A DNA stretch of 64,000 bases, taken from the NCBI GenBank assembly GCA_958009085.1, contig OY253679.1, positions 558,001 through 622,000 on the forward strand. Reading direction: 5' to 3'. This DNA is from Protoeuglena noctilucae (taxonomy: Eukaryota). How positions within the stretch are numbered: position 1 is the stretch's first letter; each line of letters starts with the position of its first letter. This document shows, one piece after another, positions 1 through 64,000 of the stretch. Under the pieces are notes generated by a model. That model searched no databases and was not told the DNA's origin. It saw only the letters and a list, made by a program, of their open reading frames with translations. A program made the translations under genes and the position numbers.

Positions 1-527
1 GACTTTCTCTTCCGCCTCTACCTCTCGAATTCGGCGGCCGGAGAGGTCGCGCATCGAGTCCTGGTTGGAGACGCGAGCTGCGACCTTGCCGCCCATACGC
101 AGAAGGGTCCCGAACCCGCCCTTCCCGCCTTGCAGGGGAAGCAGGAAGTCCACCGCATACCTGCGCAGTTGCGTCACGACGATTGAGAGCGCGAAGGGCC
201 TCCTCGCCGCGGCATTCGCCCCGCAGGCACCCTTTCTTCCTCACCCGTCACGAACGCCATGTGCGAGGAGCGTGGCGGAGCCCTCGAGCGTCCTGCCCCC
301 CACCGTCAAGAACGATGAGCCATCGTGGATCCCAAGCGCATCCTGCGTGGGGCGGCGCGCGGGTTCTGTGCTTCTGCGGGCCCGCAACCCTCGGCACAAG
401 CGTTGGCGCCCTGCGTTGCGTCCCCAACGTTGCGCACCTCCACAGCACGCTTGGCTTCCTCCACCGTGTACGTGAGGGGCACAGGGACGGCCCGGTGGCC
501 CCCGAGCCGGACGAACGCGGCGGCCAT
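1..527 (-). CDS. SDE2: SDE2 (ubiquitin-fold splicing/replication-stress factor), 5' part; gene runs off the window's left edge
   Basis: Spliced translation MAAAFVRLGG...DALGIHDGSSFLTVGGRTL...YAVDFLLPLQGGKGGFGTLLR...NQDSMRDLSGRRIREVEAE contains the Sde2 GG|KGGFG cleavage motif and the RDLSGRR motif; two GT-AG introns. Confidence 0.88.
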
Positions 528-846
528 GGCTCCGCGTGTCGCAAACCACAGCAGCGGCGAATACCCCGTGTCAATAGGGTGCAAGAGGGGGCTGGCGCAG
601 TAACAGCAGTGCCCAAGCACCCCCCGCTTTGAACGGCACGCTGTCTGGGCACAGTCAGGAGGGCCTGGGTCAGGGGGCGGCGTCAGAGGCCATCCCAGGC
701 CTCTGCCACGAACGGGGTCGGTCGACAGCATCCGTTTCCGATCCCACTTGCGACGTCATTGCCCACGGAGCTGCTGGTTACGCTGCTGATCCCTAGCTGC
801 GTCTGTCGAGAGGTTTCAGCCCGTTCTCGCCCTCGCGCGCGACACG

Positions 847-2392
847 ATGGCGACGCTGGGGGGTGCGCTGCAAGCGAGCCTTCAGCCGCGGCTGGCAGCT
901 GTGCACGCGGGGGCCATCCGGTCCGGGGCGAGGAGCGGCGCGGCGCTCAGGGTCTTCAGAAGCTTCCGGCAGCAAACCGTGGTGTGCAGGAGCACGGATG
1001 AGGTGCGCGTCCTGTGGCAACGATAGTTGTGCATCTGACGCGTGGGGTCTGGCGCCCGGCGGTGCGCGGACAGGGAGCCGCCGAGAGGAAGGATATCCAC
1101 GTCTGTGACGTGGGGCGGCCGCGCCGATCCCCGTCGCGGAGCCCCTATATTCGTAGCGCGCTCCCTAGCGACGTTTTGCAGCCGCGTCGCTCCGCGTCCC
1201 GCTGGCCCTTTGCAGCTGCCGATCCGGGCCAAGAGCCCCTGCCAAGTGCGAGCGTCATGCAAAGCTCCGACCCCGTATATGGCGGCGCGATGGCGCCCCA
1301 GTGTGCCTACAGTGAGCACGCCTCGCTTACCTTGGCCGCGCGATTTCCCGCAGGCTGCCCAGAACGTGGAGGAGGTGGTAGAGCCGGCCGGGCCGGAGGC
1401 ACCCCCGGAGGCTGGGCCCTCGGAGGACACCAAGACGGGGATGTCCGCGGTGATCGCGGCAGCAAAGAAGGCGATCGCGGATGGGTCGTTTGACGCGGAA
1501 GCCTTCGTGGGTGAGGTGGAGGCGCTGGGGGCGGACCTGGAGCGTGCACGCAGCGACGCAGAGCTGCGGGCGCAGGCGAAGGACGAACAGGTGCAGGCTC
1601 TGAAGGTGAGCGTCGCAGCCAGCCGCGCGATGCAACGCAGGGGCGTCGGGCTGGCTTGCACAGGCCCACGAACGCTTGTGATGGGCTCCGGTTGGCGCAG
1701 GACCAGTTCCTTCGCCTGCAAGCCGACTTCGAGAACTTCCGGAAGCGGCAGGCGGCCGAAAAGGAGCAGCTTTCGGAGAAGAACACCGCCAAGGTGGTCG
1801 AGGAGTTCATCCCTCTGGTGGACAACTTTGAGCTGGCCCGGCAGCAAGTCAAGGTGCGGCCAGGCCATGCCACAGGGCGAGGCGTCTGTCTCCCACTTGA
1901 CCGCACGGGCATGACGCGGCGCTGTTCTCGGCGTTTGCAGTGCGAGACGGAGGGGGAGGACAAGATTAACCAGGCGTACCAGGGGCTGTACCGGCAAATG
2001 GTCGACACGTTCCGTCGTCTGGGGGTCGACGCGGTCCCCACGGTCGGCGTGCAGTTCGACCCGGCCATCCACGACGCCGTCATGCGGGTGCGGGGCGGGA
2101 CACCCATGGCAGCAAGCTACGGGGCCCTGGCTGGCAGCGCAGCTGACGCAGATGTGGCCACGATCCGCAGGAGCCTAGGGACGACGTGACGGACGGGGAG
2201 GTGGTCAAGGAGTTCCGCAAGGGGTTCAGCATCAGAGGGCGCCTGGTGCGGCCTGCCATGGTGGCGGTGTGCACGAACGACGCCATGCCTTACGTCCCCG
2301 AGGACAAGGGCACCGAGGAGAAGGCCAAGGAGGAGGCGAAGAGCGAGACCAAGAGCGAGGCCAAGGAAGAGGCGTCGGCGGACAGCGCCTAA
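847..2392 (+). CDS. grpE: Plastid GrpE nucleotide-exchange co-chaperone (CGE1-like), about 5 exons
   Basis: Transit-peptide-like exon 1, then DQFLRLQADFENFRKR, LVDNFELAR, FDPAIHDAVM, KGFSIRGRLVRPAMVAV; TAA stop at 2390-2392. Confidence 0.93.
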
Positions 2393-2453
2393 GCGACCCG
2401 GGGCGTTCCCAACTGCAGCTTGGGCGAGCTTGAAGGCACGCGAGCACGCTAGC

Positions 2454-3137
2454 TCACTTCCACAGCTTCTTGAGCGTCCCGGTCAGGCCTGGGCCGTTCT
2501 GCGAGGGAGTCAGGGGCCCACATGGTTCCCAGGCTGCCCAGAAGGGCACGCAGCGTGCGTGTTTGACACAACACCCCGCCCCTCACCACGGCGAGGAGCA
2601 TGAGGCCCGCTCCGGCCGCGACGGAGGACCCCAGGACACCCACGCGCGCGGCCGATCGCATGATTCCACGCGGCACGTAGTCGGTGACCACCGCATTCAG
2701 CGACACGTGCGAGTGCCACGGGATGGCTGCGACGGGAAGCGCGGGGTGGGTTTGGGCGCGGGTCGAATGCTGGCAGAAGCACCTCCAGATAGAGATCCAT
2801 CGTCACCTACGGCCATGGCGATGTCGGCGGTGCGCTGCACGGCCGAACCATCCGGGGCGACGATGGCCACGGGGGCGGCCAGGGCCAGGGCCACGCCACT
2901 CCTCTCGTACAGCTTCCGCCAGGAGGGACCGAGCTGGTCCGCTGGGCGCACGGGGGACGCGTGTGGGCGTCGCGAGGGAGCCCCGCGACCTTCGCCAGCG
3001 ATGAGAACCGTGAGCGGCCCCCTCGCGGACGCGGGCCTGCTTCTGCACCACCTGACCAAGCACGGGCGCACAACGCAGCCGCGTCAGCCCGCGCTCGGCC
3101 GTCCACGGAGCCCCTCACCTGCCAACAACCGGGCCAT
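2454..3137 (-). CDS. SDH4: Succinate dehydrogenase membrane anchor subunit D (CybS/SDH4)
   Basis: Exons give SGVALALAAPVAIV...HSHVSLNAVVTDYVPRGIMRSAARVGVL...NGPGLTGTLKKLWK*; the H...DYV motif and C-terminal GPG..LW are typical of SdhD; start codon tentative. Confidence 0.8.
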
Positions 3138-3480
3138 GGCAACAAGGCTCGACCTCCTCGCCCCAGACCCTCACAGGCCACCCACTGCCGTCGCCTCCTC
3201 GCGTACCCTGTCACGAAGGTCAGCCACTGAGGCTCAGGATCGGCGCGGGCAGTGGAGCGGACCTGCGTGTCACGACCCGTCGCACGTGCGGAGCTCCGGG
3301 CCTGCAGCGGAGTTCGTGAGGCTCAATTGTCGGCATCCAGTCGGCCCAGGGGGACGGCGGAGCAAGTGCCAGACTCTGGCGGTGCCGAGCTCTTCGCGTC
3401 CGGGACGCCGCAGCTCGCGACGTGTTTGCTGCGGCGTCCTACTTAGCCGTTGTGGCGACGTGTAGGGGAGTCGAGGCACG

Positions 3481-5696
3481 ATGATCAGCGCAGTGGCGCC
3501 CGCGACCACCAGGTGACCGCACCGGGCGCCAGGGCAGGCGAGGGGGGATTCCAGCGCCTCTTCAGAGGTACAGTGGTCCCACGCGGCCACGGGGAAGGCG
3601 TTGGCGTGCCTCACCGCCAGATCCCGACGCGTTTGCGGTGCCTGCCTATCCGCAAGCGGCCTTTGCGCGCGGCCGTCGCGGGGACGCGCGAGAGGTGCCT
3701 CGCGCGAGCCAGCTGACGATCATCGGCGGGGCCGTTGCTGCGGTACCCCTCGGCAGCCCGGCGGGCCCGCTGGCCGCGCTCGGCCTTCCCCCCCGCCCCC
3801 TCGCGGGCGATCGCGGCGCGCCGGCCGTCGTGCGTCGCGATGGGTTGGGAAGGAATGCCGTTGCAGATCGGGGATGCCCACGAAAGGCGCTGAGGGCTCG
3901 GCAGGCGGGCCCCTCCTCGCGGCCGAAGCAGCGGGCGCAGTTCGCCCGGGGAACCGGGGTGTTTTCCGCCTCGCCCGCGTCGCATTTTCGTATAGGCGAT
4001 GGAAACCCTGCCCATCGCGCCCCTTCGCCGCAGGTGTGGGTCGTTCCAGTCGGCCAAGGCCTCGTTCCAGGTGACCCCCGCTTGGCCGCGTCGACGCGCC
4101 TGGCGCGGGTTGGAGGCCACCCGGCTCGCCGTGGACTCCGTCTCCATGCTCTGGGGGCACGTGCGCTCCCCTTGCGCCTGCGGCAACGCCCGGGGGGCAG
4201 GATGTCGCGAGCTGCGACGGGGGACACTCGGGGGGCATCCAGCCTCGACCCACCCTCGCGCCCCGCCCTCCGGCCGCAGGCTCCTCGTGCCGTGCGCGCG
4301 GGCCGCGTGCAGACTGTCGTGCGCGCCGGCAATGAGACGGTGGTGATCGGCCTGGCCGCCGACTCCGGGTGCGGCAAGTCGACCTTCATGCGCCGCATGA
4401 CGACGGTGTTCGGCGGGGACCCGAAGCCGCCCAAGGGTGGCAACCCCGACTCCAACACGCTCATCTCGGAGATGGCGACGGTCATCTGCCTGGACGACTA
4501 CCACTGCCTCGACCGCAACGGCCGCAAGAAGGAGAAGGTCACGGCGCTGGACGAGAAGGCGCAGAACTTCGACCTGATGTACGAGCAGGTCAAGGCGCTC
4601 AAGGAGGGCAAGACGGTCATGAAGCCCATCTACAACCACGTGACGGGCCTCCTCGACCCCGCGGAGGAGATTAAGGCCCCCCGCGTCCTCGTGATCGAGG
4701 GCCTCCACCCCTTCTACGACGAGCGCGTGCGTGACCTCCTCGACTTCAAGATCTATCTGGACATCTCCGACGAGATCAAGTTCGCCTGGAAGATCCAGCG
4801 CGACATGGCGGAGCGTGGCCACTCCCTCGAGTCCATCAAGGCCTCCATCGAGGCCCGCAAGCCCGACTTCGACAAGTTCGTCGACCCCCAGAAGCAGGTC
4901 GCGGACGTCGTCATCCAGGCGAGGGGGCGGTCCCTTGGGTCACGCCGCGCGTGGGGGCGGTCTGGGCGCAGCTCGCCGCGCTGGCCTGTGGCCCCCGCCA
5001 AACCTTGCGTCACGCGCCGCGCCCGCGCAGGTGCTGCCGACGCAACTCATCCCCGACGAGAAGGAGGGCAAGGTGCTCCGGGTCCGCATGATCCAGACTG
5101 AGTCGAGCGAGGTCTTCGACCCCGTCTACCTCTTCGACGAGGGCTCGACCATCTCGTGGGTGCCCTGCGGCCGCAAGCTCACGTGCTCGTACCCCGGCCT
5201 CAAGATGTACTACGGCCCCGACACGTGGTACGGCCGCGAGGTCTCGGTGCTGGAGATGGACGGCCAGTTCGACAAGCTGGAGGAGCTCATCTACGTCGAG
5301 TCCCACCTGTCCAACACCTCGGCCAAATTCTACGGGGAGGTCACGCAGCAGATGCTCAAGAACTCCCAGTTCCCGGGGTCCAACAACGGCACGGGGCTCT
5401 TCCAGGTGAGGGCCGGCGCGGGAGGGGTGCTGCGGGGTAGCTGACAGGCGCGCCGCCGGCCAAGATGTGCTTCACAACGTCGCTATACCGAGCGCCCTCG
5501 GGCCTGAGGACACGACCGGGCTGCTATGTAGCCCTTGCCTGAGCCGCTGGCGGTGCGATCCCGATCCGTCTGGAGCCAGCGCTGGGTCGCCGTGCCACCG
5601 CCAAATGTGACGTGCCCGCAGACCCTGGTGGCCCTCAAGGTGCGCGAGATCTACGAGCGCATCACCAAGAAGGAGATCTCCGCCGTGGCGGCTTAG
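3481..5696 (+). CDS. PRK: Chloroplast phosphoribulokinase, 5 exons
   Basis: Transit peptide split over exons 1-3 (MISAVAPATTRCGSFQSAKASFQAPRAVRAGRVQTVVRA); VVIGLAADSGCGKSTFMRR, VICLDDYH (both redox Cys present), DFKIYLDISDEIKFAWKIQRDMAERGH; intron 4919-5030 is GC-AG. Confidence 0.98.
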
Positions 5697-5953
5697 ACGC
5701 CCCGAGGCCGGGCCAACACCTCAGACGGCACGCACCTCAGTGCGAGGCGGGCCGCGCCCTAGACTAGAGGTCTCCGGACTGGCGGCGCCGTGCGGCAGTT
5801 TCGCGTCGCGACGCCCCCCCCTGTGAAATTCAATTCTGACACCTCCTGTCGGGCAGCCGCCGCCCGTCACCGCTCCATCGCCCGCGGAGAACTCATGATA
5901 ACGCTGCATTTTGCACGACACGGGGGGCCGGATCCTCTGGATATGTCGGTTCG

Positions 5954-8900
5954 ATGAGTGCCGTAGGTCGGGGGTCGGCTCGCGCTCTGGCCGGGGCCGA
6001 GCGCGGGGCTGTGGACCTTCATGACTCTCTGCGATCGATATGGTCTCGCTCGCCGCAAATCTGCGGGCCCAGGGTGTCGTTTGGGGTCGGACGGGGGCTG
6101 GGTTCGGCGGTGGGGGCGTCGCCGGCGACGGGGGCGGGGCTCTGCCCGTTGTGCTGGGGACTGGATCGAGTTCAACGACCCGCCTGGCTGCGGCGTCGGT
6201 TCTGGGACGCGCCCTGGCGACCACGATCGGCGCAGGCAGGGCTGGGGGAGGTAAAGCGCCCGCTGGATGCAGGCAGCCCGTCCCCTGCGGATGTCTCGCG
6301 TTTGCGTGACGTGTGTATCGCGTTCGTTCCCACGGACCCGTGGGACACCTCGCTTCCCCCCGGCCCGGCGACGCGCAGGGGCGGCGACCCGCGGCTCGCT
6401 GGTTTTCAGGCTCGGCGGGCGCCCTGGGGCTGCACCAGCCCGCCAAGTCCTCGCGTGCGTCTCTCCCTGTTGCAAGCGGGGCGCGATGGGTCGTGAGGTG
6501 ACGCGGCGGGGGCGGGAGGCCGCGCCAGGAGGCTGGCCACGCACTCCTCGCGCGTGGCGCCGGGGCGTTTGGGGCGCCGGCGCAGCGAAGCCGCGAGTGC
6601 TATTTGGTACGTTCAAGTACCCGCACCCATCGCGTGGTGTTCCGCAGGAGCCCCAGGCAGGGACTCTACACCACCACTTTGGTGCGCGAGGGCGTCGGGT
6701 CGGGGGCGCTCGAGGGGAAGGTGAGCATTTGTATGCACGCTACTCGATGTATAGCAGACATGGCAGTTGCTGCGGCGGCTCGGTAACGGCCCGTCGCTTC
6801 GCGCGTCCCCAGGACGTGCCGGCGTCGCTGTCGTGGGCGGCGTGGCTGCGCGATCTGCCTCCGCCGGCGTCGCCGGGCAATCTGTGGAGTCCGATGCGGT
6901 TCATGGGTTGCCGCGAGGGGGCGGAGGCCGCGGTGAGCCGCGAGACCGCGAGCGAGGGGGCTTCTCACTCCAACCTGCGGGTCGCCACGGGCGCGGCGCT
7001 CCCTGGCGAGGCCGACTCCGCGTCGGCGCAGCGGAGGAACGCAATCGCAGAGACGCGCGAGGGGGGGGGCGAGCCGGGGGCTGCGGGGGGCGTCGCTGAG
7101 GCTGTGTGGGGCGTGCTGGAGCGCCGGCTGGGCCACGCCCGGGCGAGCGGGGACGGGAAGCGCGCGGGCCGCGGCGGACGGAGTGAGGGCGCCGCCGAGC
7201 GACGCGATTCCGAGCGGCGGCGCGCGGCGGGTGCGGACCGGAGCGCGGTTTGGGCGGGGGCGCACGAGCTGACGCGGCTGTCGGGCGGGGGCATCCCAGT
7301 GCACGTCGCGCGGGACGTGGTGGTTGCGGCCTTGTTGCGGGACGCGGTGCAGGGGCGGATCCCGGAGAGCGCGGCGGATGGGGCGGGGGCGGCGGGCGTG
7401 GTGGAGCGCGTGAGGGCAGGGTGGGAGGGGCTGATGGGGGTCATGTGTGCGGAGATGCCTGGGGAAGTGGCGGCTGACGATGGATATGCGAGCAAGGCGC
7501 GCAAGAAGCTTGTCAGGTGCGTTGGGCTGGGCAGAGGCCCCCACATGCGCCCCTCGCAGCGCGTGACGGCATGTGCATGTTGTCGCGTGTGCTTCAGAGC
7601 GCTTGTGATGAGTGGACTGGCATGCATAGCAATTTCGCTGGTCCTCGTCCCTCGCAGGGCCATCCGGGCTCAGCCGCGTCTGCTGTCGACTCCGGTGGAC
7701 GACATCCAGCGCGGGGTCGAAGGCCTCATGGAGGCAGCCAGCCCGTGCATCCGTGGGACGCACGCCGCACACGCTCACGCCGGCGCGGTGCCGGACCCGC
7801 TGCCCGCGGCCGCCTCGCACCACCTGCGCCAGTCGGCGCCTGCCACGGCCGCGCATCTCCTGGCCGCATGTCCCGTGGGGGCGCTGCTGGCCCTCTCCGA
7901 CCAACTCCCTGTCGTCGAGGGGTGGATGAAGGCCGTCTTTGGCCCCTCTGCTGTGCCCGAGGGTCCCTCGGGGCCTTTCCAGGCCGACGGCGCAGACGCG
8001 GCCCCGCGCCCCACGGTGCCGATGCCGCCCCGCCTCGAGGGCCCCGCCCCCGCCTCCCGCGGCCTGACGACCGTGCCGCACGCCCCGGGGCGCGCGCGGG
8101 CCGCCGCCCTGGCCCTCTGCCTGCCGGAGGTGTTGGACCCATCCGCACGCCAGGGCATCCAGAAGGGCACCCAGGCCCTCCTGTCCCTGGGCTTCTCGAC
8201 CGACCAAGCATGGAATCTGTGCATCTCCACCCCGGCTCTCCTCCGCCGCAAGCACCGAGACCTGTCGGCGTCCCTGGCGGTCGTCACGGACCCACGGGGC
8301 CTGGCGGCCGGGCACGAGCTGGCCGTGCAGCACCCGCGCATCCTCGCCACGGACGCCCTCCGATCCGGCCCGCGGGTGTCGCTGCTCAGGTGAGCCTCTC
8401 TCCTGCTATCGGACGCAATCAGCCACGCTCGCATGTCGCCACCAACTCACCGACTCTGAGCCCCTTGACTCCCCGCAGGGCCATGGTGGAGGCTCGCGCG
8501 GGCGCGATGGCTTCCCAGGGGCGCCCGCCGCGGTCGCTGATCGACGCCGTGCGGGACTTGGCGCCCAGCTTGGACGTGGTGGCGCACATCTGCGTGGCGC
8601 GCCCTTCGTCCGTGGTGCCCGAGCTCATCCGGGCGGGGCTCTGGGACCGGGAAGCGTTCGAGGCGCAGGTGCTGGGGTCGATGGCGGCGCCCGTGGGCGG
8701 CGTGGTGGATGACGCGTCGACGTCGGTGGAGGGGTCGGTGGCGGAGCTCGCGATGGCGTGGGGCGCTGGGGGGGCCGGCTGGCTGAGCACGGCGGGCAGT
8801 CGCGGCTCGGAGACTAGCGTGGATGTGGACTGGGATACGGACCTTGGTAGCATGGCTGCGTGGGGTGACCTGGGGGCTCCGATGGCTGGGGAGGGGCGCG

Positions 8901-10080
8901 ACGCTGTCGGCAGCGGGAGCGTGGCGGACATCGTCCCGCCGCACGGCCCGATGAGCGCGGCAATGCGCGAGCAAGTGCTCCGGGACCTGGACGCGGTGGC
9001 GGGGTGGGGCTGCGCGGGGCCCTCGGGCCGGGACCGCCGGGCGATGGAGGTGGACGGCCCAGCCAAGCGGCTGCTGGACGCTTTCACGGACGTGTGGCTG
9101 CAGCGGGGCGGGGAGTCCGACGCGTGGCTGCCCCGCAACCCCCGCATCGAGCTGGTGAGGGGTGCAGCTCTGGCCGTGCCAACTGCCTGTGTGCTCGGAT
9201 CCGCTCATGCATGCAGTCTGTATGTGGTCTTGTTGCGATCATGCCATGATACTTAGGACGTACAAGGTCCTGTTGACATTGACCGTCCGTGCCGCCCCTT
9301 GCGATGCAGTCGGGCCGGGTGGCCAGGCGCGGTGAGCCTGTCAAAACCAGCAAGGGGGGCGTGACGCGGACCAGCAAGACCAGCAAGCGCGCCTCTGTGA
9401 CAACCGCGACTGCGCCTGGGGTGGTGGTGTCCGGGGCGACGGAGGCGATGAGGCCGGACAGGTTGCCAGAACTGCTGGGGACCTCACAGCCAGTTGGGGC
9501 GACGGGGGCGGCTGAGGCGGCGAGGCCAGTGACAGTTGCGCAGATGGCGGACGCGGAAGGTCGCGTGGAGACATCAGGGGCAGCGGGGGCAATGGGGTGG
9601 GCGGGTGACGGTGTGCGGGAGGCAGCACCGTCCTTGGACATCGGCGAACCCACGCCGGGGCCGGAGCGGGCATCTGTGGCTGAGGTGGGCGGCTCGAGGA
9701 AAGTTGAGGTGGACGCGTGGGGCGTGGAAGATGATTTCTTCAAGGAGGGCGACCCTTGGGAGGACATGACGGTCACGGACCAGGCGCTGTCGCGTGCGTG
9801 GGGTGGCGAGGCGGCGTGGGCGCTGGGAGGCAGCAAAGCGGGCGCACCTGGTGTCGAGCCCGCGCGGGGCCGCAGGGAGGGCGCGTCCCGGTGGGCGGGT
9901 GAAGAGGGGGGCCACCGCCCAGTGCTGCGGCGGGCGTCGGTCGGGGGCGGGGACGAGGAGGATGACATGTGGGACATCCTGGACGAGATGGGCTTGGAGG
10001 AGAGCGGGGGTGGTCGGGGCATGTGGGAGCGGAGCGGGAGGCTGGGGCACCGGCAGCCACTCCACTTCGTGCACGGTTGA
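5954..10080 (+). CDS. Large multi-exon protein with mTERF-like helical repeats (organellar nucleic-acid binding?)
   Basis: Segments LLSLGFSTDQAWNLCISTPALLRR and AVQHPRILATDALRSGPRVSLLR resemble mTERF repeats; GT-AG junctions at 6721-6812 and 8390-8478; low-complexity C-terminus; 5' end uncertain. Confidence 0.45.
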
Positions 10081-10275
10081 GGGTGCTGGGTGGTACTGTG
10101 TGAGGTGTAGTTGCATGTTGGCATCGCTTGAAGTCTTGCACTAGATCGGCATCGTATCGCTTATCCGCCTTGTCAATCGAACCATCTACCCAGTCAGCTG
10201 CATTGCGCGACATGCTCGCTGGCGCGACCGCTCGTCGACCCCCGACACTAAGCGCTGCACACTCGTCCCGCAACA

Positions 10276-13110
10276 TCAGGCCTTGCGGGGCTTGGGGCCG
10301 ATCATGAGCTCCGGCCTCACGTACTTGTCAAAGTCGGCCTCTGCGCAGGACATGAAAGCGACGCGTTGCCATTAGCACTCGACACGAATTTTGTGTGCAT
10401 GAACATAAGCCACTTCCACAGCTCTCTGCTCACAGCCCCTCGCCCCACGCAGCCTCAGCCACCCTTCCTCGCTCACCCGTGACCTTGCCCAGCGCCACGG
10501 CCGCCTCCTTGAGGGTCGTGCCCTCCTTGTGCGCCTTCTTGGCCGCAGCCGCGGCGTTGTCGTACCCGATGTAGGGATTCAGTGCCGTCTGCAGCACAGA
10601 GCGGCACGCAAATGGTCAGCGTGACGAGCGAGGGTTAGTTGCTATGTCATGCTACCTGAAATTGCATGGCATCTCCCGTTCCACAGTCATTTGCAGCCGG
10701 CAGACGTTGTGCATGGCACTACAAGCCCCATCCCCACTCACCACAAGCATGAGGCTCTCGTTGAGGAGCTGGCTGATGCGCCTCTCGTTGGCCTTGATCC
10801 CGGTCACGCAGTTGTCGGCAAAGGACACGGACGCGTCCGCCAGGATGCGCGTCGAGTGCAGAAGGTTGGCAATCATCACCGGCTGCAACAGCGATGGGCC
10901 GGGCGACGCTCAGCTGACGCAGAGGGCCGTGAGAGTGCTGCATTACATGCACGCCAAACATGCGACACCCCCTCAGCCTTCCCATGTGTACTGCCATCCC
11001 CATGACTCGCCTTGTACACGTTGAGCTCGAAGTGCCCCTGGGACCCCCCGACGGTGATGGCCACGTGGTTGCCCATGACCTGGCAGCAGACCATGGTGAG
11101 GGCCTCGCACTGCGTCGGGTTGACCTTCCCGGGCATGATGGACGACCCCGGCTCGTTCTCCGGCAGCGTCAGCTCTCCCAGGCCGCACCGGGGCCCAGAC
11201 CCCAGCAGTCGGATGTCGTTGGCGACCTTCATGAGAGAGGCCGCCAGGGTGTTGAGCGCCCCGGACGCCTCCACGATCGCGTCGTGGGCCGCCAGAGCCT
11301 CGAACTTGTTGGGAGCTGCGGGGGGCCATGACGAAAGGCACCATCGGCCACGATACACCGCCAACTGGACCAACCCCGAACCTCGGTCATTGAGACGCAA
11401 CGTGAAATCAGCATTCATGGAATGCAGAGCATGGCTCCCCTCTGAGTGGCGCTGCGCAGAGGGCAGCGCAGTGCACGCCCCCAGCCCCCAGCTCGCGCCC
11501 CTCACCGGTGACGAAGGGCAGCCCGGTGTCCCGGGCGACCTGCTCCGCGACCTGCTCCGCGAACCCCACAGCCGTGTTGAGGCCTGTCCCCACCGCCGTG
11601 CCTCCCTGTGCCAGCATGCACAGCCTGCACGCAAGGGCGGGGACCGGTGTCACCGGGCCCACGCAGACGGCTCACCACGCCAGCGAGGGCCACGAGTCAC
11701 AGCGCCTGGATCCGTTCCACAACATATCGCAGATAGACAGCGCTTCGCTTCTCTCGCCTGGGCAGCGCCGCCTCGACCCTCTGGATGCCGTACTCAACCT
11801 GGGTCGCGTACCCCGAGAACTCCTGCCCCAGGGTGAGGGGCGTGGCGTCCTGGGTGTGCGTGCGCCCGATCTTGATGATGTGCGCGAACTCCTTGGCCTT
11901 GGCGTCCAGGCTCGCGTGCAGGTGCTTGAGGGACGGGATGAGCGCGCGGTGGATTTCGGACACGGCCGCGATGTGCATGACCGTCGGGAAGGTGTCGTTC
12001 GAGGATTGGCCCTTGTTCACGTGGTCGTTCGGGTGCACCATCTTGCTGCCCAGCTGGCCCCCGAGGAGCTCAATGGCGCTGCGACGACCAGAGACGCACG
12101 CGCATGCGTGAACTCTAGTCCATGCACAGGGAGCAGCGCTACCCTCGCGGCTGCCATCGCTCGCGATCGGCAGCTCCTCACCGGTTGGCGATGACCTCGT
12201 TCGCGTTCATGTTGGACTGAGTACCCGACCCCGTCTGCCAAACCACCAGGGGGAAGTGGCCGTCGAGCTTCCCCGCCGCCACCTCCTCCGCGGCCCTCAC
12301 GATCGCCTCGCCCGTCTTCTGCTCCATGTCCCCGTTCGCCATGTGCACCTTGGCCACGGCACCCTGCGCCCTGGGAAGCAACCCACGTCGCCCACACCCA
12401 CGCATGCGGCATCACGTACGCTGCCGATCACAGGCGACACAGCAGCGGGCACACCTTGAGGACGCCGAAAGCCCGGACGACAGGGGTGGGCATCTTGTCA
12501 CGCTCCTGGTTGATGCGGAAGTTCATCAGGGAGCGCTGCGTTTGCGCGCCCCAGTACCTGCAGGCGGAGAGGTGGCGATCCTGAGGTGCGCTGGCCCCCA
12601 GAGAGTGCGGACGGAGTTGTGCTGCATCCACATATCCCTACTGACCTGTCGGACGGCACCTCCAACGGCCCGAACGTGTCCTTTTCGGTCCGGGTCGACG
12701 CCTTGGTCGCATTCCCGCGACGTGCCATCGCGGAGGCCGCGGCGGGCACCGCTACGACCATAGATTCTGCGCCCGGAAATATGTGCGTAACCATCGTCAC
12801 TGAGCTCGCGGCGGGACGCCCACAGCGGGGGCGGCACGGGACTCGGCAAGGGCCGCAGGGCGCATCGCTGGGCGGGCGCCGGGATCATCGAGTCCAAATC
12901 CCCCAAACCCGCATCCATTGCATGGATACGCATTCATTCGACAGGCTGATAAGGTCTGCATGCTGCGGGGACCCGGCGGCTGGCGCACACGTCCCAAGTC
13001 GTGGCGGGGCCCATTGCAGCCCCGCGCGCCTCGCCTGCGCCCACATTTGGCTCCACCAGGGCCCCGCGCAGCCAGGAAAGCTTCGCAGCGTGACGAGCGA
13101 GGCGCCTCAT
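10276..13110 (-). CDS. FUM1: Mitochondrial class II fumarate hydratase, about 10 exons
   Basis: Presequence [86 protein letters not shown] signature; three GC-AG introns. Confidence 0.98.
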
Positions 13111-13439
13111 GTCCACGGAGTCGCTGCGTGAAGTAGGGGCCCCCTGCCCGCATTCTTTGGGCTGCCGGACGGCCGCGGCGACCCGACGCTCCCCTCGGTG
13201 CGATCACAGATTGGTTGCCAACGCAGACGAGCGCTGCGCCTCGGGCTCCCTGATCGATATCTCTGGCACGAGCGCGACCGACGCGGTCAGCCTGCACTAA
13301 CCGTCACAGCTTCAACCCATTCCACGCGCAGGCGGATCCATAGAAAGATTGGGCGAAGAGGCCGGTCATTAGAAGGTGCCAGGGAGGAGGAAACGCCTCG
13401 GCGCACGCATGCACCCCAGCTGGGCGCTTGCACGCTGCA

Positions 13440-14969
13440 TCAGAGCATCTCCTGGCTCTTGCGCACGATTCGTGCCACCTTCTTCTTGAAATCTTCCCGA
13501 GACTCGCGCCACTCTTTTGCGGCATCGATGTTGGCTGGGCTCTGCGGCGAGTGGGGGCCCAGACTCCTCTGAGGCCATGCGTCATCACGTGAGCAAGCAC
13601 CGCATGTGCTCACGTCGTCACGGGCATGGCGGCGCAGTCCCACTGCGCATGCGCAAGGCTCACTGCGCACAGCTGCGGGCGGCACCTACAGGGCGACCCC
13701 ACCGCACGCACCTCGTCGTTGGGTGAAGACAACATCGATATGATGGACAGAAGGATGGACTCGACAGTGTGGACCGGCCTCCAACGCTCCCCCGCGTCCT
13801 CGTAGCCGTGCGGGTCGTCCCCTGCGAGCGTCCGCGCAACAGCCGCCCGTTGCGCCTCGACGGACGGGAGAGCGGGACCAGCCAGCCGTCCAGCAGCCGG
13901 TCGTGTGCGTACGGAGCACGGTGCGCTACAGCGGTGGCGCACTCACCCGGGTCGTGCAGGATGGAGATGCAAACGCGACCGTCCTTGTACACGTTGGGGT
14001 GCCACATTTCGGAAGTGAAGCGCACGCACGGAGGGCGATTGGGGTAGTCCTCAGGGAAGGACATGACGGCGTTGAAGAAGCCCCCCTCGTACTGCGGGTC
14101 ACGACGTGAGGCGACGGATGAGGTGTCCCCGGCGTCCCCTGGCACGCGAGGCAGACCCCGCGCCGCGTCGCACCAGAGTGTCCTGCGGTCCGATGATCGT
14201 GACCTGCCACTGGAAAACGTCCGAGTCGTCCACGAGGCCCGCCGAGAAGCCCTCCACAGGATTGTTCGTCAGGTCTGCGCCGGAGCGGGGGCCGAGGCCA
14301 CGTCAGAAGCACAGGAGAAGGCTACAAAGATGCTCGAAGCGGCAGGCAGGCATGCGAAGCCCAGGGGCGCGGCGAGGGCCGCAAGGGGGCCCGCACGCGA
14401 CGTGACGCCTCAAGGCAGCTGGTTGCGGCCATCCCGCGCGCTAACAGGGCGATGCGGGAACACCACAAAACGACAACATAGGCAGCCTCGGCAGGCGGAC
14501 CGGTAATACGCGTCGACTCGGCGGAAGACGGAGAGGAGCGGGTCGAACGACAAGAGGGTCGGCCTCCCGGCCCTGGCGGATGGTCCGGGCGGACCACACG
14601 CAGGCCGGGGACCAAGCCGAGGTCAGAAAATGACGAACGCCGCACCAAGGCCGAGCTCACGACGCCGCGGGGTGATGCCATGGCGACGGCAATCCCCGAG
14701 AGCGCGCACAGGGAATGTCAGCGCGTCACGAGCGAGCGATAAGCAGTCTATTCTGAAATGTAAAGTTTGGGAAGCAAGAGAAAGTCTGGAAGGCGATGTC
14801 GGAAGTGGGCGGGACAAAAGCAGAAAACGGAACCCCCAGGGCGTGGAGGAGCGCAGGGAGACGTCGGGCGATACAGTTACATCCAAACCAGGCAAGCGAG
14901 CTCACCTCTGAGCTGCCTCCGCAACAGCGCCGCGGCCAGGCCCCTGTCCCCGCCCCCCGCGGACGCCAT
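13440..14969 (-). CDS. UBC7: Ubiquitin-conjugating enzyme E2, UBC7/UBE2G family
   Basis: [62 protein letters not shown] acidic-loop insertion, [24 protein letters not shown]...VRKSQEML*. Confidence 0.95.
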
Positions 14970-15617
14970 GGCACTCCCCGCCGCTCGACTGGACGCCGGG
15001 GGCCACGATGCAATGCAATCACCAGTCCTGGGCCCGCCTCGGTCCCGCAGCTACCCGCACTGGCCGGTCCTGTCTCAGCAGGTCGGTGGTAACAGCTCGC
15101 AAACGCAATGGGACGTCGGCAGCTGGGCAGAGCGATGCATTCTTGCGCGCTGTTGACGGCACTCTGTGTTCAGCGGGCCAAGTCAGCTGTAAGGGCTCTA
15201 CCCTCTGGCGCGAGGCGCTGCAGCACATCTGGCTCTTGCAATTCTTCCAAGCCTTGAGGACTGACGCCGTCTTTAACAGCCACCGTCACTGCCACAGCCA
15301 CAAACGGCGCTCCCACTAGTCAACCCAGCGCACGGATTACCAAGCCACGACAGGCTAACCCTAACCCAGGCTGGGCGGAGAGGCAGAGGCAGGCGAGCGG
15401 TGAGCGCGGGTGTGGATGATGCGGTGCACATCAGGTGGATATCGTCTGCGGTATCCAAGACTCAGGGTGGGCGGGGAGGGTCCGCGCGCTGGACGGGGTG
15501 CAGCGCGTGGCGGGAGAGAGGGCTGCGCATTCTGTGCATGACCAGCGGGAGCGGTAGCGATGCAATTGCATGCTTGCATCATCAATATCTCGACAGCGAC
15601 GCGCGTCCTCGCTGCAG

Positions 15618-17065
15618 TCCCAGGCGGCGACGCTGGGCGCCGTCGGTGTGTGCTGCACTGGGCGGGGAGGTGCGGGTGTGGACTGGGGACGAGGTGGTGG
15701 AGGCGTTGGAGAGAGGTGGCGTGGTGGACCTGGGGGCCAGGGAGGTGGTGCTGCCGCGCAGAGTCACGGTGGAAGGAGCGAGAGTAAAGGCGACGGTGCA
15801 GAACGGGACGGTGCGGGTGTCGAGTGCGAATGCTGGGCTGGGGCAGGGGTACGCTTTGGGTGCCACAAGGGGCGGGGAGCTGCGCCTGGAGGGCGTACGG
15901 GTGGTCGGGGCAGGGGTTTTGTGCGCTGAGCGTGGGCACTTGACGCTGGTCGACACGCTTGTGACGAATGCGGTTGGGATAGGGCTGGGGGTACGGGATC
16001 AAGGGAGCGGTCGTGCACGGGGGTCGCATCAGCGGGTCTTTGTTGATTGGGGTGTCTTGCATAACAGGAGGGCAGGCGGAGCTGCACAGCGTGGAGGTCG
16101 CCGGCTGCAAGAGCTTTGTCGTTCATGTATCCGAAAGAGGCAGCAAGGTGGTTATGCAGGGAGGTCGCGTTGCGGGGTCCCAGGAGGGTCATGGGGTGCT
16201 CTGCCAAGATGGCGGGCAGGCGGAGCTGCGGGGCGTGGAGGTCGCCGACTGCACGCAGTGGGGCGTGGCGGTACTAGCCAGGGGCAGCAAGGTGGTCGCG
16301 AGGGGGGGGCGCATCGTGAGGTGCGGGGTGGGTGGAGGTGGAGTGGCGTGCCAGGATGGGGGTCGTGCGGAGTTGCAAAGCGTTGAGATCGCCAACTGCC
16401 ATGACCGCGGCGTGGTGGTCGACGGCAAGGGCAGCAAGGTGGTGGTGCAGGGGGGGCGCGTTGCGGGGTCCCGGGAGGGTCATGGGGTGTACTGCACAGA
16501 TGGGGCCCAAGTGGAGCTGCGGGACGTGGAGGTTGTTGACGGTACGTTGTATTGCGTGCATGTCACTGGCAAGGGCAGCAAGGCGGTTGTGCAGGGGGGG
16601 CGCATTGCGGGGTCCAAGAGGGGTCATGGGGTGTACTGCTACGATGGCGGGCAGGCGGAGCTGCGGGGTGCGGAGGTCGCCGACTGCAGGCTGTGCGGTT
16701 TGCTCATAAGTGGGAAGGGGAGCAAGGCGGTTGCGAAGGGGGGACGCATTGTCAGGTCCGCGGGGGGTGATGGGCTGGCCTGCCAAGAAGGGGCTTGGGC
16801 GGAGCTGTGGGACGTGGAGGTTGCGGATTGCCGGAGGTATGGCGTGTTTATCAGCAAAAATGGCAAGGGCGTTGTGCGTGGGGGCCGCATCTCAAGGTGC
16901 ATGGAGGGCCCTGGGGTGTACTGTGCCGACGGGGGACATGCCGAGGTGCGGGACGTGAAGATCTCCGACTGCAAGGATGGAGGCTTGTTCTGCGGCGGCG
17001 GGACCATGTCGCACAGCGGGTGCATGGTGTCCGGGTGTGGAGCGGGGTCTCCGCGCGAGCGCTGA
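15618..17065 (+). pseudogene. Right-handed parallel beta-helix repeat protein (about 7 repeats of 47-49 aa), interrupted by a frameshift near 16009
   Basis: ORFs 15400-16386 and 16013-17065 join in one repeat register only via a frameshift; repeat unit GGQAELxxVEVADCxxxGVxVxGxGSKVVxxGGRxxGSxxGHGVxCxD; no introns seen in the repeat region; 5' end not resolved. Confidence 0.6.
16020..17040 (+). repeat. Degenerate tandem coding repeat, about 144 nt unit
   Basis: Near-identical DNA blocks such as cgc(g/a)ttgcggggtcc...gggtcatggggtg at about 16167, 16457 and 16601. Confidence 0.85.
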
Positions 17066-17122
17066 GGGGGGCTTTCCCTCGTTAAGGCTTCTTGCCCATT
17101 GAAAGAAAGACTTCGACAACCC

Positions 17123-19711
17123 TCACCACCACAGCCACACGCGGCGCGCGTCGACCCACCCCCGCTCGCGCATGCGCCACGCCACCGCACCGAGCAAAGC
17201 CATCACGCACACGACCGTCGCGAAGCCCGCGGGGCCCAGACCCCCGGGGCGCCCCGCCTCGCGCGCAGGGCCCCCTTTGGCCGCAGCTGCTGGCGGCGCC
17301 CCGCCCGCCCCCCGCGACGACGGCTCGTCCCCGCGCCGGCGCTCACCGTCCCGCCCCAACGCCCCTCGCGCCAGTATCTCCGGCAGCACGCGCATCAGAT
17401 CAGCCATGTCGCCCTCCTCGGCGACGACGTACACGGGCGCAGGCAGGCCGAGCTTTTGGCAGTGACTGGCAGCGGCCACCTCGGCCTGCCGGGCGCCCTG
17501 TGCCGGCCCGGGGCTGCGGTTCCCCACCACGAGCAAGCGCGGCCCCGGTCCCAGCGACGTTGCGTCGAGCGACGTCGACAGGGCTTCCAGGAATCCCGCG
17601 CGGCCCTGACGCCCCGCATCAAACACCACCAGCGCGCCATCGTAGGCAGCATCGGGGAATGGGCGGCCGGCCGTGCTGCCCACGGTTTCGAGCAGGACCG
17701 TGTGGTCGGAGCCCTGCGAGATGTATGGAGGCTATATTATCGAATGTCAAGAAAACCACGTCGCTGTGCTCGGCGGACAGTGCCCCTTTGCGACTGCCTG
17801 CCGGCGGCTGCCAGTACTGCTCACCCCGACGGTGACCCGTGCGCACGCCCGCGGCTGCTTGACCATCGGCACCGTCGTGCCCTGCCGCATGGACTGCGCC
17901 GCCACGGCTGCCATGACGCGGTGCTTGCCCGAGCCGGGGGCCCCCGCCACGGCGCACCGCAGGAGGTGGGGGACCACCCCCGGCTGCGTCCGTCGCACGG
18001 CCGCCGCGGGCTCGCCGGGGAACCCGCAGATGATGAGGGAAACCACGCAGCGGGTGGAGTCGGTGTGCATGAACACATCCCAAAGCGCGAGGAACTGCGG
18101 GGGGACGGGGTGCGGGCCGGGATGCGAGCGGGCAAGGTGACAAGAAACATGCGTCGGTCTTAATTCGAGAAAGGACTGGCAGGATGACATCAGGAGTGCC
18201 TGTCTCGCTCTTATATCAACCTGGCAGACCCCGCACCTGGTCCACGGAGATGCCCAGGGTGCACTGCGCGTCGGGGAGCATGCAGGTGGACGCCGCCTCG
18301 CCCCACCGTCCGTCCAGCCCTCCTTCGGGCTCCATCGCGCTCTCCAACTCCGCCCACGTCATCATGCCTGGCACTGACCGGGCATGCGCTTCGACGAAAG
18401 CTACCAGAAACGCCCTGGCGTCCCCTGCGACGCGGGGACGGCGGCGGCAGTCATCGCAGCGTGATGCAGGCACTCGATGTAGTGGCTGGGGCCACGGCAC
18501 GACCCCTCACCCGACAGCTCCAACGCTCGCCCTGGCCCAGCGCCCCCCACGACCGCCTCCAAGCCCCGCTCCACCCACTCGTCGTCCAATGAGAGATCAT
18601 CACGCAGGTGAAAGGCCCGAAGAAGGTTCCACGCATTCTCGAGGTCCCCCGCCTGGACCATAAGGGCAAAGAGGTATTCAAGCCCCGAACGGGTGAGACC
18701 CTCCTGCCCTGCATCGTCCCTCGCGACGCCCGCCTCGCCCTGCACGTCCCCGACGACGTCGTACAGCTCCCTTAGGGTGGCAGCGTCGAGCTCGGTCCCG
18801 AAAACCTCTCGCTGCATCGAATTGATCCGCTCCGCTCTCTGTGGGGGGGAGCGGGAGCGGCAGGCAGGCACTTTAACGAGTCTCATCTCCGCGCCTGCGC
18901 TGTGACCTGCGCTGTGATCCTGCCTGGGCACGCGGCACTCGCCATGCAGGTGGCGCCCACGCCAGCCACCCTTCGGTAGACGTACAGCAGCGCACGCTGG
19001 CAGCCCGCCGTCATGGCGCCCCCTGCCGCTGCGTCCACCAGAGGGGTTGTCGGGAAGAGGACCTCGTGCTGCGCTATCTGAAACACCAGTCCCGCGCGCC
19101 CCTGCTCGGGGTCTGTGTATGTGGCGCTGCACTCCACGAAGGAAACCACAGCGGGGTCCTGCACCACCAGCGCCCGGGCCCGCTCCGCCACCACGCGCTC
19201 GACCACGTGCTGCGCTGGGCCGGGCTGCAGCCCGAGGGCGGAACCGACTCCGAGGTCTGCTTTGCACGCTGCCACGACGATGGGCAGCCCGTGTCGCTTG
19301 AGGCCCGGCAGCCAGGAAGTCACGGCTCTGTCGAGCGCCGGGACGCCGAGGCTAAGATCGACGCACAGGACGACGGCGTCCGCATCGCGAATGGCTTCCT
19401 CCACGCTTGCGCGGCACGCCTCGGTCACGAGGACGGGGCAGCGCGTGCCGGGGAGAGCGAAGGTGTCGGGGAGCGCAGGGTAGGATGGCTCCGACGGCAC
19501 GACATCCCCCTGTTCGAGGGCACTGCGATGGAGGGGAAGGATTGTCGATCTCCCCGGCGAAGCATGCTGCGCCGCAGCGCGGCAAGGGTTCGGGAGCCCC
19601 TCGCCTGCGTATCAAGGACGTCTTGCCGCTCGCGTCATCGCCCACAACCAATATACGCGTGGGACGGCTCGCGCGGCGAGGCGACAGCCTCGGCAGCTCA
19701 AGCCCGCTCAT
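17123..19711 (-). CDS. MIRO: Divergent mitochondrial Rho GTPase (Miro-like): GTPase, EF region, GTPase, tail anchor
   Basis: RILVVGDDASGKTSLI, PIVVAACKADL, FVECSA, VFQIAQHEVLFPTTPL, GLTRSGLEYLFALM...AWNLLRAFHLRDDLSL, second P-loop GAPGSGK, C-terminal TM FATVVCVMALLGAVAW followed by basic residues. Confidence 0.8.
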
Positions 19712-20068
19712 CCAAATCAGACGCACGCATCAACCGCCCCAATGGCTCCAGACCAGGTACCTGTTGGGCTGGCGACGCGGTCCAGCCCCAAGCAGGGGAG
19801 CTACGCGAGGCAGGTAACGGGGAGTGAGGCATCCAATTTGTCGTCTCAGCGCCAGCCCGACTGGGGATGACCGTGAGGGCACCTGACCAGCGGGGCCGCG
19901 GGGCGGAATGCGGATTTCCACCCCGGACCCAGCCCGCGTCGCGTAATACTGCCGTCAGGAAGCCTCAATCTCTCCGCCAATCGCAGTCATCGCGCTCGTT
20001 CCCAGCCTTCGCACTCCCCGAGCGTCCTGCAGCCCCTCGGAATCACCCCGCGCCCTGCCGTCTCCGCC

Positions 20069-22471
20069 ATGTCCTCTACGATGGATTGTCGGCCCTGTGT
20101 CGGCCGCAGCAGGCGAGTTGGCGCTTGGTTTCAGCGTGCCGTGCTGAACACTGCCGTGCCTCAACCGGCTGCGCTCCCCCCGTATCGATGGAGGCCTCAC
20201 AGCGCCGGCCGCCAGCTTTTGATTGTCAAAATGTACTCGCTGGGGCCGCCGCGGGCGCGCTCGGCCGCACAGCCGCAAAGCCCGCCCACCCTACATCTCG
20301 GCGAGCCGCGGGGCGCGGGGAGACGCTCATCCGCGCCCGCCCGTCTCTGCACCTGGCATATACATATCATTTTTCGCCCCCTCGCCCGTCTCTTGCCTCA
20401 CGCGCGTCATTGCCTCATTCCCTCCTCCACAGGCGCTGTCCGGGGGTCCCGGCTACCGAGACGAGGAGGGTCGTGAAGTCAATCTGCGGCTGGCTCATGG
20501 GGAAGGACACGGTGAGACTTGTTACAAGCAGGAGACTTGCCGGACACCCACGGCGCAGTCTGCCCAAGCCCAGCCCGCGTTCGCCACTCACCGCAGTGCT
20601 GCTATGCGAAGAAGTACAACCTCGGCTTCACGCGGGTCGCATCTGCGCAGCGCCTCTTCAAGTCCATCGCCCGGGTCTGCGAGGAGCACGCGGCAACGGA
20701 GGACGCGCCGCTGGCCGCGCTGCTGGCCCAGGTGGTCGCAGCCGTGCGACCCCTGGTGGCAGAGGATGGCCACGTGTCGGAAGCGGACCTGGCGGCGCTT
20801 CTGGAGGTCGGCAAGGCCGAGAAGGACATGAAGGACATCGCGACCCCCTGGGACCAGGGGTCCTGCGGCGGCGCACTGGCGCGCCTCGCCGAGCACCTGC
20901 GCGCCAGCGGGGCTGACCTTGCGGTCCGTGTACGCGGGCCCAGGGGCAAGGGCCGCAAGGTCCCCGTGCCGTCCCCGGCCCTGCCCCCCGATCGGCCCCC
21001 TGATCGCGTGCTGAGGGATCTCGGCGCCGCGTCTATCCGCTGGCTCGTCGCAGAGGTCTACCATTACAACCTCGAGCACCATCGCCAGGGGCGCGAGGCT
21101 TTCCTCTTCCGCATCGAGGCGCCCATCGACAAGGCCCCACTGCCTGCGGCGGCCGGCCTGCCGCCTGGCCGTGGAGACCCGCCCGACGGGGGCGGGGGCA
21201 TCGCACCGGGGGCGGCAGCGAGCTCGGCTGCGCACGTCGCTGTCGCCCCCGCGATCTACGCCCACGTGTGCAGCCCCCCCGCCTCGTCGGCTCCCGATGA
21301 GCGGGGCACGGCCCCTGGGACCGCCTCGGTTGGTGAGTAGCGGCGCCGGCACGCGCCTCCCCAATGCGCACCTCCCTCGCCACGGCTCGCTGACCCCCGC
21401 CACGCCCCCCTCCGCGCCTGCAGAGGTGGCCCCTGCGGGCTCCCCGGTGGTCGCGGCCCCGGGCGCAAACACCGCGCGCTTCTGCCCCCTGGGCAGCGCG
21501 ATGTCGGTGGAGTCGGCCCCCGTGGCCGGCTTCAAGCGCCCGCGGGCTTGCGCCCCTTGCCCCGACGTGGACGGGGACGAGTGGGTGATGCCCGCTGACC
21601 CGTGGCACGCCGTCTTCGACTCCACAGCAAAGCGGTGAGGCGCCGGGGGTGTGCCTTGGGTCATGCGGTGCCCCACCCAGCGTGGTGGCACGCGAGCCGA
21701 CGCGACGCCGCGCCCTCCCGCCTCGCAGGAAAAAGCCGGACACGTGGGCGGACATCCCGCCTCTGGAGCCGCGCGACCTGTCTGTCGGTGAGTTGGGTGC
21801 TGGCTGAGACGCGGCACGGCTAAACCACCAGCTGCCATCACTGTACTCACTGCAACCTCCACTGCCGCTGCCATGCAGACCTGGCCGATCTCGAGTCGCT
21901 CGGGACCAGCGGTCGACGCTGGGCGTCTCTGCCTCCAGTCATCATGCTCCCTGCCTCGCCTGTCGCTGGTCGCGCGCTGACGGCGGCGGGGGTCGCTCGC
22001 GACCCCCATCGAGCTGTCGACGTGGACCGTTCGACCTTCCATGACCACCGGGTCCGTGCCCCAGCGGCTCCCGGTACTTTTCTCCTAGAGCAATACCATG
22101 ACATCGCCCTGTGCGACCTGCTGGACGACGCGCGGTCGGCGGAGGTGGTGGAGGCAGTTGTCGCCATGTGCGACAACGCGGGCCTCGACCGCTTCGTGGG
22201 GTGCGACGCAGAGCAGCTCGTCAACATCGAGACGCTGCTGGCGCTGGCGGAGGCAGAGGCGGAGGCAGTGGACGGGCCGGCCCAGACGGGCGCGGCCTGC
22301 GCGGTCGAGGCGGGGGGGCTGTCGGGCCGCGTGACGCCCTGGGAGGGCGTCGCGCCTACGGTAGCCAACTCCCCTGCTGTAGACAATGTCGCCGCCACCG
22401 CCGCAAAGGACGACGAGCCCGGCCTTGTTGTCACCTTCCCGGGCTGGGATGCCTTCTGGGTCCTCCATTGA
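20069..22471 (+). CDS. Multi-exon hypothetical protein, no family recognised
   Basis: Coding-like, GC3-rich exons bounded by GT-AG sites (20431-20511, 20597-21332, 21424-21634, and a last exon ending TGA 22469-22471); start uncertain. Confidence 0.5.
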
Positions 22472-22928
22472 TAGTCCACCGACCCCGCCGAGCGTAGCGC
22501 TTGTGTTTTGAAACGAGTGTATGCCCTGCCAGTCTCTGTCGGCTGACATCTCGCTTCCAACAAGAAAGCGGGGAGATCGCGCCATGTGCCATAGTCGCCT
22601 GCTGCGGCCCCGCAAGGCACACATGGGGTGCGCCGCGTCCACGACGAGGTGAGGGGGTGCGACTCGATGCACGGGCCAGTGCTGGAGACCCAATCACGCC
22701 GGCCTGGCGTTGTTTGAGGAACCTCGTGGAGTATATAGCATAATGGAAACCCCTCGCGTGCGCGGAGCATACGATTTGCTCCTTGGGGACTGTGGGCACG
22801 TCCCACAAGTGGCTAGCTGGGCCTTACACTGCGTTGCGGGATTTCCTGCTGCGCTCATTCCATTTTTTTACTCGTTTGGGGGCCATGGTATCTCGAACGG
22901 CAGCGTGGGATACGAGTTTGGGTGCCGC

Positions 22929-25900
22929 ATGGAGCAGGCATGGGGAGGCACATCGCTGCCGTCGACCGCTGCGTCGTGCGTGACGGGATGCCCACGAGCA
23001 GAGATTCCGACGCCTTCTGCTGCGAACGGGCCCCGTGCGCACGCGTCGTTGGGTGCGCAAGCCCGCTTTACCTGGGAGGGCTTTTTGGAATCCACTGTCC
23101 CCCGAAGCGCCCTTTGCAGGAGCGTGGGGCCACCGGGCTCACCGGAGGCGCAAGGTCCGTGGGGTCGCCTGGCCAAGAACACGTCGAGCGGGCACCCGGA
23201 CCGTTTCGGCGCGTCGACCAAGCCGTCCGACGAGGGCTCCATCAAGCCCCTCGCGACGCGCGCGTCCGGTGCGCCTTCCCGCTTCTCGTCCACGCATTTC
23301 TCGGATGGCACCCCGGTGCACGGCCCCGCGGGCGCGTGGGAGCCGACCCACAAGGCCCGGCGCCGTGCCGTCGGGAAGGACGTGCTTTTGGAGCCCCTCA
23401 GGTGCCGCCCGCCTCTGCGACAGCGCCCGCCCTGCCGGATACCCAGCTGCATCGATCCAGGCTTCCAACGCCGCGGGTCCGGGCCCCCGCATGATCCAGA
23501 ACCGCGCCCCCTTCGTGCGCTGCAGGCGGCAAATGGCGGGGCCAGTGCTGGTGGACGATTCGGGAGATGAGGCAGGGGCCGACGACGAGGGTTCGGACGC
23601 CGAGGGCGCCAGTCACGGCTCCGCGTCGGACATCCCGGACGAGCGCAAGTGGCTCGTGGCGTCCCTGACGTCGTCGTTCCTGTTCAGCGACATGCGCCAC
23701 CGGTGGCTGGTGCGGGTGGCGTCGCTCATGTCCCGCGCGGAGCTGTCCGCGGGGACGGAGATCGTGCGGCAGGGCGACGAGGTGGGCGACGCGGACTGCA
23801 TGTACGTGGTGGGCGAGGGCCTGGTGGACGTGGTCATCTTCGGGACCCTGGACGAACTCCAGCGCATCCTCGAGGGCAACCCGGAGGCGGAGCTGGTCGC
23901 GGACGGTGGGGACCCGCCGCAGTACTGCCTCCGCTTCTCCCGGGGCAAGGGGACCATCCTGGGGGACTCTGGCCATGGTGTTCATCAGTCCCCGGAGCGC
24001 GTCAATGGTCGCACGCACCGGTGAGGGGATTCCTGATACATACCGTGACAACATCTGATCGACGAATGAGATGGTTTTGTGAACACGCGTGTCATGCGAG
24101 ACGTGGGACGCAGGCCTGTCGCAGGGCCGCGTTCGCATGCCCATCGCCCACTGTGCCGCGCAGCGAGTCGACCCTGCAAGCTTCTCCCTCCCTGCAGACT
24201 GCACCCTGTGGACGCTCACCAAGAAGGACTTTCACAGGGAGGTCGCGCCCCGTGCGCCCTGGATGCGCCTCCTGCACTTTGCGCGACGGGTGCCGTTCTT
24301 CACGGGCGTGACGGACGCGGAGCTGCTGGGGATCCTCACGGGCACCTCCCAGGAGCATTACGCGGACGGGGACCTGATCATCCAGAGGCGAGTGGGGCCG
24401 GAGCTGCAGCTGTCACGCTTGGCCAGGCACTGGCGGGGCTGTGATGGACTGGCAACCACTTGCGCTGTGCTGGGGGCGGTGCGTGAGGGCTACCCGCCGC
24501 ATACGGTGCCACACGGTGTGTGACAGAGGTTACGGGGCCAGTCACGCGCGCGCTGATCTCCTCGCAGGGGCATGAGGGACGAGAAGGTGTATGTGATTCG
24601 GCACGGCATGGTGGGCGTGATGGGGGGCGACGAGGGCGGGGAGCCGCGGGAGGTCATCCGGCTCGGCAGGGGCCACGTGATCGGGGAGCGCGTGCTGATC
24701 GGCAGCAGCATGCGCACGGCGGACTGCGTGGCCCGGGGGGACGTCACGGTGCTCGTGCTGCAGAAGGCAGACATCCTGCGCGTCGAGTCGCCCATCTTCG
24801 AGTGGATGCTCGACTACGAGATCCTACTCAGGTGAACGGGACTGCCGGGATTGCTCGCTTTCTTTTATGCTGCCACGCTGTGCCTGACGCACGCCCGGGG
24901 TCAGGTAGGCGGACCTGACCTCGCCAGATCTCACCCAGCGTCATGATCCTCGCGGTCAGGGATCCGATAGGCGCTTACCAAGCATGTGGTGAACTCCCGC
25001 TTGCCTTTCCATGCCCGCAGTGTCGTGCGTCGGTCGGCGTACCTGAGTCGGTTTGACCTAGAGGGGACGCTGGACGAATTTCAAAGAGAGATTTACACGG
25101 AGGGGACGCAGGTCATGAAGGCGGGCGAAGTGCCAAGCCGCGTGTGGGTGCTGCGGACGGGGGAGGTGTCCGCAGAGGACGGGGAGGTGAGGGTGGGCGT
25201 GTGCTGGGAGTGTTGGGGAGGTGAGGGTGAGGACCTGCTAACACTTCCCACTCTTTGCCATGAACCAGCACGTTTTGCGAGCTACATTAGCTACGAGAGC
25301 GCTCTGGTCTCCGATCGCAGGGCAACTTTGTGGGCGTGGAGTACTTCGACTTGCCGTACGGCTTCGTGGTGTTTGGGGGCGGTGACGAGCCATCCCCGGT
25401 GACGGTGCGGGTGGCCACGGAGACGGCGGTGCTTCTGTCGATTCCTAACCCAGAGCTGGGGGACAGGGCGGGGGTGGGGGAGGACCTGCAGGAGGACGCG
25501 CGGCGCATCGTCGAGGAGCTGGCCAAGATACCCGCGTTCCAGGTGACGCATGACCTGATGTGGTACCAGGAGGGGTTGTGAGTGAGGCAAGCATGGCAAC
25601 GTGCTATGACTTGTCGAGCATGCTGCAGCGTGCTGTGAGCAGGTGAGCGTGACTCTTGCAAATGTAAACGCACCGGGCCACTCCTCTCTTTGCCCATGCA
25701 CCGCTGCCCAGCCACCCTCCCATGCCCAAGCGTCGCCTCTCTTGCCTTGCCCTCGCAGATGCTCCCCGAGGCGGTGCGCCGCAACCTGCAGGGCCTGAGC
25801 GCCTTCGCCAACCTGGCCTCGCTGCGCCTGGGGGAGGTGGTGTACCCCGAGGGAGCACCGATGGACGCGGCCATGACGGTGCGGTCGGGGGAAGTCGAGG

Positions 25901-27635
25901 TGCGCTACCCCAACGGAGAGACGGTGCTGCTGGGGCCGGGGTCGGTGTACGGCGTCACGGGGGTGCTGGAGGAGGCGCCAGAGCATGAGGCCAAGGTGGT
26001 GACGGTCAGCACGCGCGCCGAGGTCGTCTTCGTGCTTTATCAAGACGTGGTGCAGGGCCTCGAGGCCATCCTATCGAGGGTGAGTCGCGATGTCATGCGT
26101 AATGCGCTTCACAACTGCGTGGTGGCAGGATCGCATTGGGGCTGTCATCCGGTGCTGGCGTGTGACAGCGCGGCGGCGCGTGGCACGTTGCGGTGCTGGA
26201 GAGGCACCTGGGCCATATTAAGCGCCGCCATGCCTTTGCTTTTCTGCAGCTCAACGAGTCGGGGGAGGCCCTGGAGGCCGCGATCGCCCCCGACCTGGAG
26301 TTGTTTGGGGAGCTGGGCGCGGGGCAGTTCGGGAGCGTCCGGCTGGTCCGCAAGCCCCGCACGCGCACGCTGAACGCCCTCAAGGTCATCTCGAAGGCCG
26401 CGGTGTCCGAGCCCAAGCAGCTGGAGCACCTTCAGAACGAGGCCCGCATCCAGGAGGAGCTGCAGAGCACGTTCTGCGTGCGGCTGGTCGAGAAGGCCCA
26501 GGATGACGCGTCGCTGTACCTGCTGCAGGAGTTCGTGCCCGGGGGAGAGCTCTTCTATCTGCTAGACGTGGCGGGAGCACTGAAGGAGAATGACGTTCGC
26601 TTTTACGTGGCGAATGTGCTGCTGGGCCTCGAGTATTTGCATTCCAAGGGCATCGTGTACCGGGACCTGAAGCCGGAGAACCTGCTGGTAGCCGCGGACG
26701 GGTACGTCAAGCTGGCCGACTTTGGGTTCGCCAAGAAGGTCCACGGGGGCAAGACGTACACCATCTGCGGCACGCCGGACTACCAGGCGCCCGAGGTGAG
26801 GCGCAGCGAGGTGCTGAGAGGCCAGGTGATACCCGGTGTGCAGCATGCGTGATGCTAGTGATACCTGTGGTGTGACGCTGAAAATCCGCAACTAACACCC
26901 GCCACCCCTGCCGCCCCTCCCAGGTCATCATGCGCAAGGGCACGAGCGCGGCTGCCGACTACTGGGCCCTCGGCGTGCTCATCTACGAGCTCCTGTCGGG
27001 GGATGCCCCATTCAAGGGCGCATCGGAGGACCCCTGGGAGACGTTCCGTCGCGTTCTGTCCGGGCGCTTCTTTATCCCTCCCTTCATGGGACCCCTCGCC
27101 GCGGACATCATCTACAAACTCCTGCAGGTCAACCCGGACCAGCGTCTGGGGTCGGGGCCGGGAGGGGCGGCGGAGGTGCGTGTGGGGGGAGCGTGCGTGG
27201 GGTGGCTGCTGGGTCAGGGAGCTGGGTCCGGGGAGAGGGGCGCAGTTAAGATCCACACCACCACCGTCGCTGTCGCCGCCCTCACGACCCGCAGTACGAT
27301 GGTCGCCCTGCTGCCGTCTCCCCGCCCCTCTGCTCGCCCACTCTCACCGATCTTCCCTCCGTTCTTCTTCGCAGATCAAGCAGCACCGGTGGTTCAGCGG
27401 CATCAATTGGAAGGCCTTGGAGCAGCACCGCGTGCGCCCGCCCTTTGTGCCCGACGCCAAATTCATACAGAACTTCATCGGGCTCAAGTCCATTCGCCTC
27501 GACGCCTTCCGCAAGTCGCGGGCGCCCAAGAGCGAAGGCGGAAAGCCCGCTGTCGCCGACATGGAGGGCTGGCGGTGGCTGGAGGGCGTAGAGGACCGCA
27601 GCCCCTCCCCCGGGGCGCATGTCAGCAATTTCTGA
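22929..27635 (+). CDS. Cyclic-nucleotide-dependent AGC kinase (PKG-like): pseudosubstrate, four CNB domains and kinase domain; +1 frameshift in CNB-A as given
   Basis: KARRRAVG; IVRQGD..MYVVGEG..LAMVFISPRSAS; GERVLIGSSMRTADCVA; LGAGQFGSV, ALKVISK, IVYRDLKPEN, KLADFGFAK, TYTICGTPDYQAPE, IKQHRWF..PPFVP; start uncertain. Confidence 0.88.
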
Positions 27636-27808
27636 CGTTACGAACGTTGGGATTCCAGACGTCCATTTTCGATTCGACATAGCTCGCATCGCGCTTCCAC
27701 ACACGTTCCGCCCCGCTAGCTCTCCTAGAGCCCACCTAGCGCGCTGCAAACGCCCCCCGTTCCTGGACATCATATCCAGCCCCTGGCGTGGCGCTGTAAC
27801 CACATCCC

Positions 27809-29178
27809 TCACACCCGCACGCCCTTGAATGTCCAATTCTGCCGCTTCTCGTCCCTCCGGTTCCCCTTTGGGCCCGGCCCTTTGCCGGCCTTGGCAGCGT
27901 CCGGTGCCGCTTCCCCATCGCCCGCCCCCGACGGCGACGCTCGCTTATGGGCCGCCCGCGCCGCCTCCGCCTGAGTCGCGAAGGCCGCAACGACGTCGAC
28001 TTCGCTCACCGGTTCCTGCATCCGCCCCTCGCGCCTCTCCTCCAGCAGCCGCCGCCGCATCAGCCAGGGCAGCAGCACCCGCACGCGCGGCGTGGCGTCG
28101 CCGTACGCCAGCTCCACGCGCAAGTGCGCCCTGCAGTCGCGACGGAGGCGCAGAAGGCATCGCGTGCGCAGGCCGCGCCTCAATCGCCTGCAGAAACACC
28201 GCAGTGCGTCCAATGCACATCATCACCTGTACCGCACCATGCGTCCCGCCCTGCCGCGCGCGTGAGGAAGGACGCGTTTCAGATACGTCCCCTTCCCCAC
28301 GAGAGCCCTCTGCACGACGAGCTTAGATGGGTCCATGCCCATTTCATCCACAGCGCGGGCGCGGGCCTCCTTGAGGGCCAGATGCACGAACTTGAGGGCC
28401 TTCTTGGGGTGGCTCTGGGACAGGACGATCGCGTCGTTGACGTGCCGGTTCTGCAAAAGGCGGGGCGAGGACTGCATCCACGGGGGCAGCGCAGCGCCCG
28501 AGCCCAGCGGCCAGCGGGAGCGACCGAGCGAAGCAACAGAGAAAGAGACAACCCGGAGCAGGGTCTGCACAAGCGAAGATCGCAATGGAAATGCCAGGGA
28601 CGAGCGAGATCGCGTCCTGGCCCCAGGGGCTTGCTGCTCGCCTTCACGAGCTGGCAAGCCACGGTGAGCTTCTTCGGGCTGGTCTTGATGTCCGTCAGCC
28701 TCACGAAGGCGACCTTTGGCTGTGCTTCGCGAGCCTCCTCGGCCCGCCGGACCCTTCTCTCGGCCTCCTGCCGCGCCGCTTCGCCAAGCCGCCACAGTGG
28801 ATTGGCCCTCGCCGCGTGCGAGTGGTGGATCCACCGCAACGACCGCATTCCTCCAACCTGCAACGACAGCCGTTGCGTCCTGTTGCAATGCCAGCCCGCT
28901 GGCGCGCGGCTTGGAGGGTGAAGAAGCGTCTCTATGTTTCCCCGACCCACGCGACGCACCTCGCCGAACGACGACAGCGGGGACGTCAACGTGTTACCAG
29001 AGCCCCTCCAAGCATTCGATCCCGGTGTCCACGTGTGCTGCCGCAAGCTCCCTGCGAGGCGCGTGACCGGCTCGGCAAACCAAGCGCCCACTTCCCGCGT
29101 CTCAACGCCGCTGCAGCTCGTGCTGCATGTCCCCGACGATCTGGCGATCGCCGCAAGTTGCGAGACGGCGCGGCGCAT
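27809..29178 (-). CDS. MRPL22: Mitochondrial ribosomal protein uL22
   Basis: Presequence MRRAVSQLAAIARS; IKTSPKKL..CQLV, DAIVL..PKKA, LVVQRALVGKGTYLKRVLPHARGRAG..AHLRVEL. Confidence 0.88.
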
Positions 29179-29565
29179 CGGGAGCGCGAGATGGCGCGCG
29201 GGCGACCGTGTTGGCGGTGCCCGAGAAAGCTATCCGCTGTAACCGGCGCGACCACGATTCTATTATGGTGCACGGGTGCACGGCAACACATGAATGCCAA
29301 CCGGATGCAGCTCATATGTCTTTCCAGCACTGGGCTTGCACCAAAACTGCCATCACTTGGCGATTTCGGCGAAACGATTCGTCAATGTGTGCGCCTGAGC
29401 TCGCCCTTGACGCTAGCACATACCGAGGCACCGGACTTTGCCCCCGGCGCGTCGTTTCGCAGCGGGTGTGGGTCATTCAGTGTTGCAGCGTCGCAGGCCC
29501 GCCTAGGCGGCGCGACCGCTGGAGGAGCGGGGCGCCTGGGGGGCGGTGCTTTCCGCGTTCTCCCG

Positions 29566-32500
29566 ATGGCGTCCCAGGCGGAGGAGCTGGCGCATCAATT
29601 GGGCGCCAGCGACGTCCCAGCAAAGCAACGACTTCGCAGCCTTCGTGCGGTCAGGAACCAGGTGTGCGCGGCGCGGCAGGCGATGCCAGCGCAGCGACAT
29701 CATCGTTGATAGTCCCTCGTGCTGGGCGACACGGACGGCGAGCGCTAGACCCGCGCCACCGCAGGTCATCAGTAACCGGTCAAAGAAGGTGGCCTTTTTG
29801 CAACTCGGAGCGGTGCGGGCGGTTGTTCAGCTATTGCAGCATACTTCCGACGTCGAGGCGATCGTGCAGGTGCCCGCCGGCGCGCCTCTAGCCCGCTGGT
29901 CTGTCGGTCTGTGCACGTTCACAAGCCAGCCACGGGCCATCACTTGTTGGGTGTGCAGGCCATCACGACGATCGGGAGCCTCGCCTACGATGTCGCGGAG
30001 GGCGCGAGGGAGGTCGTCGAATGTGGCGGCTTTGCCAAGATTGTTGAGTTGTGCTTGTCTTCCGATGCCAGGTGAGCTTCGGGCCCCTCCCCTCCTGGTG
30101 TTTGGTGCTATTCACCCGTGCACGAGACCGCCGGATGCGCGAATCGCAGGGTCATGGAGGCGGCGGTGCGGACGCTGAAGATGCTCCTGCACCCGGAGGA
30201 CGTGCCGAGGGCGCCGGTGATGGCGGAGGCGGTGCGAGGGCGCATCGTGTCGCTCCTCAGCCCAGACGCGGCCGGGGGGGACACGGTGTCGCAGCATGCG
30301 TGCGAGGTGAGCCGTGTGTTGGACTCGTTCGGTGCAGACCGCTTCGGCCACCAGATGGGGGCTGCAAGATGTCCTCAACCCATGCCCGGCCTTGCCCCCT
30401 ACCTCAGATTGTGAGGCGCTGCTGTTTGACGAGGGAGATGCAGGGGATGTGGGTGCAAAGCGGGGCAACCGGTGCGCTGGTGCACCTGATGGGCAGCGCG
30501 AGGGTGCGCGTGAGCATCGCCGCCGCCACCGCCGTCGGGGCGATGGTGTGCGCGAACGAGGCGGCTGCGCGGGACGTTTTGCGATGTCCCCGGCTCGAGG
30601 CTGCCGTGATCGGAATGCTGCAGTCGCACCGCCCGGACGCCCGACTCGAGGCTTGCAGGCTCGTCAGGTGAGTGGGCAACGCCATCGACTGTGCATCCCA
30701 GACCTGTGCCTGCCGTGTCTGCCTTGTCTGCGTCGTGCCAAGCACAGTTACTTGACCACGTTGCCCGGCCCCGCACTGCCCCCAGGCGCTTGGCAGGCGC
30801 TTTATCGTCTGGGCCCTCTCACAGCGAGGGGTCACACGCTCCAGGGTCACACGACACGACGTTTAGCACCCTCGTGCTGCACGCCAGCCAGGCCCTGCTG
30901 CGCCTCCTCTCCGAGGTGAGAGGAGACCGGGGTGCACTGGGGTGGTCATCGTCCCAGTGCACAGCAGCCCCAGAGACTGCCCGCCAAAGCGCATTCGTGC
31001 CGCAGGGCCCTTTAAGAACGGATCGCAGGGCTTTCAACCCCGACGCGGCGGAGGAGATGGCGGCGCTCTGGTCCTCGTCGCCCACGCTGCAGTGGGCGCC
31101 GATGGACGCGGAGACTCTGACAACGCTGACAGGCATCATCCACGAGGGGCCTTCGCCTCCCACCCCGGCAGCCGCGCACAACCTGTCGTGCGCGCTACAC
31201 GCCCTCGCGGCCCTCTGCACGCGGCGGGAGGAGGCCCGCCGCGCCGTCTTGGACCGCAAAGTCGCCCCCATTCTCCTCCGCGCCATCGAGTCCACCGACG
31301 CAAGCGTCAGGTGCGCGGATGCTGGGGAAGGTGTTGCCGGGATAGTGACAAGAGGGTCAGGTGCACATGACCATTTTGTGGCCTCACTCGGCTGACCAGC
31401 ATTGGCGCGTTGCGTTGGCACAGAGGTGTGCGGTGTGAGCTGATGGGCCCCGCTCCTCATCGCGCACAGGGTGGCGGCCTGCAAGTGCCTGGTTTCCCTG
31501 GCGAGGTCCTCGGCCATCCTCATGCAGGCCTTCAAAGACGCGTCGCCCCTCCGCCCGCTGTTCGCTGCGCTGAAGGACGGGCACCGGGAGGTCGTGCTCG
31601 AAGCGTCCGCCGCGCTGTGCAACCTCGTGACCTTCGGCGACGCGGTCAAGTCCGAGTGCCTCGGGCCCCACGGCCTCGGGCGCATGATGGAGCTCGTCAC
31701 GGGCGCGGACGTGGAGCTGAGGAGGAACGCCCTGCTGTTCTTGAAGAACCTGGCGTTCGACGCGGGGTCGGCTATCAAGGCCGGCATCCTCGACGCGGCG
31801 CCGTGGGTGCGTGCGGGGCCCAGCGCATGGGGCAAGGCAACGGGGGCGTCGTGGGTCGTTTTGGGACACGGATGCAAAGAGTGGCGGGTCGTGGCAGGGT
31901 TCGTGATCGTTTCTCCGCTGCCCGCAGGCCACTCTGGTCGAGTCGCTGCTGTCGGACGAGGACCGGCGGGTGCAGGAGTGCACGTGGGGCGTGCTGCGCA
32001 ACATCGCCAACTGCGTGGGGGGCTCCCAGGGCCGGGACGCGGACCTGGTGAGTCACTCGACGCTGTGCTCGCGATGCAGCGAGACCTCGTAGCTGCCGGT
32101 TGCTGGGAAAACACCAGGGAGGGCCTCATGTTCCACGCAGGTGCTGCGGGCAGTGCCCTGGCCGGTGCTGGCCAAGCACTTGGAGCGGCAGCTGGAGGAA
32201 GGCGCCGTGCGGCCACTTGGCGACAACGAGGGGAAGGTCCTGGAGCATGCGCTGTACTTCGTCGTCAACATAGCAGGGTCACTTGAGAGCGCCCGGCAGA
32301 CAATCATCGAGAGGCGAGCGCGGGCTTGGGAGGGCGCAGACGCGACCCCCACCGCCGGGATCCTGGTCTACACTTCCTGCTATCGCTTTGTTCCGCAGCA
32401 CTGTCCCGGCGCGGATCAAGGCCCTGCTGCTGGCGGGTCACGCCCCGCCGCCGACCCTGGTGGCCGCACTGTGGATCCTCCTCAACCTCGTGTACTGGAA

Positions 32501-32807
32501 GGGCAGCCTCGTAGGCGACTCGGCGTTACACAGGTGCGCAAGAGTGAGGTGCTGGGGCCCTGCTGCTACCCCTGCCGTTCATCCCCGGACCACGCCCCCT
32601 GCTTCCGCACCCTGCAGGACCAAGTCGCTCCTCCATACGGGCATGGCGGACGCGGTCCGGGCAGTGGCCAAGCATGGAGATCAGGACGTGCGGGACCGGG
32701 CGGCGCAGGTCCTGGAGGAGATGCGGGCGCGACGCCAGGCGACCCTGGGCGGCCCGGGGCAGACCTCGGGCTCGGACGACGAGATGATGGGGCCCGTCCC
32801 CATATAG
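29566..32807 (+). CDS. ARMC8: Armadillo-repeat protein ARMC8/GID5 (CTLH E3 complex), about 11 exons
   Basis: RLRSLRAVRNQ|VISNRSKKVAFLQLGAV matches the ARMC8 N-terminus; AACKCLVSLARS, ASAALCNLVTF, LRRNALLFLKNLAF, WGVLRNI, ALWILLNL. Confidence 0.85.
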
Positions 32808-33700
32808 CACGAGTCTGTGTTGTGCGTAGTATAGCGCTCCTTGGCTGCACAATCCCTGATCCCCGGCCTTGTCAGTTTTTGCCAGAGCGAGGGGGGTGGA
32901 ACTCGAGTCTAGGGCCCGCGCGCTCCCCCGCGTGAAAGAATTTCGTCACATTGATCCTTTGTGACGTCGACAGGTGCGTGGCGAGGCTCGTACCGGCAAG
33001 TTGCGTCCCCAACTGTTCAAAATCTCGACCGCTTCACGCGTCGAGCGGGCGGCGAGGTGTTTCGACTCGTCTTTGGATGAGAAGAGGTGCCCGTGTCCCA
33101 CACGCAGTTCGCGCGGTGACTCGTCTTGGAGGACCCTGGAGAGCCACGCAGCGCGACTTGCTCGAGTGGGTCAGCGTCAGTCGCCATGTGTGCGAGCCCC
33201 GCGCCTTGCTGCTGAGCCAACGGACGTGGGATGTTGGGCCTGCGGGAATCGCTTGGTGAGAGCTGCGCGCCGGGGCCCTGCGCCTGGCCCGGGCGCCTCT
33301 CGAGGCAGCGGGCGCCATGGGAGTGGCGGTTTGGGAGGGGAGAAGTGCCACACGGGCTCTCGAGAGCGGGGGCGCGGCCGCTAGGGTGTTTGATGGGGTA
33401 CTCGCGCCCTCTGCACTTGGCCCCGCTGCCGCGTCGCCAGCATTCCTGTCCTCCCGTGCGCTTTCCATGGCGATTCTTGACTCGACACGCACTGCGCCCG
33501 CCAACGCCCGCCCTCGTCGCCCGCAGACCGGCAGCTCTCTGGGTTCGAGCTCACGTCGCCGCAGGGGACGCACGACGGTGCGTCGCTCCGCCCGCGCCTG
33601 CTCCTAGCGCGTCGCCGAGTCGATGCCTCTTGCTCGAGGCTGCTCCGCTGCGGCTGCGGACCCGCGCCCCGCGCGGCCTCGGGAACAGTTGCCCTTGCCC

Positions 33701-36700
33701 ATGGCCGCAGAGCCCCCGCTGACGCCGCGGTTCGTGAGCAACAACCCCGATGACTCCGAAATGATCGTCAGCCTGGCCCCGCTGGACGGGTGCCCCGACG
33801 ACGACAACAGCCGCGAGATCCGCGTGTCGTGCCCCGATGCGACCGGGCTGGGATGCGACCTGGCCCGCGAGGTGACACGGCGCGCCGCTGCCCGCTGGCT
33901 GCGTGCCGGGGCCCTCTTCGCCATCTCTGCGCTCCGTGCTCGGCGCCTCGCCCGCGCCCCTGCGTCCATGGCCCCCACACATGCCCGACCGCCCCGTCCT
34001 CGCCGCAGATCCTGAACTTCGGCCTCCGCATCATCCGCGGCGACTTCTCCACCGACGGCAAGTGGTGCTTTTTAATTTTTGAGGTCCGCGTGGGCCGCGG
34101 GTACCGCCCCTACTGGGACCGCCTCAAGCGCCAGCTAGAGCGCTGCTGCCCTAAGGAGGGCTCTGCGGGGCTGCAGCAGATGTGCGCCAACCCCAGCGCC
34201 CGGAGCTCCCAGCTCTTCGTGCTCCAGGTGCGTTGCGAACTGCATCACCGCGCACGCGCCTCCCGCCTGCCTAGCCGCGGGACCGGTGTCGATCCCATCC
34301 ACCCTGGTCGTGTCGCGTCGCAGGTGACCACGAGTGACCGGTCGGGCGTCCTGCACAACCTCATCAGCACGCTGTGGGAGTGCGACTTGCAAGTCCACAA
34401 GGCCCACATCACCACCAACCCGGGCGACCAGGCCCTGGACATGTTCTGGGTGTCGGACAACCGACAGGAGTTACCGGTGCGTGGCGAGAGCCGCGTTGCG
34501 TCACCTGCTGGCCGCAGTGCGCTTTTCATCGACTGGTCTTGCCTCTTATCGACCAGCTGGCCCGTGCTCATTGGCGAATAGCCCCTCTCTCTCATCATTG
34601 ACGAGTGCTCTCCTCATCTCCATGCAGGCCCTGGAGCGGATGCTGGACATCCGGGACCGCGTCAAGGCGGCCCTGGGCGAGCAGTCGAGCTGTCACCTGG
34701 AGACGGTCGCCCCGGAGGACATGCCGGACCTGGACGCCCGCGCCGTGCGGCTGGCGTGCAAGGATGCGAAAGCCCAGGACCCCCTGCGCCTGCACAAGGC
34801 GTCGCCGAGCGGCCCGGGCGCCCCCACGCACCGCCACCGCCGCACCGTGAGCCACGAGATCGTGCAGGAGGTGGGCCTGCTTCCCCTGGACAGCGTCGAC
34901 ATCGTGGTGGACAACTCGACCTCGCGGGAGCACACGCTCATCACGATCGCCTGCCGCGACCGCAAGGGCCTCACCTACGACATCATGCGCGTCCTCAAGG
35001 ACCAGGAGGTCCGCATCGCCTACGGGTGAGGGCTGCGGGGGGCCAAGGAATCCCACCAACCACACGAGGGCATGGCGACCGAGAGCGCCGCTGGGGTACA
35101 TGTAGATGCTTCACGTATCACTACTCAGCATAGCTTCCTTCCGTTTTCTCTGACGCGCAGTCGCATCGGGACGGACGACATGAACCCCACGGGGGTGGTG
35201 GTGGACCTCTTCCTGCAGCAGGAGTTCGAGAGCTGGGGCATCTGCGACGAGGACCTGCTGGAGGACCTGGTGGAGACGCTGCGCACGGCCATCGCCATGC
35301 CCGTCACCATCACCATCACGGACGTCTTCGACGGCGCGTGCACCCAGGCAAGCTGGGAGGGCGTTTGGGCACGCACGCCTGGTAGCAGCCGCTGCGTGCG
35401 GGGGCGACCGAGCGCATCCATGCTTGCCGCGGCCGTGGCGGACAGGATGGGCAGGCTGCGATTCACACGCATTTCACAGCCTTACAACCTTCAACTTCCC
35501 TCCCCGCAGCTGACGGTGCGCGCGAGCGTGGACTCGGGCGGCCGTGGCCGCCCCCGCGTCATCTACGACACGACGCGCGCCGTGGCGCTCTGCCGGTGCG
35601 GCATCTTCATGGCCGACATGTTCATGGAGGAGGTGGGCGAGGACGACACCCTCATGGGCCCCCGCCGCGGGAGGCGCCGGGTGGAGGTGCACCGCTTCTT
35701 GATCCACGACGAGGAGGGCCGGCCGCTGCGGTCGCGGGAGCAGAAGCAGGTCCTGCTGTCGCACGTGAAGCACCAGATGATCGGGTGCGGCGACATGGCG
35801 TCCGTCGCGGGCCTGCCCTGCCTGTCCGAGGCCTACTCGCGCATCCACTCGGTCAACTCCTTCGAATCGGTAAAAGACTCGGTCGCATCGGCAGCCGGGT
35901 CCATGGCCCTGCTCAACCTCCCGGGGCTCATGGACGACGCGCCGAGCGAGCTCCGGGAGCGCCGGCCCAGCCGCCTCGGCCGCGTCTCGGGGGACCCCTC
36001 CGTGCACGCGGGGTCCGCGCCGCTGCGGGGTGGCCTCGAGGCCGGGTCGTCCTTACGCGTGTTCCTGGGGCGCTCGAGCTGGAGGGGCATCCGGGAGGAG
36101 GAGGGCGAGGGCGAGGACGGGGCCGCGGCCGCCGGGGCACTGGCGGGGAGCGTCGACGGGGGTGCCGAGTGGCTGCGCGGGGCCAACTCGGTGCAGTCGC
36201 CGCGCGTCCGCGGGGTGGCATCCGAGGCGGGGCCCCTGGGCCCCGTGCGGCCCAGCGTGAGCGGCGTGGAACGGTGGCTCATGGAGCGGGGAGAGGGCGC
36301 GTGGGCGGGGGACGCTCCGGGGGGCCAGCCTGGGCTCCTGGAGGGGACGCCGGCCTCGGAGGAGGAGGCGCGGCCCGCGGTGCCGGGGCCCTTGGACCTG
36401 CGCCGCGGCGACTCCGTGCCCAGTCCTTCCCAGGACGCCGCACGGCCCGAGGCCTCTGCCGGGGGTGACCTGGCGGGGGCAGGGGCGGCCGTGGAGGCTT
36501 GTCGGGATGGCGCAGGGGAGGCGGGGTGCGAGTGCGAGGGCGCGCTCGCGCACGATGGGGCGGCGGAGGCTGCGGCGGCCGACGGGGGCGCCTGGGAGCC
36601 TGAGGCGGGCCAAGTTGAGAGGGCGGCGGGGTTAGAGGAGGGGTCCGGGTCGAGCGAAGCTGCCGCAGTGGCAGACGACGCCGGGGCCGCAGCGGACGGT

Positions 36701-36910
36701 GCCGAGGGCGCGCCCGTGGGCGTGGCCGGAGAGCGCAAGCCCCCCGTGGACGAGGCGGACCTTTCGACTGAGGCGGGGTCGGAGGGAGGGTCCGACGTGG
36801 CGCACGGTCACCGCGAGAACGGCCTCCCCCAGGGCCCATCCGACGCGGGGGCCGTGAGCCGGGGCGTGGCGCAGGAGGGCGCACGGCTGGGCCGCGTGCG
36901 GGTGGTCTAA
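33701..36910 (+). CDS. ACT-domain-repeat protein, ACR9/ACR10 type, with a long low-complexity C-terminal tail
   Basis: IRVSCPDATGLGCDLAREILNFGLRIIRGDFSTDGKWC; DRSGVLH; VDNSTSREHTLITIACRDRKGLTYDIMR; GRGRPRVIYDTT. Confidence 0.9.
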
Positions 36911-37164
36911 GGTGGTGCCGTGACGGGGCAGTCCGTGTCTGTGTCCCCTAGTCTGTCCCTTGTCCAACCGCACCCTCTGACGTTCCGTGGGCTGCCTTTT
37001 GCCGAGAGCCTTGCAACGGACCGAGTGACAGGCATGAGTTTCGCATTCTACGCCCCCCCAGGGAGCCGAGCCGAGCGCTCGCCCCGAGACTAGCATGGGC
37101 CCATGCGCGGGGATAGACCCAGGGCTGAGTTGAATTGCTGGCCCTGCGCCGCTCGCTCAGAGGC

Positions 37165-37970
37165 TCACGCTCCGAACAAACCCCGGCGCTCCTCGCTGGC
37201 GGGCAGCAGGGACTCCGCAGCATCCAGGCGTAGCAGGAGGTCGATGGCAAAGTCAGCCGTGAGGGCGGCACGCGGGCCCCGCTCCTGGTAGTAAGCCCCG
37301 AGGTCCCGGAGGATGGCGGAGACGGCCTCGAAGGAAGCGGAGGCCTCGATGGCCCGATCGCCGCGGTAGCGGGAGAGGAAGTCGCGGACACGCTCGCGGG
37401 CGGGGTCGGCCTTCCGCCGCACCTCCGACTCCGGCGCGCCGTCCTGCTCCGCTTGCACGGCGTCGCGGAGGGCCTGAGAGCAGGGCCGCAAGTTGGGGCG
37501 TGGATGGGCTGCGGAGGTCGGGGCAGGCGGGCATGGGAGGAGCGCAGCAGGAGGCCGACCTGGATGAGGGCTCGTGTCTTGTTCACGTACGCCTGGGGCA
37601 GTGGCTTGGTCGCCGCGGGCGCTCCGGGAAGCAAGGACTCGAGGTCGTCTGCGGCAGTAGAGAAGGAGCGCATGGGGCTCCGCATCGGCAGCCAGGCAGC
37701 GGATGCATGTGTCGGGCCCCTCTGCGGCGCGTCACCTGCATGAGCTGGCTCCCCGAATTGGCGGGCAATCACAAACGTCAGCAGAGCGAGGACACATCGT
37801 CTCGGGAGAGGCTGAGGTCCGACAGATGGGGTTGCATCTTGCTCGCGGACCGCGCGAGGGGCACGAGCGGGGCGAACGGCAACACACGGATGCCGGTTCC
37901 GAGCACGACTGCTAGCACACGTTCCCACGAACACACTTGCGGTTCCCAGACCAGCGGCAGCGCCCGTCAT
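37165..37970 (-). CDS. Psb27-family thylakoid lumen protein (Psb27-H2/LPA19-like)
   Basis: Bipartite targeting with twin-arginine PRRCVLA...AHA; KPLPQAYVNKTRALI, VRRKADPARERVRDFLSRYRG, LGAYYQERGPRAAL. Confidence 0.82.
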
Positions 37971-38140
37971 AGCACGCAGCTGCGGATAGCGATGGAAAAC
38001 AGCGATGGCTTTCTCGACGTCAGCATCCGGCTGCTTTCGCGATGTCGGGCGCGATGTTGGGGAGCGGATCGAGGCGCGCATCGTGGTTAGGGGCGGTGGA
38101 TGCGCGGCTGACAGTGGACAGCCTGGCGAGGGCGTCCCCC

Positions 38141-39749
38141 ATGGTTTCCCTGTTAATCGCCTCCCGCCCTTGCGCTTCTTTCAGAAACGCATCTGCGGTC
38201 TCATTCGTCGGACACAGGCACAATGCAGGGCCGGGCGCAGGCGGTTCAGCCGCGGTACGTGGGACACCGCGTGCCTCGTCCCGTCGCGATTGCCGCCCGA
38301 TATCCGCCCCTCGCGCAACGCCGGGCGCAATACAAGGCAGCGATGTCTCAGGTGCGTCGCGTGAGGAGTGACAGGGTGGGGATGGGCCGAGCAGGCACCT
38401 AACCATCTCCGCCCCTCTTTCCAGGGTCGTGCGGCTGGTAACCTGCCCGCTTTGCTGTTCCATGACAACATGCGTGCGGCGGACCACTCGCTGGAAGAGT
38501 TCAAGGAGGGCGAGGACGACGGCGCGCAGCTCCTTCCGGTCCGCTACTACTTGGACCAGAGGGCGCCCTGCCAGGCCCCGGGAGTCATCGCCTGCTACGA
38601 CGATCGGCGTTCCCTGCAGCTGGTGGCGTACACGGACAACGTCGCCATGGCGCTGGCGTCCCTGCGCGAGCGCGCGGGCGACGAGCGCTGCGCCTGGTGC
38701 CGTGTCCTGGTGTTCCGCAACCACGCCATGCGCACGCCCCAGGCGCTGCGTCAGGAGGCGGAGCGCTGGGTGGACGAGGCGGGGACGCTGCCCCCGGGCA
38801 ACGGCAGCGACACGGAGCTCTGGCTGGGCAAGCCGGACGAAGCGAGCGACCCCTCCAGCAGCGGCGACGACGACGCCAACCAACGGAGCCCCGCGTTCGT
38901 GAGCCCCTTCACCAAGGCGAGGCTTGCCTTATGGTCACTTGCCCATTCTCTCGCATCACCCACCTGCCTCTCTGCCCACTCTCATCGCCCACTCTCTTCG
39001 CCCACCCGTCCACGGATACAGGTGTCTGTGCAGCGGACGATGGACATGGAGACGTCCTCCGGGGCGTCCGCTGAGCTGACCGTCGAGTCGGTCGACTCCG
39101 CCCTCGATGGGGTGCGACCGTACCTGTGAGTAGCGCTGGCTGTGTGAAGTTTGGTGCCATAGGGTGCCAATCTTCTGACCGAGTGTCCCATGCCGTGACC
39201 CTGCCTGGCTCCGCACTCCCGCAGGATGGCCGACGGCGGGAACGTCGAAGTGGTGTACGTGGATAACGGCATCGTGGGTCTGCGGCTGCAGGGAAACTGC
39301 AGCACGTGCTCGTCCAGCACGGCCACGGTCAAGATGGGCATCGAGAAGGCCCTGGTGGGTGCGTTCGGGGAGCGGTTCCGTGGCGTGGTGCAGTTGGAGG
39401 CGGTGGACCCAGGGGCGACCAAGGCGTCCGTCGACACGCACCTCAACATGCTGAGGGGGGCGGTGGAGAGCTTCGGGGGCCGCGTTGAAGTGGTGGCGGT
39501 CGAGGGCGGCGTGTGCGAGCTGCGGTACAAGGGACCCAAGGTGAGGGTTGGCGTCTACGAGTTACAGTGCTGATGTGCAGGGGGCGCGTGGGATTGTGCG
39601 TCGCACATATGCGTGTGACCCTGCACGGTGTCTGTCGGCCTCTGCAGCCCATCGCGATGGGGTTGGCGGCGGCCATCCGCGACCGCTTCTTGGACATCAA
39701 GGAGGTCAAGATTCACACAGAGGAGGAGGAGGATAAGCCAGCTGCATGA
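38141..39749 (+). CDS. NFU1: Plastid NFU Fe-S transfer protein with N-terminal GIY-YIG-like domain
   Basis: PGVIACYD..LQLVAY..NVA...PPGN...W domain; LDGVRPYL|MADGGNVEV..LRLQGNCSTCSSSTATVKMGIEKAL (CxxC); second, degenerate NFU repeat. Confidence 0.9.
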
Positions 39750-39918
39750 CGAAGCCAAGGCCTGGCAGGTCCCTGGCTTAGGCCCACTGCGCTATGCTCT
39801 GGGGCACTCATCCACACCCCAGCCCTTCTCAGCTGTGCTGCGCTCGTGACTGATGATTGCATGGCTAGAGAACGGTTCAAGCAAAGGAAAGGCTTCCAAG
39901 CAGCACTTGGCTCGGTCC

Positions 39919-41478
39919 CTACCGCTGCGGCAGGGGCGGGAGCACGCCGGGCTGCCCCTGAACGTGCCAGACGTAGGTGAGACCATCCCAACCAGAGCTG
40001 GCGATCAGGCCGTCCACCAGGGCACTGAAGTCGAGGCCAACCGCAAACTCGGTGTGGTGGCCCCAGCGCTGCAGCGGGGGCGTGCCAGGCTTGCCAATGT
40101 CCCACAACGTCACCGACATGTCGTAGGAGCAGGCCGCCAGGAGCCCCGCGCTGCGGAGATGGAAGGGCGGACGGCTAGTTGAGACCCCAACTATGGGTCG
40201 CAACCACAACAGGACAACAGCGGGTCCGCTCAACTGATGCGCGCGCCGCTTGCCCTGCCAGCGCATGCCACTCGCCTGAACGGCGAGAACACGAGCCTCC
40301 GGACGGCGTAGGCGTGCGCAGCGAAGACGCAGAGCGGGGACTGGGGGCGCCGGAGGTCCCACGTCCGGATGGTCTTGTCGACCGACCCCGTGGCAACGAT
40401 GTTCTCGTCGTACTTGTTCCAATCGACCGCCAGGACCTGCGGATGGGTCACTCAGCACTCGCTTGCAGTGCACAGCACCCGGGCTACAAGCCACTGGCCC
40501 CGAGCCCCATCCCGTGCTCTTCACCTCAAAGTCGTGGGGCTTGATGGTCATGCTGGAGACGGGCTGCCGCACGTCGAAGACCTTGCACGTGCAGTCCCCA
40601 GACGCCGTGATCAGAACGTCCGCCTCCGTGGGGCACCAAGCGGCCGTGTACACGCTGCGGGTGCGCATGAAACACGCAGGGGCAGTCAATCCCCTATCCT
40701 AACCCATAACTCATGCCAGATCCGCTGCATTGGCCGCGCAGACGGGGGCTGCGTCACGCACCAGTAGCTGTGCTCTCGGAAGGTCCGGATGGACACGGGG
40801 GCGTCCGGGCTCCAGACCTTGGCCGTGTCATCCCACGATGTGCTCACGAAGCAGTCGCGGCGCAGAGGGTTCCACGTCACGCTGTGGACCTCGTGCGTGT
40901 GCTCGGCGTAGCTGCGGATCGGGTTGGCCTGCGGGAGACGTGCATATGGATGTCGCTCGCGGGCCCCGGGGTGCGGACCACTTCCAGTGGCCTGCTTGCT
41001 ATCCGCAAGTGACAGCCATGCAGTGCCACCTGTGGAGGCGCGCTGATGTCCCATGCGCGGAGGGTGCCATCGCCGCTGGCTGAGACGATGATGTTCTCGT
41101 TGCTTTCGCTCCACGCGCAGTCATACAGCCCATCGAGGGTGTCGAATGCGACGACCTCCCGGATCCCCTGCGATGCGGAAGAGTCCAAAGAGGGTGTCGG
41201 GGCTCTCGACGCGTCCCCGCGTGCGCGCGGGTGCAGCCACAGCCGCGCCTCGCCTGAGGGGTCAGCTGGAGGACGTGCTGCCGCCCATTCCCGACAATCC
41301 CAAAGTTCTGAGATGTGCATACGGCGAGGAGATTCTCGCGGAAGGGACTGAACTTGACCGAGCAACCCTGCAGGAGGAGGGCCGGGACGCGCTCGCGAGC
41401 GTGCCGCCATCCGCGGGCGAGCCGGCGAAGGCATGGATCGGAGCGGTTACGAACCTGGAACTGCGTCCGGAAGGACAT
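39919..41478 (-). CDS. PEX7: Peroxisomal PTS2 receptor PEX7 (WD40), 7 exons
   Basis: SVKFSPFRENLLAVCTSQNFGIVGNGR, DGLYDCAWSESNEN, SASGDG, VLAVDWNKY, HAYAVRR, CSYDMSV, HHTEFAVGLD, SSGWD. Confidence 0.96.
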
Positions 41479-41802
41479 GTAGGACGGGACGACAGACCCT
41501 GATGGGCCGGGACAGGCCCGCTGCAAGGCTCGCTGCTTTCCTGCCCCTCTGCGCGCCTATAGACTAGGAAGTGGAGCGAGCCGCACTCTCCATGGGATAT
41601 CTCATGCAGCAACCTACATAACATGGCGCGCAGGGCTCCTCTCGTTCCCTGGAGACCGCGACACCGGCCCCACTGGCCCTGACGTCGGTGTTGGAATCGC
41701 GGATGCGTCTCATCCGGGGCCCCAGGGGATCCATGCGCGCCATCTCCCGACAGGTTTCGAGAAATTGTCCTGTCGGACGGGGAGAGCGGGCGAGTGACCT
41801 CC

Positions 41803-44422
41803 ATGGCGGCCCCCTCGGCCTTCTTGGTGAGCGACGGGCGTCTGGGGACCCGGACAGAGGCCCGACGTCGCTGTTTCAATGCATTCGAGAGGCTCCGATT
41901 TGCCTCTCGATCTGCGGGCTCCTCCCCTCGACAGACTGCCCGCTCGACACTTTTGGAACAGGGCCGCGCGGGTCGCCATTGGCGCGCTTGAGAGATCTCG
42001 CGCGAGGGTCTGCCGCGCGGTTGCGATCGCATCTCCCGTCCTCGTCGGTCCCGCGCCCGCCCGCGCTGGGCGGGGTCGTGCTGGCGATGCCCGCAAGCAC
42101 GCCGCTCTTTGGGGCCTCTCCCGCCGGATCACCCGCGCCTCGGTCGTTTCCGGTGCCGCTGATGCATGGCATTTTCCAACCGCGATGCGTTGCAGTCACG
42201 ATGGCCCGCTTCTTGATCGCATGCCGGCCCCACGAGGCGCAGTTGGTCGGCGCGGCGTGGGAGTGCCTGCGCGCTGTTGCCTGCGCGCTGGCAAGGGGAC
42301 TGGCTCTTGCACAGATCGCGGAACAGTCGCATAGAGCCACGCGACGCTGCGATCTCCTGCCCCTCCTCGCAGCAACCGCAAATCATCCTGCTCAAGGAGG
42401 GGACGGACACGTCCCAGGGCAAGCCTCAGCTAATTTCCAACATCAACGCCTGCATGGCCGTGGTCGACTCCATCCGGTGATTGCGCCGGCCGCCGCCTGG
42501 GCCTTGCCGTGCTCCCAGCCCACGGGGCACACGCCAAGCAAAGTCGCTGTGCCTGCCACGCCCCGCAGCTCCACGCTCGGCCCTCGCGGCATGGACAAGC
42601 TCATCCACGACGAGAACGGCAACACGACCATCTCGAACGACGGCGCGACCATCATGAAGCTGCTGGACATCGTTCACCCGGCCGCCAAGACCCTGTGCGA
42701 GATCTCCCTGAGTCAGGACTCGGAGGTCGGTGACGGCACGACGACCGTGGTGCTGCTGGCGGGCGAGCTCCTGAGGGAGGCCAAGCCCTTCGTGGAGGAG
42801 GGCGTGCACCCCCGCAGCATCGTCACTGCTTACCGCAGCGCCTGCCGCCTGGCAGTGGCGCGCGTGAAGGAGCTGTCGGTGGACATCTCCGGCAACAGCG
42901 ACGAGGAGCGACGGAGCATGCTCGAGGTGAGGGGCCCGCGCGTCGCGGTGCCATTGGCACCGGCCTGCCCTCCTCTTCGACAGCCACGCTGGCCCAAAGC
43001 GACGCATGTGATGTTTGCGCAACACACGCGCCCTGGCCCTCTCCGTCACCGCAGAAGTGCGCCATGACGTCGATGAACTCCAAGCTGGTCTCCGGGGAGC
43101 GCGAGTTCTTCTCCAAGCTGGTGGTGGACGCGGTGGCCAAGCTGGACCCCCAGACGCTCGACCTCCGCATGATCGGGGTCAAGAAGGTCGTCGGGGGCGG
43201 GCTGCGGGACTCGTTCCTGGTCGACGGCGTGGCGTTCAAGAAGACCTTCTCGTACGCCGGGTTCGAGCAGCAGCCCAAGTCCTTCCACGACCCCAAGGTC
43301 CTCCTCCTCAACATCGAGCTGGAGCTCAAGGCCGAGAGGGACAACGCCGAGATCCGCCTCGACGACCCCGCCAAGTACCAGTCGATCGTCGACGCCGAGT
43401 GGTCCATCATCACCGAAAAGCTGCAGCTGTGCGCGGCGTCCGGGGCGCAGATCGTGCTGTCGCGGCTGGCGATCGGGGACCTCGCCACGCAGTACTTCGC
43501 CGACCGGGGCATCTTCTGCGCGGGGCGCGTGGCGGAGGACGACCTGCGGCGCGTGGCGCAGGCCACGGGCGCGCGCGTGCAGACGACCGTCAACAGCCTC
43601 GACACGTCGTGCTTGGGCACGTGCGCACGCTTTGAGGAGCGGCAGGTCGGCAACGAGCGCTACAACCTCTTCATGGGCTGCCCGGACGCCCGCACCGCCA
43701 CGCTCGTCCTGCGCGGGGGCTCCGAGCAGTTCATCGACGAGGCCGAGCGGTCCCTGCACGACGCCATCATGATTGTGCGGAGGGCCATGAAGCACCCGCA
43801 CGTGGTGCCGGGGGGCGGCGCCATCGACATGGAGGTCTCCAAGCACCTGCGGCAGGAGGCCCGGCAGATCGAGGGCAAGGCGCAGCTCTTCGTGTCGGCG
43901 GTGAGGGGCGCTGCTTCGTGCCCAGGCAGTGCCCATACCGTGTGGTGCATCGATGGGCATGGGTAGGAAGGCCCTGCGCATGGGGATGTGGCCTTGGCTG
44001 TGGCCTTGGGGGGCGCATGGATGGCGTCAATTATGTCCGTTGCATCTCCTGTGCCTCCTCCGCAGTTCGCGCGGGCGCTGGAGGTCATCCCCCGCCAGCT
44101 GTGCGACAACGCGGGGTTCGACGCCACGGACGTGCTCAACAAGCTGCGCCAGAAGCACCACATCGGGGGTCCCGAGGGCGCCAACTACGGGGTGGAAGTC
44201 AACACGGGCGGCGTGGTGGACACGTACGGGGCGTTCGTGTGGGAGCCGTCCCTGGTGAAGATCAACGCTCTGCAGGCGGCGTGCGAGGCGGCGTGCCTGG
44301 TGCTGTCGGTGGACGAGACGGTTCGGAACCCGAGGTCCGAGCAGGACGGGCAGGCGGCGGCGGCGGCCATGGCCGGGCGGGGGCGGGGCCGGGGGCGCGG
44401 GCGGGGCCGGGGCATGCGCTGA
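41803..44422 (+). CDS. CCT7: T-complex protein 1 subunit eta, 5 exons
   Basis: [80 protein letters not shown]-rich tail. Confidence 0.98.
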
Positions 44423-44617
44423 AGCGGTCACGGCACCGGTGGGGCTCGGCAGGCGTGACTGTGCCGGGGCGCATCTGGGGTGTTGCCGCGGTGGATTGTG
44501 CGGCTCGCGCTCTGCGCTCGTTTTCAGCTGCTGGGCCACCAGCCGATGCGATTTGTTGTGGTTTAAATGAGGCTGCCTTCCCTGTTAGTCTACGCTGATA
44601 TCTACGCTGGACGGCGC

Positions 44618-45463
44618 CTAGGGGCTGTCGGGGAAGGCAATCTTGAGTCCCACGTAGCGACGCAAGAGGTACGCGTCAACCGCTCCCACCAAGTCACGGG
44701 ACGCCGAGTAGTATCCCGGCACCTTGCCTTTCAGCTGGAACCCGAGGTTCTGCGGGGATCGGTACACAACGACGCTCGCATAAGCTGGCCCACAGATGCG
44801 CGGGGCTGGTGGCATCGTTGTCGACAGCTCACCTGGTAGAATTCCAGCGCGGCGTCGTTGTCCACTTGCACGTGCAGGAAGACGTCGTACACCTCGCCCA
44901 TGTCCCGGGCCTGGCACAGGGTCCGCTGTACGAGGAGTGAGCCCAGGCCCATGGAACGGTAGCCCGCCAGGACCCCCAGCGTCATGATGTGCAGGCGGGC
45001 GCCCGGGCCGTCCTTCCGGGCCTCCAGGCGGCACGCGATGCCCCCTATAAGCTTGTCCCCGCAGAACGCCAGCTGCGAGACGGGCCCGCTCAGCAGGCAT
45101 TGCTTGTAGATGACCTCGGGGTACTTGATGGGGAAGATGGCGAGGTTGAGCTGCCGCAGCTGGGCGACGTTGTCCTCGGATACCTCCACAAACGTTACGT
45201 CAATCGTCTCGGCCTGCTCCCCGTCTCCGGCGATCCTCACGCGCGGCGCTGTCTGCGAAACCCGAGAACGTGTGTTGCCGCCTCCGCACCCCTGCCGGGG
45301 CGCACAACAGCGCGTCCCTGGTTTGCCGAGACGACATACATGTAAGGCTCACCACGGCCTCGACGACTGGACATGGGAATTCCCGCGCTTGCCGGGACGA
45401 CAATGCGACGGGCGGGGAGCTCCCTGATAGCCCCTCCGCCTCCGCCGCCCCGTTCGTCGTCAT
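44618..45463 (-). CDS. NAA50: N-alpha-acetyltransferase 50 (NatE catalytic subunit, GNAT)
   Basis: QLRQLNLAIFPIKY, GGIACRLE, LHIMTLGVLAGYRSMGLGS, FLHVQVDNDAALEFY|..GF...GYY..DAYLL. Confidence 0.9.
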
Positions 45464-45856
45464 TTGGGCCGCCTGTGCGACACTTGGATCTCACCAACGC
45501 GATGCCACGTGGAGCACGGATCAAACGCGGGAGGACGATGGGGAAGCCACTTAGGCAAGCTGGCTTTACCCAACGCCCTCCCCACGTGCACAGGTGTTGT
45601 GACGAGCGAGCTGTTTTGGTGCATCCGCGGCGGACATGGCGTCAGAGATGCGCACACGCACACGCACACCATGTGTGTGCAGCACGTCGGCCGTACCCTA
45701 GCCAGTACGCCCGGCCGCAGCTAGGGACTGCAGCGACGCGATTCAGGCTTTCAGATTCCCGCACGAGCATGAACATAATGTCGGCCATCCCGATGCGCGC
45801 AGATCTGCGCGACTGCGCCAGAGGGGGCCCGTCACGCGTCACGCGCCCGCCATTGC

Positions 45857-48597
<2,741 letters not shown>

Positions 48598-48904
48598 GGT
48601 CGACATCGTTCATCAACCGGGTCGGCGGCGCCCGGGCATAGACGAGCGCGCGGCCAGCAGCCCGACTAGGGTAGGGTTCATCCCCTGCCACGCTAAGTCG
48701 CTCCTTTCGGGCGGCAGTGGCTTGCCTGGCATTGTTGCGTGCACCCACTCCAGGTTGGTGACCCTGCCCTGGCTCCTGGCTGCGTATATCGGCGCGAATC
48801 GAGCAGGGCCAGTGGGGCTGCAATAGGGCCTGCGCCACCGAGAAGACGCCTCGCGGGCGCTTGCAGCTGCTAGTGCGCCAGCAAGGTAGTCGATTGCGAG
48901 CGCA

Positions 48905-51900
48905 ATGCCGGGGGTCCAGCGGGAGAGGGCCGCGGAGGACGGCGCCGGCGACGGCGGCGGCGAGCAGGCTAGCAACGGGGACGGCGAGCTGCTGAAACAC
49001 TTCTGGGACCTCTCCAGCCTTCACCACGATGAACGTCAGTCATCAGCGGACGCTCTCGTGGACGGCATCGCACGGTGCGCATGCCGGCAGAGCACGCGTG
49101 CGCGTGCAGCCCGTTGCGCGGCCTCGCGCGGGTCGCTCGCGGCTGCCGTGCGCGCTTTGTCCACCGTAGCTGGTAACGACTTTGCTGCCCCGCCGGCCAC
49201 TGACGCAGGGCTTTGGACGCGGCGGCCGATGAGAACGGAGCGCCCTCGCCGGCCGCTTCGGCAGCCGAGTGGCCGCCGGTGGTCGACTACAGCATGAAGC
49301 GGTTGCTAAAGGGTCTCGGGTCCTCAAACAAGGGCGCGCGGCAGGGCTTCGCGACTGCGCTGGCCGGGATGCTCCAGGCGATGGGGACAAGGGGCGCCCT
49401 GACCGTCGAACGTGCCTTGGAAATCATCAACGAGGCCCTTCCGACCGCGGGAGGCAACGCCAAGCGTGTGGATGTCCGGGTGCGTGCCGGAGCTCGCATG
49501 CCTCTTCCCCAACCATGCAGCAGGCCAGTTGCGCACGCATCCTGCCCTAACGCTGACATTCGTCAGCCCACGTGGCCTCCAGCCTGCCCCACCCTGACGT
49601 CATGCTGTGCATTTCACCCCGCAGGAAGCGTCTCTGGGCCGCCTGTTTGCCCTGGCCGCCCTGTCGCGCTCCGGGCTGCCACAGAGTGCCGGTGATGCTG
49701 AGGGTATCCTGGAGGGCCTGATGGCCGTGGCATCCAGCAGCCCCTTCCTGCGGGAAGCGGCATGCACCGCTGTCATCGACATGCTGCAGAGGTTGCCCGC
49801 AAAGGAGGCCACGCGTGCCATCGCAAAGTGTGGTCCCCTCAAAGAGATGCTTACAGCAGATGAAGAGGTGAGCCAACGGGGGCCAACAACGCCTGTCGCT
49901 GTAAGCACCAGCAGCTTTGGTTACACGCCATGTGTTTGTCCCCAGCAGTGCCCTTGGCCCTGGCACTCGCCCCCCACTCCATATGTCTCTCGCACCCCGT
50001 CTCGCAGTCACCCACCCCCAACCCCCAACCCCCAACCCCTCCTCTGTCCCTCGCAGTCGGCAACCCCGGACGCCCTGACCCTGGCCCTTTCCCTGTGGCC
50101 CTTGCTGCCAGAGGACGTCCTCTCTGCCTGCACCCTACTCCCCGCCCTGGGCCCCGAGGACCGACCCCCACTGCAGTTCATCACCCACGTGGGCGAGTGC
50201 CCGCACCCCTCCGAGGCATCCCGGGCTTTCTTCGATCGCTCGCACCTCCCCCGCGTGGCCGGGGCCCTCCGCGCGGCCTCCGCCGTCGCCCCCCGCGTCC
50301 ACTCCTGCTGGCTCGCGGCCGTGGCCCTCCTCGCGCCGGGGTTCCGCCCGCAGCCGTGGTCGGGCGGGCGCCACCGCCGGGACGGCGAGCGTCCCCGCGC
50401 CGGCGACCACCGCGAGGGCGATGTGGTGCCGGACGCACGCACGGTATCTCCGATGGACGCTGCCAGCCTGTCTGCTCTGTGGGAGATGGTCGTGGAGCAG
50501 CGGTTGCTGTCCACGGCCTCCGACGACCGCCACTCGCTGGCCTTCCACCTCTGCCAGCTGCTGCTCTCGAGGTGCCCCGCGGCATCGGCGCCCGTGCTCC
50601 TCAGCCGCCGGCTCCTCACTGTCCTCGCCACGCACCTGGCACAGCGGGACTCGTACCTCCACGGAGCAGCGCAGGTGGGGCAGGCGGCTGCACTGCGCTG
50701 GCATAGGCACAAGCGATGGCAGGCCTCTCCGCAATGCGTAGTCGGCGACGTGGCATTGTAATCGCCCGCTGTGAGCTCTTCTCTCCCACAGGCGCTGCTT
50801 TCACGGATCAAGTCGGTCGCATCCGGGGCAGCGGACAAGGAACTGCGTATCGCCATCCTGGTGGCGCTGCAGACCCATGGCGCTCACGGGTGAGTCGAAG
50901 TTTGGGTCGCGGGCATAGCCCTTTCCCTGTCATATACTGCTGCTGGCGTTTGGCAGGAACACCCCTGCACCTCGCTCTGCTTGGCTGTGACCCAGGTTTG
51001 ACGCCGCAGCCAAGACGACGGTGGCGTCGGAGCTGCTGAGCAGCGTCACGGCTGAGGACGTGGGGCATTACCTGGTCAGGCTGGAGGAGCTGTTCGTCTC
51101 AGAGGGGCTCGCGGCTGCGCGGGTCGAGGCGGAGGGAGCGGTGACGACGGCGGAGGATGAGGCAGAGGGAGACGAGGCAGAGACGGGGGGCGCGGCGGGG
51201 CAACACCGCAAGCGGCTGGTGAGGGTGCAACGGTTGGAGCATTTCAGAGTGGCGTACACTGATCGTTGTGGTTGTCGTGGTGCTATCACCAGTGTGCGTG
51301 TTCAGTCGCTTCAACTTGTGAGCATGTCTCTGCACTGCCGCAGATGTGGGCCGCGGACCATCTGGTTTCCGCCCTGCGCATGGACGGCGTGACTGCCGAG
51401 TCGAGGGACCACGTGGCGCGGCTGCTGGCGACGCACGCGTTTCTGGCAGCGGACCCCGCGAACCCCAAGGCCCTGGGGGCGGCGGTCAAGGCCGACCCGG
51501 TGCTCAAGGCCCTCAAGAAGCTCGACTGCCACAGGTGACAGGTTTACCTCGCATTCCTTATGCACACCACGCTTTTTGCAAGCTGACTGTTTACTCAGGG
51601 GTCACTGTGCTGGGGATGCGTCGTGAATGGGCCCAAGCTGCCAAATCACAGACGGGGCGATGATGCAAGAGCCTGCTTCGCTTGCTTTCTGCTTCAATCT
51701 TAACCCATATGTGTACTACATCATATCTGTGATCCTTGCAGGTCCGTCCGGGAGCACTGCGCGGGTCGCGTGCTGCAGCTGGTGGCCGAGGCGGGGCAGC
51801 CGGCACCGCAGGGGCAGGGCAACAAGGGCAGGAAGGGCGCTAATGCCGGGGAGGGTGAGGCGAACGGCAAGGGGGGCCAGAAGGATGGCAAGGGAGCTCC

Positions 51901-54900
51901 CGGGGACTGGCGGGCGGCGCGGGAGGCCCAGGTGGCAGCGCAGAGGGAGTGCATGGCACAGGTGCTGGGGTTCTGCGATCGGGCGCTCGCGGGCGGCGGC
52001 GTGGTGCTGGCGGCGTCCGTGGCGGCGGACGATCCCGAGGTGGCGGCGGGCATCGCGTCGTGCGTGGGGGCGCTGCGGGACGCGGGGGCCGCTTTGCGTC
52101 GGATGCCCGGCGACCCCCGCTGCGTGGCGCTGGCCCTGGTCGCGGACACGGCGCGCGTGTTTGCCATGGGCGCCCCGCACCTGATTGACCTGCGGGTGGG
52201 CGAGGACGTCTCTGGCATCGCGGCGCGGCTGGCGGGCAAGGGGTCTGGCAGCGGTGGCGGGGAGGGGCCGCACTGGTCGGAGGTGCTGGTCGACCTTTCT
52301 TTGGACCTCCTGTCCCGCGACGTGGCGCCCCTGCCGGGCGTGGCGCTGCGTGGGGCAGTGGAGGCGGCGGTCGGGGCATGCGCCGGGGACCTGACCTCCT
52401 CAGCCCTGGGGAGCCTGGTGGGCGTGCTGGGGCAGCCGGTGGGCGCCGAGGAGGACGGCAGCGACGGCGAGAGCGGGGAGGGCGAGTCTGGGAGCGAGGA
52501 CGGCAGCGAGGGGTCTGACGAGGGCAGCGATGCGTCAATGAGCGGAGATGAGGAGAGCGAGGGAGGGGCGGAGGGAGACGGGGGTCTCGGGGAGGCATTG
52601 GATCGCCTAAGGGAGCAGCGCGGGGCCGGGAGTGACGAGGAGGCGTCTCTCCCCGATGTGGACGACGAGGAGATGTTCAAGATGGACAAGGCGATCGGTG
52701 AGCGTGTGTGGTGGGTGTGACTATGACTGGGATGTTTAAGACGGACAATGCGATTGGTGAGTGGGATGAGGGGGTGTTACTGCACTAAGCGATGCCTGCC
52801 CACAACTCTGGCCATCGCCACCTACCCACCCATGCATGATGCCATGGGCACCCCATGCCAATAGATCTCGTCTCGCCCCATTGCAGCCGCCATGGTCAAG
52901 GACGCCCAGGACCGTCGCAAGGACGCCGTGCAGGCCCGCCGGTCCTCCCTGGCCCTCAAGTTCCGTGCCGCTGCGTTGCTCGACCTGTTCCTGGCCAAGC
53001 AGCCTGCGTCCCCGATGGTCCCCGGCATGGTCGTGCCTTGCCTGGAGGCCCTCAGGGCAGCTGCTATGCCCTCGGGGGACGCGCAGCTCGCCAAGCGCAT
53101 CCAGGTGCGGTGGGCTGAGTGGTTGCAGAGTGTGGGGTGCATGGGAAAGTGCCTTAGTGCGGTGGGCTGAGCGCATCTGATGCCCAAGCAACCGGGGTGC
53201 GTGCAAGGCATGACGGCATGATGCAGGCCTGCGAGCTCCATTCGCCCCCTTTACCGCAGGCCTTGATTGTGGAGCGCCTGTCGCGCGCCAAGGTGCAGAG
53301 CGGGGCGGGGCTGGACTTGGCCCAGGGGCAGGCGATGCTGCGGGCGTGCCTGGTGGCCGCCAGCCGCGCCCCGTCCCGGCAAGTCGCGGACATCACCGTC
53401 CCCGCCGCCGAGCGCCTCGTCAGCTACACTTTGCGGTGAGAGAGGGTCTGGATGAGGGTGCGAGAAGGAGGCGTGAGATGCGAACGGCCAAGAGTTTCGT
53501 GGGAGCGCCTGGCCGTTCCAAACAAGTGGAGCTAGACCATGGCAGTCCAGGTCAAGCACTAAGATGCGAATGGCCGGGCAATGAATTGCCTGGCCAATTG
53601 CAGCTGAGTGCTTGGCCTGGACTGCCATGGTCTAGCTCCACTTGTTTGGAACGGCCAGGCGGTCGCTCGCGCCATCCACCTGGCTCGTGATCCCGGGGCT
53701 TTCTTTCGCTTCAACACCTGTTGCAGCTGCTGTTTGCAACAGCACTACCCTCCCACACCCTCCTGCCAACAGGATCCTGACGCGCGTCCATTCGTCCGAT
53801 CCCAACGCCAAGCCGGATGTTCGCGAGGACGGGGTTGCCCTGGCCACCGAGGCACTGCGCCAGTCCGTCCAGGACTTCTTCAGCAGCAAGCGGACCGCCA
53901 TGCGCAAGTCGCTGTTGCTTAATGTGATCCGGGAGTGGGCCCCAGAGACGGGGGCCCTGCTGCTGCCGACGCTGATCAAGTTCGCATCGGAGGGCAGGCG
54001 AGAGAGCAGAAGCGCATTGTGTTGATAAGCCCTTTCCATGCACGAATCCGCTCGCGATGGGCGCTGTCGCAGCTCGCGTTGCAGGTACTTGGTACAGCTG
54101 TGTCGTTCACCCCTGCCTCCGATGCGCGTTGTCCCACCCCATCCGACCTGTGCATCCCTTCCCCTCACAGGAATGAAGTGAAGCGAGCTGAGGCTCTCGG
54201 CATGGTCGCCGAGGTGCTCTCCCGGAACCCCAAGCAGTATGGGGAGGTGAGGCATGCTGCGGGTGCTGTGGCATAGAGCACAGATGGGGCGCACGTGCCA
54301 GTGGTTGGCCTGTGCGGAGGCATCTCCGTGTGCAAGTCAATCATGACGTTGGTATCAGCCTACAGTCTCTCGTCTCTCACGCCGACCGGTGCTTAGCTGA
54401 CTTCCACTGCTCAAGCAACACACGGTGTTCAGATGACGATGATCGTTGCCTGCAGGCGGCGGCTCGGGAGGTGAAGCCCTGCCTGCCCGCGTTGGCCAAG
54501 GCGCTGGCCGCGGTCGCCAAGGGGGGATTTAAGTCGCCGCGGGTGCACGGAGACGCCCTGCAGGCAGCGGCAGATGTGGCGGCGCGCATTGCATCTGTGT
54601 GTGCCAGGCACGGGGCGGCCCTGGGCGTGGCAGAGAAGGCCGCCATCCTCGAGGCATGCCGGGAGGGAGAGGCACAGGCGAGGGCCGGGTAGAGGTGCCC
54701 TTGGGTGGCCTTGACCACAGCAGAGCAGTCCCCATCGCCGCTCTGACGTCATTAACCCGACCCGTCACAGTGCAAGCGACCCCCGGGCCACGCCACGCAG
54801 TGCTCAGTCACTGAACCTCGTTGTTTCCCACAGACCAACGTCTCTTCTCGCACCAAGACGATCCTCGCAAGGCTCACGGCGGTTCTGGAGGGCGGGGCGG

Positions 54901-55256
54901 CTATGGGAGCGGGTGGGGCCAAGGGGGCGGGTGCGGGTGGTGCCAAGGCATCGGGGCAGGGCCAGGGGCCCACGGGTGGCCAGGGAGGGCCTGGCAAGGG
55001 TGGGAAGAACGCGCAGGGAAAGGGTGGGGCGAAGCGGGAGGCAGAGGGGGCCGAGAAAGGCGCGGCGGGGGCTGGGAAGGACGGGACTGCGAAGCGCAAG
55101 GAGGGGAAGCAGGGAGTGGGGGACAAGGGCGGGGCGGTGAAGGGGAGTGGGGCAAGGGACGCGGGGGCAGGGGCCAAGGGACAGGAGGGCAAGAAGGGGA
55201 AACGGGAGAGGGAGGGGGCTGAGAAGGACTCCGGGAAGAAGAAGGCGAAGAAGTAG
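48905..55256 (+). CDS. MYBBP1A: DNA polymerase V/phi family nucleolar protein (POL5/MYBBP1A), about 15 exons
   Basis: LLKHFWDLS, DYSMKRLLKGLGSSNKGARQGFATAL, LGRLFALAAL, PRVHSCW, EVLVDLSLDLLS, acidic tract then DDEEMFKMDKAI, FRAAALLDLF; K/G-rich basic tail. Confidence 0.9.
53506..53661 (+). repeat. Long inverted repeat (55-bp outer arms plus inner stem) within POL5 intron 53436-53772
   Basis: 53506-53560 is the reverse complement of 53607-53661 at 54/55 positions; inner arms tggccgggcaat / attgcctggcca. Confidence 0.97.
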
Positions 55257-55460
55257 ACATGCTTACGCAGCGACGTTTGAACAGTGAATGATTGGAAGGC
55301 GGGGAAGCGAACGCAGGCGGACATCAGGCCCTTGACGCAGCTGTTGTCAGGGCCAGAAGCTCGTTTGCGGCCATTATAATGCTTTCCGCGTGTCGGCACT
55401 ACGTTCACTGCTATCGTTGCGAGACTCCCAACTGACGTGGCCCCGTCGCGCCGCGTGAGC

Positions 55461-57146
55461 ATGGCCCTCAGCTTGTCTCCGACCTTCCACGCACAGCACT
55501 TCCGCACCAACTGCTCCAACAGGCCTCTGGTTTGCCGACCGGCCTTCGCAAGCACCTTTGTACCAACCGTACGCATCAATCGCGCCTATATCTTGCGCGT
55601 GATCGGGACCCCGCGCCTCCGGCACGCGACCGTTCGGGCAGCGATGGAGGGCAAGGCGACGCCGGGCCAGACGACCCTCGGGTTCGTCGGTATCGGAATC
55701 ATGGGCTTTGCGATGTGCAAGTGAGTGGCGCAGGCCAGGAATCGGTCGCAACAACTCGCCGTAGGTTACGCACCAAGCGCACACACTCGGACATCGGCTG
55801 ATATCGGCCCCGATGGCGGTTGTCCGTCCTCGCCGCGCAGCAACCTGATCAAGGCCGGATATAAGGTGGTCGTGTACAACCGGAACGCGGAGAAGTGCGC
55901 GCCTCTCGTCAAGCTCGGCGCGGAGATGGCTTCGTCCCCGCAGCAGGTGGCTGAGAAGGCGTCCAGCACGTTCGTGATGGTCTCTGACCCTGACGCGGCG
56001 AAGGAAGTGGCTTTCGGAAAGGTGCGCCGCGGCCCTGTCGCCCGCCGGGCTGCGTAACGTGGCTCCTGCGCGGTGCGAGGCATCCACTCCGCGCCAGCTC
56101 GCCGCCCCTCCTGCCCCCGCAGATGGGCGTCCTGGCGGGTCTGTCCGCGGGCAAGGCGTACGTGGACGTGTCGACCGTCGACGCCGAGACTTCCACGGCC
56201 ATCGCCGAGGGTGCCCGGGGCAAGGGCGCAGTGTTCCTGGAGGCGCCTGTCTCTGGGTCCAAGGCCCCCGCTGAGAACGGCCAGCTCATCTTCCTCTGCG
56301 GTGGAGACCGCGCGGCGTTCGACTTCTGCGAGGCGAGTTTTGGCACAGTGGGCGAGCTTGGTGCCGTCATCAGCCAGACATTGCAGGCGGTTGTGCAGGG
56401 TGCCTGGCATGCAAGGATGCCTGAGCAATGGTGATGAATACGTGCATTGTATCAAACGAGGTGTTACCTGGCATTGGCATAGAGCTCACACGCGGAGTGC
56501 TTCCCAGGCTCTCCCCTGCAGCACCCACTGTCGGTGATGGGCAAGGCGAGTTTCTTCCTCGGAGAGGCGGGTCAGGGCGCCAAGATGAAGCTGGTGGTCA
56601 ACATGATCATGGGGAGCATGATGGCTGCCTTCTCGGAGGGGCTGGCCTTGGCCGACAAGGTGCGTGGGGGGTGGGGTGGGCTGACGGTCGACATGCATGC
56701 ACCCGCTGACGATGGGTGTAATAGACAGGGCTGGCCACGGCGGCCGACAAGACGAGGTGCATTGTCAAAGTGCACCCAAATGCGTTAACTAGACAGATGC
56801 ACCACGTAACCACGTGTCCTTAGCCCCCCACCCCATGCAGTCAGGTCTGTCCAAGGAGCAGCTGGTGGAGGTGCTGGGGCTGGGCGCCATCAACGCGCCC
56901 ATGTTCCAGATGAAGGGCCCCGCCATGTGCAAGGGCTCCTTCCCCACGGCCTTCCCCCTCAAGCACCAGCAGAAGGACCTCCGCTTGGCTCTGTCGCTGG
57001 GTGACCGACTGGAGCAGCCCCTGCCCGTTGCCTCGGCCGCCAACCAGCTGTTCGTGTCGGCGAGGGAGCGGGGCCACGGCGACGACGATTTCTCCGCGGT
57101 GCTCACGGCGGTGATGGCGCAGATGGCGGCGCAGTCGAGGCAGTGA
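55461..57146 (+). CDS. GLYR: Glyoxylate/succinic semialdehyde reductase (GLYR, beta-hydroxyacid dehydrogenase family)
   Basis: [78 protein letters not shown]. Confidence 0.95.
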
Positions 57147-57403
57147 GCTGAGCGATGGGCGGTAGCGTTGCGGCAGGCAGTGGTGGCGCAGGTGGCGGCG
57201 GGGTTGCCAAGGCAGCTGTGCTGGCGAGAGTGGCGTAGCGCGGCGGGGACGGTTGAAGTTTCAAGCTCTTTTAGATATTAGCAAGTGCCCTGCCGCAGCT
57301 GCCAGCCCGGACCGTGCCATTCAAAGCTCCCATGCATACGGCCCCCGTAAGGTCTCTTGGCTCCACCCCACTGACTCAACAACCCCACTGACCCAGCCCC
57401 TGC

Positions 57404-60365
57404 CTACTCCCCCGCCGCCATGACGAGCTGCAGCACGGGCACCACCTGCACGGACTTGACGTCCTCCAGACACAAGGACAGCTCCTCGGGTCCCTCAGAT
57501 GCCAGCACCTGCGCCCGACGCAGCAGCAGGATGCCCGCCGCGAGCTGGGCCACGGGGACCAAGGACCCGTACCCAATCACTGCGAGTGAGGGGCCAGGCA
57601 TGGTTCGTCACTGCGAGAGATGTGAGGAAATGGTGACATGGACCCATGCATGTCTAGTCACTGCAGTACGCGCCATGCATGCTGAGCCTGTTTGGCAGGT
57701 GGAGAAGGGAACACCAAGCATGTATGTGCCGTCTGTGTTGCAAGGAAGACTGTGAGCATTGCTGCGCGACATCGCCCACCCGACCCTCACCCCGGTCCCA
57801 GAGCAGCAGGGTCTGCAGGGACTCGAGGGCCCCCGCGAAGCACGAAAACAGCCACGGGGCCGCCAGCCGTGCGGGGGCCACCCCCAGGGACAGCACGTGC
57901 CAGAAGAGCTCAGGGTCCGCGTCCTGGGGAAAGTGGGGGGATGAGGGATGTTCAGGAGCAGCGGGGACGGTGGGGAGGCTCCATGGGGTGGTGAGAGCCT
58001 GACCGTTGAGGGCGACGACGGCGGTGAGAGCGACCAAACTAGCGACTTACACCAAAGCACACTTTGTCAAGGGCTGACGCGAGTGAGGTCTGACACAACG
58101 CGAGGTGGTCGCACCTGCAGAATGCTCTCGAAGCAGGCGACCAGGCCAGGGAAGGCGGGGGAGGGGTAGGCGTCGGGGGCGAGGGTGTGGGCCTTGCAGA
58201 GGGCCTGGCGGTAGAGGGCGCTGGCTACGGAGAAGACGTCCGCGGGCTCGCGGAACTGCACATCGGGCGAGGTGGGGCGGGTCAGGCGGGTGTGCAAGGT
58301 GCGTGGAAGGTGCGTTGTGCAGTATGACACATAGTGTCGAGGGTGAGCATAGCGTGAGCGAAAGTATTATGTTTGCAACTAATGGATTACATCATGTAGC
58401 CCATCGAATGTCGAGTGGTGGGGCACCACTACACGCCACTGTTACCACACAGTGGTGCCCCTCACCAGGAAGCAGCAAGGGGCGAGGAGGAAGGCGAGGC
58501 CCTGGAATGGGACCAGGCCACTGGGAGTGGAGATGAGAGGGGCGCTGGGGTCGGGAGAGGGCTTGAAGGACGGGTGCGGGGCGCAGGCGCACTCCCTCTC
58601 CATCGTGGTGTCCCTGCGTGGTGCGAAAGGCAAGACACGGTGACTAGGAGATGTCATACAGACACAGACACCGGGGTTCCTTTCTCCTACCCTCGTGCCG
58701 GGCCAAGGGTGGGCCCGGGGTTGACGAACCGGCCTGTCGCGCTCACCGGAGCATGGCCAGCACGACGGCGCGGATGGTCTCCTCGAAAAGGAAGAAGTCG
58801 GGGCTGTTGGCGACGAATTGGACGTCGGCTTGGACGACCAGGTCGGCCGGGAGGGGCGCCGAGGAGGCCTCCGCACAGAGGGCATCAAAACGGGACGCTG
58901 CGGGGGTTGAGGGAGAGGGAGGGAGTGGGTGGTGGGTGGTGTACGACAGGCGAGGGCGAGGGTAGAAAACGTGCTGCAAGGAGACTGCAAAGGGAGGCAC
59001 AAACACGAGAGCAGCAACAGCAACAGCAGTCAGGCAACAGTCGTACCACAGCACCACACGGCACCTGCGGGGCACGTGCTGAGGTAGGCGCTGATGGGGA
59101 CGGCGCTCCTCGACCCATCGGCAGCCAACGGTGTGTCTGCCTCGGACCCAGACGTCCCCGACCCCGAGCCCTTGGTGGCCCATGCCGTGGCGGTTGGCCG
59201 CATGCGCACGGCCGCCAGCTCATCCCGCGCCAGACGGGCCTGCACGGCCGCGGCCGCCTCCGTGGGGCACTTGACGGCGGCACCCAGGGCCAGCGCCCAC
59301 ATGGCGGGTCTCATGGCGTTGGGACAACCCGCCCGCAGCACAGCCCGGGCCGCCTGACGGTCCTGACTTAGCCACGCCTCCACCGCCGCGTCGTACTTGG
59401 CTCGCGCAAAGACAGGGTCCAGCTCGTCGTCCAAGCCCACCTGCGGCGCAGCGTCGAAGCTTTGCACTCTCCACTACGCCCCTGCTCGGGTTGGCTCAGC
59501 GCGATACACCCAAGCGTGCCGAACGCACCTGCTGCCGCCCGACGGCGCCGTCGGGGAAGTCCCTGCGCAGGTCGCGCAGGCTAGGCGCCGCGAGGGCGAT
59601 GCGCACGGAGCTCCAAGGGGACAGGTATGCAGCAGTTGCTGGGTCCTGCATCGGGGTGGGCGGCGTCACGTCCCGGGGCCCAGCCAGGGTGACGGCCAGG
59701 GTCGCATCGACGGGGAGCAGTCCGACCAGCGCTCCCGCGTCCCGCCCGATCGACAGCAGCGCCAGGAGCACCTCAGTGACCGAGTAGGGCATGGGCACGG
59801 TTGAGGGCATCGCTGCCGGGCTCACTCCGGCGCGGCGAGGGGACGGCGAGTCCTGCGGGCGGCGACGGACTGCGTGTTTGGATGTGTCTCACGTGGGGGC
59901 TTGGACAGACGCGCTGGCTGGGTCTCAAGCACGAACGCTTGGTTAAGGGTCAAAGTGCACGCGGCACGGCTGGCCGCATGTGGGGCGCCTCCACACCCAC
60001 CTCTGCCAGAGGCTTCCGGAGATCGCCGAATCCCGGGGAGCGAGTCGGAGAGCTGGCGCGTGGCGCGGCCAGGGCAGCGACGCTGGTCATGCGTGCCCTT
60101 GCCAGCGCCTCAAGCCGCTGCCGGGCGCCTTGCAGCTTGCCCGGCACGTCCGGCACGGGCGCACCCGGGGCACGCGAGAGGTCCGCGGGGAGGAGAATTC
60201 GCGGACCAAGCCCCGCCTGTGGGTGCAGGGGGGGTCGCAAGGTCGACTCCTTCGCCAGGAAAGGGCCCAAGTGGGGCGCAAGCGAGGCCCGCGCGGCGCT
60301 ACCTGCACACGTCCGCGATCTTGCATCGCCTCCCGCAGCTTCTCCATCGACACTTGGCCCGCCAT
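57404..60365 (-). CDS. TBC1D19: TBC1D19-like Rab-GAP TBC domain protein
   Basis: GCPNAMRPAMWALALG, VANSPDFFLFEE, GLVPFQGLAFLLAPCCFL, DPELFWH..LAAPWLFSCFAGAL..LLLWDR|VIGY. Confidence 0.78.
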
Positions 60366-60373
60366 GTCGCCAA

Positions 60374-60670
60374 TCAGGCTGCCGGCGCCGCACGCCGGCC
60401 CTTCCGCCCATTGGCGCGCTGCCCTTGCGCCGGATTCACCTGTGTGAATTGCGAGTTGCGCGCTTGGTGTGTCACCTACGCCATCCGCGCGCAACAGGGG
60501 CGAGGATCGGCAGAAAGGACGCAAATCGCGTCACAACCGCGTGCCATGGGCTGCAGCGTCGCTTGGCTCGCCTGCCGTAAGACGAAATAGTTACGCACGA
60601 CGACCACAACGAACGCAGCAAGGGCGAAGAACTTGAGCGCGGTCGCTAGGTTCGCCCAGGACCCCCACAT
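60374..60670 (-). CDS. Small single-pass membrane protein (54 aa if spliced), directly upstream of the TBC1D19-like gene
   Basis: ATG 60670; exon 60572-60670 MWGSWANLATALKFFALAAFVVVVVRNYFVLRQ; donor CAG|GCGAGC; acceptor cacacag at 60440; exon 60374-60439 VNPAQGQRANGRKGRRAAPAA*. Confidence 0.55.
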
Positions 60671-61017
60671 CGGACGGTTTCTTCGGACTGCGGGCGTGCA
60701 CGCCGCGGTCCAGTCGGGACCCTGCCTGGGTGAGCTGCCCAGACGCCAGTGCCGACTGACTCGAGGCGTCAGCTCGGGATGGCGTCGCCGCTCGTCGCGA
60801 GAACGAGATGTAAGAACACGCCAGAAGCTTTTGGGCAAAGGCTGTTTCGCTGAGACGCGGGGATGGAGTTGTTCATTCTCCCCTGCACCTGGTAGGGCCT
60901 GCGGATCGACTACAGGCTGCATTCCGTGCGCGAGCTTCAAGGTCGCTCAAGTCCGGTCGAGTTCCAGCCCCGGCCGGGGCCCCGACGCTGCCGTCGGTGG
61001 CGCCCGTCGTGACTGTG

Positions 61018-62276
61018 ATGGCGACAAAGGAGCAGCGCATTCAGGATGCCGTGACCATCCTCAGCCAGGGCACCAAGGCCCACGTCCACACAGGCACGCC
61101 TCGCGCCCCAGCACATCGCGTGTGGGCCACCGCCGGACTGCACGTGCCGGGTCCGTGCACATCAACGCCTCATGTGCAGCGCACACGCGCCGCTCGACTC
61201 TGTTACCCGCCCCTGCGGCCGCAGAGCTCGATGAGGACGACACTCCCCTGGTCTTTATGTTCGTCGCGCCTCCCCCGAACGAGATACTGTGTCCGATATG
61301 CCTCGACATCATGAAGGACGCGGTCATCACGCCGTACGGGCACAGCTACTGCCAGAAGTGCGTCTCCAAGTACGCATCGACGGCCGGCCTGTGCCCCCTG
61401 ACCCGCAAGCCTCTGGCCGAGGACCAGCTGACGCCCAACCTCCTCGCGCGCACGATTGTGGACGAGATGGAGGTCTTCTGCCCACACGGGATCAAGCTGG
61501 GTGCGTGGCTGGTGCGGCGAGCTTTGAAACGCGGGTGGAGCCACGGGCGTCACCTCTGCGGTCTTGGTTTTGCAGGAGACAACGGTTGGGTCGAGGACCC
61601 GGACGGCTGCACGCAGAAGATCAAGTTCGGCCTGCGCAAGCCGCACCTGCTGACCTGCCTGCACGCCAATGTCGAGTGCCCCGCCGGGGGCCAGCGCTGC
61701 GGGCCCATCGCACGCATGGGTGAGTTTCTCTTCGACAAGCCCGCCGCCGCCCTCCTGCCGGATGCTCCCGGGGAGTTTGCTCCAGCAAGACGTGCCCGAG
61801 CAGCGCTGTGTCACAGCCCCATGTCGGCCCGCCGTGTCGCGTCTGCAGATGTGGATTTCCATCTGGAGGAGGAGTGCCAGTTCTCGGGGCGCAACAAGAC
61901 CGAGGAGGTGTCGGAGAACTACGTGCGGGCCAACACGACGCTGCAGCTCTTCGGCGTGTCGTTTGTCGTCCTGGCAGCCTTCCTGGTCCTCCTGTTTCAA
62001 ATGGGCGTCCTCCGAGATTCCATCAGGTGAGGTTTCTTTTAATGTCCAGACTGTAGAGCGGTTGGCTCGCATTTGGCGCTCCTGCTGGGAGCAGTCGTGG
62101 CTTGGCCTGCCATGGTCAGGCCAGGCAAGCGACACGTTGCCTCCCCGACCCCGCATCGCAGCCGCGTCATCTGGCCCATCGTCGGTCTGCTGAGCATCCC
62201 CGCCGGAGTCGTCGCCGCCGCCGTCCTGCTGGAGGGGCGCATCGTGGATGCAGAGTTCGCGGAGAAGCTCGAGTGA
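61018..62276 (+). CDS. RING/U-box-like and TRAF-type zinc-finger protein with two C-terminal TM helices (putative membrane E3 ligase)
   Basis: CPICLDIMKDAVITPYGHSYCQKC...CPLTRKPL..LTPN; HLLTC..VECP..C...HLEEEC; hydrophobic LFGVSFVVLAAFLVLLF and IWPIVGLLSIPAGVVAAAVLL. Confidence 0.8.
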
Positions 62277-62398
62277 ATGTGCTGTGAGTTGTGTGCGCAC
62301 CTTTCGCAATTTGTGTCTGAGACGTCGCATTCAGTACGTGTCTAACGAGTATTGCAGTAGGACAGACTTTCAAGACAGTCGCGTGGCACTGAGAGCGC

Positions 62399-63391
62399 TT
62401 ATGCGAAGCCCCGAGCCTCCTCCTCCCGGCTGGCCGACGCAGGCCGGGAGCTTGCGCGCCGGTCGAGGATGTACTTCTTGAGCTCCATCCACCGCGGCAC
62501 GGCCCGCATCTCCACCTTGTCGCCATTGGTCAGGGTGATGAGCATGTCGCCCCACAGCCCCACGCCGCGGCCCACGGTCACCACGTCCTTGACCTGGCTG
62601 TACGCCACGTCGATCTGGTCGCTCTTCCACGGCGCCGTCGTGATGACGGACAGGCGCTTGTCGGTGAAGCGGTACCGCACCCACGCGGCGCGCCCCACCG
62701 CCGCGAGCGTCAGCGGCAGCCACACAAGCGTCCACGACAGCGCCACGTTGATCGCCAGGTCACCCCTGCGGACAGCGTGCCAGCGACATTCTCACGGGGC
62801 ATGCAGCGCGCTGGCGATCGACGCGACGCTGTGGCATCAGCCGCAGCCACTCACCCGTGCGGGCCGCCCTCCCAGTACACCGTCTCGTTGCTGAAGTCGA
62901 ATTTGGGCGCCGCCGTCTTTGCAATCGCCTTCTTCTTCTCTGCTTTCTTCCCCTCACCCTGCGCGTGGAGCCGGGGGCAGTGTTGCGTCAGTGGCGCACC
63001 TCCAGCCCTCGAGGGGAGAGCCGCCTGCGCTCCCAGCGAGCCCCCTCACCAGCGGAGTCTGCCCCTTGGCCTCCTTCAGCTTCCGCAAGCGCGCCTCGAA
63101 GTCATCCTCCTCGTCGGTCGTTTGCGGCGCAGGGCCTGTGCACACAGCAAGAGCTCGTCCGTGGTCCAACCAGCGCGAAACCCAGCGAGCGCGACATAAC
63201 CGTGCGAATGCAACGATCGCGCCACCGCAAAGGAGGCGAGCGCGCCCCACCGCCTCACCTGGCGCGTTTTCTGCCTGCGCCACACATCGCTGGCTCCTGG
63301 GGCCATCAAGAGCCCAGGGCGCGCTGCCAGCCCGCGATCCGCACGGACGGCAGGCCAGACCTGGCCGAAGCTGCACTGCACCCCCCAGCAT
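62399..63391 (-). CDS. Plastid-targeted membrane protein with a bacterial-type PH domain (bPH_2/DUF304-like, cyanobacterial type)
   Basis: DDFEARLRKLK; ETVYWEGGP.GDLAINVALSWTLVWLPLTLAAVGRAAWVRYRFTDKR...GVGLWGDMLITLTNGDKVEMRAVP. Confidence 0.75.
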
Positions 63392-63834
63392 CCCGTCGCC
63401 GCGCGCTCTGGATAGGACCGAGCTCTGCGATGCTCCTTGGCAGCCGAACGATGAAGCAAACCCGGTGGTGGTAATCCGTAAGGTACAAATAAGGATGTCA
63501 GAGTGCTGCAGGGAGTCCCCATGGTCTTCTTTAAGGAAAACAGTCGATCTGACTCGGGGCAATGTACCCAACATCGCCGCGGACTGTCTGCACCCGGCCA
63601 GCCCTCCCCCCTCCCTTTTCGGTCACCGGCGCACCTTGGTATAAGGTGGGGCGCTGTCGCGGGCTGATGGCGAGGGGTTGGCCGACCCCCTGCTCTGCAC
63701 GGTCGGCCGCAGCCGACCCCTTCCGCACTGGACAGCAATGTGGGTGTCATGAGATCGATACTGCCTTCGACGGGATCTCTCGGTCTCCCGGCGCTCGCAG
63801 GTCCTGCCTGGGCACCTCGCTGTGAGCCGCCAGG

Positions 63835-63896
63835 ATGGGACACAACGACATCTGGCTCTCTCACCCTACGAAGGACGCGCGGGGGGGGCGGAGGTG
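63835..63896 (+). CDS. RPS29: 40S ribosomal protein S29 (uS14), first coding exon; the rest lies outside the window
   Basis: MGHNDIWLSHPTKDARGGRR then TG|GTGAG, which splits the presumed first Cys codon; resembles MGHxxxWxSHPxxxGxGSRxC. Confidence 0.8.
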
Positions 63897-64000
63897 GTGA
63901 GCGGGGGCAGGACGGCGGAGCGCGGGGGCTCGGGCCGGCGACTGCCGTGTCCCGTGCGGGAGGCCGATGCCGGGGCTGCCTCGCGTCGCGCCCACGTCAT

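What the first reader, a model, noticed from the sequence alone, without database searches (positions are those of the whole stretch)
4919..61095. Unusually frequent GC-AG introns with an AG|GCGAG donor consensus
Seen: restoring the reading frames requires or strongly favours GC donors at + strand 4919 (PRK), 24388 (kinase), 32314 (ARMC8), 35348 (ACR), 38917 (NFU), 53998 and 54678 (POL5), 56333 (GLYR), 61094 (RING), and - strand 13034, 11757, 11010 (FUM1), 19604, 18942 (Miro), 28641 (uL22m), 41253, 40275 (PEX7), 46913 (LysA), 60571 (small ORF). That is about 19 of roughly 120-140 introns by hand count, i.e. over 10%. All but one follow an exonic AG and all but two read GCGAG, whereas GT donors are more variable (GTGCG, GTGAC, GTGGG). 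Known: GC-AG introns are usually around 1%. Inference: GC-biased T-to-C change at +2 is tolerated where the remaining U1 pairing is strong, or the lineage has a variant U1 snRNA or relaxed spliceosome.
Basis: partly seen in the sequence, partly recalled or inferred. Interest (0 to 1): 0.72.

Follow-up and report, generated by a model that had tools for sequence, protein, structure and literature searches.

The report
Frequent GC-AG introns in green alga
About one intron in seven in this GC-rich marine green alga starts with GC instead of GT, almost only where the rest of the splice signal is strong; this is real but already known from other GC-rich algae, and the splicing RNAs are normal.

Summary
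All 19 sites read as stated. A self-trained gene model with GA/GG decoy donors on 864 kb of the genome GC of 1663 introns (15%; decoys 53), or 13% counting only AG|GC.AG. GC is confined to donors with both exonic AG and +4A+5G: 209 GC vs 260 GT there, decoy level elsewhere. In CAG|GYGAGT it is the majority genome-wide (about 72-79%). The single U1 found, U2, U5 and U6 are canonical, so a variant U1 is not supported; no introner family was found. Best reading: GC pressure fixes T-to-C at +2 where both arms of the signal compensate. High GC-AG shares are published for Aureococcus, Pelagomonas, Micromonas pusilla, Chlorella and Emiliania, and this scan noted one in another alga. New member of a known kind. 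Open lead: the strongest donors may prefer C, implying a soft ceiling on donor strength.

The parts
4919..5030 (+). GC-AG intron in PRK (CAG|GCGAGG)
   Evidence: RNA joint in 3 of 3 RNA runs; spliced protein P0003 reads VIQ-VLP
10883..11010 (-). GC-AG intron in FUM1 (AAG|GCGAGT)
   Evidence: RNA joint CT..GC in 3 of 3 RNA runs; gap-free alignment
11625..11757 (-). GC-AG intron in FUM1 (CAG|GCGAGA)
   Evidence: gap-free alignment to 9 fumarases, nearest in-frame GT 36 nt away; model call
12767..13034 (-). probable GC-AG intron after a FUM1 presequence exon; unconfirmed
   Evidence: joins in frame without stop; not called by the model; no RNA joint shown
18839..18942 (-). GC-AG intron in Miro-like gene (ATG|GCGAGT, the non-AG exception)
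   Evidence: RNA exon piece ends at 18943 in 3 of 3 runs; model call
19523..19604 (-). GC-AG intron in Miro-like gene (CAG|GCGAGG)
   Evidence: acceptor side seen in RNA (piece ends 19522); the only in-frame GT (15 nt upstream) would cut the P-loop GKT
20113..20432 (+).
   Evidence: RNA joint in 3 of 3 runs; the only GY..AG reading of the joint
24388..24567 (+). GC-AG intron in cNMP-binding kinase (GAG|GCGAGT)
   Evidence: model call; in-frame stop if retained; splits a cNMP domain; weak GT at +24 not excluded
28451..28641 (-). GC-AG intron in uL22 gene (AAG|GCGAGC)
   Evidence: model call; downstream exon starts near position 22 of PF00237
32314..32398 (+). GC-AG intron in ARMC8-like gene (GAG|GCGAGC)
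   Evidence: model call; nearest in-frame GT 36 nt upstream
35348..35509 (+). GC-AG intron in ACR gene (CAG|GCAAGC); less certain
   Evidence: model call; length a multiple of 3 with no stop; PF24926 starts at the next exon
38917..39021 (+). GC-AG intron in NFU gene (AAG|GCGAGG); less certain
   Evidence: model call; alternative TTC|GTGAGC 18 nt upstream
40151..40275 (-). GC-AG intron in PEX7-like gene (CAG|GCGAGT)
   Evidence: model call; stop if retained; WD40 on both sides
41168..41253 (-). GC-AG intron in PEX7-like gene (CAG|GCGAGG)
   Evidence: model call; nearest in-frame GT 21 nt upstream
46734..46913 (-). GC-AG intron in LysA (AAG|GCGAGA), at a position shared with a GT intron in a distant relative
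   Evidence: PF02784 positions contiguous across the junction; L092 has AAG|GTTAGT at the same codon
53998..54170 (+). GC-AG intron in POL5-like gene (CAG|GCGAGA)
   Evidence: model call; stop at codon 9 if retained
54678..54833 (+). GC-AG intron in POL5-like gene (CAG|GCGAGG)
   Evidence: model call; stop at codon 4 if retained
56333..56521 (+). GC-AG intron in GLYR (GAG|GCGAGT)
   Evidence: model call; PF03446/PF14833 spacing fits within about one residue
60564..60571 (-). possible GC donor (CAG|GCGAGC) of a small ORF or 5' UTR intron; unconfirmed
   Evidence: sequence only; not called by the model, which does not model UTRs
61094..61224 (+). possible GC-AG intron in RING gene (CAG|GCACGC); off-consensus, less certain
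   Evidence: model call; lies before the conserved domain

Best explanation
These are ordinary U2-type introns spliced by a spliceosome with canonical snRNAs. Shown: about 13-15% of donors are GC, nearly all in AG|GCRAG. Inferred: the +2 U pairs with U1 A7; its loss is tolerated only when the exonic arm (AG; U1 and U5 loop 1) and the intronic arm (+4A+5G; U1 and U6 ACAGA) are both intact. GT donors usually need only one arm (classes AG//GU and //GURAG). In a genome with strong GC pressure (67% GC, GC3 0.86), T-to-C changes at +2 of existing introns drift to high frequency inside that two-armed class, so the GC share climbs with donor strength: about 4% (background) in weak sites, 45% in AG|GY.AG, 70-80% in the best-matching sites.
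For: Inside AG|G..AG: 260 GT, 209 GC, 5 decoys; outside: 1095 GT, 46 GC, 48 decoys. GC share rises from 0.04 to 0.60 with predicted U1 duplex strength of the site read as GT. GC donors have -2A 91%, +4A 91%, +5G 96% against 56, 63, 85% for GT. Canonical U1, U2, U5, U6. GC and GT introns share length, GC content, acceptor and branch-like motifs. The LysA GC intron sits where a distant relative has a GT intron. GC share in permissive sites rises weakly with host intron GC (p 0.024) and host GC3 (0.40 to 0.61, p 0.064). The link to genomic GC and the compensation rule are published (PMC3033335; PMC2490688; PMC9803359).
Against: In the strongest context the C share (64 of 82 in sample; 0.72-0.79 genome-wide) exceeds the intron baseline C/(C+T) of 0.59-0.64 (p 0.004), which neutral drift cannot give unless the true equilibrium is nearer the four-fold-site value of 0.82. 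No correlation between block GC content and GC-donor share over 17 blocks (rho 0.02; narrow range). Micromonas RCC299 has 64% GC but 2.7% GC-AG, so GC content alone is not enough. Only one orthologous intron was compared, and the direction of change is inferred.
Confidence: 0.62

Rival explanations
1. Soft ceiling on donor strength: over-strong U1 (or U6) pairing is mildly harmful here, so C at +2 is favoured as a detuner in the best-matching donors. It adds to, rather than replaces, the best explanation.
For: AG|GT.AG donors have +6 T 18 vs A 48, whereas AG|GC.AG have T 64 vs A 22, non-AG GT.AG 120 vs 61, and intron interiors after TGAG 105 vs 148 (p 0.012). GT donors with dG at or below -12: 24 observed vs 65 under column shuffling. 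Raw counts AGGTGAGT 20 vs AGGTGAGA 72 need no gene model.
Against: The +6 deficit is not significant in the held-out part alone (9 vs 14, p 0.4). 21 of 40 genome-wide CAGGTGAGT sites are donors, about 185-270 in the genome, so there is no hard limit. The LUC7 gene has a predicted CAG|GTAAGT donor. Anticorrelated arms are general in eukaryotes. The C share does not differ from 0.82 at four-fold sites (p 0.24).
Confidence: 0.25
2. A spliceosomal protein change (U1-C, LUC7, PRP8, SNRNP27, PRP28, or U6/U1 modification) widens tolerance at +2 in this lineage.
For: GC content alone does not predict the share across algae, and that paper suggests proteins or modifications. PRP8 differs from human and from its closest PDB chain (8xi2) at a few conserved places, such as human S1524T, I1566L, F1577M. 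+3 is G in 96% of non-AG GT.AG donors. Only one LUC7 locus was found. A narrow PRP28 motif pattern found no match.
Against: GC outside the strong context and GA/GG donors are at background. PRP8 keeps T524, R540, G654 and D1549 of the C. elegans suppressor screen. The U1-C N-terminus matches human closely. SNRNP27 is present. The PRP28 miss is uninformative: an intron or one substitution would hide it.
Confidence: 0.15
3. The GC introns are decayed copies of an introner transposon that carried a GC donor, as in Micromonas pusilla IE-A1.
For: Published precedent: 53% of IE-A1 have GC donors, and introners fade with time (PMC3879977). Mild heterogeneity between blocks (8-25%, p 0.036).
Against: 0 of 159 GC introns hit another intron as BLAST query at E 1e-4 (one was hit as subject). 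No k-mer enriched after allowing for 2003 tests, no terminal inverted repeats, same length spread. Same direct-repeat length as GT introns (3.42 vs 3.44). One GC intron is at a position shared with a distant relative.
Confidence: 0.05
4. A variant U1 snRNA with G at position 7 pairs with GC donors.
For: None found.
Against: One U1 match by covariance model (41 of about 427 candidates scored) and one by a pattern built on the 70K and U1A loops; its 5' end is AUACUUACCUG. A dedicated U1 would free GC donors from needing both arms; the opposite is seen.
Confidence: 0.02
5. The GC donors are mis-annotations (nearby GT used, or intron retained).
For: My model makes some false GC calls (31837 has a better GT 30 nt upstream); 12 of the 19 claimed sites lie outside the RNA-tested stretch.
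Against: Three GC..AG joints in RNA with no GT reading; decoys 53 of 1663 against 255 GC; at score margin above 5, 88 GC and 1 decoy remain; sevenfold genome-wide excess of CAGGCGAGT over control.
Confidence: 0.02

Closest known systems
GC-AG-rich introns of pelagophytes (Aureococcus anophagefferens, Pelagomonas calceolata)
   Same: GC-rich marine algae with a similar share: about 14-17% and 14% (10.1101/2024.10.30.620910, passages); 39.6% for Aureococcus with canonical U1 in PMC3033335 (passages and Discussion).
   Different: Stramenopiles with under one intron per gene and, in Aureococcus, introner elements; this is a green alga with about 5.5 introns per gene (1143 in 207 genes) and no introner family found.
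Micromonas pusilla CCMP1545 GC donors (introner IE-A1)
   Same: Green alga, 22% GC-AG, exonic AG, canonical U1.
   Different: There the GC donors come from a repeated element and read AG|GYGCGT (PMC3879977, passages). Here introns are unique and AG|GCGCG is rare (5 GC vs 116 GT).
Chlorella sp. (7.7% GC-AG) in Iwata and Gotoh 2011
   Same: Intron-bearing GC-rich chlorophyte with a raised share.
   Different: About half the share found here; donor context not given in the passages read.
Emiliania huxleyi GC-dominated donors
   Same: GC-AG attributed to high genomic GC; acceptor stays AG (PMC4028052, passages).
   Different: GC is the majority overall (56-65%) and GA donors occur (4%); here GC is the majority only in the best-matching context and GA is at background.
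Mammalian and plant GC-AG U2-type introns
   Same: GC donors adhere more closely to the U1-complementary consensus (PMC2490688, passages).
   Different: About 1% there (1.2% over plants, 10.1101/428318, passages), against 13-15% here.

Membership tests
U2-type GC-AG introns | GC..AG ends removed from mRNA | tested here: met
   joints 4919-5030, 10883-11010, 20113-20432 in 3 of 3 RNA runs of one study
U2-type GC-AG introns | rest of the donor closer to the U1-complementary consensus than in GT donors | tested here: met
   mean 5.7 vs 4.7 of 7 matches, p 3e-34
U2-type GC-AG introns | canonical U1 5' end, U2, U5 loop 1 and U6 ACAGAGA | tested here: met
U2-type GC-AG introns | same acceptor and branch signals as GT introns | tested here: met
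   CAG 157 of 159 vs 904 of 924; similar CTRAC/TGAC frequency
U12-type (minor) introns | RTATCCTT donor (motif recalled) | tested here: not met
   GC donors read GCGAG/GCAAG; U11 and U12 were not searched
Introner elements | many similar copies across the genome | tested here: not met
   0 of 159 GC introns hit as query among 1083 introns from 600 kb
Introner elements | terminal inverted repeats or target-site duplication, narrow length | tested here: not met
GC-rich algae with raised GC-AG share | genomic GC about 65-70% and share well above 2% | tested here: met
   window 67% GC, blocks 64-68%; 13-15% GC donors (gene-model estimate)
GC-rich algae with raised GC-AG share | share measured from mapped RNA-seq genome-wide | not testable with these tools
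   one read-laying run of 20 kb, contigs only
Relaxed-fidelity spliceosome | GA/GG donors or GC in weak contexts | tested here: not met
   outside AG|G..AG: GC 46, GG 32, GA 16 of 1189, all treated as background
Relaxed-fidelity spliceosome | loss or change of PRP28 or METTL16 | tested here: inconclusive
   PRP28 motif pattern found no match; METTL16 not searched

The most novel reading that the evidence does not exclude
In this alga the preferred base at +2 flips with donor strength: the best U1-matching donors are mostly GC because fully matched GT donors are mildly selected against. GC would then be a tuning device that keeps U1 pairing inside a window, not just tolerated decay. My ten literature searches found no report of such a flip; they cover open-access papers only.
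Probability: 0.25. Interest if true: 0.62.

Novelty: new member of a known kind. Interest (0 to 1): 0.36.

Why it matters
Practically, 157 of 300 predicted multi-exon genes in the sample carry a GC call, so GT-only gene prediction would break about half the genes; the database protein P0004 already runs into the PRK intron. Scientifically, it is an intron-rich, apparently introner-free green alga with an estimated 6,400-7,800 GC donors, a clean case for the open question posed in PMC3033335 of why some algae are so rich in GC-AG introns, and for testing whether donor strength has an upper limit.

Tried and rejected
Variant U1: rejected. Introner origin: no support. Hard ceiling: the first sample gave 0 GT vs 19 GC in CAG|GYGAGT, but 21 of 40 genome-wide GT sites proved to be donors, so I dropped it. 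CpG decay as a driver: CpG observed/expected is 0.96 overall and 0.85 in introns, so no strong decay acts against GCG. C-to-U editing at +2: no other letters seen, but contigs cannot exclude it; considered very unlikely. No transcript-derived FUM1 of this organism in the protein search. The metagenome scan with a LysA exon gave only 2 distant, AT-rich loci among 460 candidates; no close relative's genome was found. Pfam gave no hit for 11 of 27 flanking exons. One seed gene (NAT) had a frame error; final parameters came from six rounds on other contigs. Five of the 15 RNA joints were in the seed; 9 of the other 10 were recovered. Supplements of the papers were not read and may list more species.
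Full report
Setting. The window is G000:C12:558001-622000 of a 26.3-Mb, 27-contig genome, 67% GC. PRK and FUM1 relatives are green-algal; a PRK tree places it among core chlorophytes with three unnamed environmental sequences (100/100), class unresolved. Marine metatranscriptomes of one study hold the stretch.

Observation. All 19 claimed donors read GC at the stated places, with the stated exceptions. I could lay RNA on one 20-kb stretch (4750-24700). Each is in 3 of 3 RNA runs and absent from run X7, which covers the stretch in one piece. An exon piece ending at 18943 in all three supports donor 18942. The shown joints are the best supported, so 3 of 15 is not an unbiased rate. Homologues fix 11757, 46913 and 56333. 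24388, 28641, 19604, 40275 and 41253 are compatible with domain structure; 32314, 53998 and 54678 rest on frame and model; 35348, 38917, 61094, 13034 and 60571 are uncertain.

Genome-wide share. With no annotation at hand I wrote a gene model, seeded it with 19 GT introns, allowed GC, GA and GG donors at 1% each, and self-trained it on 12 blocks of 50 kb. GC rose to 195 of 1143 while GA and GG stayed at 4 and 18. On the window it recovered 14 of 15 RNA joints (9 of the 10 not in the seed; the miss is in a UTR) and 17 of 19 claimed donors, plus three doubtful GC calls. A stricter version that scores all donors with the GT matrix and gives C, A and G equal priors found 1355 GT, 255 GC, 36 GG and 17 GA in 864 kb: 15.3% raw (13.6-17.2), 13.0% (11.4-14.7) counting only AG|GC.AG. 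Four blocks not used in training gave 54 GC of 393. At score margin above 5, 88 GC, 331 of 468 tested GT and 1 decoy remain, about 12% after scaling. Without any model, CAGGCGAGT occurs 1016 times (reversed control 142) and CAGGTGAGT 347 times (control 99) in the genome.

Anatomy. GC donors need both arms of the signal. In AG|G..AG there are 260 GT, 209 GC and 5 decoys; elsewhere 1095 GT, 46 GC and 48 decoys. AG|G.GCG is 116 GT to 5 GC and non-AG G.GAG is 301 to 10. The share rises with predicted U1 duplex strength from 0.04 to 0.60. In AG|GY.AGT it is 64 of 82. For CAG|GYGAGT I sampled genome-wide sites: 21 of 40 GT sites and 16 of 20 GC sites were called donors (method recovered 79 of 80 known calls), giving a GC share of 0.72-0.79. 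GC and GT introns are alike in length, composition, acceptor and first-intron rate; GC introns are richer in phase 0, as expected after CAG/AAG codons.

Machinery. One U1 gene was found by two methods, with 5' end AUACUUACCUG. U6 ACAGAGA, the U2 branch-pairing region and U5 loop 1 are canonical. U1-C, one LUC7 locus, SNRNP27 and a full-length PRP8 are present. PRP8 keeps the four residues named in the C. elegans 5' splice-site suppressor paper (PMC9723624, passages; alignments) and has a few substitutions of unknown weight. A narrow PRP28 pattern found nothing, which proves nothing; METTL16 was not searched.

Mechanism. Shown: frequency, context rule, canonical snRNAs, no repeat family. Inferred: the U1 A7 pair with +2 is dispensable when both arms pair, and GC pressure then fixes T-to-C. 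The two one-armed GT classes are general (PMC9803359, passages) and stronger consensus in GC donors is known from mammals (PMC2490688, passages). One GC intron (LysA) lies where a distant AT-rich relative, L092, has a GT intron, which fits conversion of an old intron; it is a single case. The link to local GC is weak (p 0.024 and 0.064; none across blocks).

What does not fit. Under pure drift the C share cannot exceed the neutral C/(C+T). Intron baselines are 0.59-0.64 and four-fold sites 0.82. The strongest sites exceed the first (p 0.004) but not the second (p 0.24). Strong GT donors also lack the U1-pairing +6 T (18 T vs 48 A; interior 105 vs 148; p 0.012), though not significantly in held-out data alone (9 vs 14). 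This suggests a soft ceiling on donor strength, which I put at 0.25. A hard ceiling is excluded.

Known cases. PMC3033335 (passages and Discussion) gives 39.6% for Aureococcus, 22.2% for Micromonas pusilla, 7.7% for Chlorella sp. and 2.7% for Micromonas RCC299, with canonical U1, and calls the origin an enigma. PMC3879977 (passages) ties the M. pusilla case to introners. 10.1101/2024.10.30.620910 (passages) gives 14-17% in pelagophytes; PMC4028052 (passages) 56-65% in Emiliania; 10.1101/428318 (passages) 1.2% over plants. Passages of PMC10639083, PMC9481584, PMC3488318 and PMC3632134 gave background only. No supplement was read.

Verdict. Real, genome-wide and well above 1%, but a new member of a known kind. 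What sets it apart is an intron-rich green alga without introners, and a strict two-arm rule with GC as the majority at the strongest donors. The genome-wide number rests on my gene model, not on mapped reads.

Noticed in passing
   Followed up: partly
L088:1413 (LUC7 gene, C1): Predicted donor CAG|GTAAGT, a perfect U1 match, in the LUC7 gene; no AG|GTAAGT donor occurs among 1663 sampled introns. Could be an autoregulatory site.
   Followed up: no
L086:1872; L095:3407 and L095:9097: The U1-C gene has one predicted GC intron and PRP8 has two, so core splicing genes depend on GC donors.
   Followed up: no
864-kb sample: +3 is G in 447 of 464 non-AG GT.AG donors and A in only 13, beyond the intron baseline, although A pairs better with U1.
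   Followed up: partly
L093:1504-2244 (PRP8): Substitutions against both human and PDB chain 8xi2 in a highly conserved stretch (human S1524T, I1566L, F1577M, S1588A).
   Followed up: no
864-kb sample, intron 3' ends: Branch signal is weak (CTRAC in about 10% of last 60 nt) and the 3' tract is C-rich rather than T-rich.
   Followed up: partly
window 15538-17065 +: Long repetitive ORF with almost no RNA cover and raised depth in run X7; looks like a repeated gene family.
   Followed up: no
window 53500-53660: A long inverted repeat by eye inside a 337-nt intron of the POL5-like gene; possibly a small mobile element.
   Followed up: no
window 31807: True donor is probably TGG|GTGCGT at 31807; my model's GC call at 31837 is a false positive.
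   Followed up: yes

Follow-up and report, generated by a model that had tools for sequence, protein, structure and literature searches.

An intron of a POL5/MYBBP1A-like gene in a marine green alga holds a long, nearly perfect palindrome that is real, single-copy and stable in nature. We favour the reading, at roughly 55%, that this palindrome is young, formed in place by a template switch or fold-back inverted duplication, and is tolerated in the intron. The hairpin is transcribed solely within the host pre-mRNA, from which normal GT-AG splicing removes the intron. As raw material, the hairpin is a possible source of a proto-miRNA or of hairpin siRNAs, and in this respect a candidate only. 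Positions below are those of the window, i.e. the whole 64-kb stretch of DNA that was analysed. The features are as follows:

At least 49598..54692, + strand: multi-exon host gene, DNA_pol_phi (POL5/MYBBP1A-like), with stop codon TAG at 54690-54692
53260..53435, + strand: exon 5' of the host intron, from the reading frame and an RNA contig (X9; 53257-53434) that continues into upstream exon sequence
53436..53772, + strand: host intron, 337 nt, GT..AG, phase 2, from the RNA contig joint that skips 337 nt, with frame continuity checked
53476..53490, + strand: upstream copy of the arm-tip/inner-stem motif, AGATGCGAACGGCCA, from repeat and motif searches
53498..53669, no strand assigned: full inverted repeat, 85-nt arms, 89% complementary, from the repeat search and a pairwise check
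53506..53560, + strand: left outer arm, 55 nt, pairing with 53607-53661
53561..53606, + strand: inner quasi-palindrome, more degenerate, with a 4-nt loop UGAA at 53582-53585, from the pairwise check and RNAfold
53607..53661, + strand: right outer arm, 55 nt, pairing with 53506-53560
53773..53997, + strand: exon 3' of the host intron, from a piece of the same RNA contig (53772-53998)
53998-54170, + strand: GC-AG intron; the loose end of that contig piece matches 54172 onward

The host intron, the palindrome and its fold

We identified the host gene with the Pfam DNA_pol_phi profile (PF04931). The exon ORFs at 49598-50758 and 51950-52720 scored 82.2 and 50.6 bits, respectively, against a cutoff of 27.6 bits. 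The two ORFs are separate and colinear with the profile, and the family gathering score was passed. These scores uphold the assignment of the gene as a POL5/MYBBP1A homologue, which an earlier, sequence-only reading of this DNA had made.

The intron proposed in that reading is real and spliced: a metatranscriptome contig (X9) joined 53435 exactly to 53773 and omitted precisely the 337 nt between them, which begin with GT and end with AG. This RNA gave zero cover within the intron. The other introns that could be delimited in the 3' part of the gene measured 130, 155, 173 and 209 nt, so that the host intron, said to be longer than most, is the longest of the five delimited there. Subtraction of the 172 nt of the palindrome leaves 165 nt, near the lengths of the neighbours. 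The stem begins 62-70 nt past the 5' splice site and stops 103-111 nt short of the 3' splice site. An unspliced contig from an RNA library (X10; 53235-53534) continued past the exon and ended in the left arm, where a unitig must break anyway. Neither this end nor the missing cover of the X9 RNA is informative on dicing.

An inverted-repeat search of the window (12-nt seed, 25-nt minimum, 600-nt maximum distance) returned two pairs. The palindrome was the sole long inverted repeat; the second pair was 25 nt long at 80%. The arms returned by the search were 53498-53582 and 53585-53669 (85 nt each, with 2 nt between them), and the 8 outermost pairs were degenerate (5/8); inside them lies the 156-nt hairpin at 53506-53661. 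We observed 54 Watson-Crick pairs and one G:U pair (53552/53615) among the 55 pairs of the outer arms, which reproduced the 54/55 pairing given earlier; the letters of the hairpin that had been quoted also agree with the sequence. The apparent 46-nt loop does fold further, as had been suggested, and RNAfold leaves just 4 nt (UGAA, 53582-53585).

The 22 inner pairs (53561-53582) comprise 17 Watson-Crick pairs, two G:U pairs (53568/53599 and 53576/53591) and three true mismatches (A.G at 53561/53606, A.G at 53564/53603 and A.A at 53570/53597). Of the claim that the hairpin has three deviations from perfect complementarity, all G:U, the three G:U pairs stand, but the total was an undercount: there are six non-Watson-Crick positions plus the apex. 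These positions are concentrated inside the structure (inner 5/22, outer 1/55; P = 0.006, Fisher test).

Folding of the sense strand with RNAfold gave −169.6 kcal/mol compared to a shuffle mean of −80.1 kcal/mol (sd 5.0; z = −17.9; 0/200 shuffles as stable). The antisense strand reached −157.7 kcal/mol (z = −19.2; 0/200 shuffles as stable), and the whole intron −223.8 kcal/mol (z = −15.9; 0/100 shuffles as stable). With DNA parameters, the fold of 53498-53669 was −98.8 kcal/mol. The computed RNA fold is an almost perfect stem of ~80 bp, in which 172 nt are looped out and 165 nt of ordinary intron remain. The intron flanks alone gave z = −1.94 (10/200 shuffles as stable), and four neighbouring introns gave −0.2 to −1.0. 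Of the proposed strand asymmetry, the count holds: all three G:U pairs lie on the sense strand of the assembly. Three of three is not significant (P = 0.125, one-sided binomial test, n = 3), and the 31-mer unitigs of the sequencing runs cannot independently orient the inner 64 nt, since the word size is shorter than the perfect part of the outer arms (46 nt). The three sense-strand G:U transitions, together with the flank value, weakly hint at constraint at the RNA level.

Independent DNA data, copy number and motif copies

A loop-spanning unitig of 124 nt (53522-53645) was present, with 0 differences listed, in a DNA run of a separate study (X2) and in a DNA run of another metagenome sample (X8). 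In the run of the separate study, the arm-only unitig (53506-53551) had a depth of 378.8 compared to 191.1 and 192.7 in the flanks. This ratio of 2.0 indicates one palindrome per genome, where word depth registers near-identical copies only and would miss any whose divergence exceeds a few percent. These data exclude the assembly artefact that had been a concern. Chimeric library molecules classically give palindromes, and a chimeric inverted join during assembly or amplification could in principle have done so here; but the same loop-spanning unitig recurs in a different study and in another sample, the doubled arm depth is what a true palindrome predicts, and the unspliced RNA contig passes from exon into left arm. 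An artefact of this kind is barely conceivable and, barring a shared systematic error, is already refuted.

The centre unitig in the separate-study run was shallower (119.7 vs 191), which may reflect sequencing bias or molecules with a variant centre.

The 34-nt core of the arm matched just 53518-53551 (+ strand) and 53616-53649 (− strand), and no further copy of the palindrome was found in the 64-kb window. A search of the window with the whole intron and its flanks returned self-matches plus two 20-nt matches (15400, E = 0.43; 62098, E = 0.06). Exact matching of an arm 20-mer, which is blind to diverged copies, gave 0 matches in JGI metagenome contigs and 0 in IMG/VR viral contigs.

Short motif copies surround and punctuate the palindrome. 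The direct repeat AGATGCGAA(C/T)GGCC that had been noted at 53476 and 53562 is present (13/14). Versions of GAAYGGCCRGGC occur at the arm tips, within the inner stem and just upstream of the palindrome; of the upstream copy (53476-53490), the first 9 nt are found again at 53562 and the last 9 nt at 53649. Exact matches to GAAYGGCCRGGC numbered three in the 64 kb, every one inside the palindrome. With up to two mismatches there were 46 matches, 6 of which fell within 53482-53660. Across the window the motif was not enriched (46 vs 52 expected; 79/100 shuffles gave at least 46). Each arm is bounded by an inverted copy of the motif (10/13). We also observed a 9-nt direct repeat, GAACGGCCA, at 53482 and 53649, the right copy of which falls inside the arm. 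At the symmetric boundaries (53480-53511), the search for a TSD gave only 2-bp coincidences (CA, CG, GC) and nothing of 3 bp or more.

Origin and possible function of the hairpin

The structure appears to have two ages: one change in 55 outer pairs and five in 22 inner pairs fit an older inner quasi-palindrome that was extended outward once. Under the favoured reading, an older short quasi-palindrome within an ordinary POL5/MYBBP1A intron would have nucleated the event. A replication template switch or a fold-back inverted duplication would then have extended it outward in one step. Template switching can create perfect hairpins in one event, and young hairpins of this kind are enriched in sense-strand introns (PMC10710096). 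The resulting insertion would have been tolerated and was probably near-neutral, neutrality being our assumption. If the alga has a Dicer-like enzyme, the stem would be an obvious substrate and could give rise to hairpin siRNAs or a 'proto-miRNA'. When the downstream exon (74 aa) was compared with JGI metagenome contigs, 406 pattern stretches were returned and 0 were confirmed by tblastn. We infer the direction and mechanism of origin because no orthologous or empty site was found in those contigs.

The sequence-only reading had offered a fold-back transposon as its alternative, and several features would suit a MITE or fold-back element inserted into a 165-nt intron. Nearly the whole structure is an inverted repeat, the intron lengths (337 − 172 = 165 nt) are those of a clean insertion, and both the terminal inverted motifs of each arm (10/13) and the 9-nt direct repeat would be in keeping with such an element. 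Alternatively, the motifs that bound the arms might mark two copies, placed head to head, of a small TIR-bounded unit of ~75 nt. Terminal inverted repeats, however, are trivially present in any palindrome. The palindrome boundaries carry no TSD, and the right copy of the direct repeat lies inside an arm. Multiple dispersed copies were likewise not found: the arm depth was that of a single copy, a test that covers near-identical copies, and neither the rest of the window nor the metagenome and viral contigs gave a match. These data disfavour transposition, which we regard as distinctly unlikely. A cis-acting RNA structure serving the host gene, either as a splicing aid that zips the intron or as an RNase III site that tunes POL5 mRNA output, is very unlikely. 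The whole-intron fold places the splice sites at the base of one rod, the flanks alone have a lower z score than four neighbouring introns, and DCL3 of Chlamydomonas cuts hairpin-bearing mRNAs directly (PMC4817775). Against this, the signal of the flanks is marginal, splicing of the four neighbouring introns proceeds with no such structure, and a perfect stem of 80 bp far exceeds the need of such roles.

A functional intron-derived small-RNA gene, the main proposal of the sequence-only reading, is unlikely in our view. Under it, a Dicer-like enzyme would cut the stem from the POL5 pre-mRNA, or from the intron after its excision. The products, either phased hairpin siRNAs or a miRNA of 20-22 nt that dominates, would be loaded into Argonaute and would regulate targets alongside ribosome biogenesis. 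The stem is long, near-perfect, intronic and on the sense strand, it is transcribed within an expressed and spliced gene, and the three G:U pairs give the sense strand an advantage of ~12 kcal/mol. With 54 Watson-Crick pairs and one G:U pair among 55, the outer stem lies within the limit of four mismatches opposite the mature species that is used for miRNA precursors (PMC5511227). Nine high-confidence miRNAs of Chlamydomonas are intron-derived and DCL3-dependent and do not need splicing (Valli et al. 2016, PMC4817775), which supports the earlier statement that many miRNAs of that alga come from introns. The weak Rfam matches were all to miRNA hairpin families, but the best of the five sub-threshold matches (mir-4446) scored 29.6 bits where gathering requires 79, and the G:U strand bias was not significant (P = 0.125). 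No convincing complementary site was found in the 64 kb; the best (18/20 at 62098-62117, E = 0.03) is discussed below. Furthermore, Chlamydomonas miRNAs are unconserved even within Chlorophyceae, and young hairpins are considered mostly neutral (PMC5511227).

The arm match at 62098-62117 (18/20, E = 0.03-0.06) lies downstream of a RING/U-box ORF. We treated it as chance because a genome of ~28 Mb would yield many such matches. Across the whole window, Rfam 15 gave 0 families at gathering score. We also considered an intron-encoded snoRNA, given the role of the host gene in ribosome biogenesis, and rejected it since there was no Rfam snoRNA match.

The closest named relative was Pedinophyceae sp. 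YPF-701 (87% identity in CCT7; a still closer relative reached 88%), and by this sequence comparison the host is a marine core chlorophyte and not Chlamydomonas. The genome of the relative is compact (~28 Mb, 70% GC; YPF701 genome preprint), and the lineage is little studied. Among the window ORFs scanned we observed no RNAi components, and RNAi, Dicer and Argonaute are nowhere mentioned in the text of that preprint. The pedinophyte class is absent from the sampling that two Viridiplantae-wide surveys describe in their text, and their supplements may list more taxa. Our literature search found no report on small RNAs or on AGO/DCL genes in the pedinophyte lineage.

Long perfect sense-strand intronic hairpins are the raw material of new miRNAs and hairpin siRNAs, and the documentation of the present locus is good: independent DNA data sets reproduce it, its copy number is one, and the surrounding intron is verifiably spliced. 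Should the alga possess RNAi, the speed at which a new hairpin turns into a small-RNA gene could be conveniently followed here as a natural experiment. Should RNAi be absent, the locus would demonstrate that a genome can keep a DNA palindrome of 170 bp, and an intron a dsRNA stem of 80 bp, without ill effect. The boldest version, a working miRNA or hairpin-siRNA gene newly born by template switching and co-expressed with POL5 in a pedinophyte-like marine picoalga, is a long shot. If true, it would give this early-branching core-chlorophyte lineage its first small-RNA gene and its first evidence of active Dicer/Argonaute, and would add a natural non-animal example of one-step miRNA birth. Overall, this is a modest single-locus result that leaves current understanding unchallenged.

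Comparison with known systems

Introners are transposon-generated introns of marine picoalgae, in which the intron in its entirety belongs to a repeat family and contributes a splice site. The present case resembles them in that a marine GC-rich alga has an unusually long intron holding a repeat structure. However, the palindrome is internal and supplies no splice site, and its word depth is single-copy. We rejected an introner because no intron or other sequence in the 64 kb resembles the intron flanks or the arms. Animal mirtrons (named in PMC4817775) are also an intronic hairpin source, but the ends of a mirtron hairpin are the splice sites, whereas here the stem (53498/53506-53661/53669) lies inside the intron (53436-53772). 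MITEs, fold-back elements and the MITE-derived miRNAs of angiosperms (PMC9641971) share the small size, the near-complete TIR and the long hairpin once transcribed. The multi-copy state and TSD that define MITEs were both looked for here, and neither was found.

The intronic miRNA precursors of Chlamydomonas are similar in that a sense-strand stem-loop lies in the interior of a spliced protein-coding intron of a chlorophyte. An example is the cre-miR1157 precursor in intron 22 of Cre12.g537671 of Chlamydomonas reinhardtii (Valli et al. 2016, PMC4817775). Splicing and dicing of these intronic miRNAs are independent, as the same paper describes. The present case differs in that its evidence consists of the fold and the splicing, and not of small RNAs, Dicer dependence or a target; in addition, the present host belongs to a different green-algal class, and no Rfam miRNA family reached gathering score.

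Primate TSM hairpins and the young miRNAs derived from them (Monttinen et al. 2023, PMC10710096) differ from the present case in that this is an alga, that the short-range events stressed in that work appear to be smaller than the arms here (55-85 nt), and that the ancestral state is one we infer. The likeness lies in perfect reverse-complement pairing of a kind that one event could create. Like the TSM hairpins described there, the palindrome is single-copy and carries no TSD.

Structure of the hairpin and its host intron

We re-read the window and found the hairpin sequence (53506-53661) exactly as quoted in the sequence-only reading. A repeat search gave two 85-nt arms that are 89% complementary and separated by a 2-nt spacer.

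Features of the inverted repeat, forward strand (pairs counted position by position)
53498-53582 and 53585-53669: inverted-repeat arms
53506-53560 and 53607-53661: outer arms, 54 Watson-Crick pairs and one G:U (53552/53615)
Inner stem, 22 pairs: 17 Watson-Crick, two G:U (53568/53599, 53576/53591) and three mismatches (53561/53606, 53564/53603, 53570/53597)
53582-53585: 4-nt apical loop UGAA in the RNA fold

The three deviations from perfect pairing first reported are present as G:U pairs, but that total was too low, three true mismatches having been missed. The computed RNA fold of the hairpin is a stem of ~80 bp. On the sense strand, 53480-53690 folded at −169.6 kcal/mol compared to a shuffled mean of −80.1 (sd 5.0, z = −17.9, 0/200 shuffles as stable); the antisense fold reached −157.7 kcal/mol (z = −19.2, 0/200 shuffles as stable). 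Across the whole 64-kb window, a search for inverted repeats (≥25 nt, ≤600 nt apart) gave only one other pair, 25 nt long at 80%. The fold statistics and the window-wide search therefore bear out a near-perfect hairpin, far beyond chance. The proposed strand argument survives as an observation, all G:U pairs lying on the sense strand in this assembly, but three of three corresponds to only p = 0.125. The 31-mer unitigs leave the orientation of the inner 64 nt unconfirmed, since the perfect arms, at 46 nt, exceed the word size.

A contig from the metatranscriptome X9 aligned in two pieces (53257-53434 and 53772-53998) linked by a single joint ("skips 337, GT..AG"), which shows that 53436-53772 is a real, spliced intron. 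The hairpin is thus part of a transcribed, spliced intron, across which the reading frame is unbroken (...ERLVSYTLR / ILTRVHSS...). Assignment of the host gene to POL5/MYBBP1A was upheld by matches to Pfam DNA_pol_phi in two separate exon ORFs (82.2 and 50.6 bits, cutoff 27.6). Neighbouring introns were delimited from X9 contig loose ends and sequence.

Introns around the hairpin, plus strand
52757-52886: 130 nt, GT-AG
53105-53259: 155 nt, GT-AG
53436-53772: host intron, 337 nt, GT-AG, X9 contig joint
53998-54170: 173 nt, GC-AG
54247-54455: 209 nt, GT-AG

Without the 172-nt palindrome the host intron would measure 165 nt, a typical intron length. The next intron, GC-AG (GCGAGA...CACAG), is supported by an RNA contig loose end resuming at 54172. 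A contig from a second RNA library, X10 (53235-53534), runs from within the upstream intron through the exon into the first 99 nt of the host intron; its source is either unspliced pre-mRNA or DNA carried over into the metatranscriptome, two origins that contigs cannot distinguish.

Authenticity and copy number

In the DNA run X2, which comes from a study other than that of the possible source samples, 31-mer unitigs split at the locus exactly as expected of a true palindrome.

X2 unitigs at the locus
53150-53535: depth 191.1
53506-53551: arm only, depth 378.8
53522-53645: across the loop, depth 119.7
53632-54050: depth 192.7

The 124-nt loop-spanning unitig (53522-53645) recurs in X8, a metagenome of another sample, with no differing letters listed. 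Reads lacking the palindrome had been named at first as a sign of an assembly artefact; the palindrome is present in the DNA unitigs of both runs, and the X2 pattern together with the shared unitig rules out an assembly artefact, to which we give almost no credence. Loop-spanning depth in X2 was 119.7 compared to about 191 in the flanks, and in X8 centre and flank depths were equal (4.7). The low X2 value could mean that the library under-represents self-complementary fragments, or that a subpopulation carries another palindrome centre; no alternative joint was listed.

X2 arm depth was 2.0x that of the flanks, so near-identical arm sequence occurs twice per genome, only in this palindrome; depth and copy tests leave room for diverged copies elsewhere in the genome. 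The arm core (≤3 mismatches) matched only the two arms in the window, the best other arm match there (blastn, word size 7) was 18/20 at 62098-62117 (E = 0.03), and the intron flanks had no other matches in the window. An arm 20-mer had no matches in JGI metagenome contigs or IMG/VR. At none of its symmetric boundaries is the palindrome flanked by a direct repeat of ≥3 bp. Both traits that define a MITE or fold-back element, multiple copies and a TSD, were therefore sought and not found, diverged genomic copies aside, and the transposon reading raised at first is improbable. The palindrome is real and single-copy, in an ordinary spliced intron.

A 27-nt near-palindrome centred on CCATGG (GCTTGGCCTGCCATGGTCAGGCCAGGC) at 62097-62128, just downstream of a RING/U-box ORF (60591-62027), has GCTTGGCCTG and CCATGGTC in common with the hairpin's right arm, probably by chance in GC-rich DNA.

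Genomic neighbourhood and lineage

The runs that contain the window come from marine metagenomes and from a cultured "organism A". Window GC is 67.4%; the YPF701 genome has 27.9 Mb and 70% GC. Among listed matches, the CCT7 exon showed 87% identity with Pedinophyceae sp. YPF-701; most of the other named green algae, Chlamydomonas relatives included, stood at 76-82%. Chlamydomonas, the background chosen initially, is therefore useful as an analogy but is the wrong taxon.

Window neighbours include phosphoribulokinase, ACR-type ACT proteins, Psb27, NifU, CCT7, a fumarase-class lyase and a GLYR-like dehydrogenase; the ORFs scanned contained no RNAi components. Three successive plus-strand ORFs at 33754-36907 carry plant-type ACR9/ACR10 ACT-domain modules (PF24914, PF24931, PF24926), probably represent exons of a single ACT-repeat protein gene, and are in keeping with a green-lineage origin. 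At 25639-26849, an ORF with a cyclic-nucleotide-binding domain and, directly after it in the same orientation, one with a protein kinase domain suggest a gene resembling those of cGMP/cAMP-dependent kinases.

Origin and function of the palindrome

Non-Watson-Crick positions were unevenly distributed, with 5 of 22 pairs in the inner stem compared to 1 of 55 in the outer arms (p = 0.006, Fisher). The motif GAAYGGCCRGGC lies at both arm tips (53507-53518, minus strand, and 53649-53660), within the inner stem (53568-53579; weaker copies are at 53583 and 53588) and immediately upstream of the palindrome (53482-53493), so that each arm is bounded by a 10/13 inverted copy. All three exact matches in the 64 kb fall inside the palindrome; there was no window-wide enrichment (46 matches observed, 52 expected). 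The first 9 nt of an upstream 15-mer (53476-53490) recur at 53562 and its last 9 nt at 53649.

From this anatomy and a published mechanism, we infer that an older quasi-palindrome (53561-53606), built on repeated motif copies, may have nucleated template switching or fold-back synthesis, and that in a single event one arm would have served as template for its perfect reverse complement. In the published account, template switching generates perfect hairpins in a single step, and the resulting hairpins are overrepresented within sense-strand introns (PMC10710096). An alternative is that a 172-nt fold-back unit inserted cleanly into a 165-nt intron; no orthologous intron from relatives was recovered from JGI metagenome contigs. 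Local inverted duplication is the most probable origin of the palindrome, and we favour a young, likely neutral duplication (probability about 0.55), tolerated because its stem loops out of the intron.

A functional pre-miRNA or hairpin-siRNA gene, as first proposed, appears unlikely. If the alga has the machinery, dicing of this stem is very likely. A Chlamydomonas study reports that DCL3 dices intronic stem-loops and that splicing is not required (PMC4817775). Searches of published main texts found nothing on Dicer or Argonaute in this lineage. Rfam gave the hairpin only sub-threshold generic miRNA-hairpin matches (best 29.6 bits compared to 79), and no family in the whole window reached gathering. 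A cis-acting structure serving the host gene would be a more doubtful proposition still. The computed whole-intron fold is a single rod with the splice sites at its base; the flanks alone are marginally structured (z = −1.94, 10/200 shuffles as stable), compared to z of −0.2 to −1.0 for four neighbouring introns.

The significance of the palindrome is modest. It belongs among intronic proto-hairpins, a kind already known. In Chlamydomonas, most young, long-hairpin miRNAs show low expression and are likely to be neutral (PMC5511227).

What the first reader, a model, noticed from the sequence alone, without database searches (positions are those of the whole stretch)
60365..60670. Spliced small membrane ORF ending 8 nt before the TBC1D19-like start: candidate bicistronic mRNA
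Seen: on the minus strand ATG 60670 opens a 33-codon exon with a clear TM segment (LKFFALAAFVVVVV). It is followed by the window's typical GC donor (CAG|GCGAGC), an in-frame acceptor at 60440 and TGA at 60374-60376. Only 8 nt (ttggcgac) then separate the stop from ATG 60365 of the TBC-domain gene, leaving no room for a 3' end plus promoter. Even unspliced, the ORF stops at 60476. Known: polycistronic nuclear mRNAs with a short upstream ORF have been described in green algae. Inference: an unannotated microprotein co-expressed with a Rab-GAP.
Basis: partly seen in the sequence, partly recalled or inferred. Interest (0 to 1): 0.75.

Follow-up and report, generated by a model that had tools for sequence, protein, structure and literature searches.

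The report
Algal two-protein mRNA: microprotein plus TBC1D19-like
In this green alga a spliced 54-residue membrane-type reading frame sits 8 bases in front of a TBC-domain gene on one assembled RNA and recurs at the same place in a distant relative, so both proteins are likely made from one message, a new example of an arrangement already well known in green algae.

Summary
Observation confirmed. RNA contigs from 3 of 4 runs (one study) remove the GC-AG intron 60440-60571 exactly. One 1968-nt contig matches, base for base in length, a 75-nt leader, the 54-codon ORF1, 8 nt and the 575-codon TBC gene. A syntenic metagenome locus, saturated at synonymous sites, keeps a similar upstream ORF: hydrophobic helix, phase-0 intron just after it, basic tail, 110-nt ATG-free spacer, weak-then-stronger start contexts. 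So this is likely a bicistronic locus read by leaky scanning, as described for Chlamydomonas and Auxenochlorella.

Limits: contigs are not single molecules, translation is untested, there is only one relative, and peptide similarity is weak (9 of 2000 shuffles). ORF1 matches no family. ORF2 lacks the arginine finger, so 'Rab-GAP' is doubtful; the TBC1D19 label is recalled, and human TBC1D19 is a tubulin-glutamylase subunit. The pair was not found in the published lists I could search. This scan noted similar loci on other algal DNA, not this one. New member of a known kind.

The parts
60746..60890 (.). RNA-free gap between two divergent transcripts; inferred shared promoter
   Evidence: X1 contigs end at about 60745 (minus gene) and 60891 (plus gene), from contig lengths and bin depths; contigs cannot show a true start site
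60671..60745 (-). 5' leader, at least 75 nt, without ATG
   Evidence: first 75 nt of the 1968-nt X1 contig
60572..60670 (-). ORF1 coding exon 1, 33 codons, predicted single transmembrane helix (residues about 7-25); weak start context (-3 C, +4 T)
60440..60571 (-). 132-nt GC-AG intron, phase 0
   Evidence: joint in RNA contigs of X1, X2, X3
60374..60439 (-). ORF1 coding exon 2, 21 codons of basic tail plus TGA; same RNA exon (60439-60303) as the ORF2 start
60409..60411 (-). internal out-of-frame ATG (-3 C, +4 G) opening a 71-codon frame that overlaps the ORF2 start; not kept in the relative
60366..60373 (-). 8-nt inter-ORF spacer; ORF2 is out of frame with ORF1 (173 nt between the ATGs in the spliced RNA)
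57404..60365 (-). ORF2, 575 aa in 9 coding exons, atypical TBC-domain protein (TBC1D19/TBC-H-like, label recalled); strong start context (-3 G, +4 G)
61018..62276 (+). divergent neighbour: 262-aa RING-type zinc-finger protein with hydrophobic C-terminus (RING label read from the Cys/His pattern); syntenic in the relative
   Evidence: 4 introns in RNA; 60% identical to its L002 orthologue

Best explanation
A spliced RNA contig carries a short leader, a 54-codon membrane-type ORF1 and, 8 nt later, the 575-codon TBC gene, and this is likely one bicistronic mRNA from which both proteins are made by leaky scanning. Shown: the exon structure, the intron, the spacing, the frame offset, and a similar upstream ORF in one distant relative. 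Inferred: some scanning ribosomes start at the weak ORF1 ATG and make a single-pass protein with a short N-terminus and a basic, probably cytosolic tail; others pass it and the weak ATG at 60411 and start at the strong ORF2 ATG. Inferred: ORF1 is kept for its product and also dampens ORF2 output. The two products probably work separately, as most published algal pairs do; ORF2 more likely acts as a scaffold subunit of the tubulin polyglutamylase complex than as a Rab-GAP.
For: X1 contig of 1968 nt equals the sum of the ten exons from 60745 to 57412, with no other letters. ORF1 stop and ORF2 start share one 137-nt exon flanked by two RNA-confirmed introns. Syntenic locus L002 (four genes in the same order) has 47 of 78 fourfold sites differing in the neighbour gene, against 59% expected at saturation, yet keeps a predicted 63-aa upstream ORF with a hydrophobic segment (48 of 2000 shuffles reach it; 0 of 558 non-coding windows reach 1.6), a phase-0 intron just after it, a basic tail and no ATG in 299 nt before ORF2. 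5 of 7 identical exon-1 residues use different codons, and 3 of 4 shared Ala codons before the stop differ at the third base. Start contexts run weak then stronger in both genomes, as in PMC11291117. ORF2's frame is closed by a stop upstream of its ATG in both. Spacers fold no better than shuffles, z 0.19 and 1.61. The same genome has a TFB5-like gene whose stop overlaps the start of a DNA-methylase gene.
Against: Only short-read contigs, from one study; a contig across two genes shows no single transcript. In X2 and X3 the ORF1 junction lies on a separate contig of lower depth (5.3 vs 8.5; 4.7 vs 11.9), which allows ORF2-only transcripts. No ribosome or protein data. Only one relative, without RNA; its first exon is predicted, and acceptor 5221 scores as well as 5250 (7.5 vs 7.4). 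Peptide similarity is weak: whole 9 of 2000 shuffles (global), 22 of 2000 (local); TM exon 98 of 5000; tail 830 of 5000, not significant. ORF1 codon usage score (-0.16) lies between introns (-0.30, sd 0.15) and ORF2 (+0.27), and the TM exon alone is intron-like. ATG scarcity is not significant (1 vs 1.7 and 0 vs 1.8 expected). The ATG at 60411 would divert some ribosomes. 42 of 579 window-intron windows also reach hydropathy 1.6.
Confidence: 0.62

Rival explanations
1. Same single mRNA, but ORF1 is a regulatory uORF whose peptide has no job of its own; the helix is incidental or acts only in cis.
For: No family, structure or database match for ORF1; intermediate codon usage; 7 of 28 aligned exon residues identical; PMC11291117 calls bicistronic ORF1s a continuum with uORFs.
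Against: Hydrophobic helix, intron phase and basic tail persist across saturated synonymous divergence; synonymous changes at shared residues.
Confidence: 0.15
2. Bicistronic mRNA, but ORF2 is translated mainly by reinitiation after ORF1 termination across the 8-nt spacer.
For: Very short spacer here; a stop-start overlap at the TFB5-like locus of the same genome; PMC11291117 links higher reinitiation to spacers of a few bases (passage); reinitiation would also bypass ATG 60411 (inference).
Against: The relative's spacer is 110 nt; weak ORF1 context in both genomes; reinitiation falls with uORF length (recalled).
Confidence: 0.12
3. Two overlapping monocistronic transcripts, or a mixture, merged by the assembler: an ORF1 RNA with a 3' UTR over the TBC gene and a TBC RNA starting inside ORF1.
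For: Contigs of X2 and X3 break near the ORF1 junction with lower 5' depth.
Against: X1 gives one unbroken contig and no loose ends in the region; no TGTAA or AATAAA in 60200-60900, though none was found at the neighbouring 3' ends either, so this is uninformative.
Confidence: 0.08
4. The TM exon serves as a membrane anchor of the TBC protein: skipping exon 60439-60303 would join two phase-0 ends into a 587-aa fusion.
For: Both junctions are phase 0; L002 has one in-frame AG at 5417.
Against: No such joint in 3 runs that cover the region (contigs drop rare forms). L002 lacks the matching TBC intron, and its AG 5417 scores below zero on the acceptor matrix. ORF1 gets no score against a profile of the family's N-termini.
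Confidence: 0.03

Closest known systems
Green-algal nuclear bicistronic loci translated by leaky scanning (Gallaher et al. 2021, PMC7896298; Duenas et al., PMC11291117)
   Same: Short leader (75 nt; medians 83 and 54), small ORF1 and large ORF2, short spacer (8 and 110 nt; medians 183 and 40), weak ORF1 and stronger ORF2 context, conserved colinearity. Cre02.g091845 is also 165 nt, annotated transmembrane, with an 80-nt leader and 109-nt spacer; Cre03.g155500 is a 61-aa single-pass ORF1.
   Different: This pair is not in the lists searched: the only TBC entry is Cre17.g715400, a canonical TBC protein in the ORF1 position with a 639-nt spacer. No long-read or ribosome evidence here. Homology of ORF1 to the Chlamydomonas TM ORF1s could not be tested (no sequences in the rows read).
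TBC1D19 / TBC-H class; subunit of the tubulin polyglutamylase complex (PMC13376646; PMC3655817)
   Same: Weak Pfam TBC score confined to the C-terminal half and no conserved R/Q fingers, as reported for TBC-H.
   Different: No named TBC1D19 sequence was returned by any search; the label is recalled. The first 163 residues do not match the family profile. A role at the flagellum is extrapolated from human cells.
Small single-pass mitochondrial or ER proteins (COX14, BRAWNIN/DUF4516, OST4, mitoNEET anchor); leads recalled
   Same: Size, one helix, basic flank; the relative's exon brushes MitoNEET_N at E 0.088.
   Different: COX14 and DUF4516 have better candidates on other contigs; ORF1 has no room for an iron-sulfur domain; the OST4 and MitoNEET_N genome searches found nothing anywhere and are uninformative.

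Membership tests
Green-algal bicistronic loci | Host is a green alga | tested here: met
   17 chlorophyll a/b-binding matches in the genome; one resembles LHCII chains of solved structures. The top two hits are long LHCI-labelled chains, and the class was not determined.
Green-algal bicistronic loci | Two non-overlapping ORFs, each with its own start and stop, on one mature mRNA | tested here: inconclusive
   One spliced 1968-nt contig spans both, but short-read contigs do not show single molecules; broken in 2 of the 3 covering runs
Green-algal bicistronic loci | Exclusively polycistronic (no ORF2-only transcripts) by long reads | not testable with these tools
   Only Logan contigs were offered
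Green-algal bicistronic loci | Both ORFs translated (Ribo-seq, proteomics) | not testable with these tools
   No such data
Green-algal bicistronic loci | Colinear conservation of both ORFs in another species | tested here: met
   1 of 1 related locus found; ORF1 similarity is weak
Green-algal bicistronic loci | Weak ORF1 and stronger ORF2 start context | tested here: met
   -3/+4: C/T then G/G here; C/C then G/A in L002. Judged by the general purine rule, not a genome-wide matrix
Green-algal bicistronic loci | ATG depletion before ORF2 | tested here: inconclusive
   1 vs 1.73 and 0 vs 1.82 expected
Canonical TBC Rab-GAP | IxxDxxR arginine finger | tested here: not met
   Phe354 at D+3 in ORF2, Tyr in L002, Arg in 2 of 24 homologues (motif from PMC3392932)
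Canonical TBC Rab-GAP | Conserved glutamine finger | tested here: inconclusive
   ORF2 has Gln414 at that column, L002 Arg, 2 of 24 homologues Gln
TBC1D19 / TBC-H | Orthology to a named TBC1D19 by reciprocal search or tree | not testable with these tools
   Homologues came without names; nearest solved structures are distant TBC1D7 chains
COX14 (PF14880) | Profile match | tested here: not met
   No hit on ORF1; the family hit over cut-off lies on contig C7
BRAWNIN / DUF4516 (PF14990) | Profile match | tested here: not met
   No hit on ORF1; best candidate on contig C21, 24 bits, under the cut-off

The most novel reading that the evidence does not exclude
ORF1 is an unknown, lineage-conserved membrane subunit or tether of the tubulin polyglutamylase complex, co-translated with its TBC1D19-like partner at a ratio set by leaky scanning: an operon-like pair that would tie tubulin glutamylation to a membrane at the flagellar base.
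Probability: 0.06. Interest if true: 0.72.

Novelty: new member of a known kind. Interest (0 to 1): 0.38.

Why it matters
It adds an RNA-supported, conserved bicistronic pair and a family-less microprotein gene that gene finders would drop as a 5' UTR, in a green alga whose introns and gene order differ from those I could compare. With the TFB5-methylase stop-start overlap in the same genome, it suggests that small genes here often ride in front of unrelated large ones. The mechanism itself is published for hundreds of algal loci, so a specialist would not be surprised.

Tried and rejected
ORF1 homologues: Pfam on both exons and the unspliced frame, 0 families; ESM Atlas, no usable hit, and best 0.79 for the relative's exon, within the range of shuffles; solved structures, 0 at E 10; word-indexed protein search, 9 candidates, none scored; no paralogue in the own genome. 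These searches are weak for 33-64 residues, so they do not show absence. ORF1 as the lost N-terminus of the TBC family: no score. ORF2 exon 59529-59852 found no homologue among 6102 candidates; exon 57792-57923 found only itself by words but 65 proteins by full scan. Viral contigs: 61 pattern matches, none related. OST4 and MitoNEET_N genome searches rang nowhere, controls included. RNA structure at leader and spacer: z between -0.51 and 1.61, nothing. Longer ORF1 from in-frame ATG 60922: outside the contig and inside the opposite transcript. A 38-nt leader intron 60725-60688: the contig is continuous there. One control acceptor (6976) was mis-indexed and is ignored; one search's RING comparison had an index slip and was redone. 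No complex prediction was sent, as no binding is claimed.

Full report
Observation. On the minus strand ATG 60670 opens 33 codons to 60572, then a GC donor, a 132-nt intron ending in AG at 60440, 21 more codons, TGA at 60376-60374, 8 nt and ATG 60365. Unspliced, the frame ends after 64 codons. The best 19-residue hydropathy window is 2.19 at residues 7-25, reached by 12 of 2000 dinucleotide shuffles. The tail is basic: 8 Lys/Arg and no acidic residue in 54.

RNA evidence. Four marine metatranscriptome runs from one study (at most 3 samples) hold the stretch as contigs. Laid on 57200-62400 they list 12 introns, including 60440-60571 in X1, X2 and X3; 2 of the 12 are GC-AG. One X1 contig is 1968 nt. 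Ten exons from 60745 to 57412 add up to exactly 1968; one of the nine introns (58898-59064) is inferred from that sum because the tool skipped a repeat there. The contig therefore holds a 75-nt leader, ORF1, the spacer and all but the last codons of a 575-aa ORF2. The ORF1 stop and ORF2 start share one 137-nt exon. The divergent gene's contig starts near 60891, leaving about 145 nt as a likely shared promoter. Against: contigs are not molecules. In X2 and X3 the ORF1 junction is on a separate contig of lower depth, and X4 does not cover ORF1, so ORF2-only transcripts are not excluded.

Host. The genome has 26.3 Mb in 27 contigs and 17 chlorophyll a/b-binding matches, one of which resembles LHCII chains. 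I treat it as a green alga; the class was not determined.

ORF2. One exon brushes Pfam RabGAP-TBC at E 0.01. A full scan with it gave 65 proteins; 19 of them were scanned and all 19 hit PF00566, 18 over the cut-off. A profile of 24 of them matches ORF2 residues 164-573 at E 2.5e-105. The N-terminal 163 residues do not match the family, but they align with the relative's from residue 6 (score 85, 0 of 1000 shuffles), which fixes the start at or just after 60365. The arginine finger is absent (Phe354; Arg in 2 of 24) and the glutamine column is variable (Gln in 2 of 24). PMC3655817 (passages) lists TBC-H/TBC1D19 among classes missing these residues. PMC13376646 (abstract and passages) shows human TBC1D19 to be an essential subunit of the tubulin polyglutamylase complex and leaves GAP activity open.

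Conservation. One metagenome scan gave 1 related locus from 298 pattern matches, L002. It has the same four genes in the same order and orientation. Its RING-type gene is 60% identical, and 47 of 78 fourfold sites differ, matching the 59% expected at saturation. Upstream of its TBC start (5442) lies a predicted 63-aa ORF: ATG 4740, a 293-nt intron, a hydrophobic exon 5046-5143, a phase-0 intron of 107 nt, a basic tail ending at TGA 5329, then 110 nt. The second intron falls after the same Leu-Arg-x residues as in the window. Hydropathy 1.61 is reached by 48 of 2000 shuffles and by 0 of 558 non-coding windows of L002. Five of 7 identical exon residues use different codons, and 3 of 4 shared Ala codons before the stop differ at the third base. 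Sequence similarity alone is modest: 9 of 2000 shuffles for the whole, 98 of 5000 for the TM exon, 830 of 5000 for the tail. L002 has no RNA support; its first exon is my prediction, and acceptor 5221 scores like 5250, which I prefer because 5221 lies only about 7 nt from the apparent branch site (inference). ORF1's codon usage is not convincingly coding-like.

Mechanism. Start contexts are weak at ORF1 and stronger at ORF2 in both genomes. Few ATGs lie between, though not significantly few. ORF2 is out of frame, with its frame closed upstream in both genomes, which argues against readthrough or a conserved frameshift. The spacers differ in length (8 vs 110 nt) and fold no better than shuffles. 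This fits the leaky-scanning model tested in PMC11291117 (abstract, Results part 1 of 3, Discussion part 2 of 3, passages). Reinitiation remains possible with an 8-nt spacer. ATG 60411 would cost ORF2 some ribosomes and is not conserved. Exon skipping would fuse the helix to the TBC protein in frame, but no such joint is seen and L002 lacks the intron needed.

What ORF1 is. No family or structure matched; these searches are weak at this length. Recalled look-alikes were tested: COX14 and DUF4516 have better candidates elsewhere in the genome. My best guess is a signal-anchored single-pass protein of the ER or mitochondrial outer membrane with a cytosolic basic tail (positive-inside rule, recalled), unrelated in function to ORF2; PMC11291117 finds most pairs unrelated.

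Novelty. Gallaher et al. report 87 and 173 exclusively polycistronic loci (passages). Their seven readable supplements hold one TBC entry, Cre17.g715400, in the upstream position; three files were too large to read and may bear on this. The six Duenas supplements have no TBC or GTPase term (one file cut), but many ORFs there lack annotation, so a weakly scoring TBC1D19 could be hidden. A paper search for TBC1D19 with bicistronic gave 0. Chlamydomonas has loci of nearly the same anatomy with other partners. Earlier notes of this scan describe the same kind in other algae, none on this genome or sequence; I did not check them. Verdict: real, probably bicistronic, a new member of a known kind; interest 0.38.

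Noticed in passing
L004:1675-1249, minus strand (G000 contig C2): A TFB5-like small gene (Pfam E 0.0066, under cut-off) ends with its TGA overlapping the ATG of a C-5 DNA methylase gene (E 1.4e-13): a second bicistronic-looking locus. In Chlamydomonas this small gene is part of the REX1 bicistronic locus; whether the partner is the same was not checked. No RNA laid.
   Followed up: partly
L003:1483-2270, plus strand (G000 contig C7): The COX14 gene (Pfam over cut-off) appears to be followed within about 100 nt of its predicted stop by another long frame without Pfam hit; possible third tight pair.
   Followed up: partly
L005:1600-1310, minus strand (G000 contig C21): BRAWNIN/DUF4516-like small gene, 24 bits, with another ATG-opened frame about 210 nt after its predicted stop.
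   Followed up: no
window 61018-62276 (+); L002:4287-3270 (-): RING-type protein with a second Cys/His cluster and a hydrophobic C-terminus, divergent from the bicistronic gene across about 145 nt; its first intron is GC-AG here and GT-AG in L002.
   Followed up: partly
window 57404-60365 vs L002:5442-7660: The TBC gene has 8 introns here but apparently one in L002, at a shared position, while both keep the ORF1 intron.
   Followed up: no
L002:4613-4632: Imperfect palindrome resembling an X-box (motif recalled) in the divergent promoter of the relative; no counterpart noticed by eye in the window.
   Followed up: no
window 62400-63900; L002:1100-3190: A ribosomal protein S29-like gene and a small PH-like, probably chloroplast, gene (labels recalled) complete the four-gene synteny block.
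   Followed up: no
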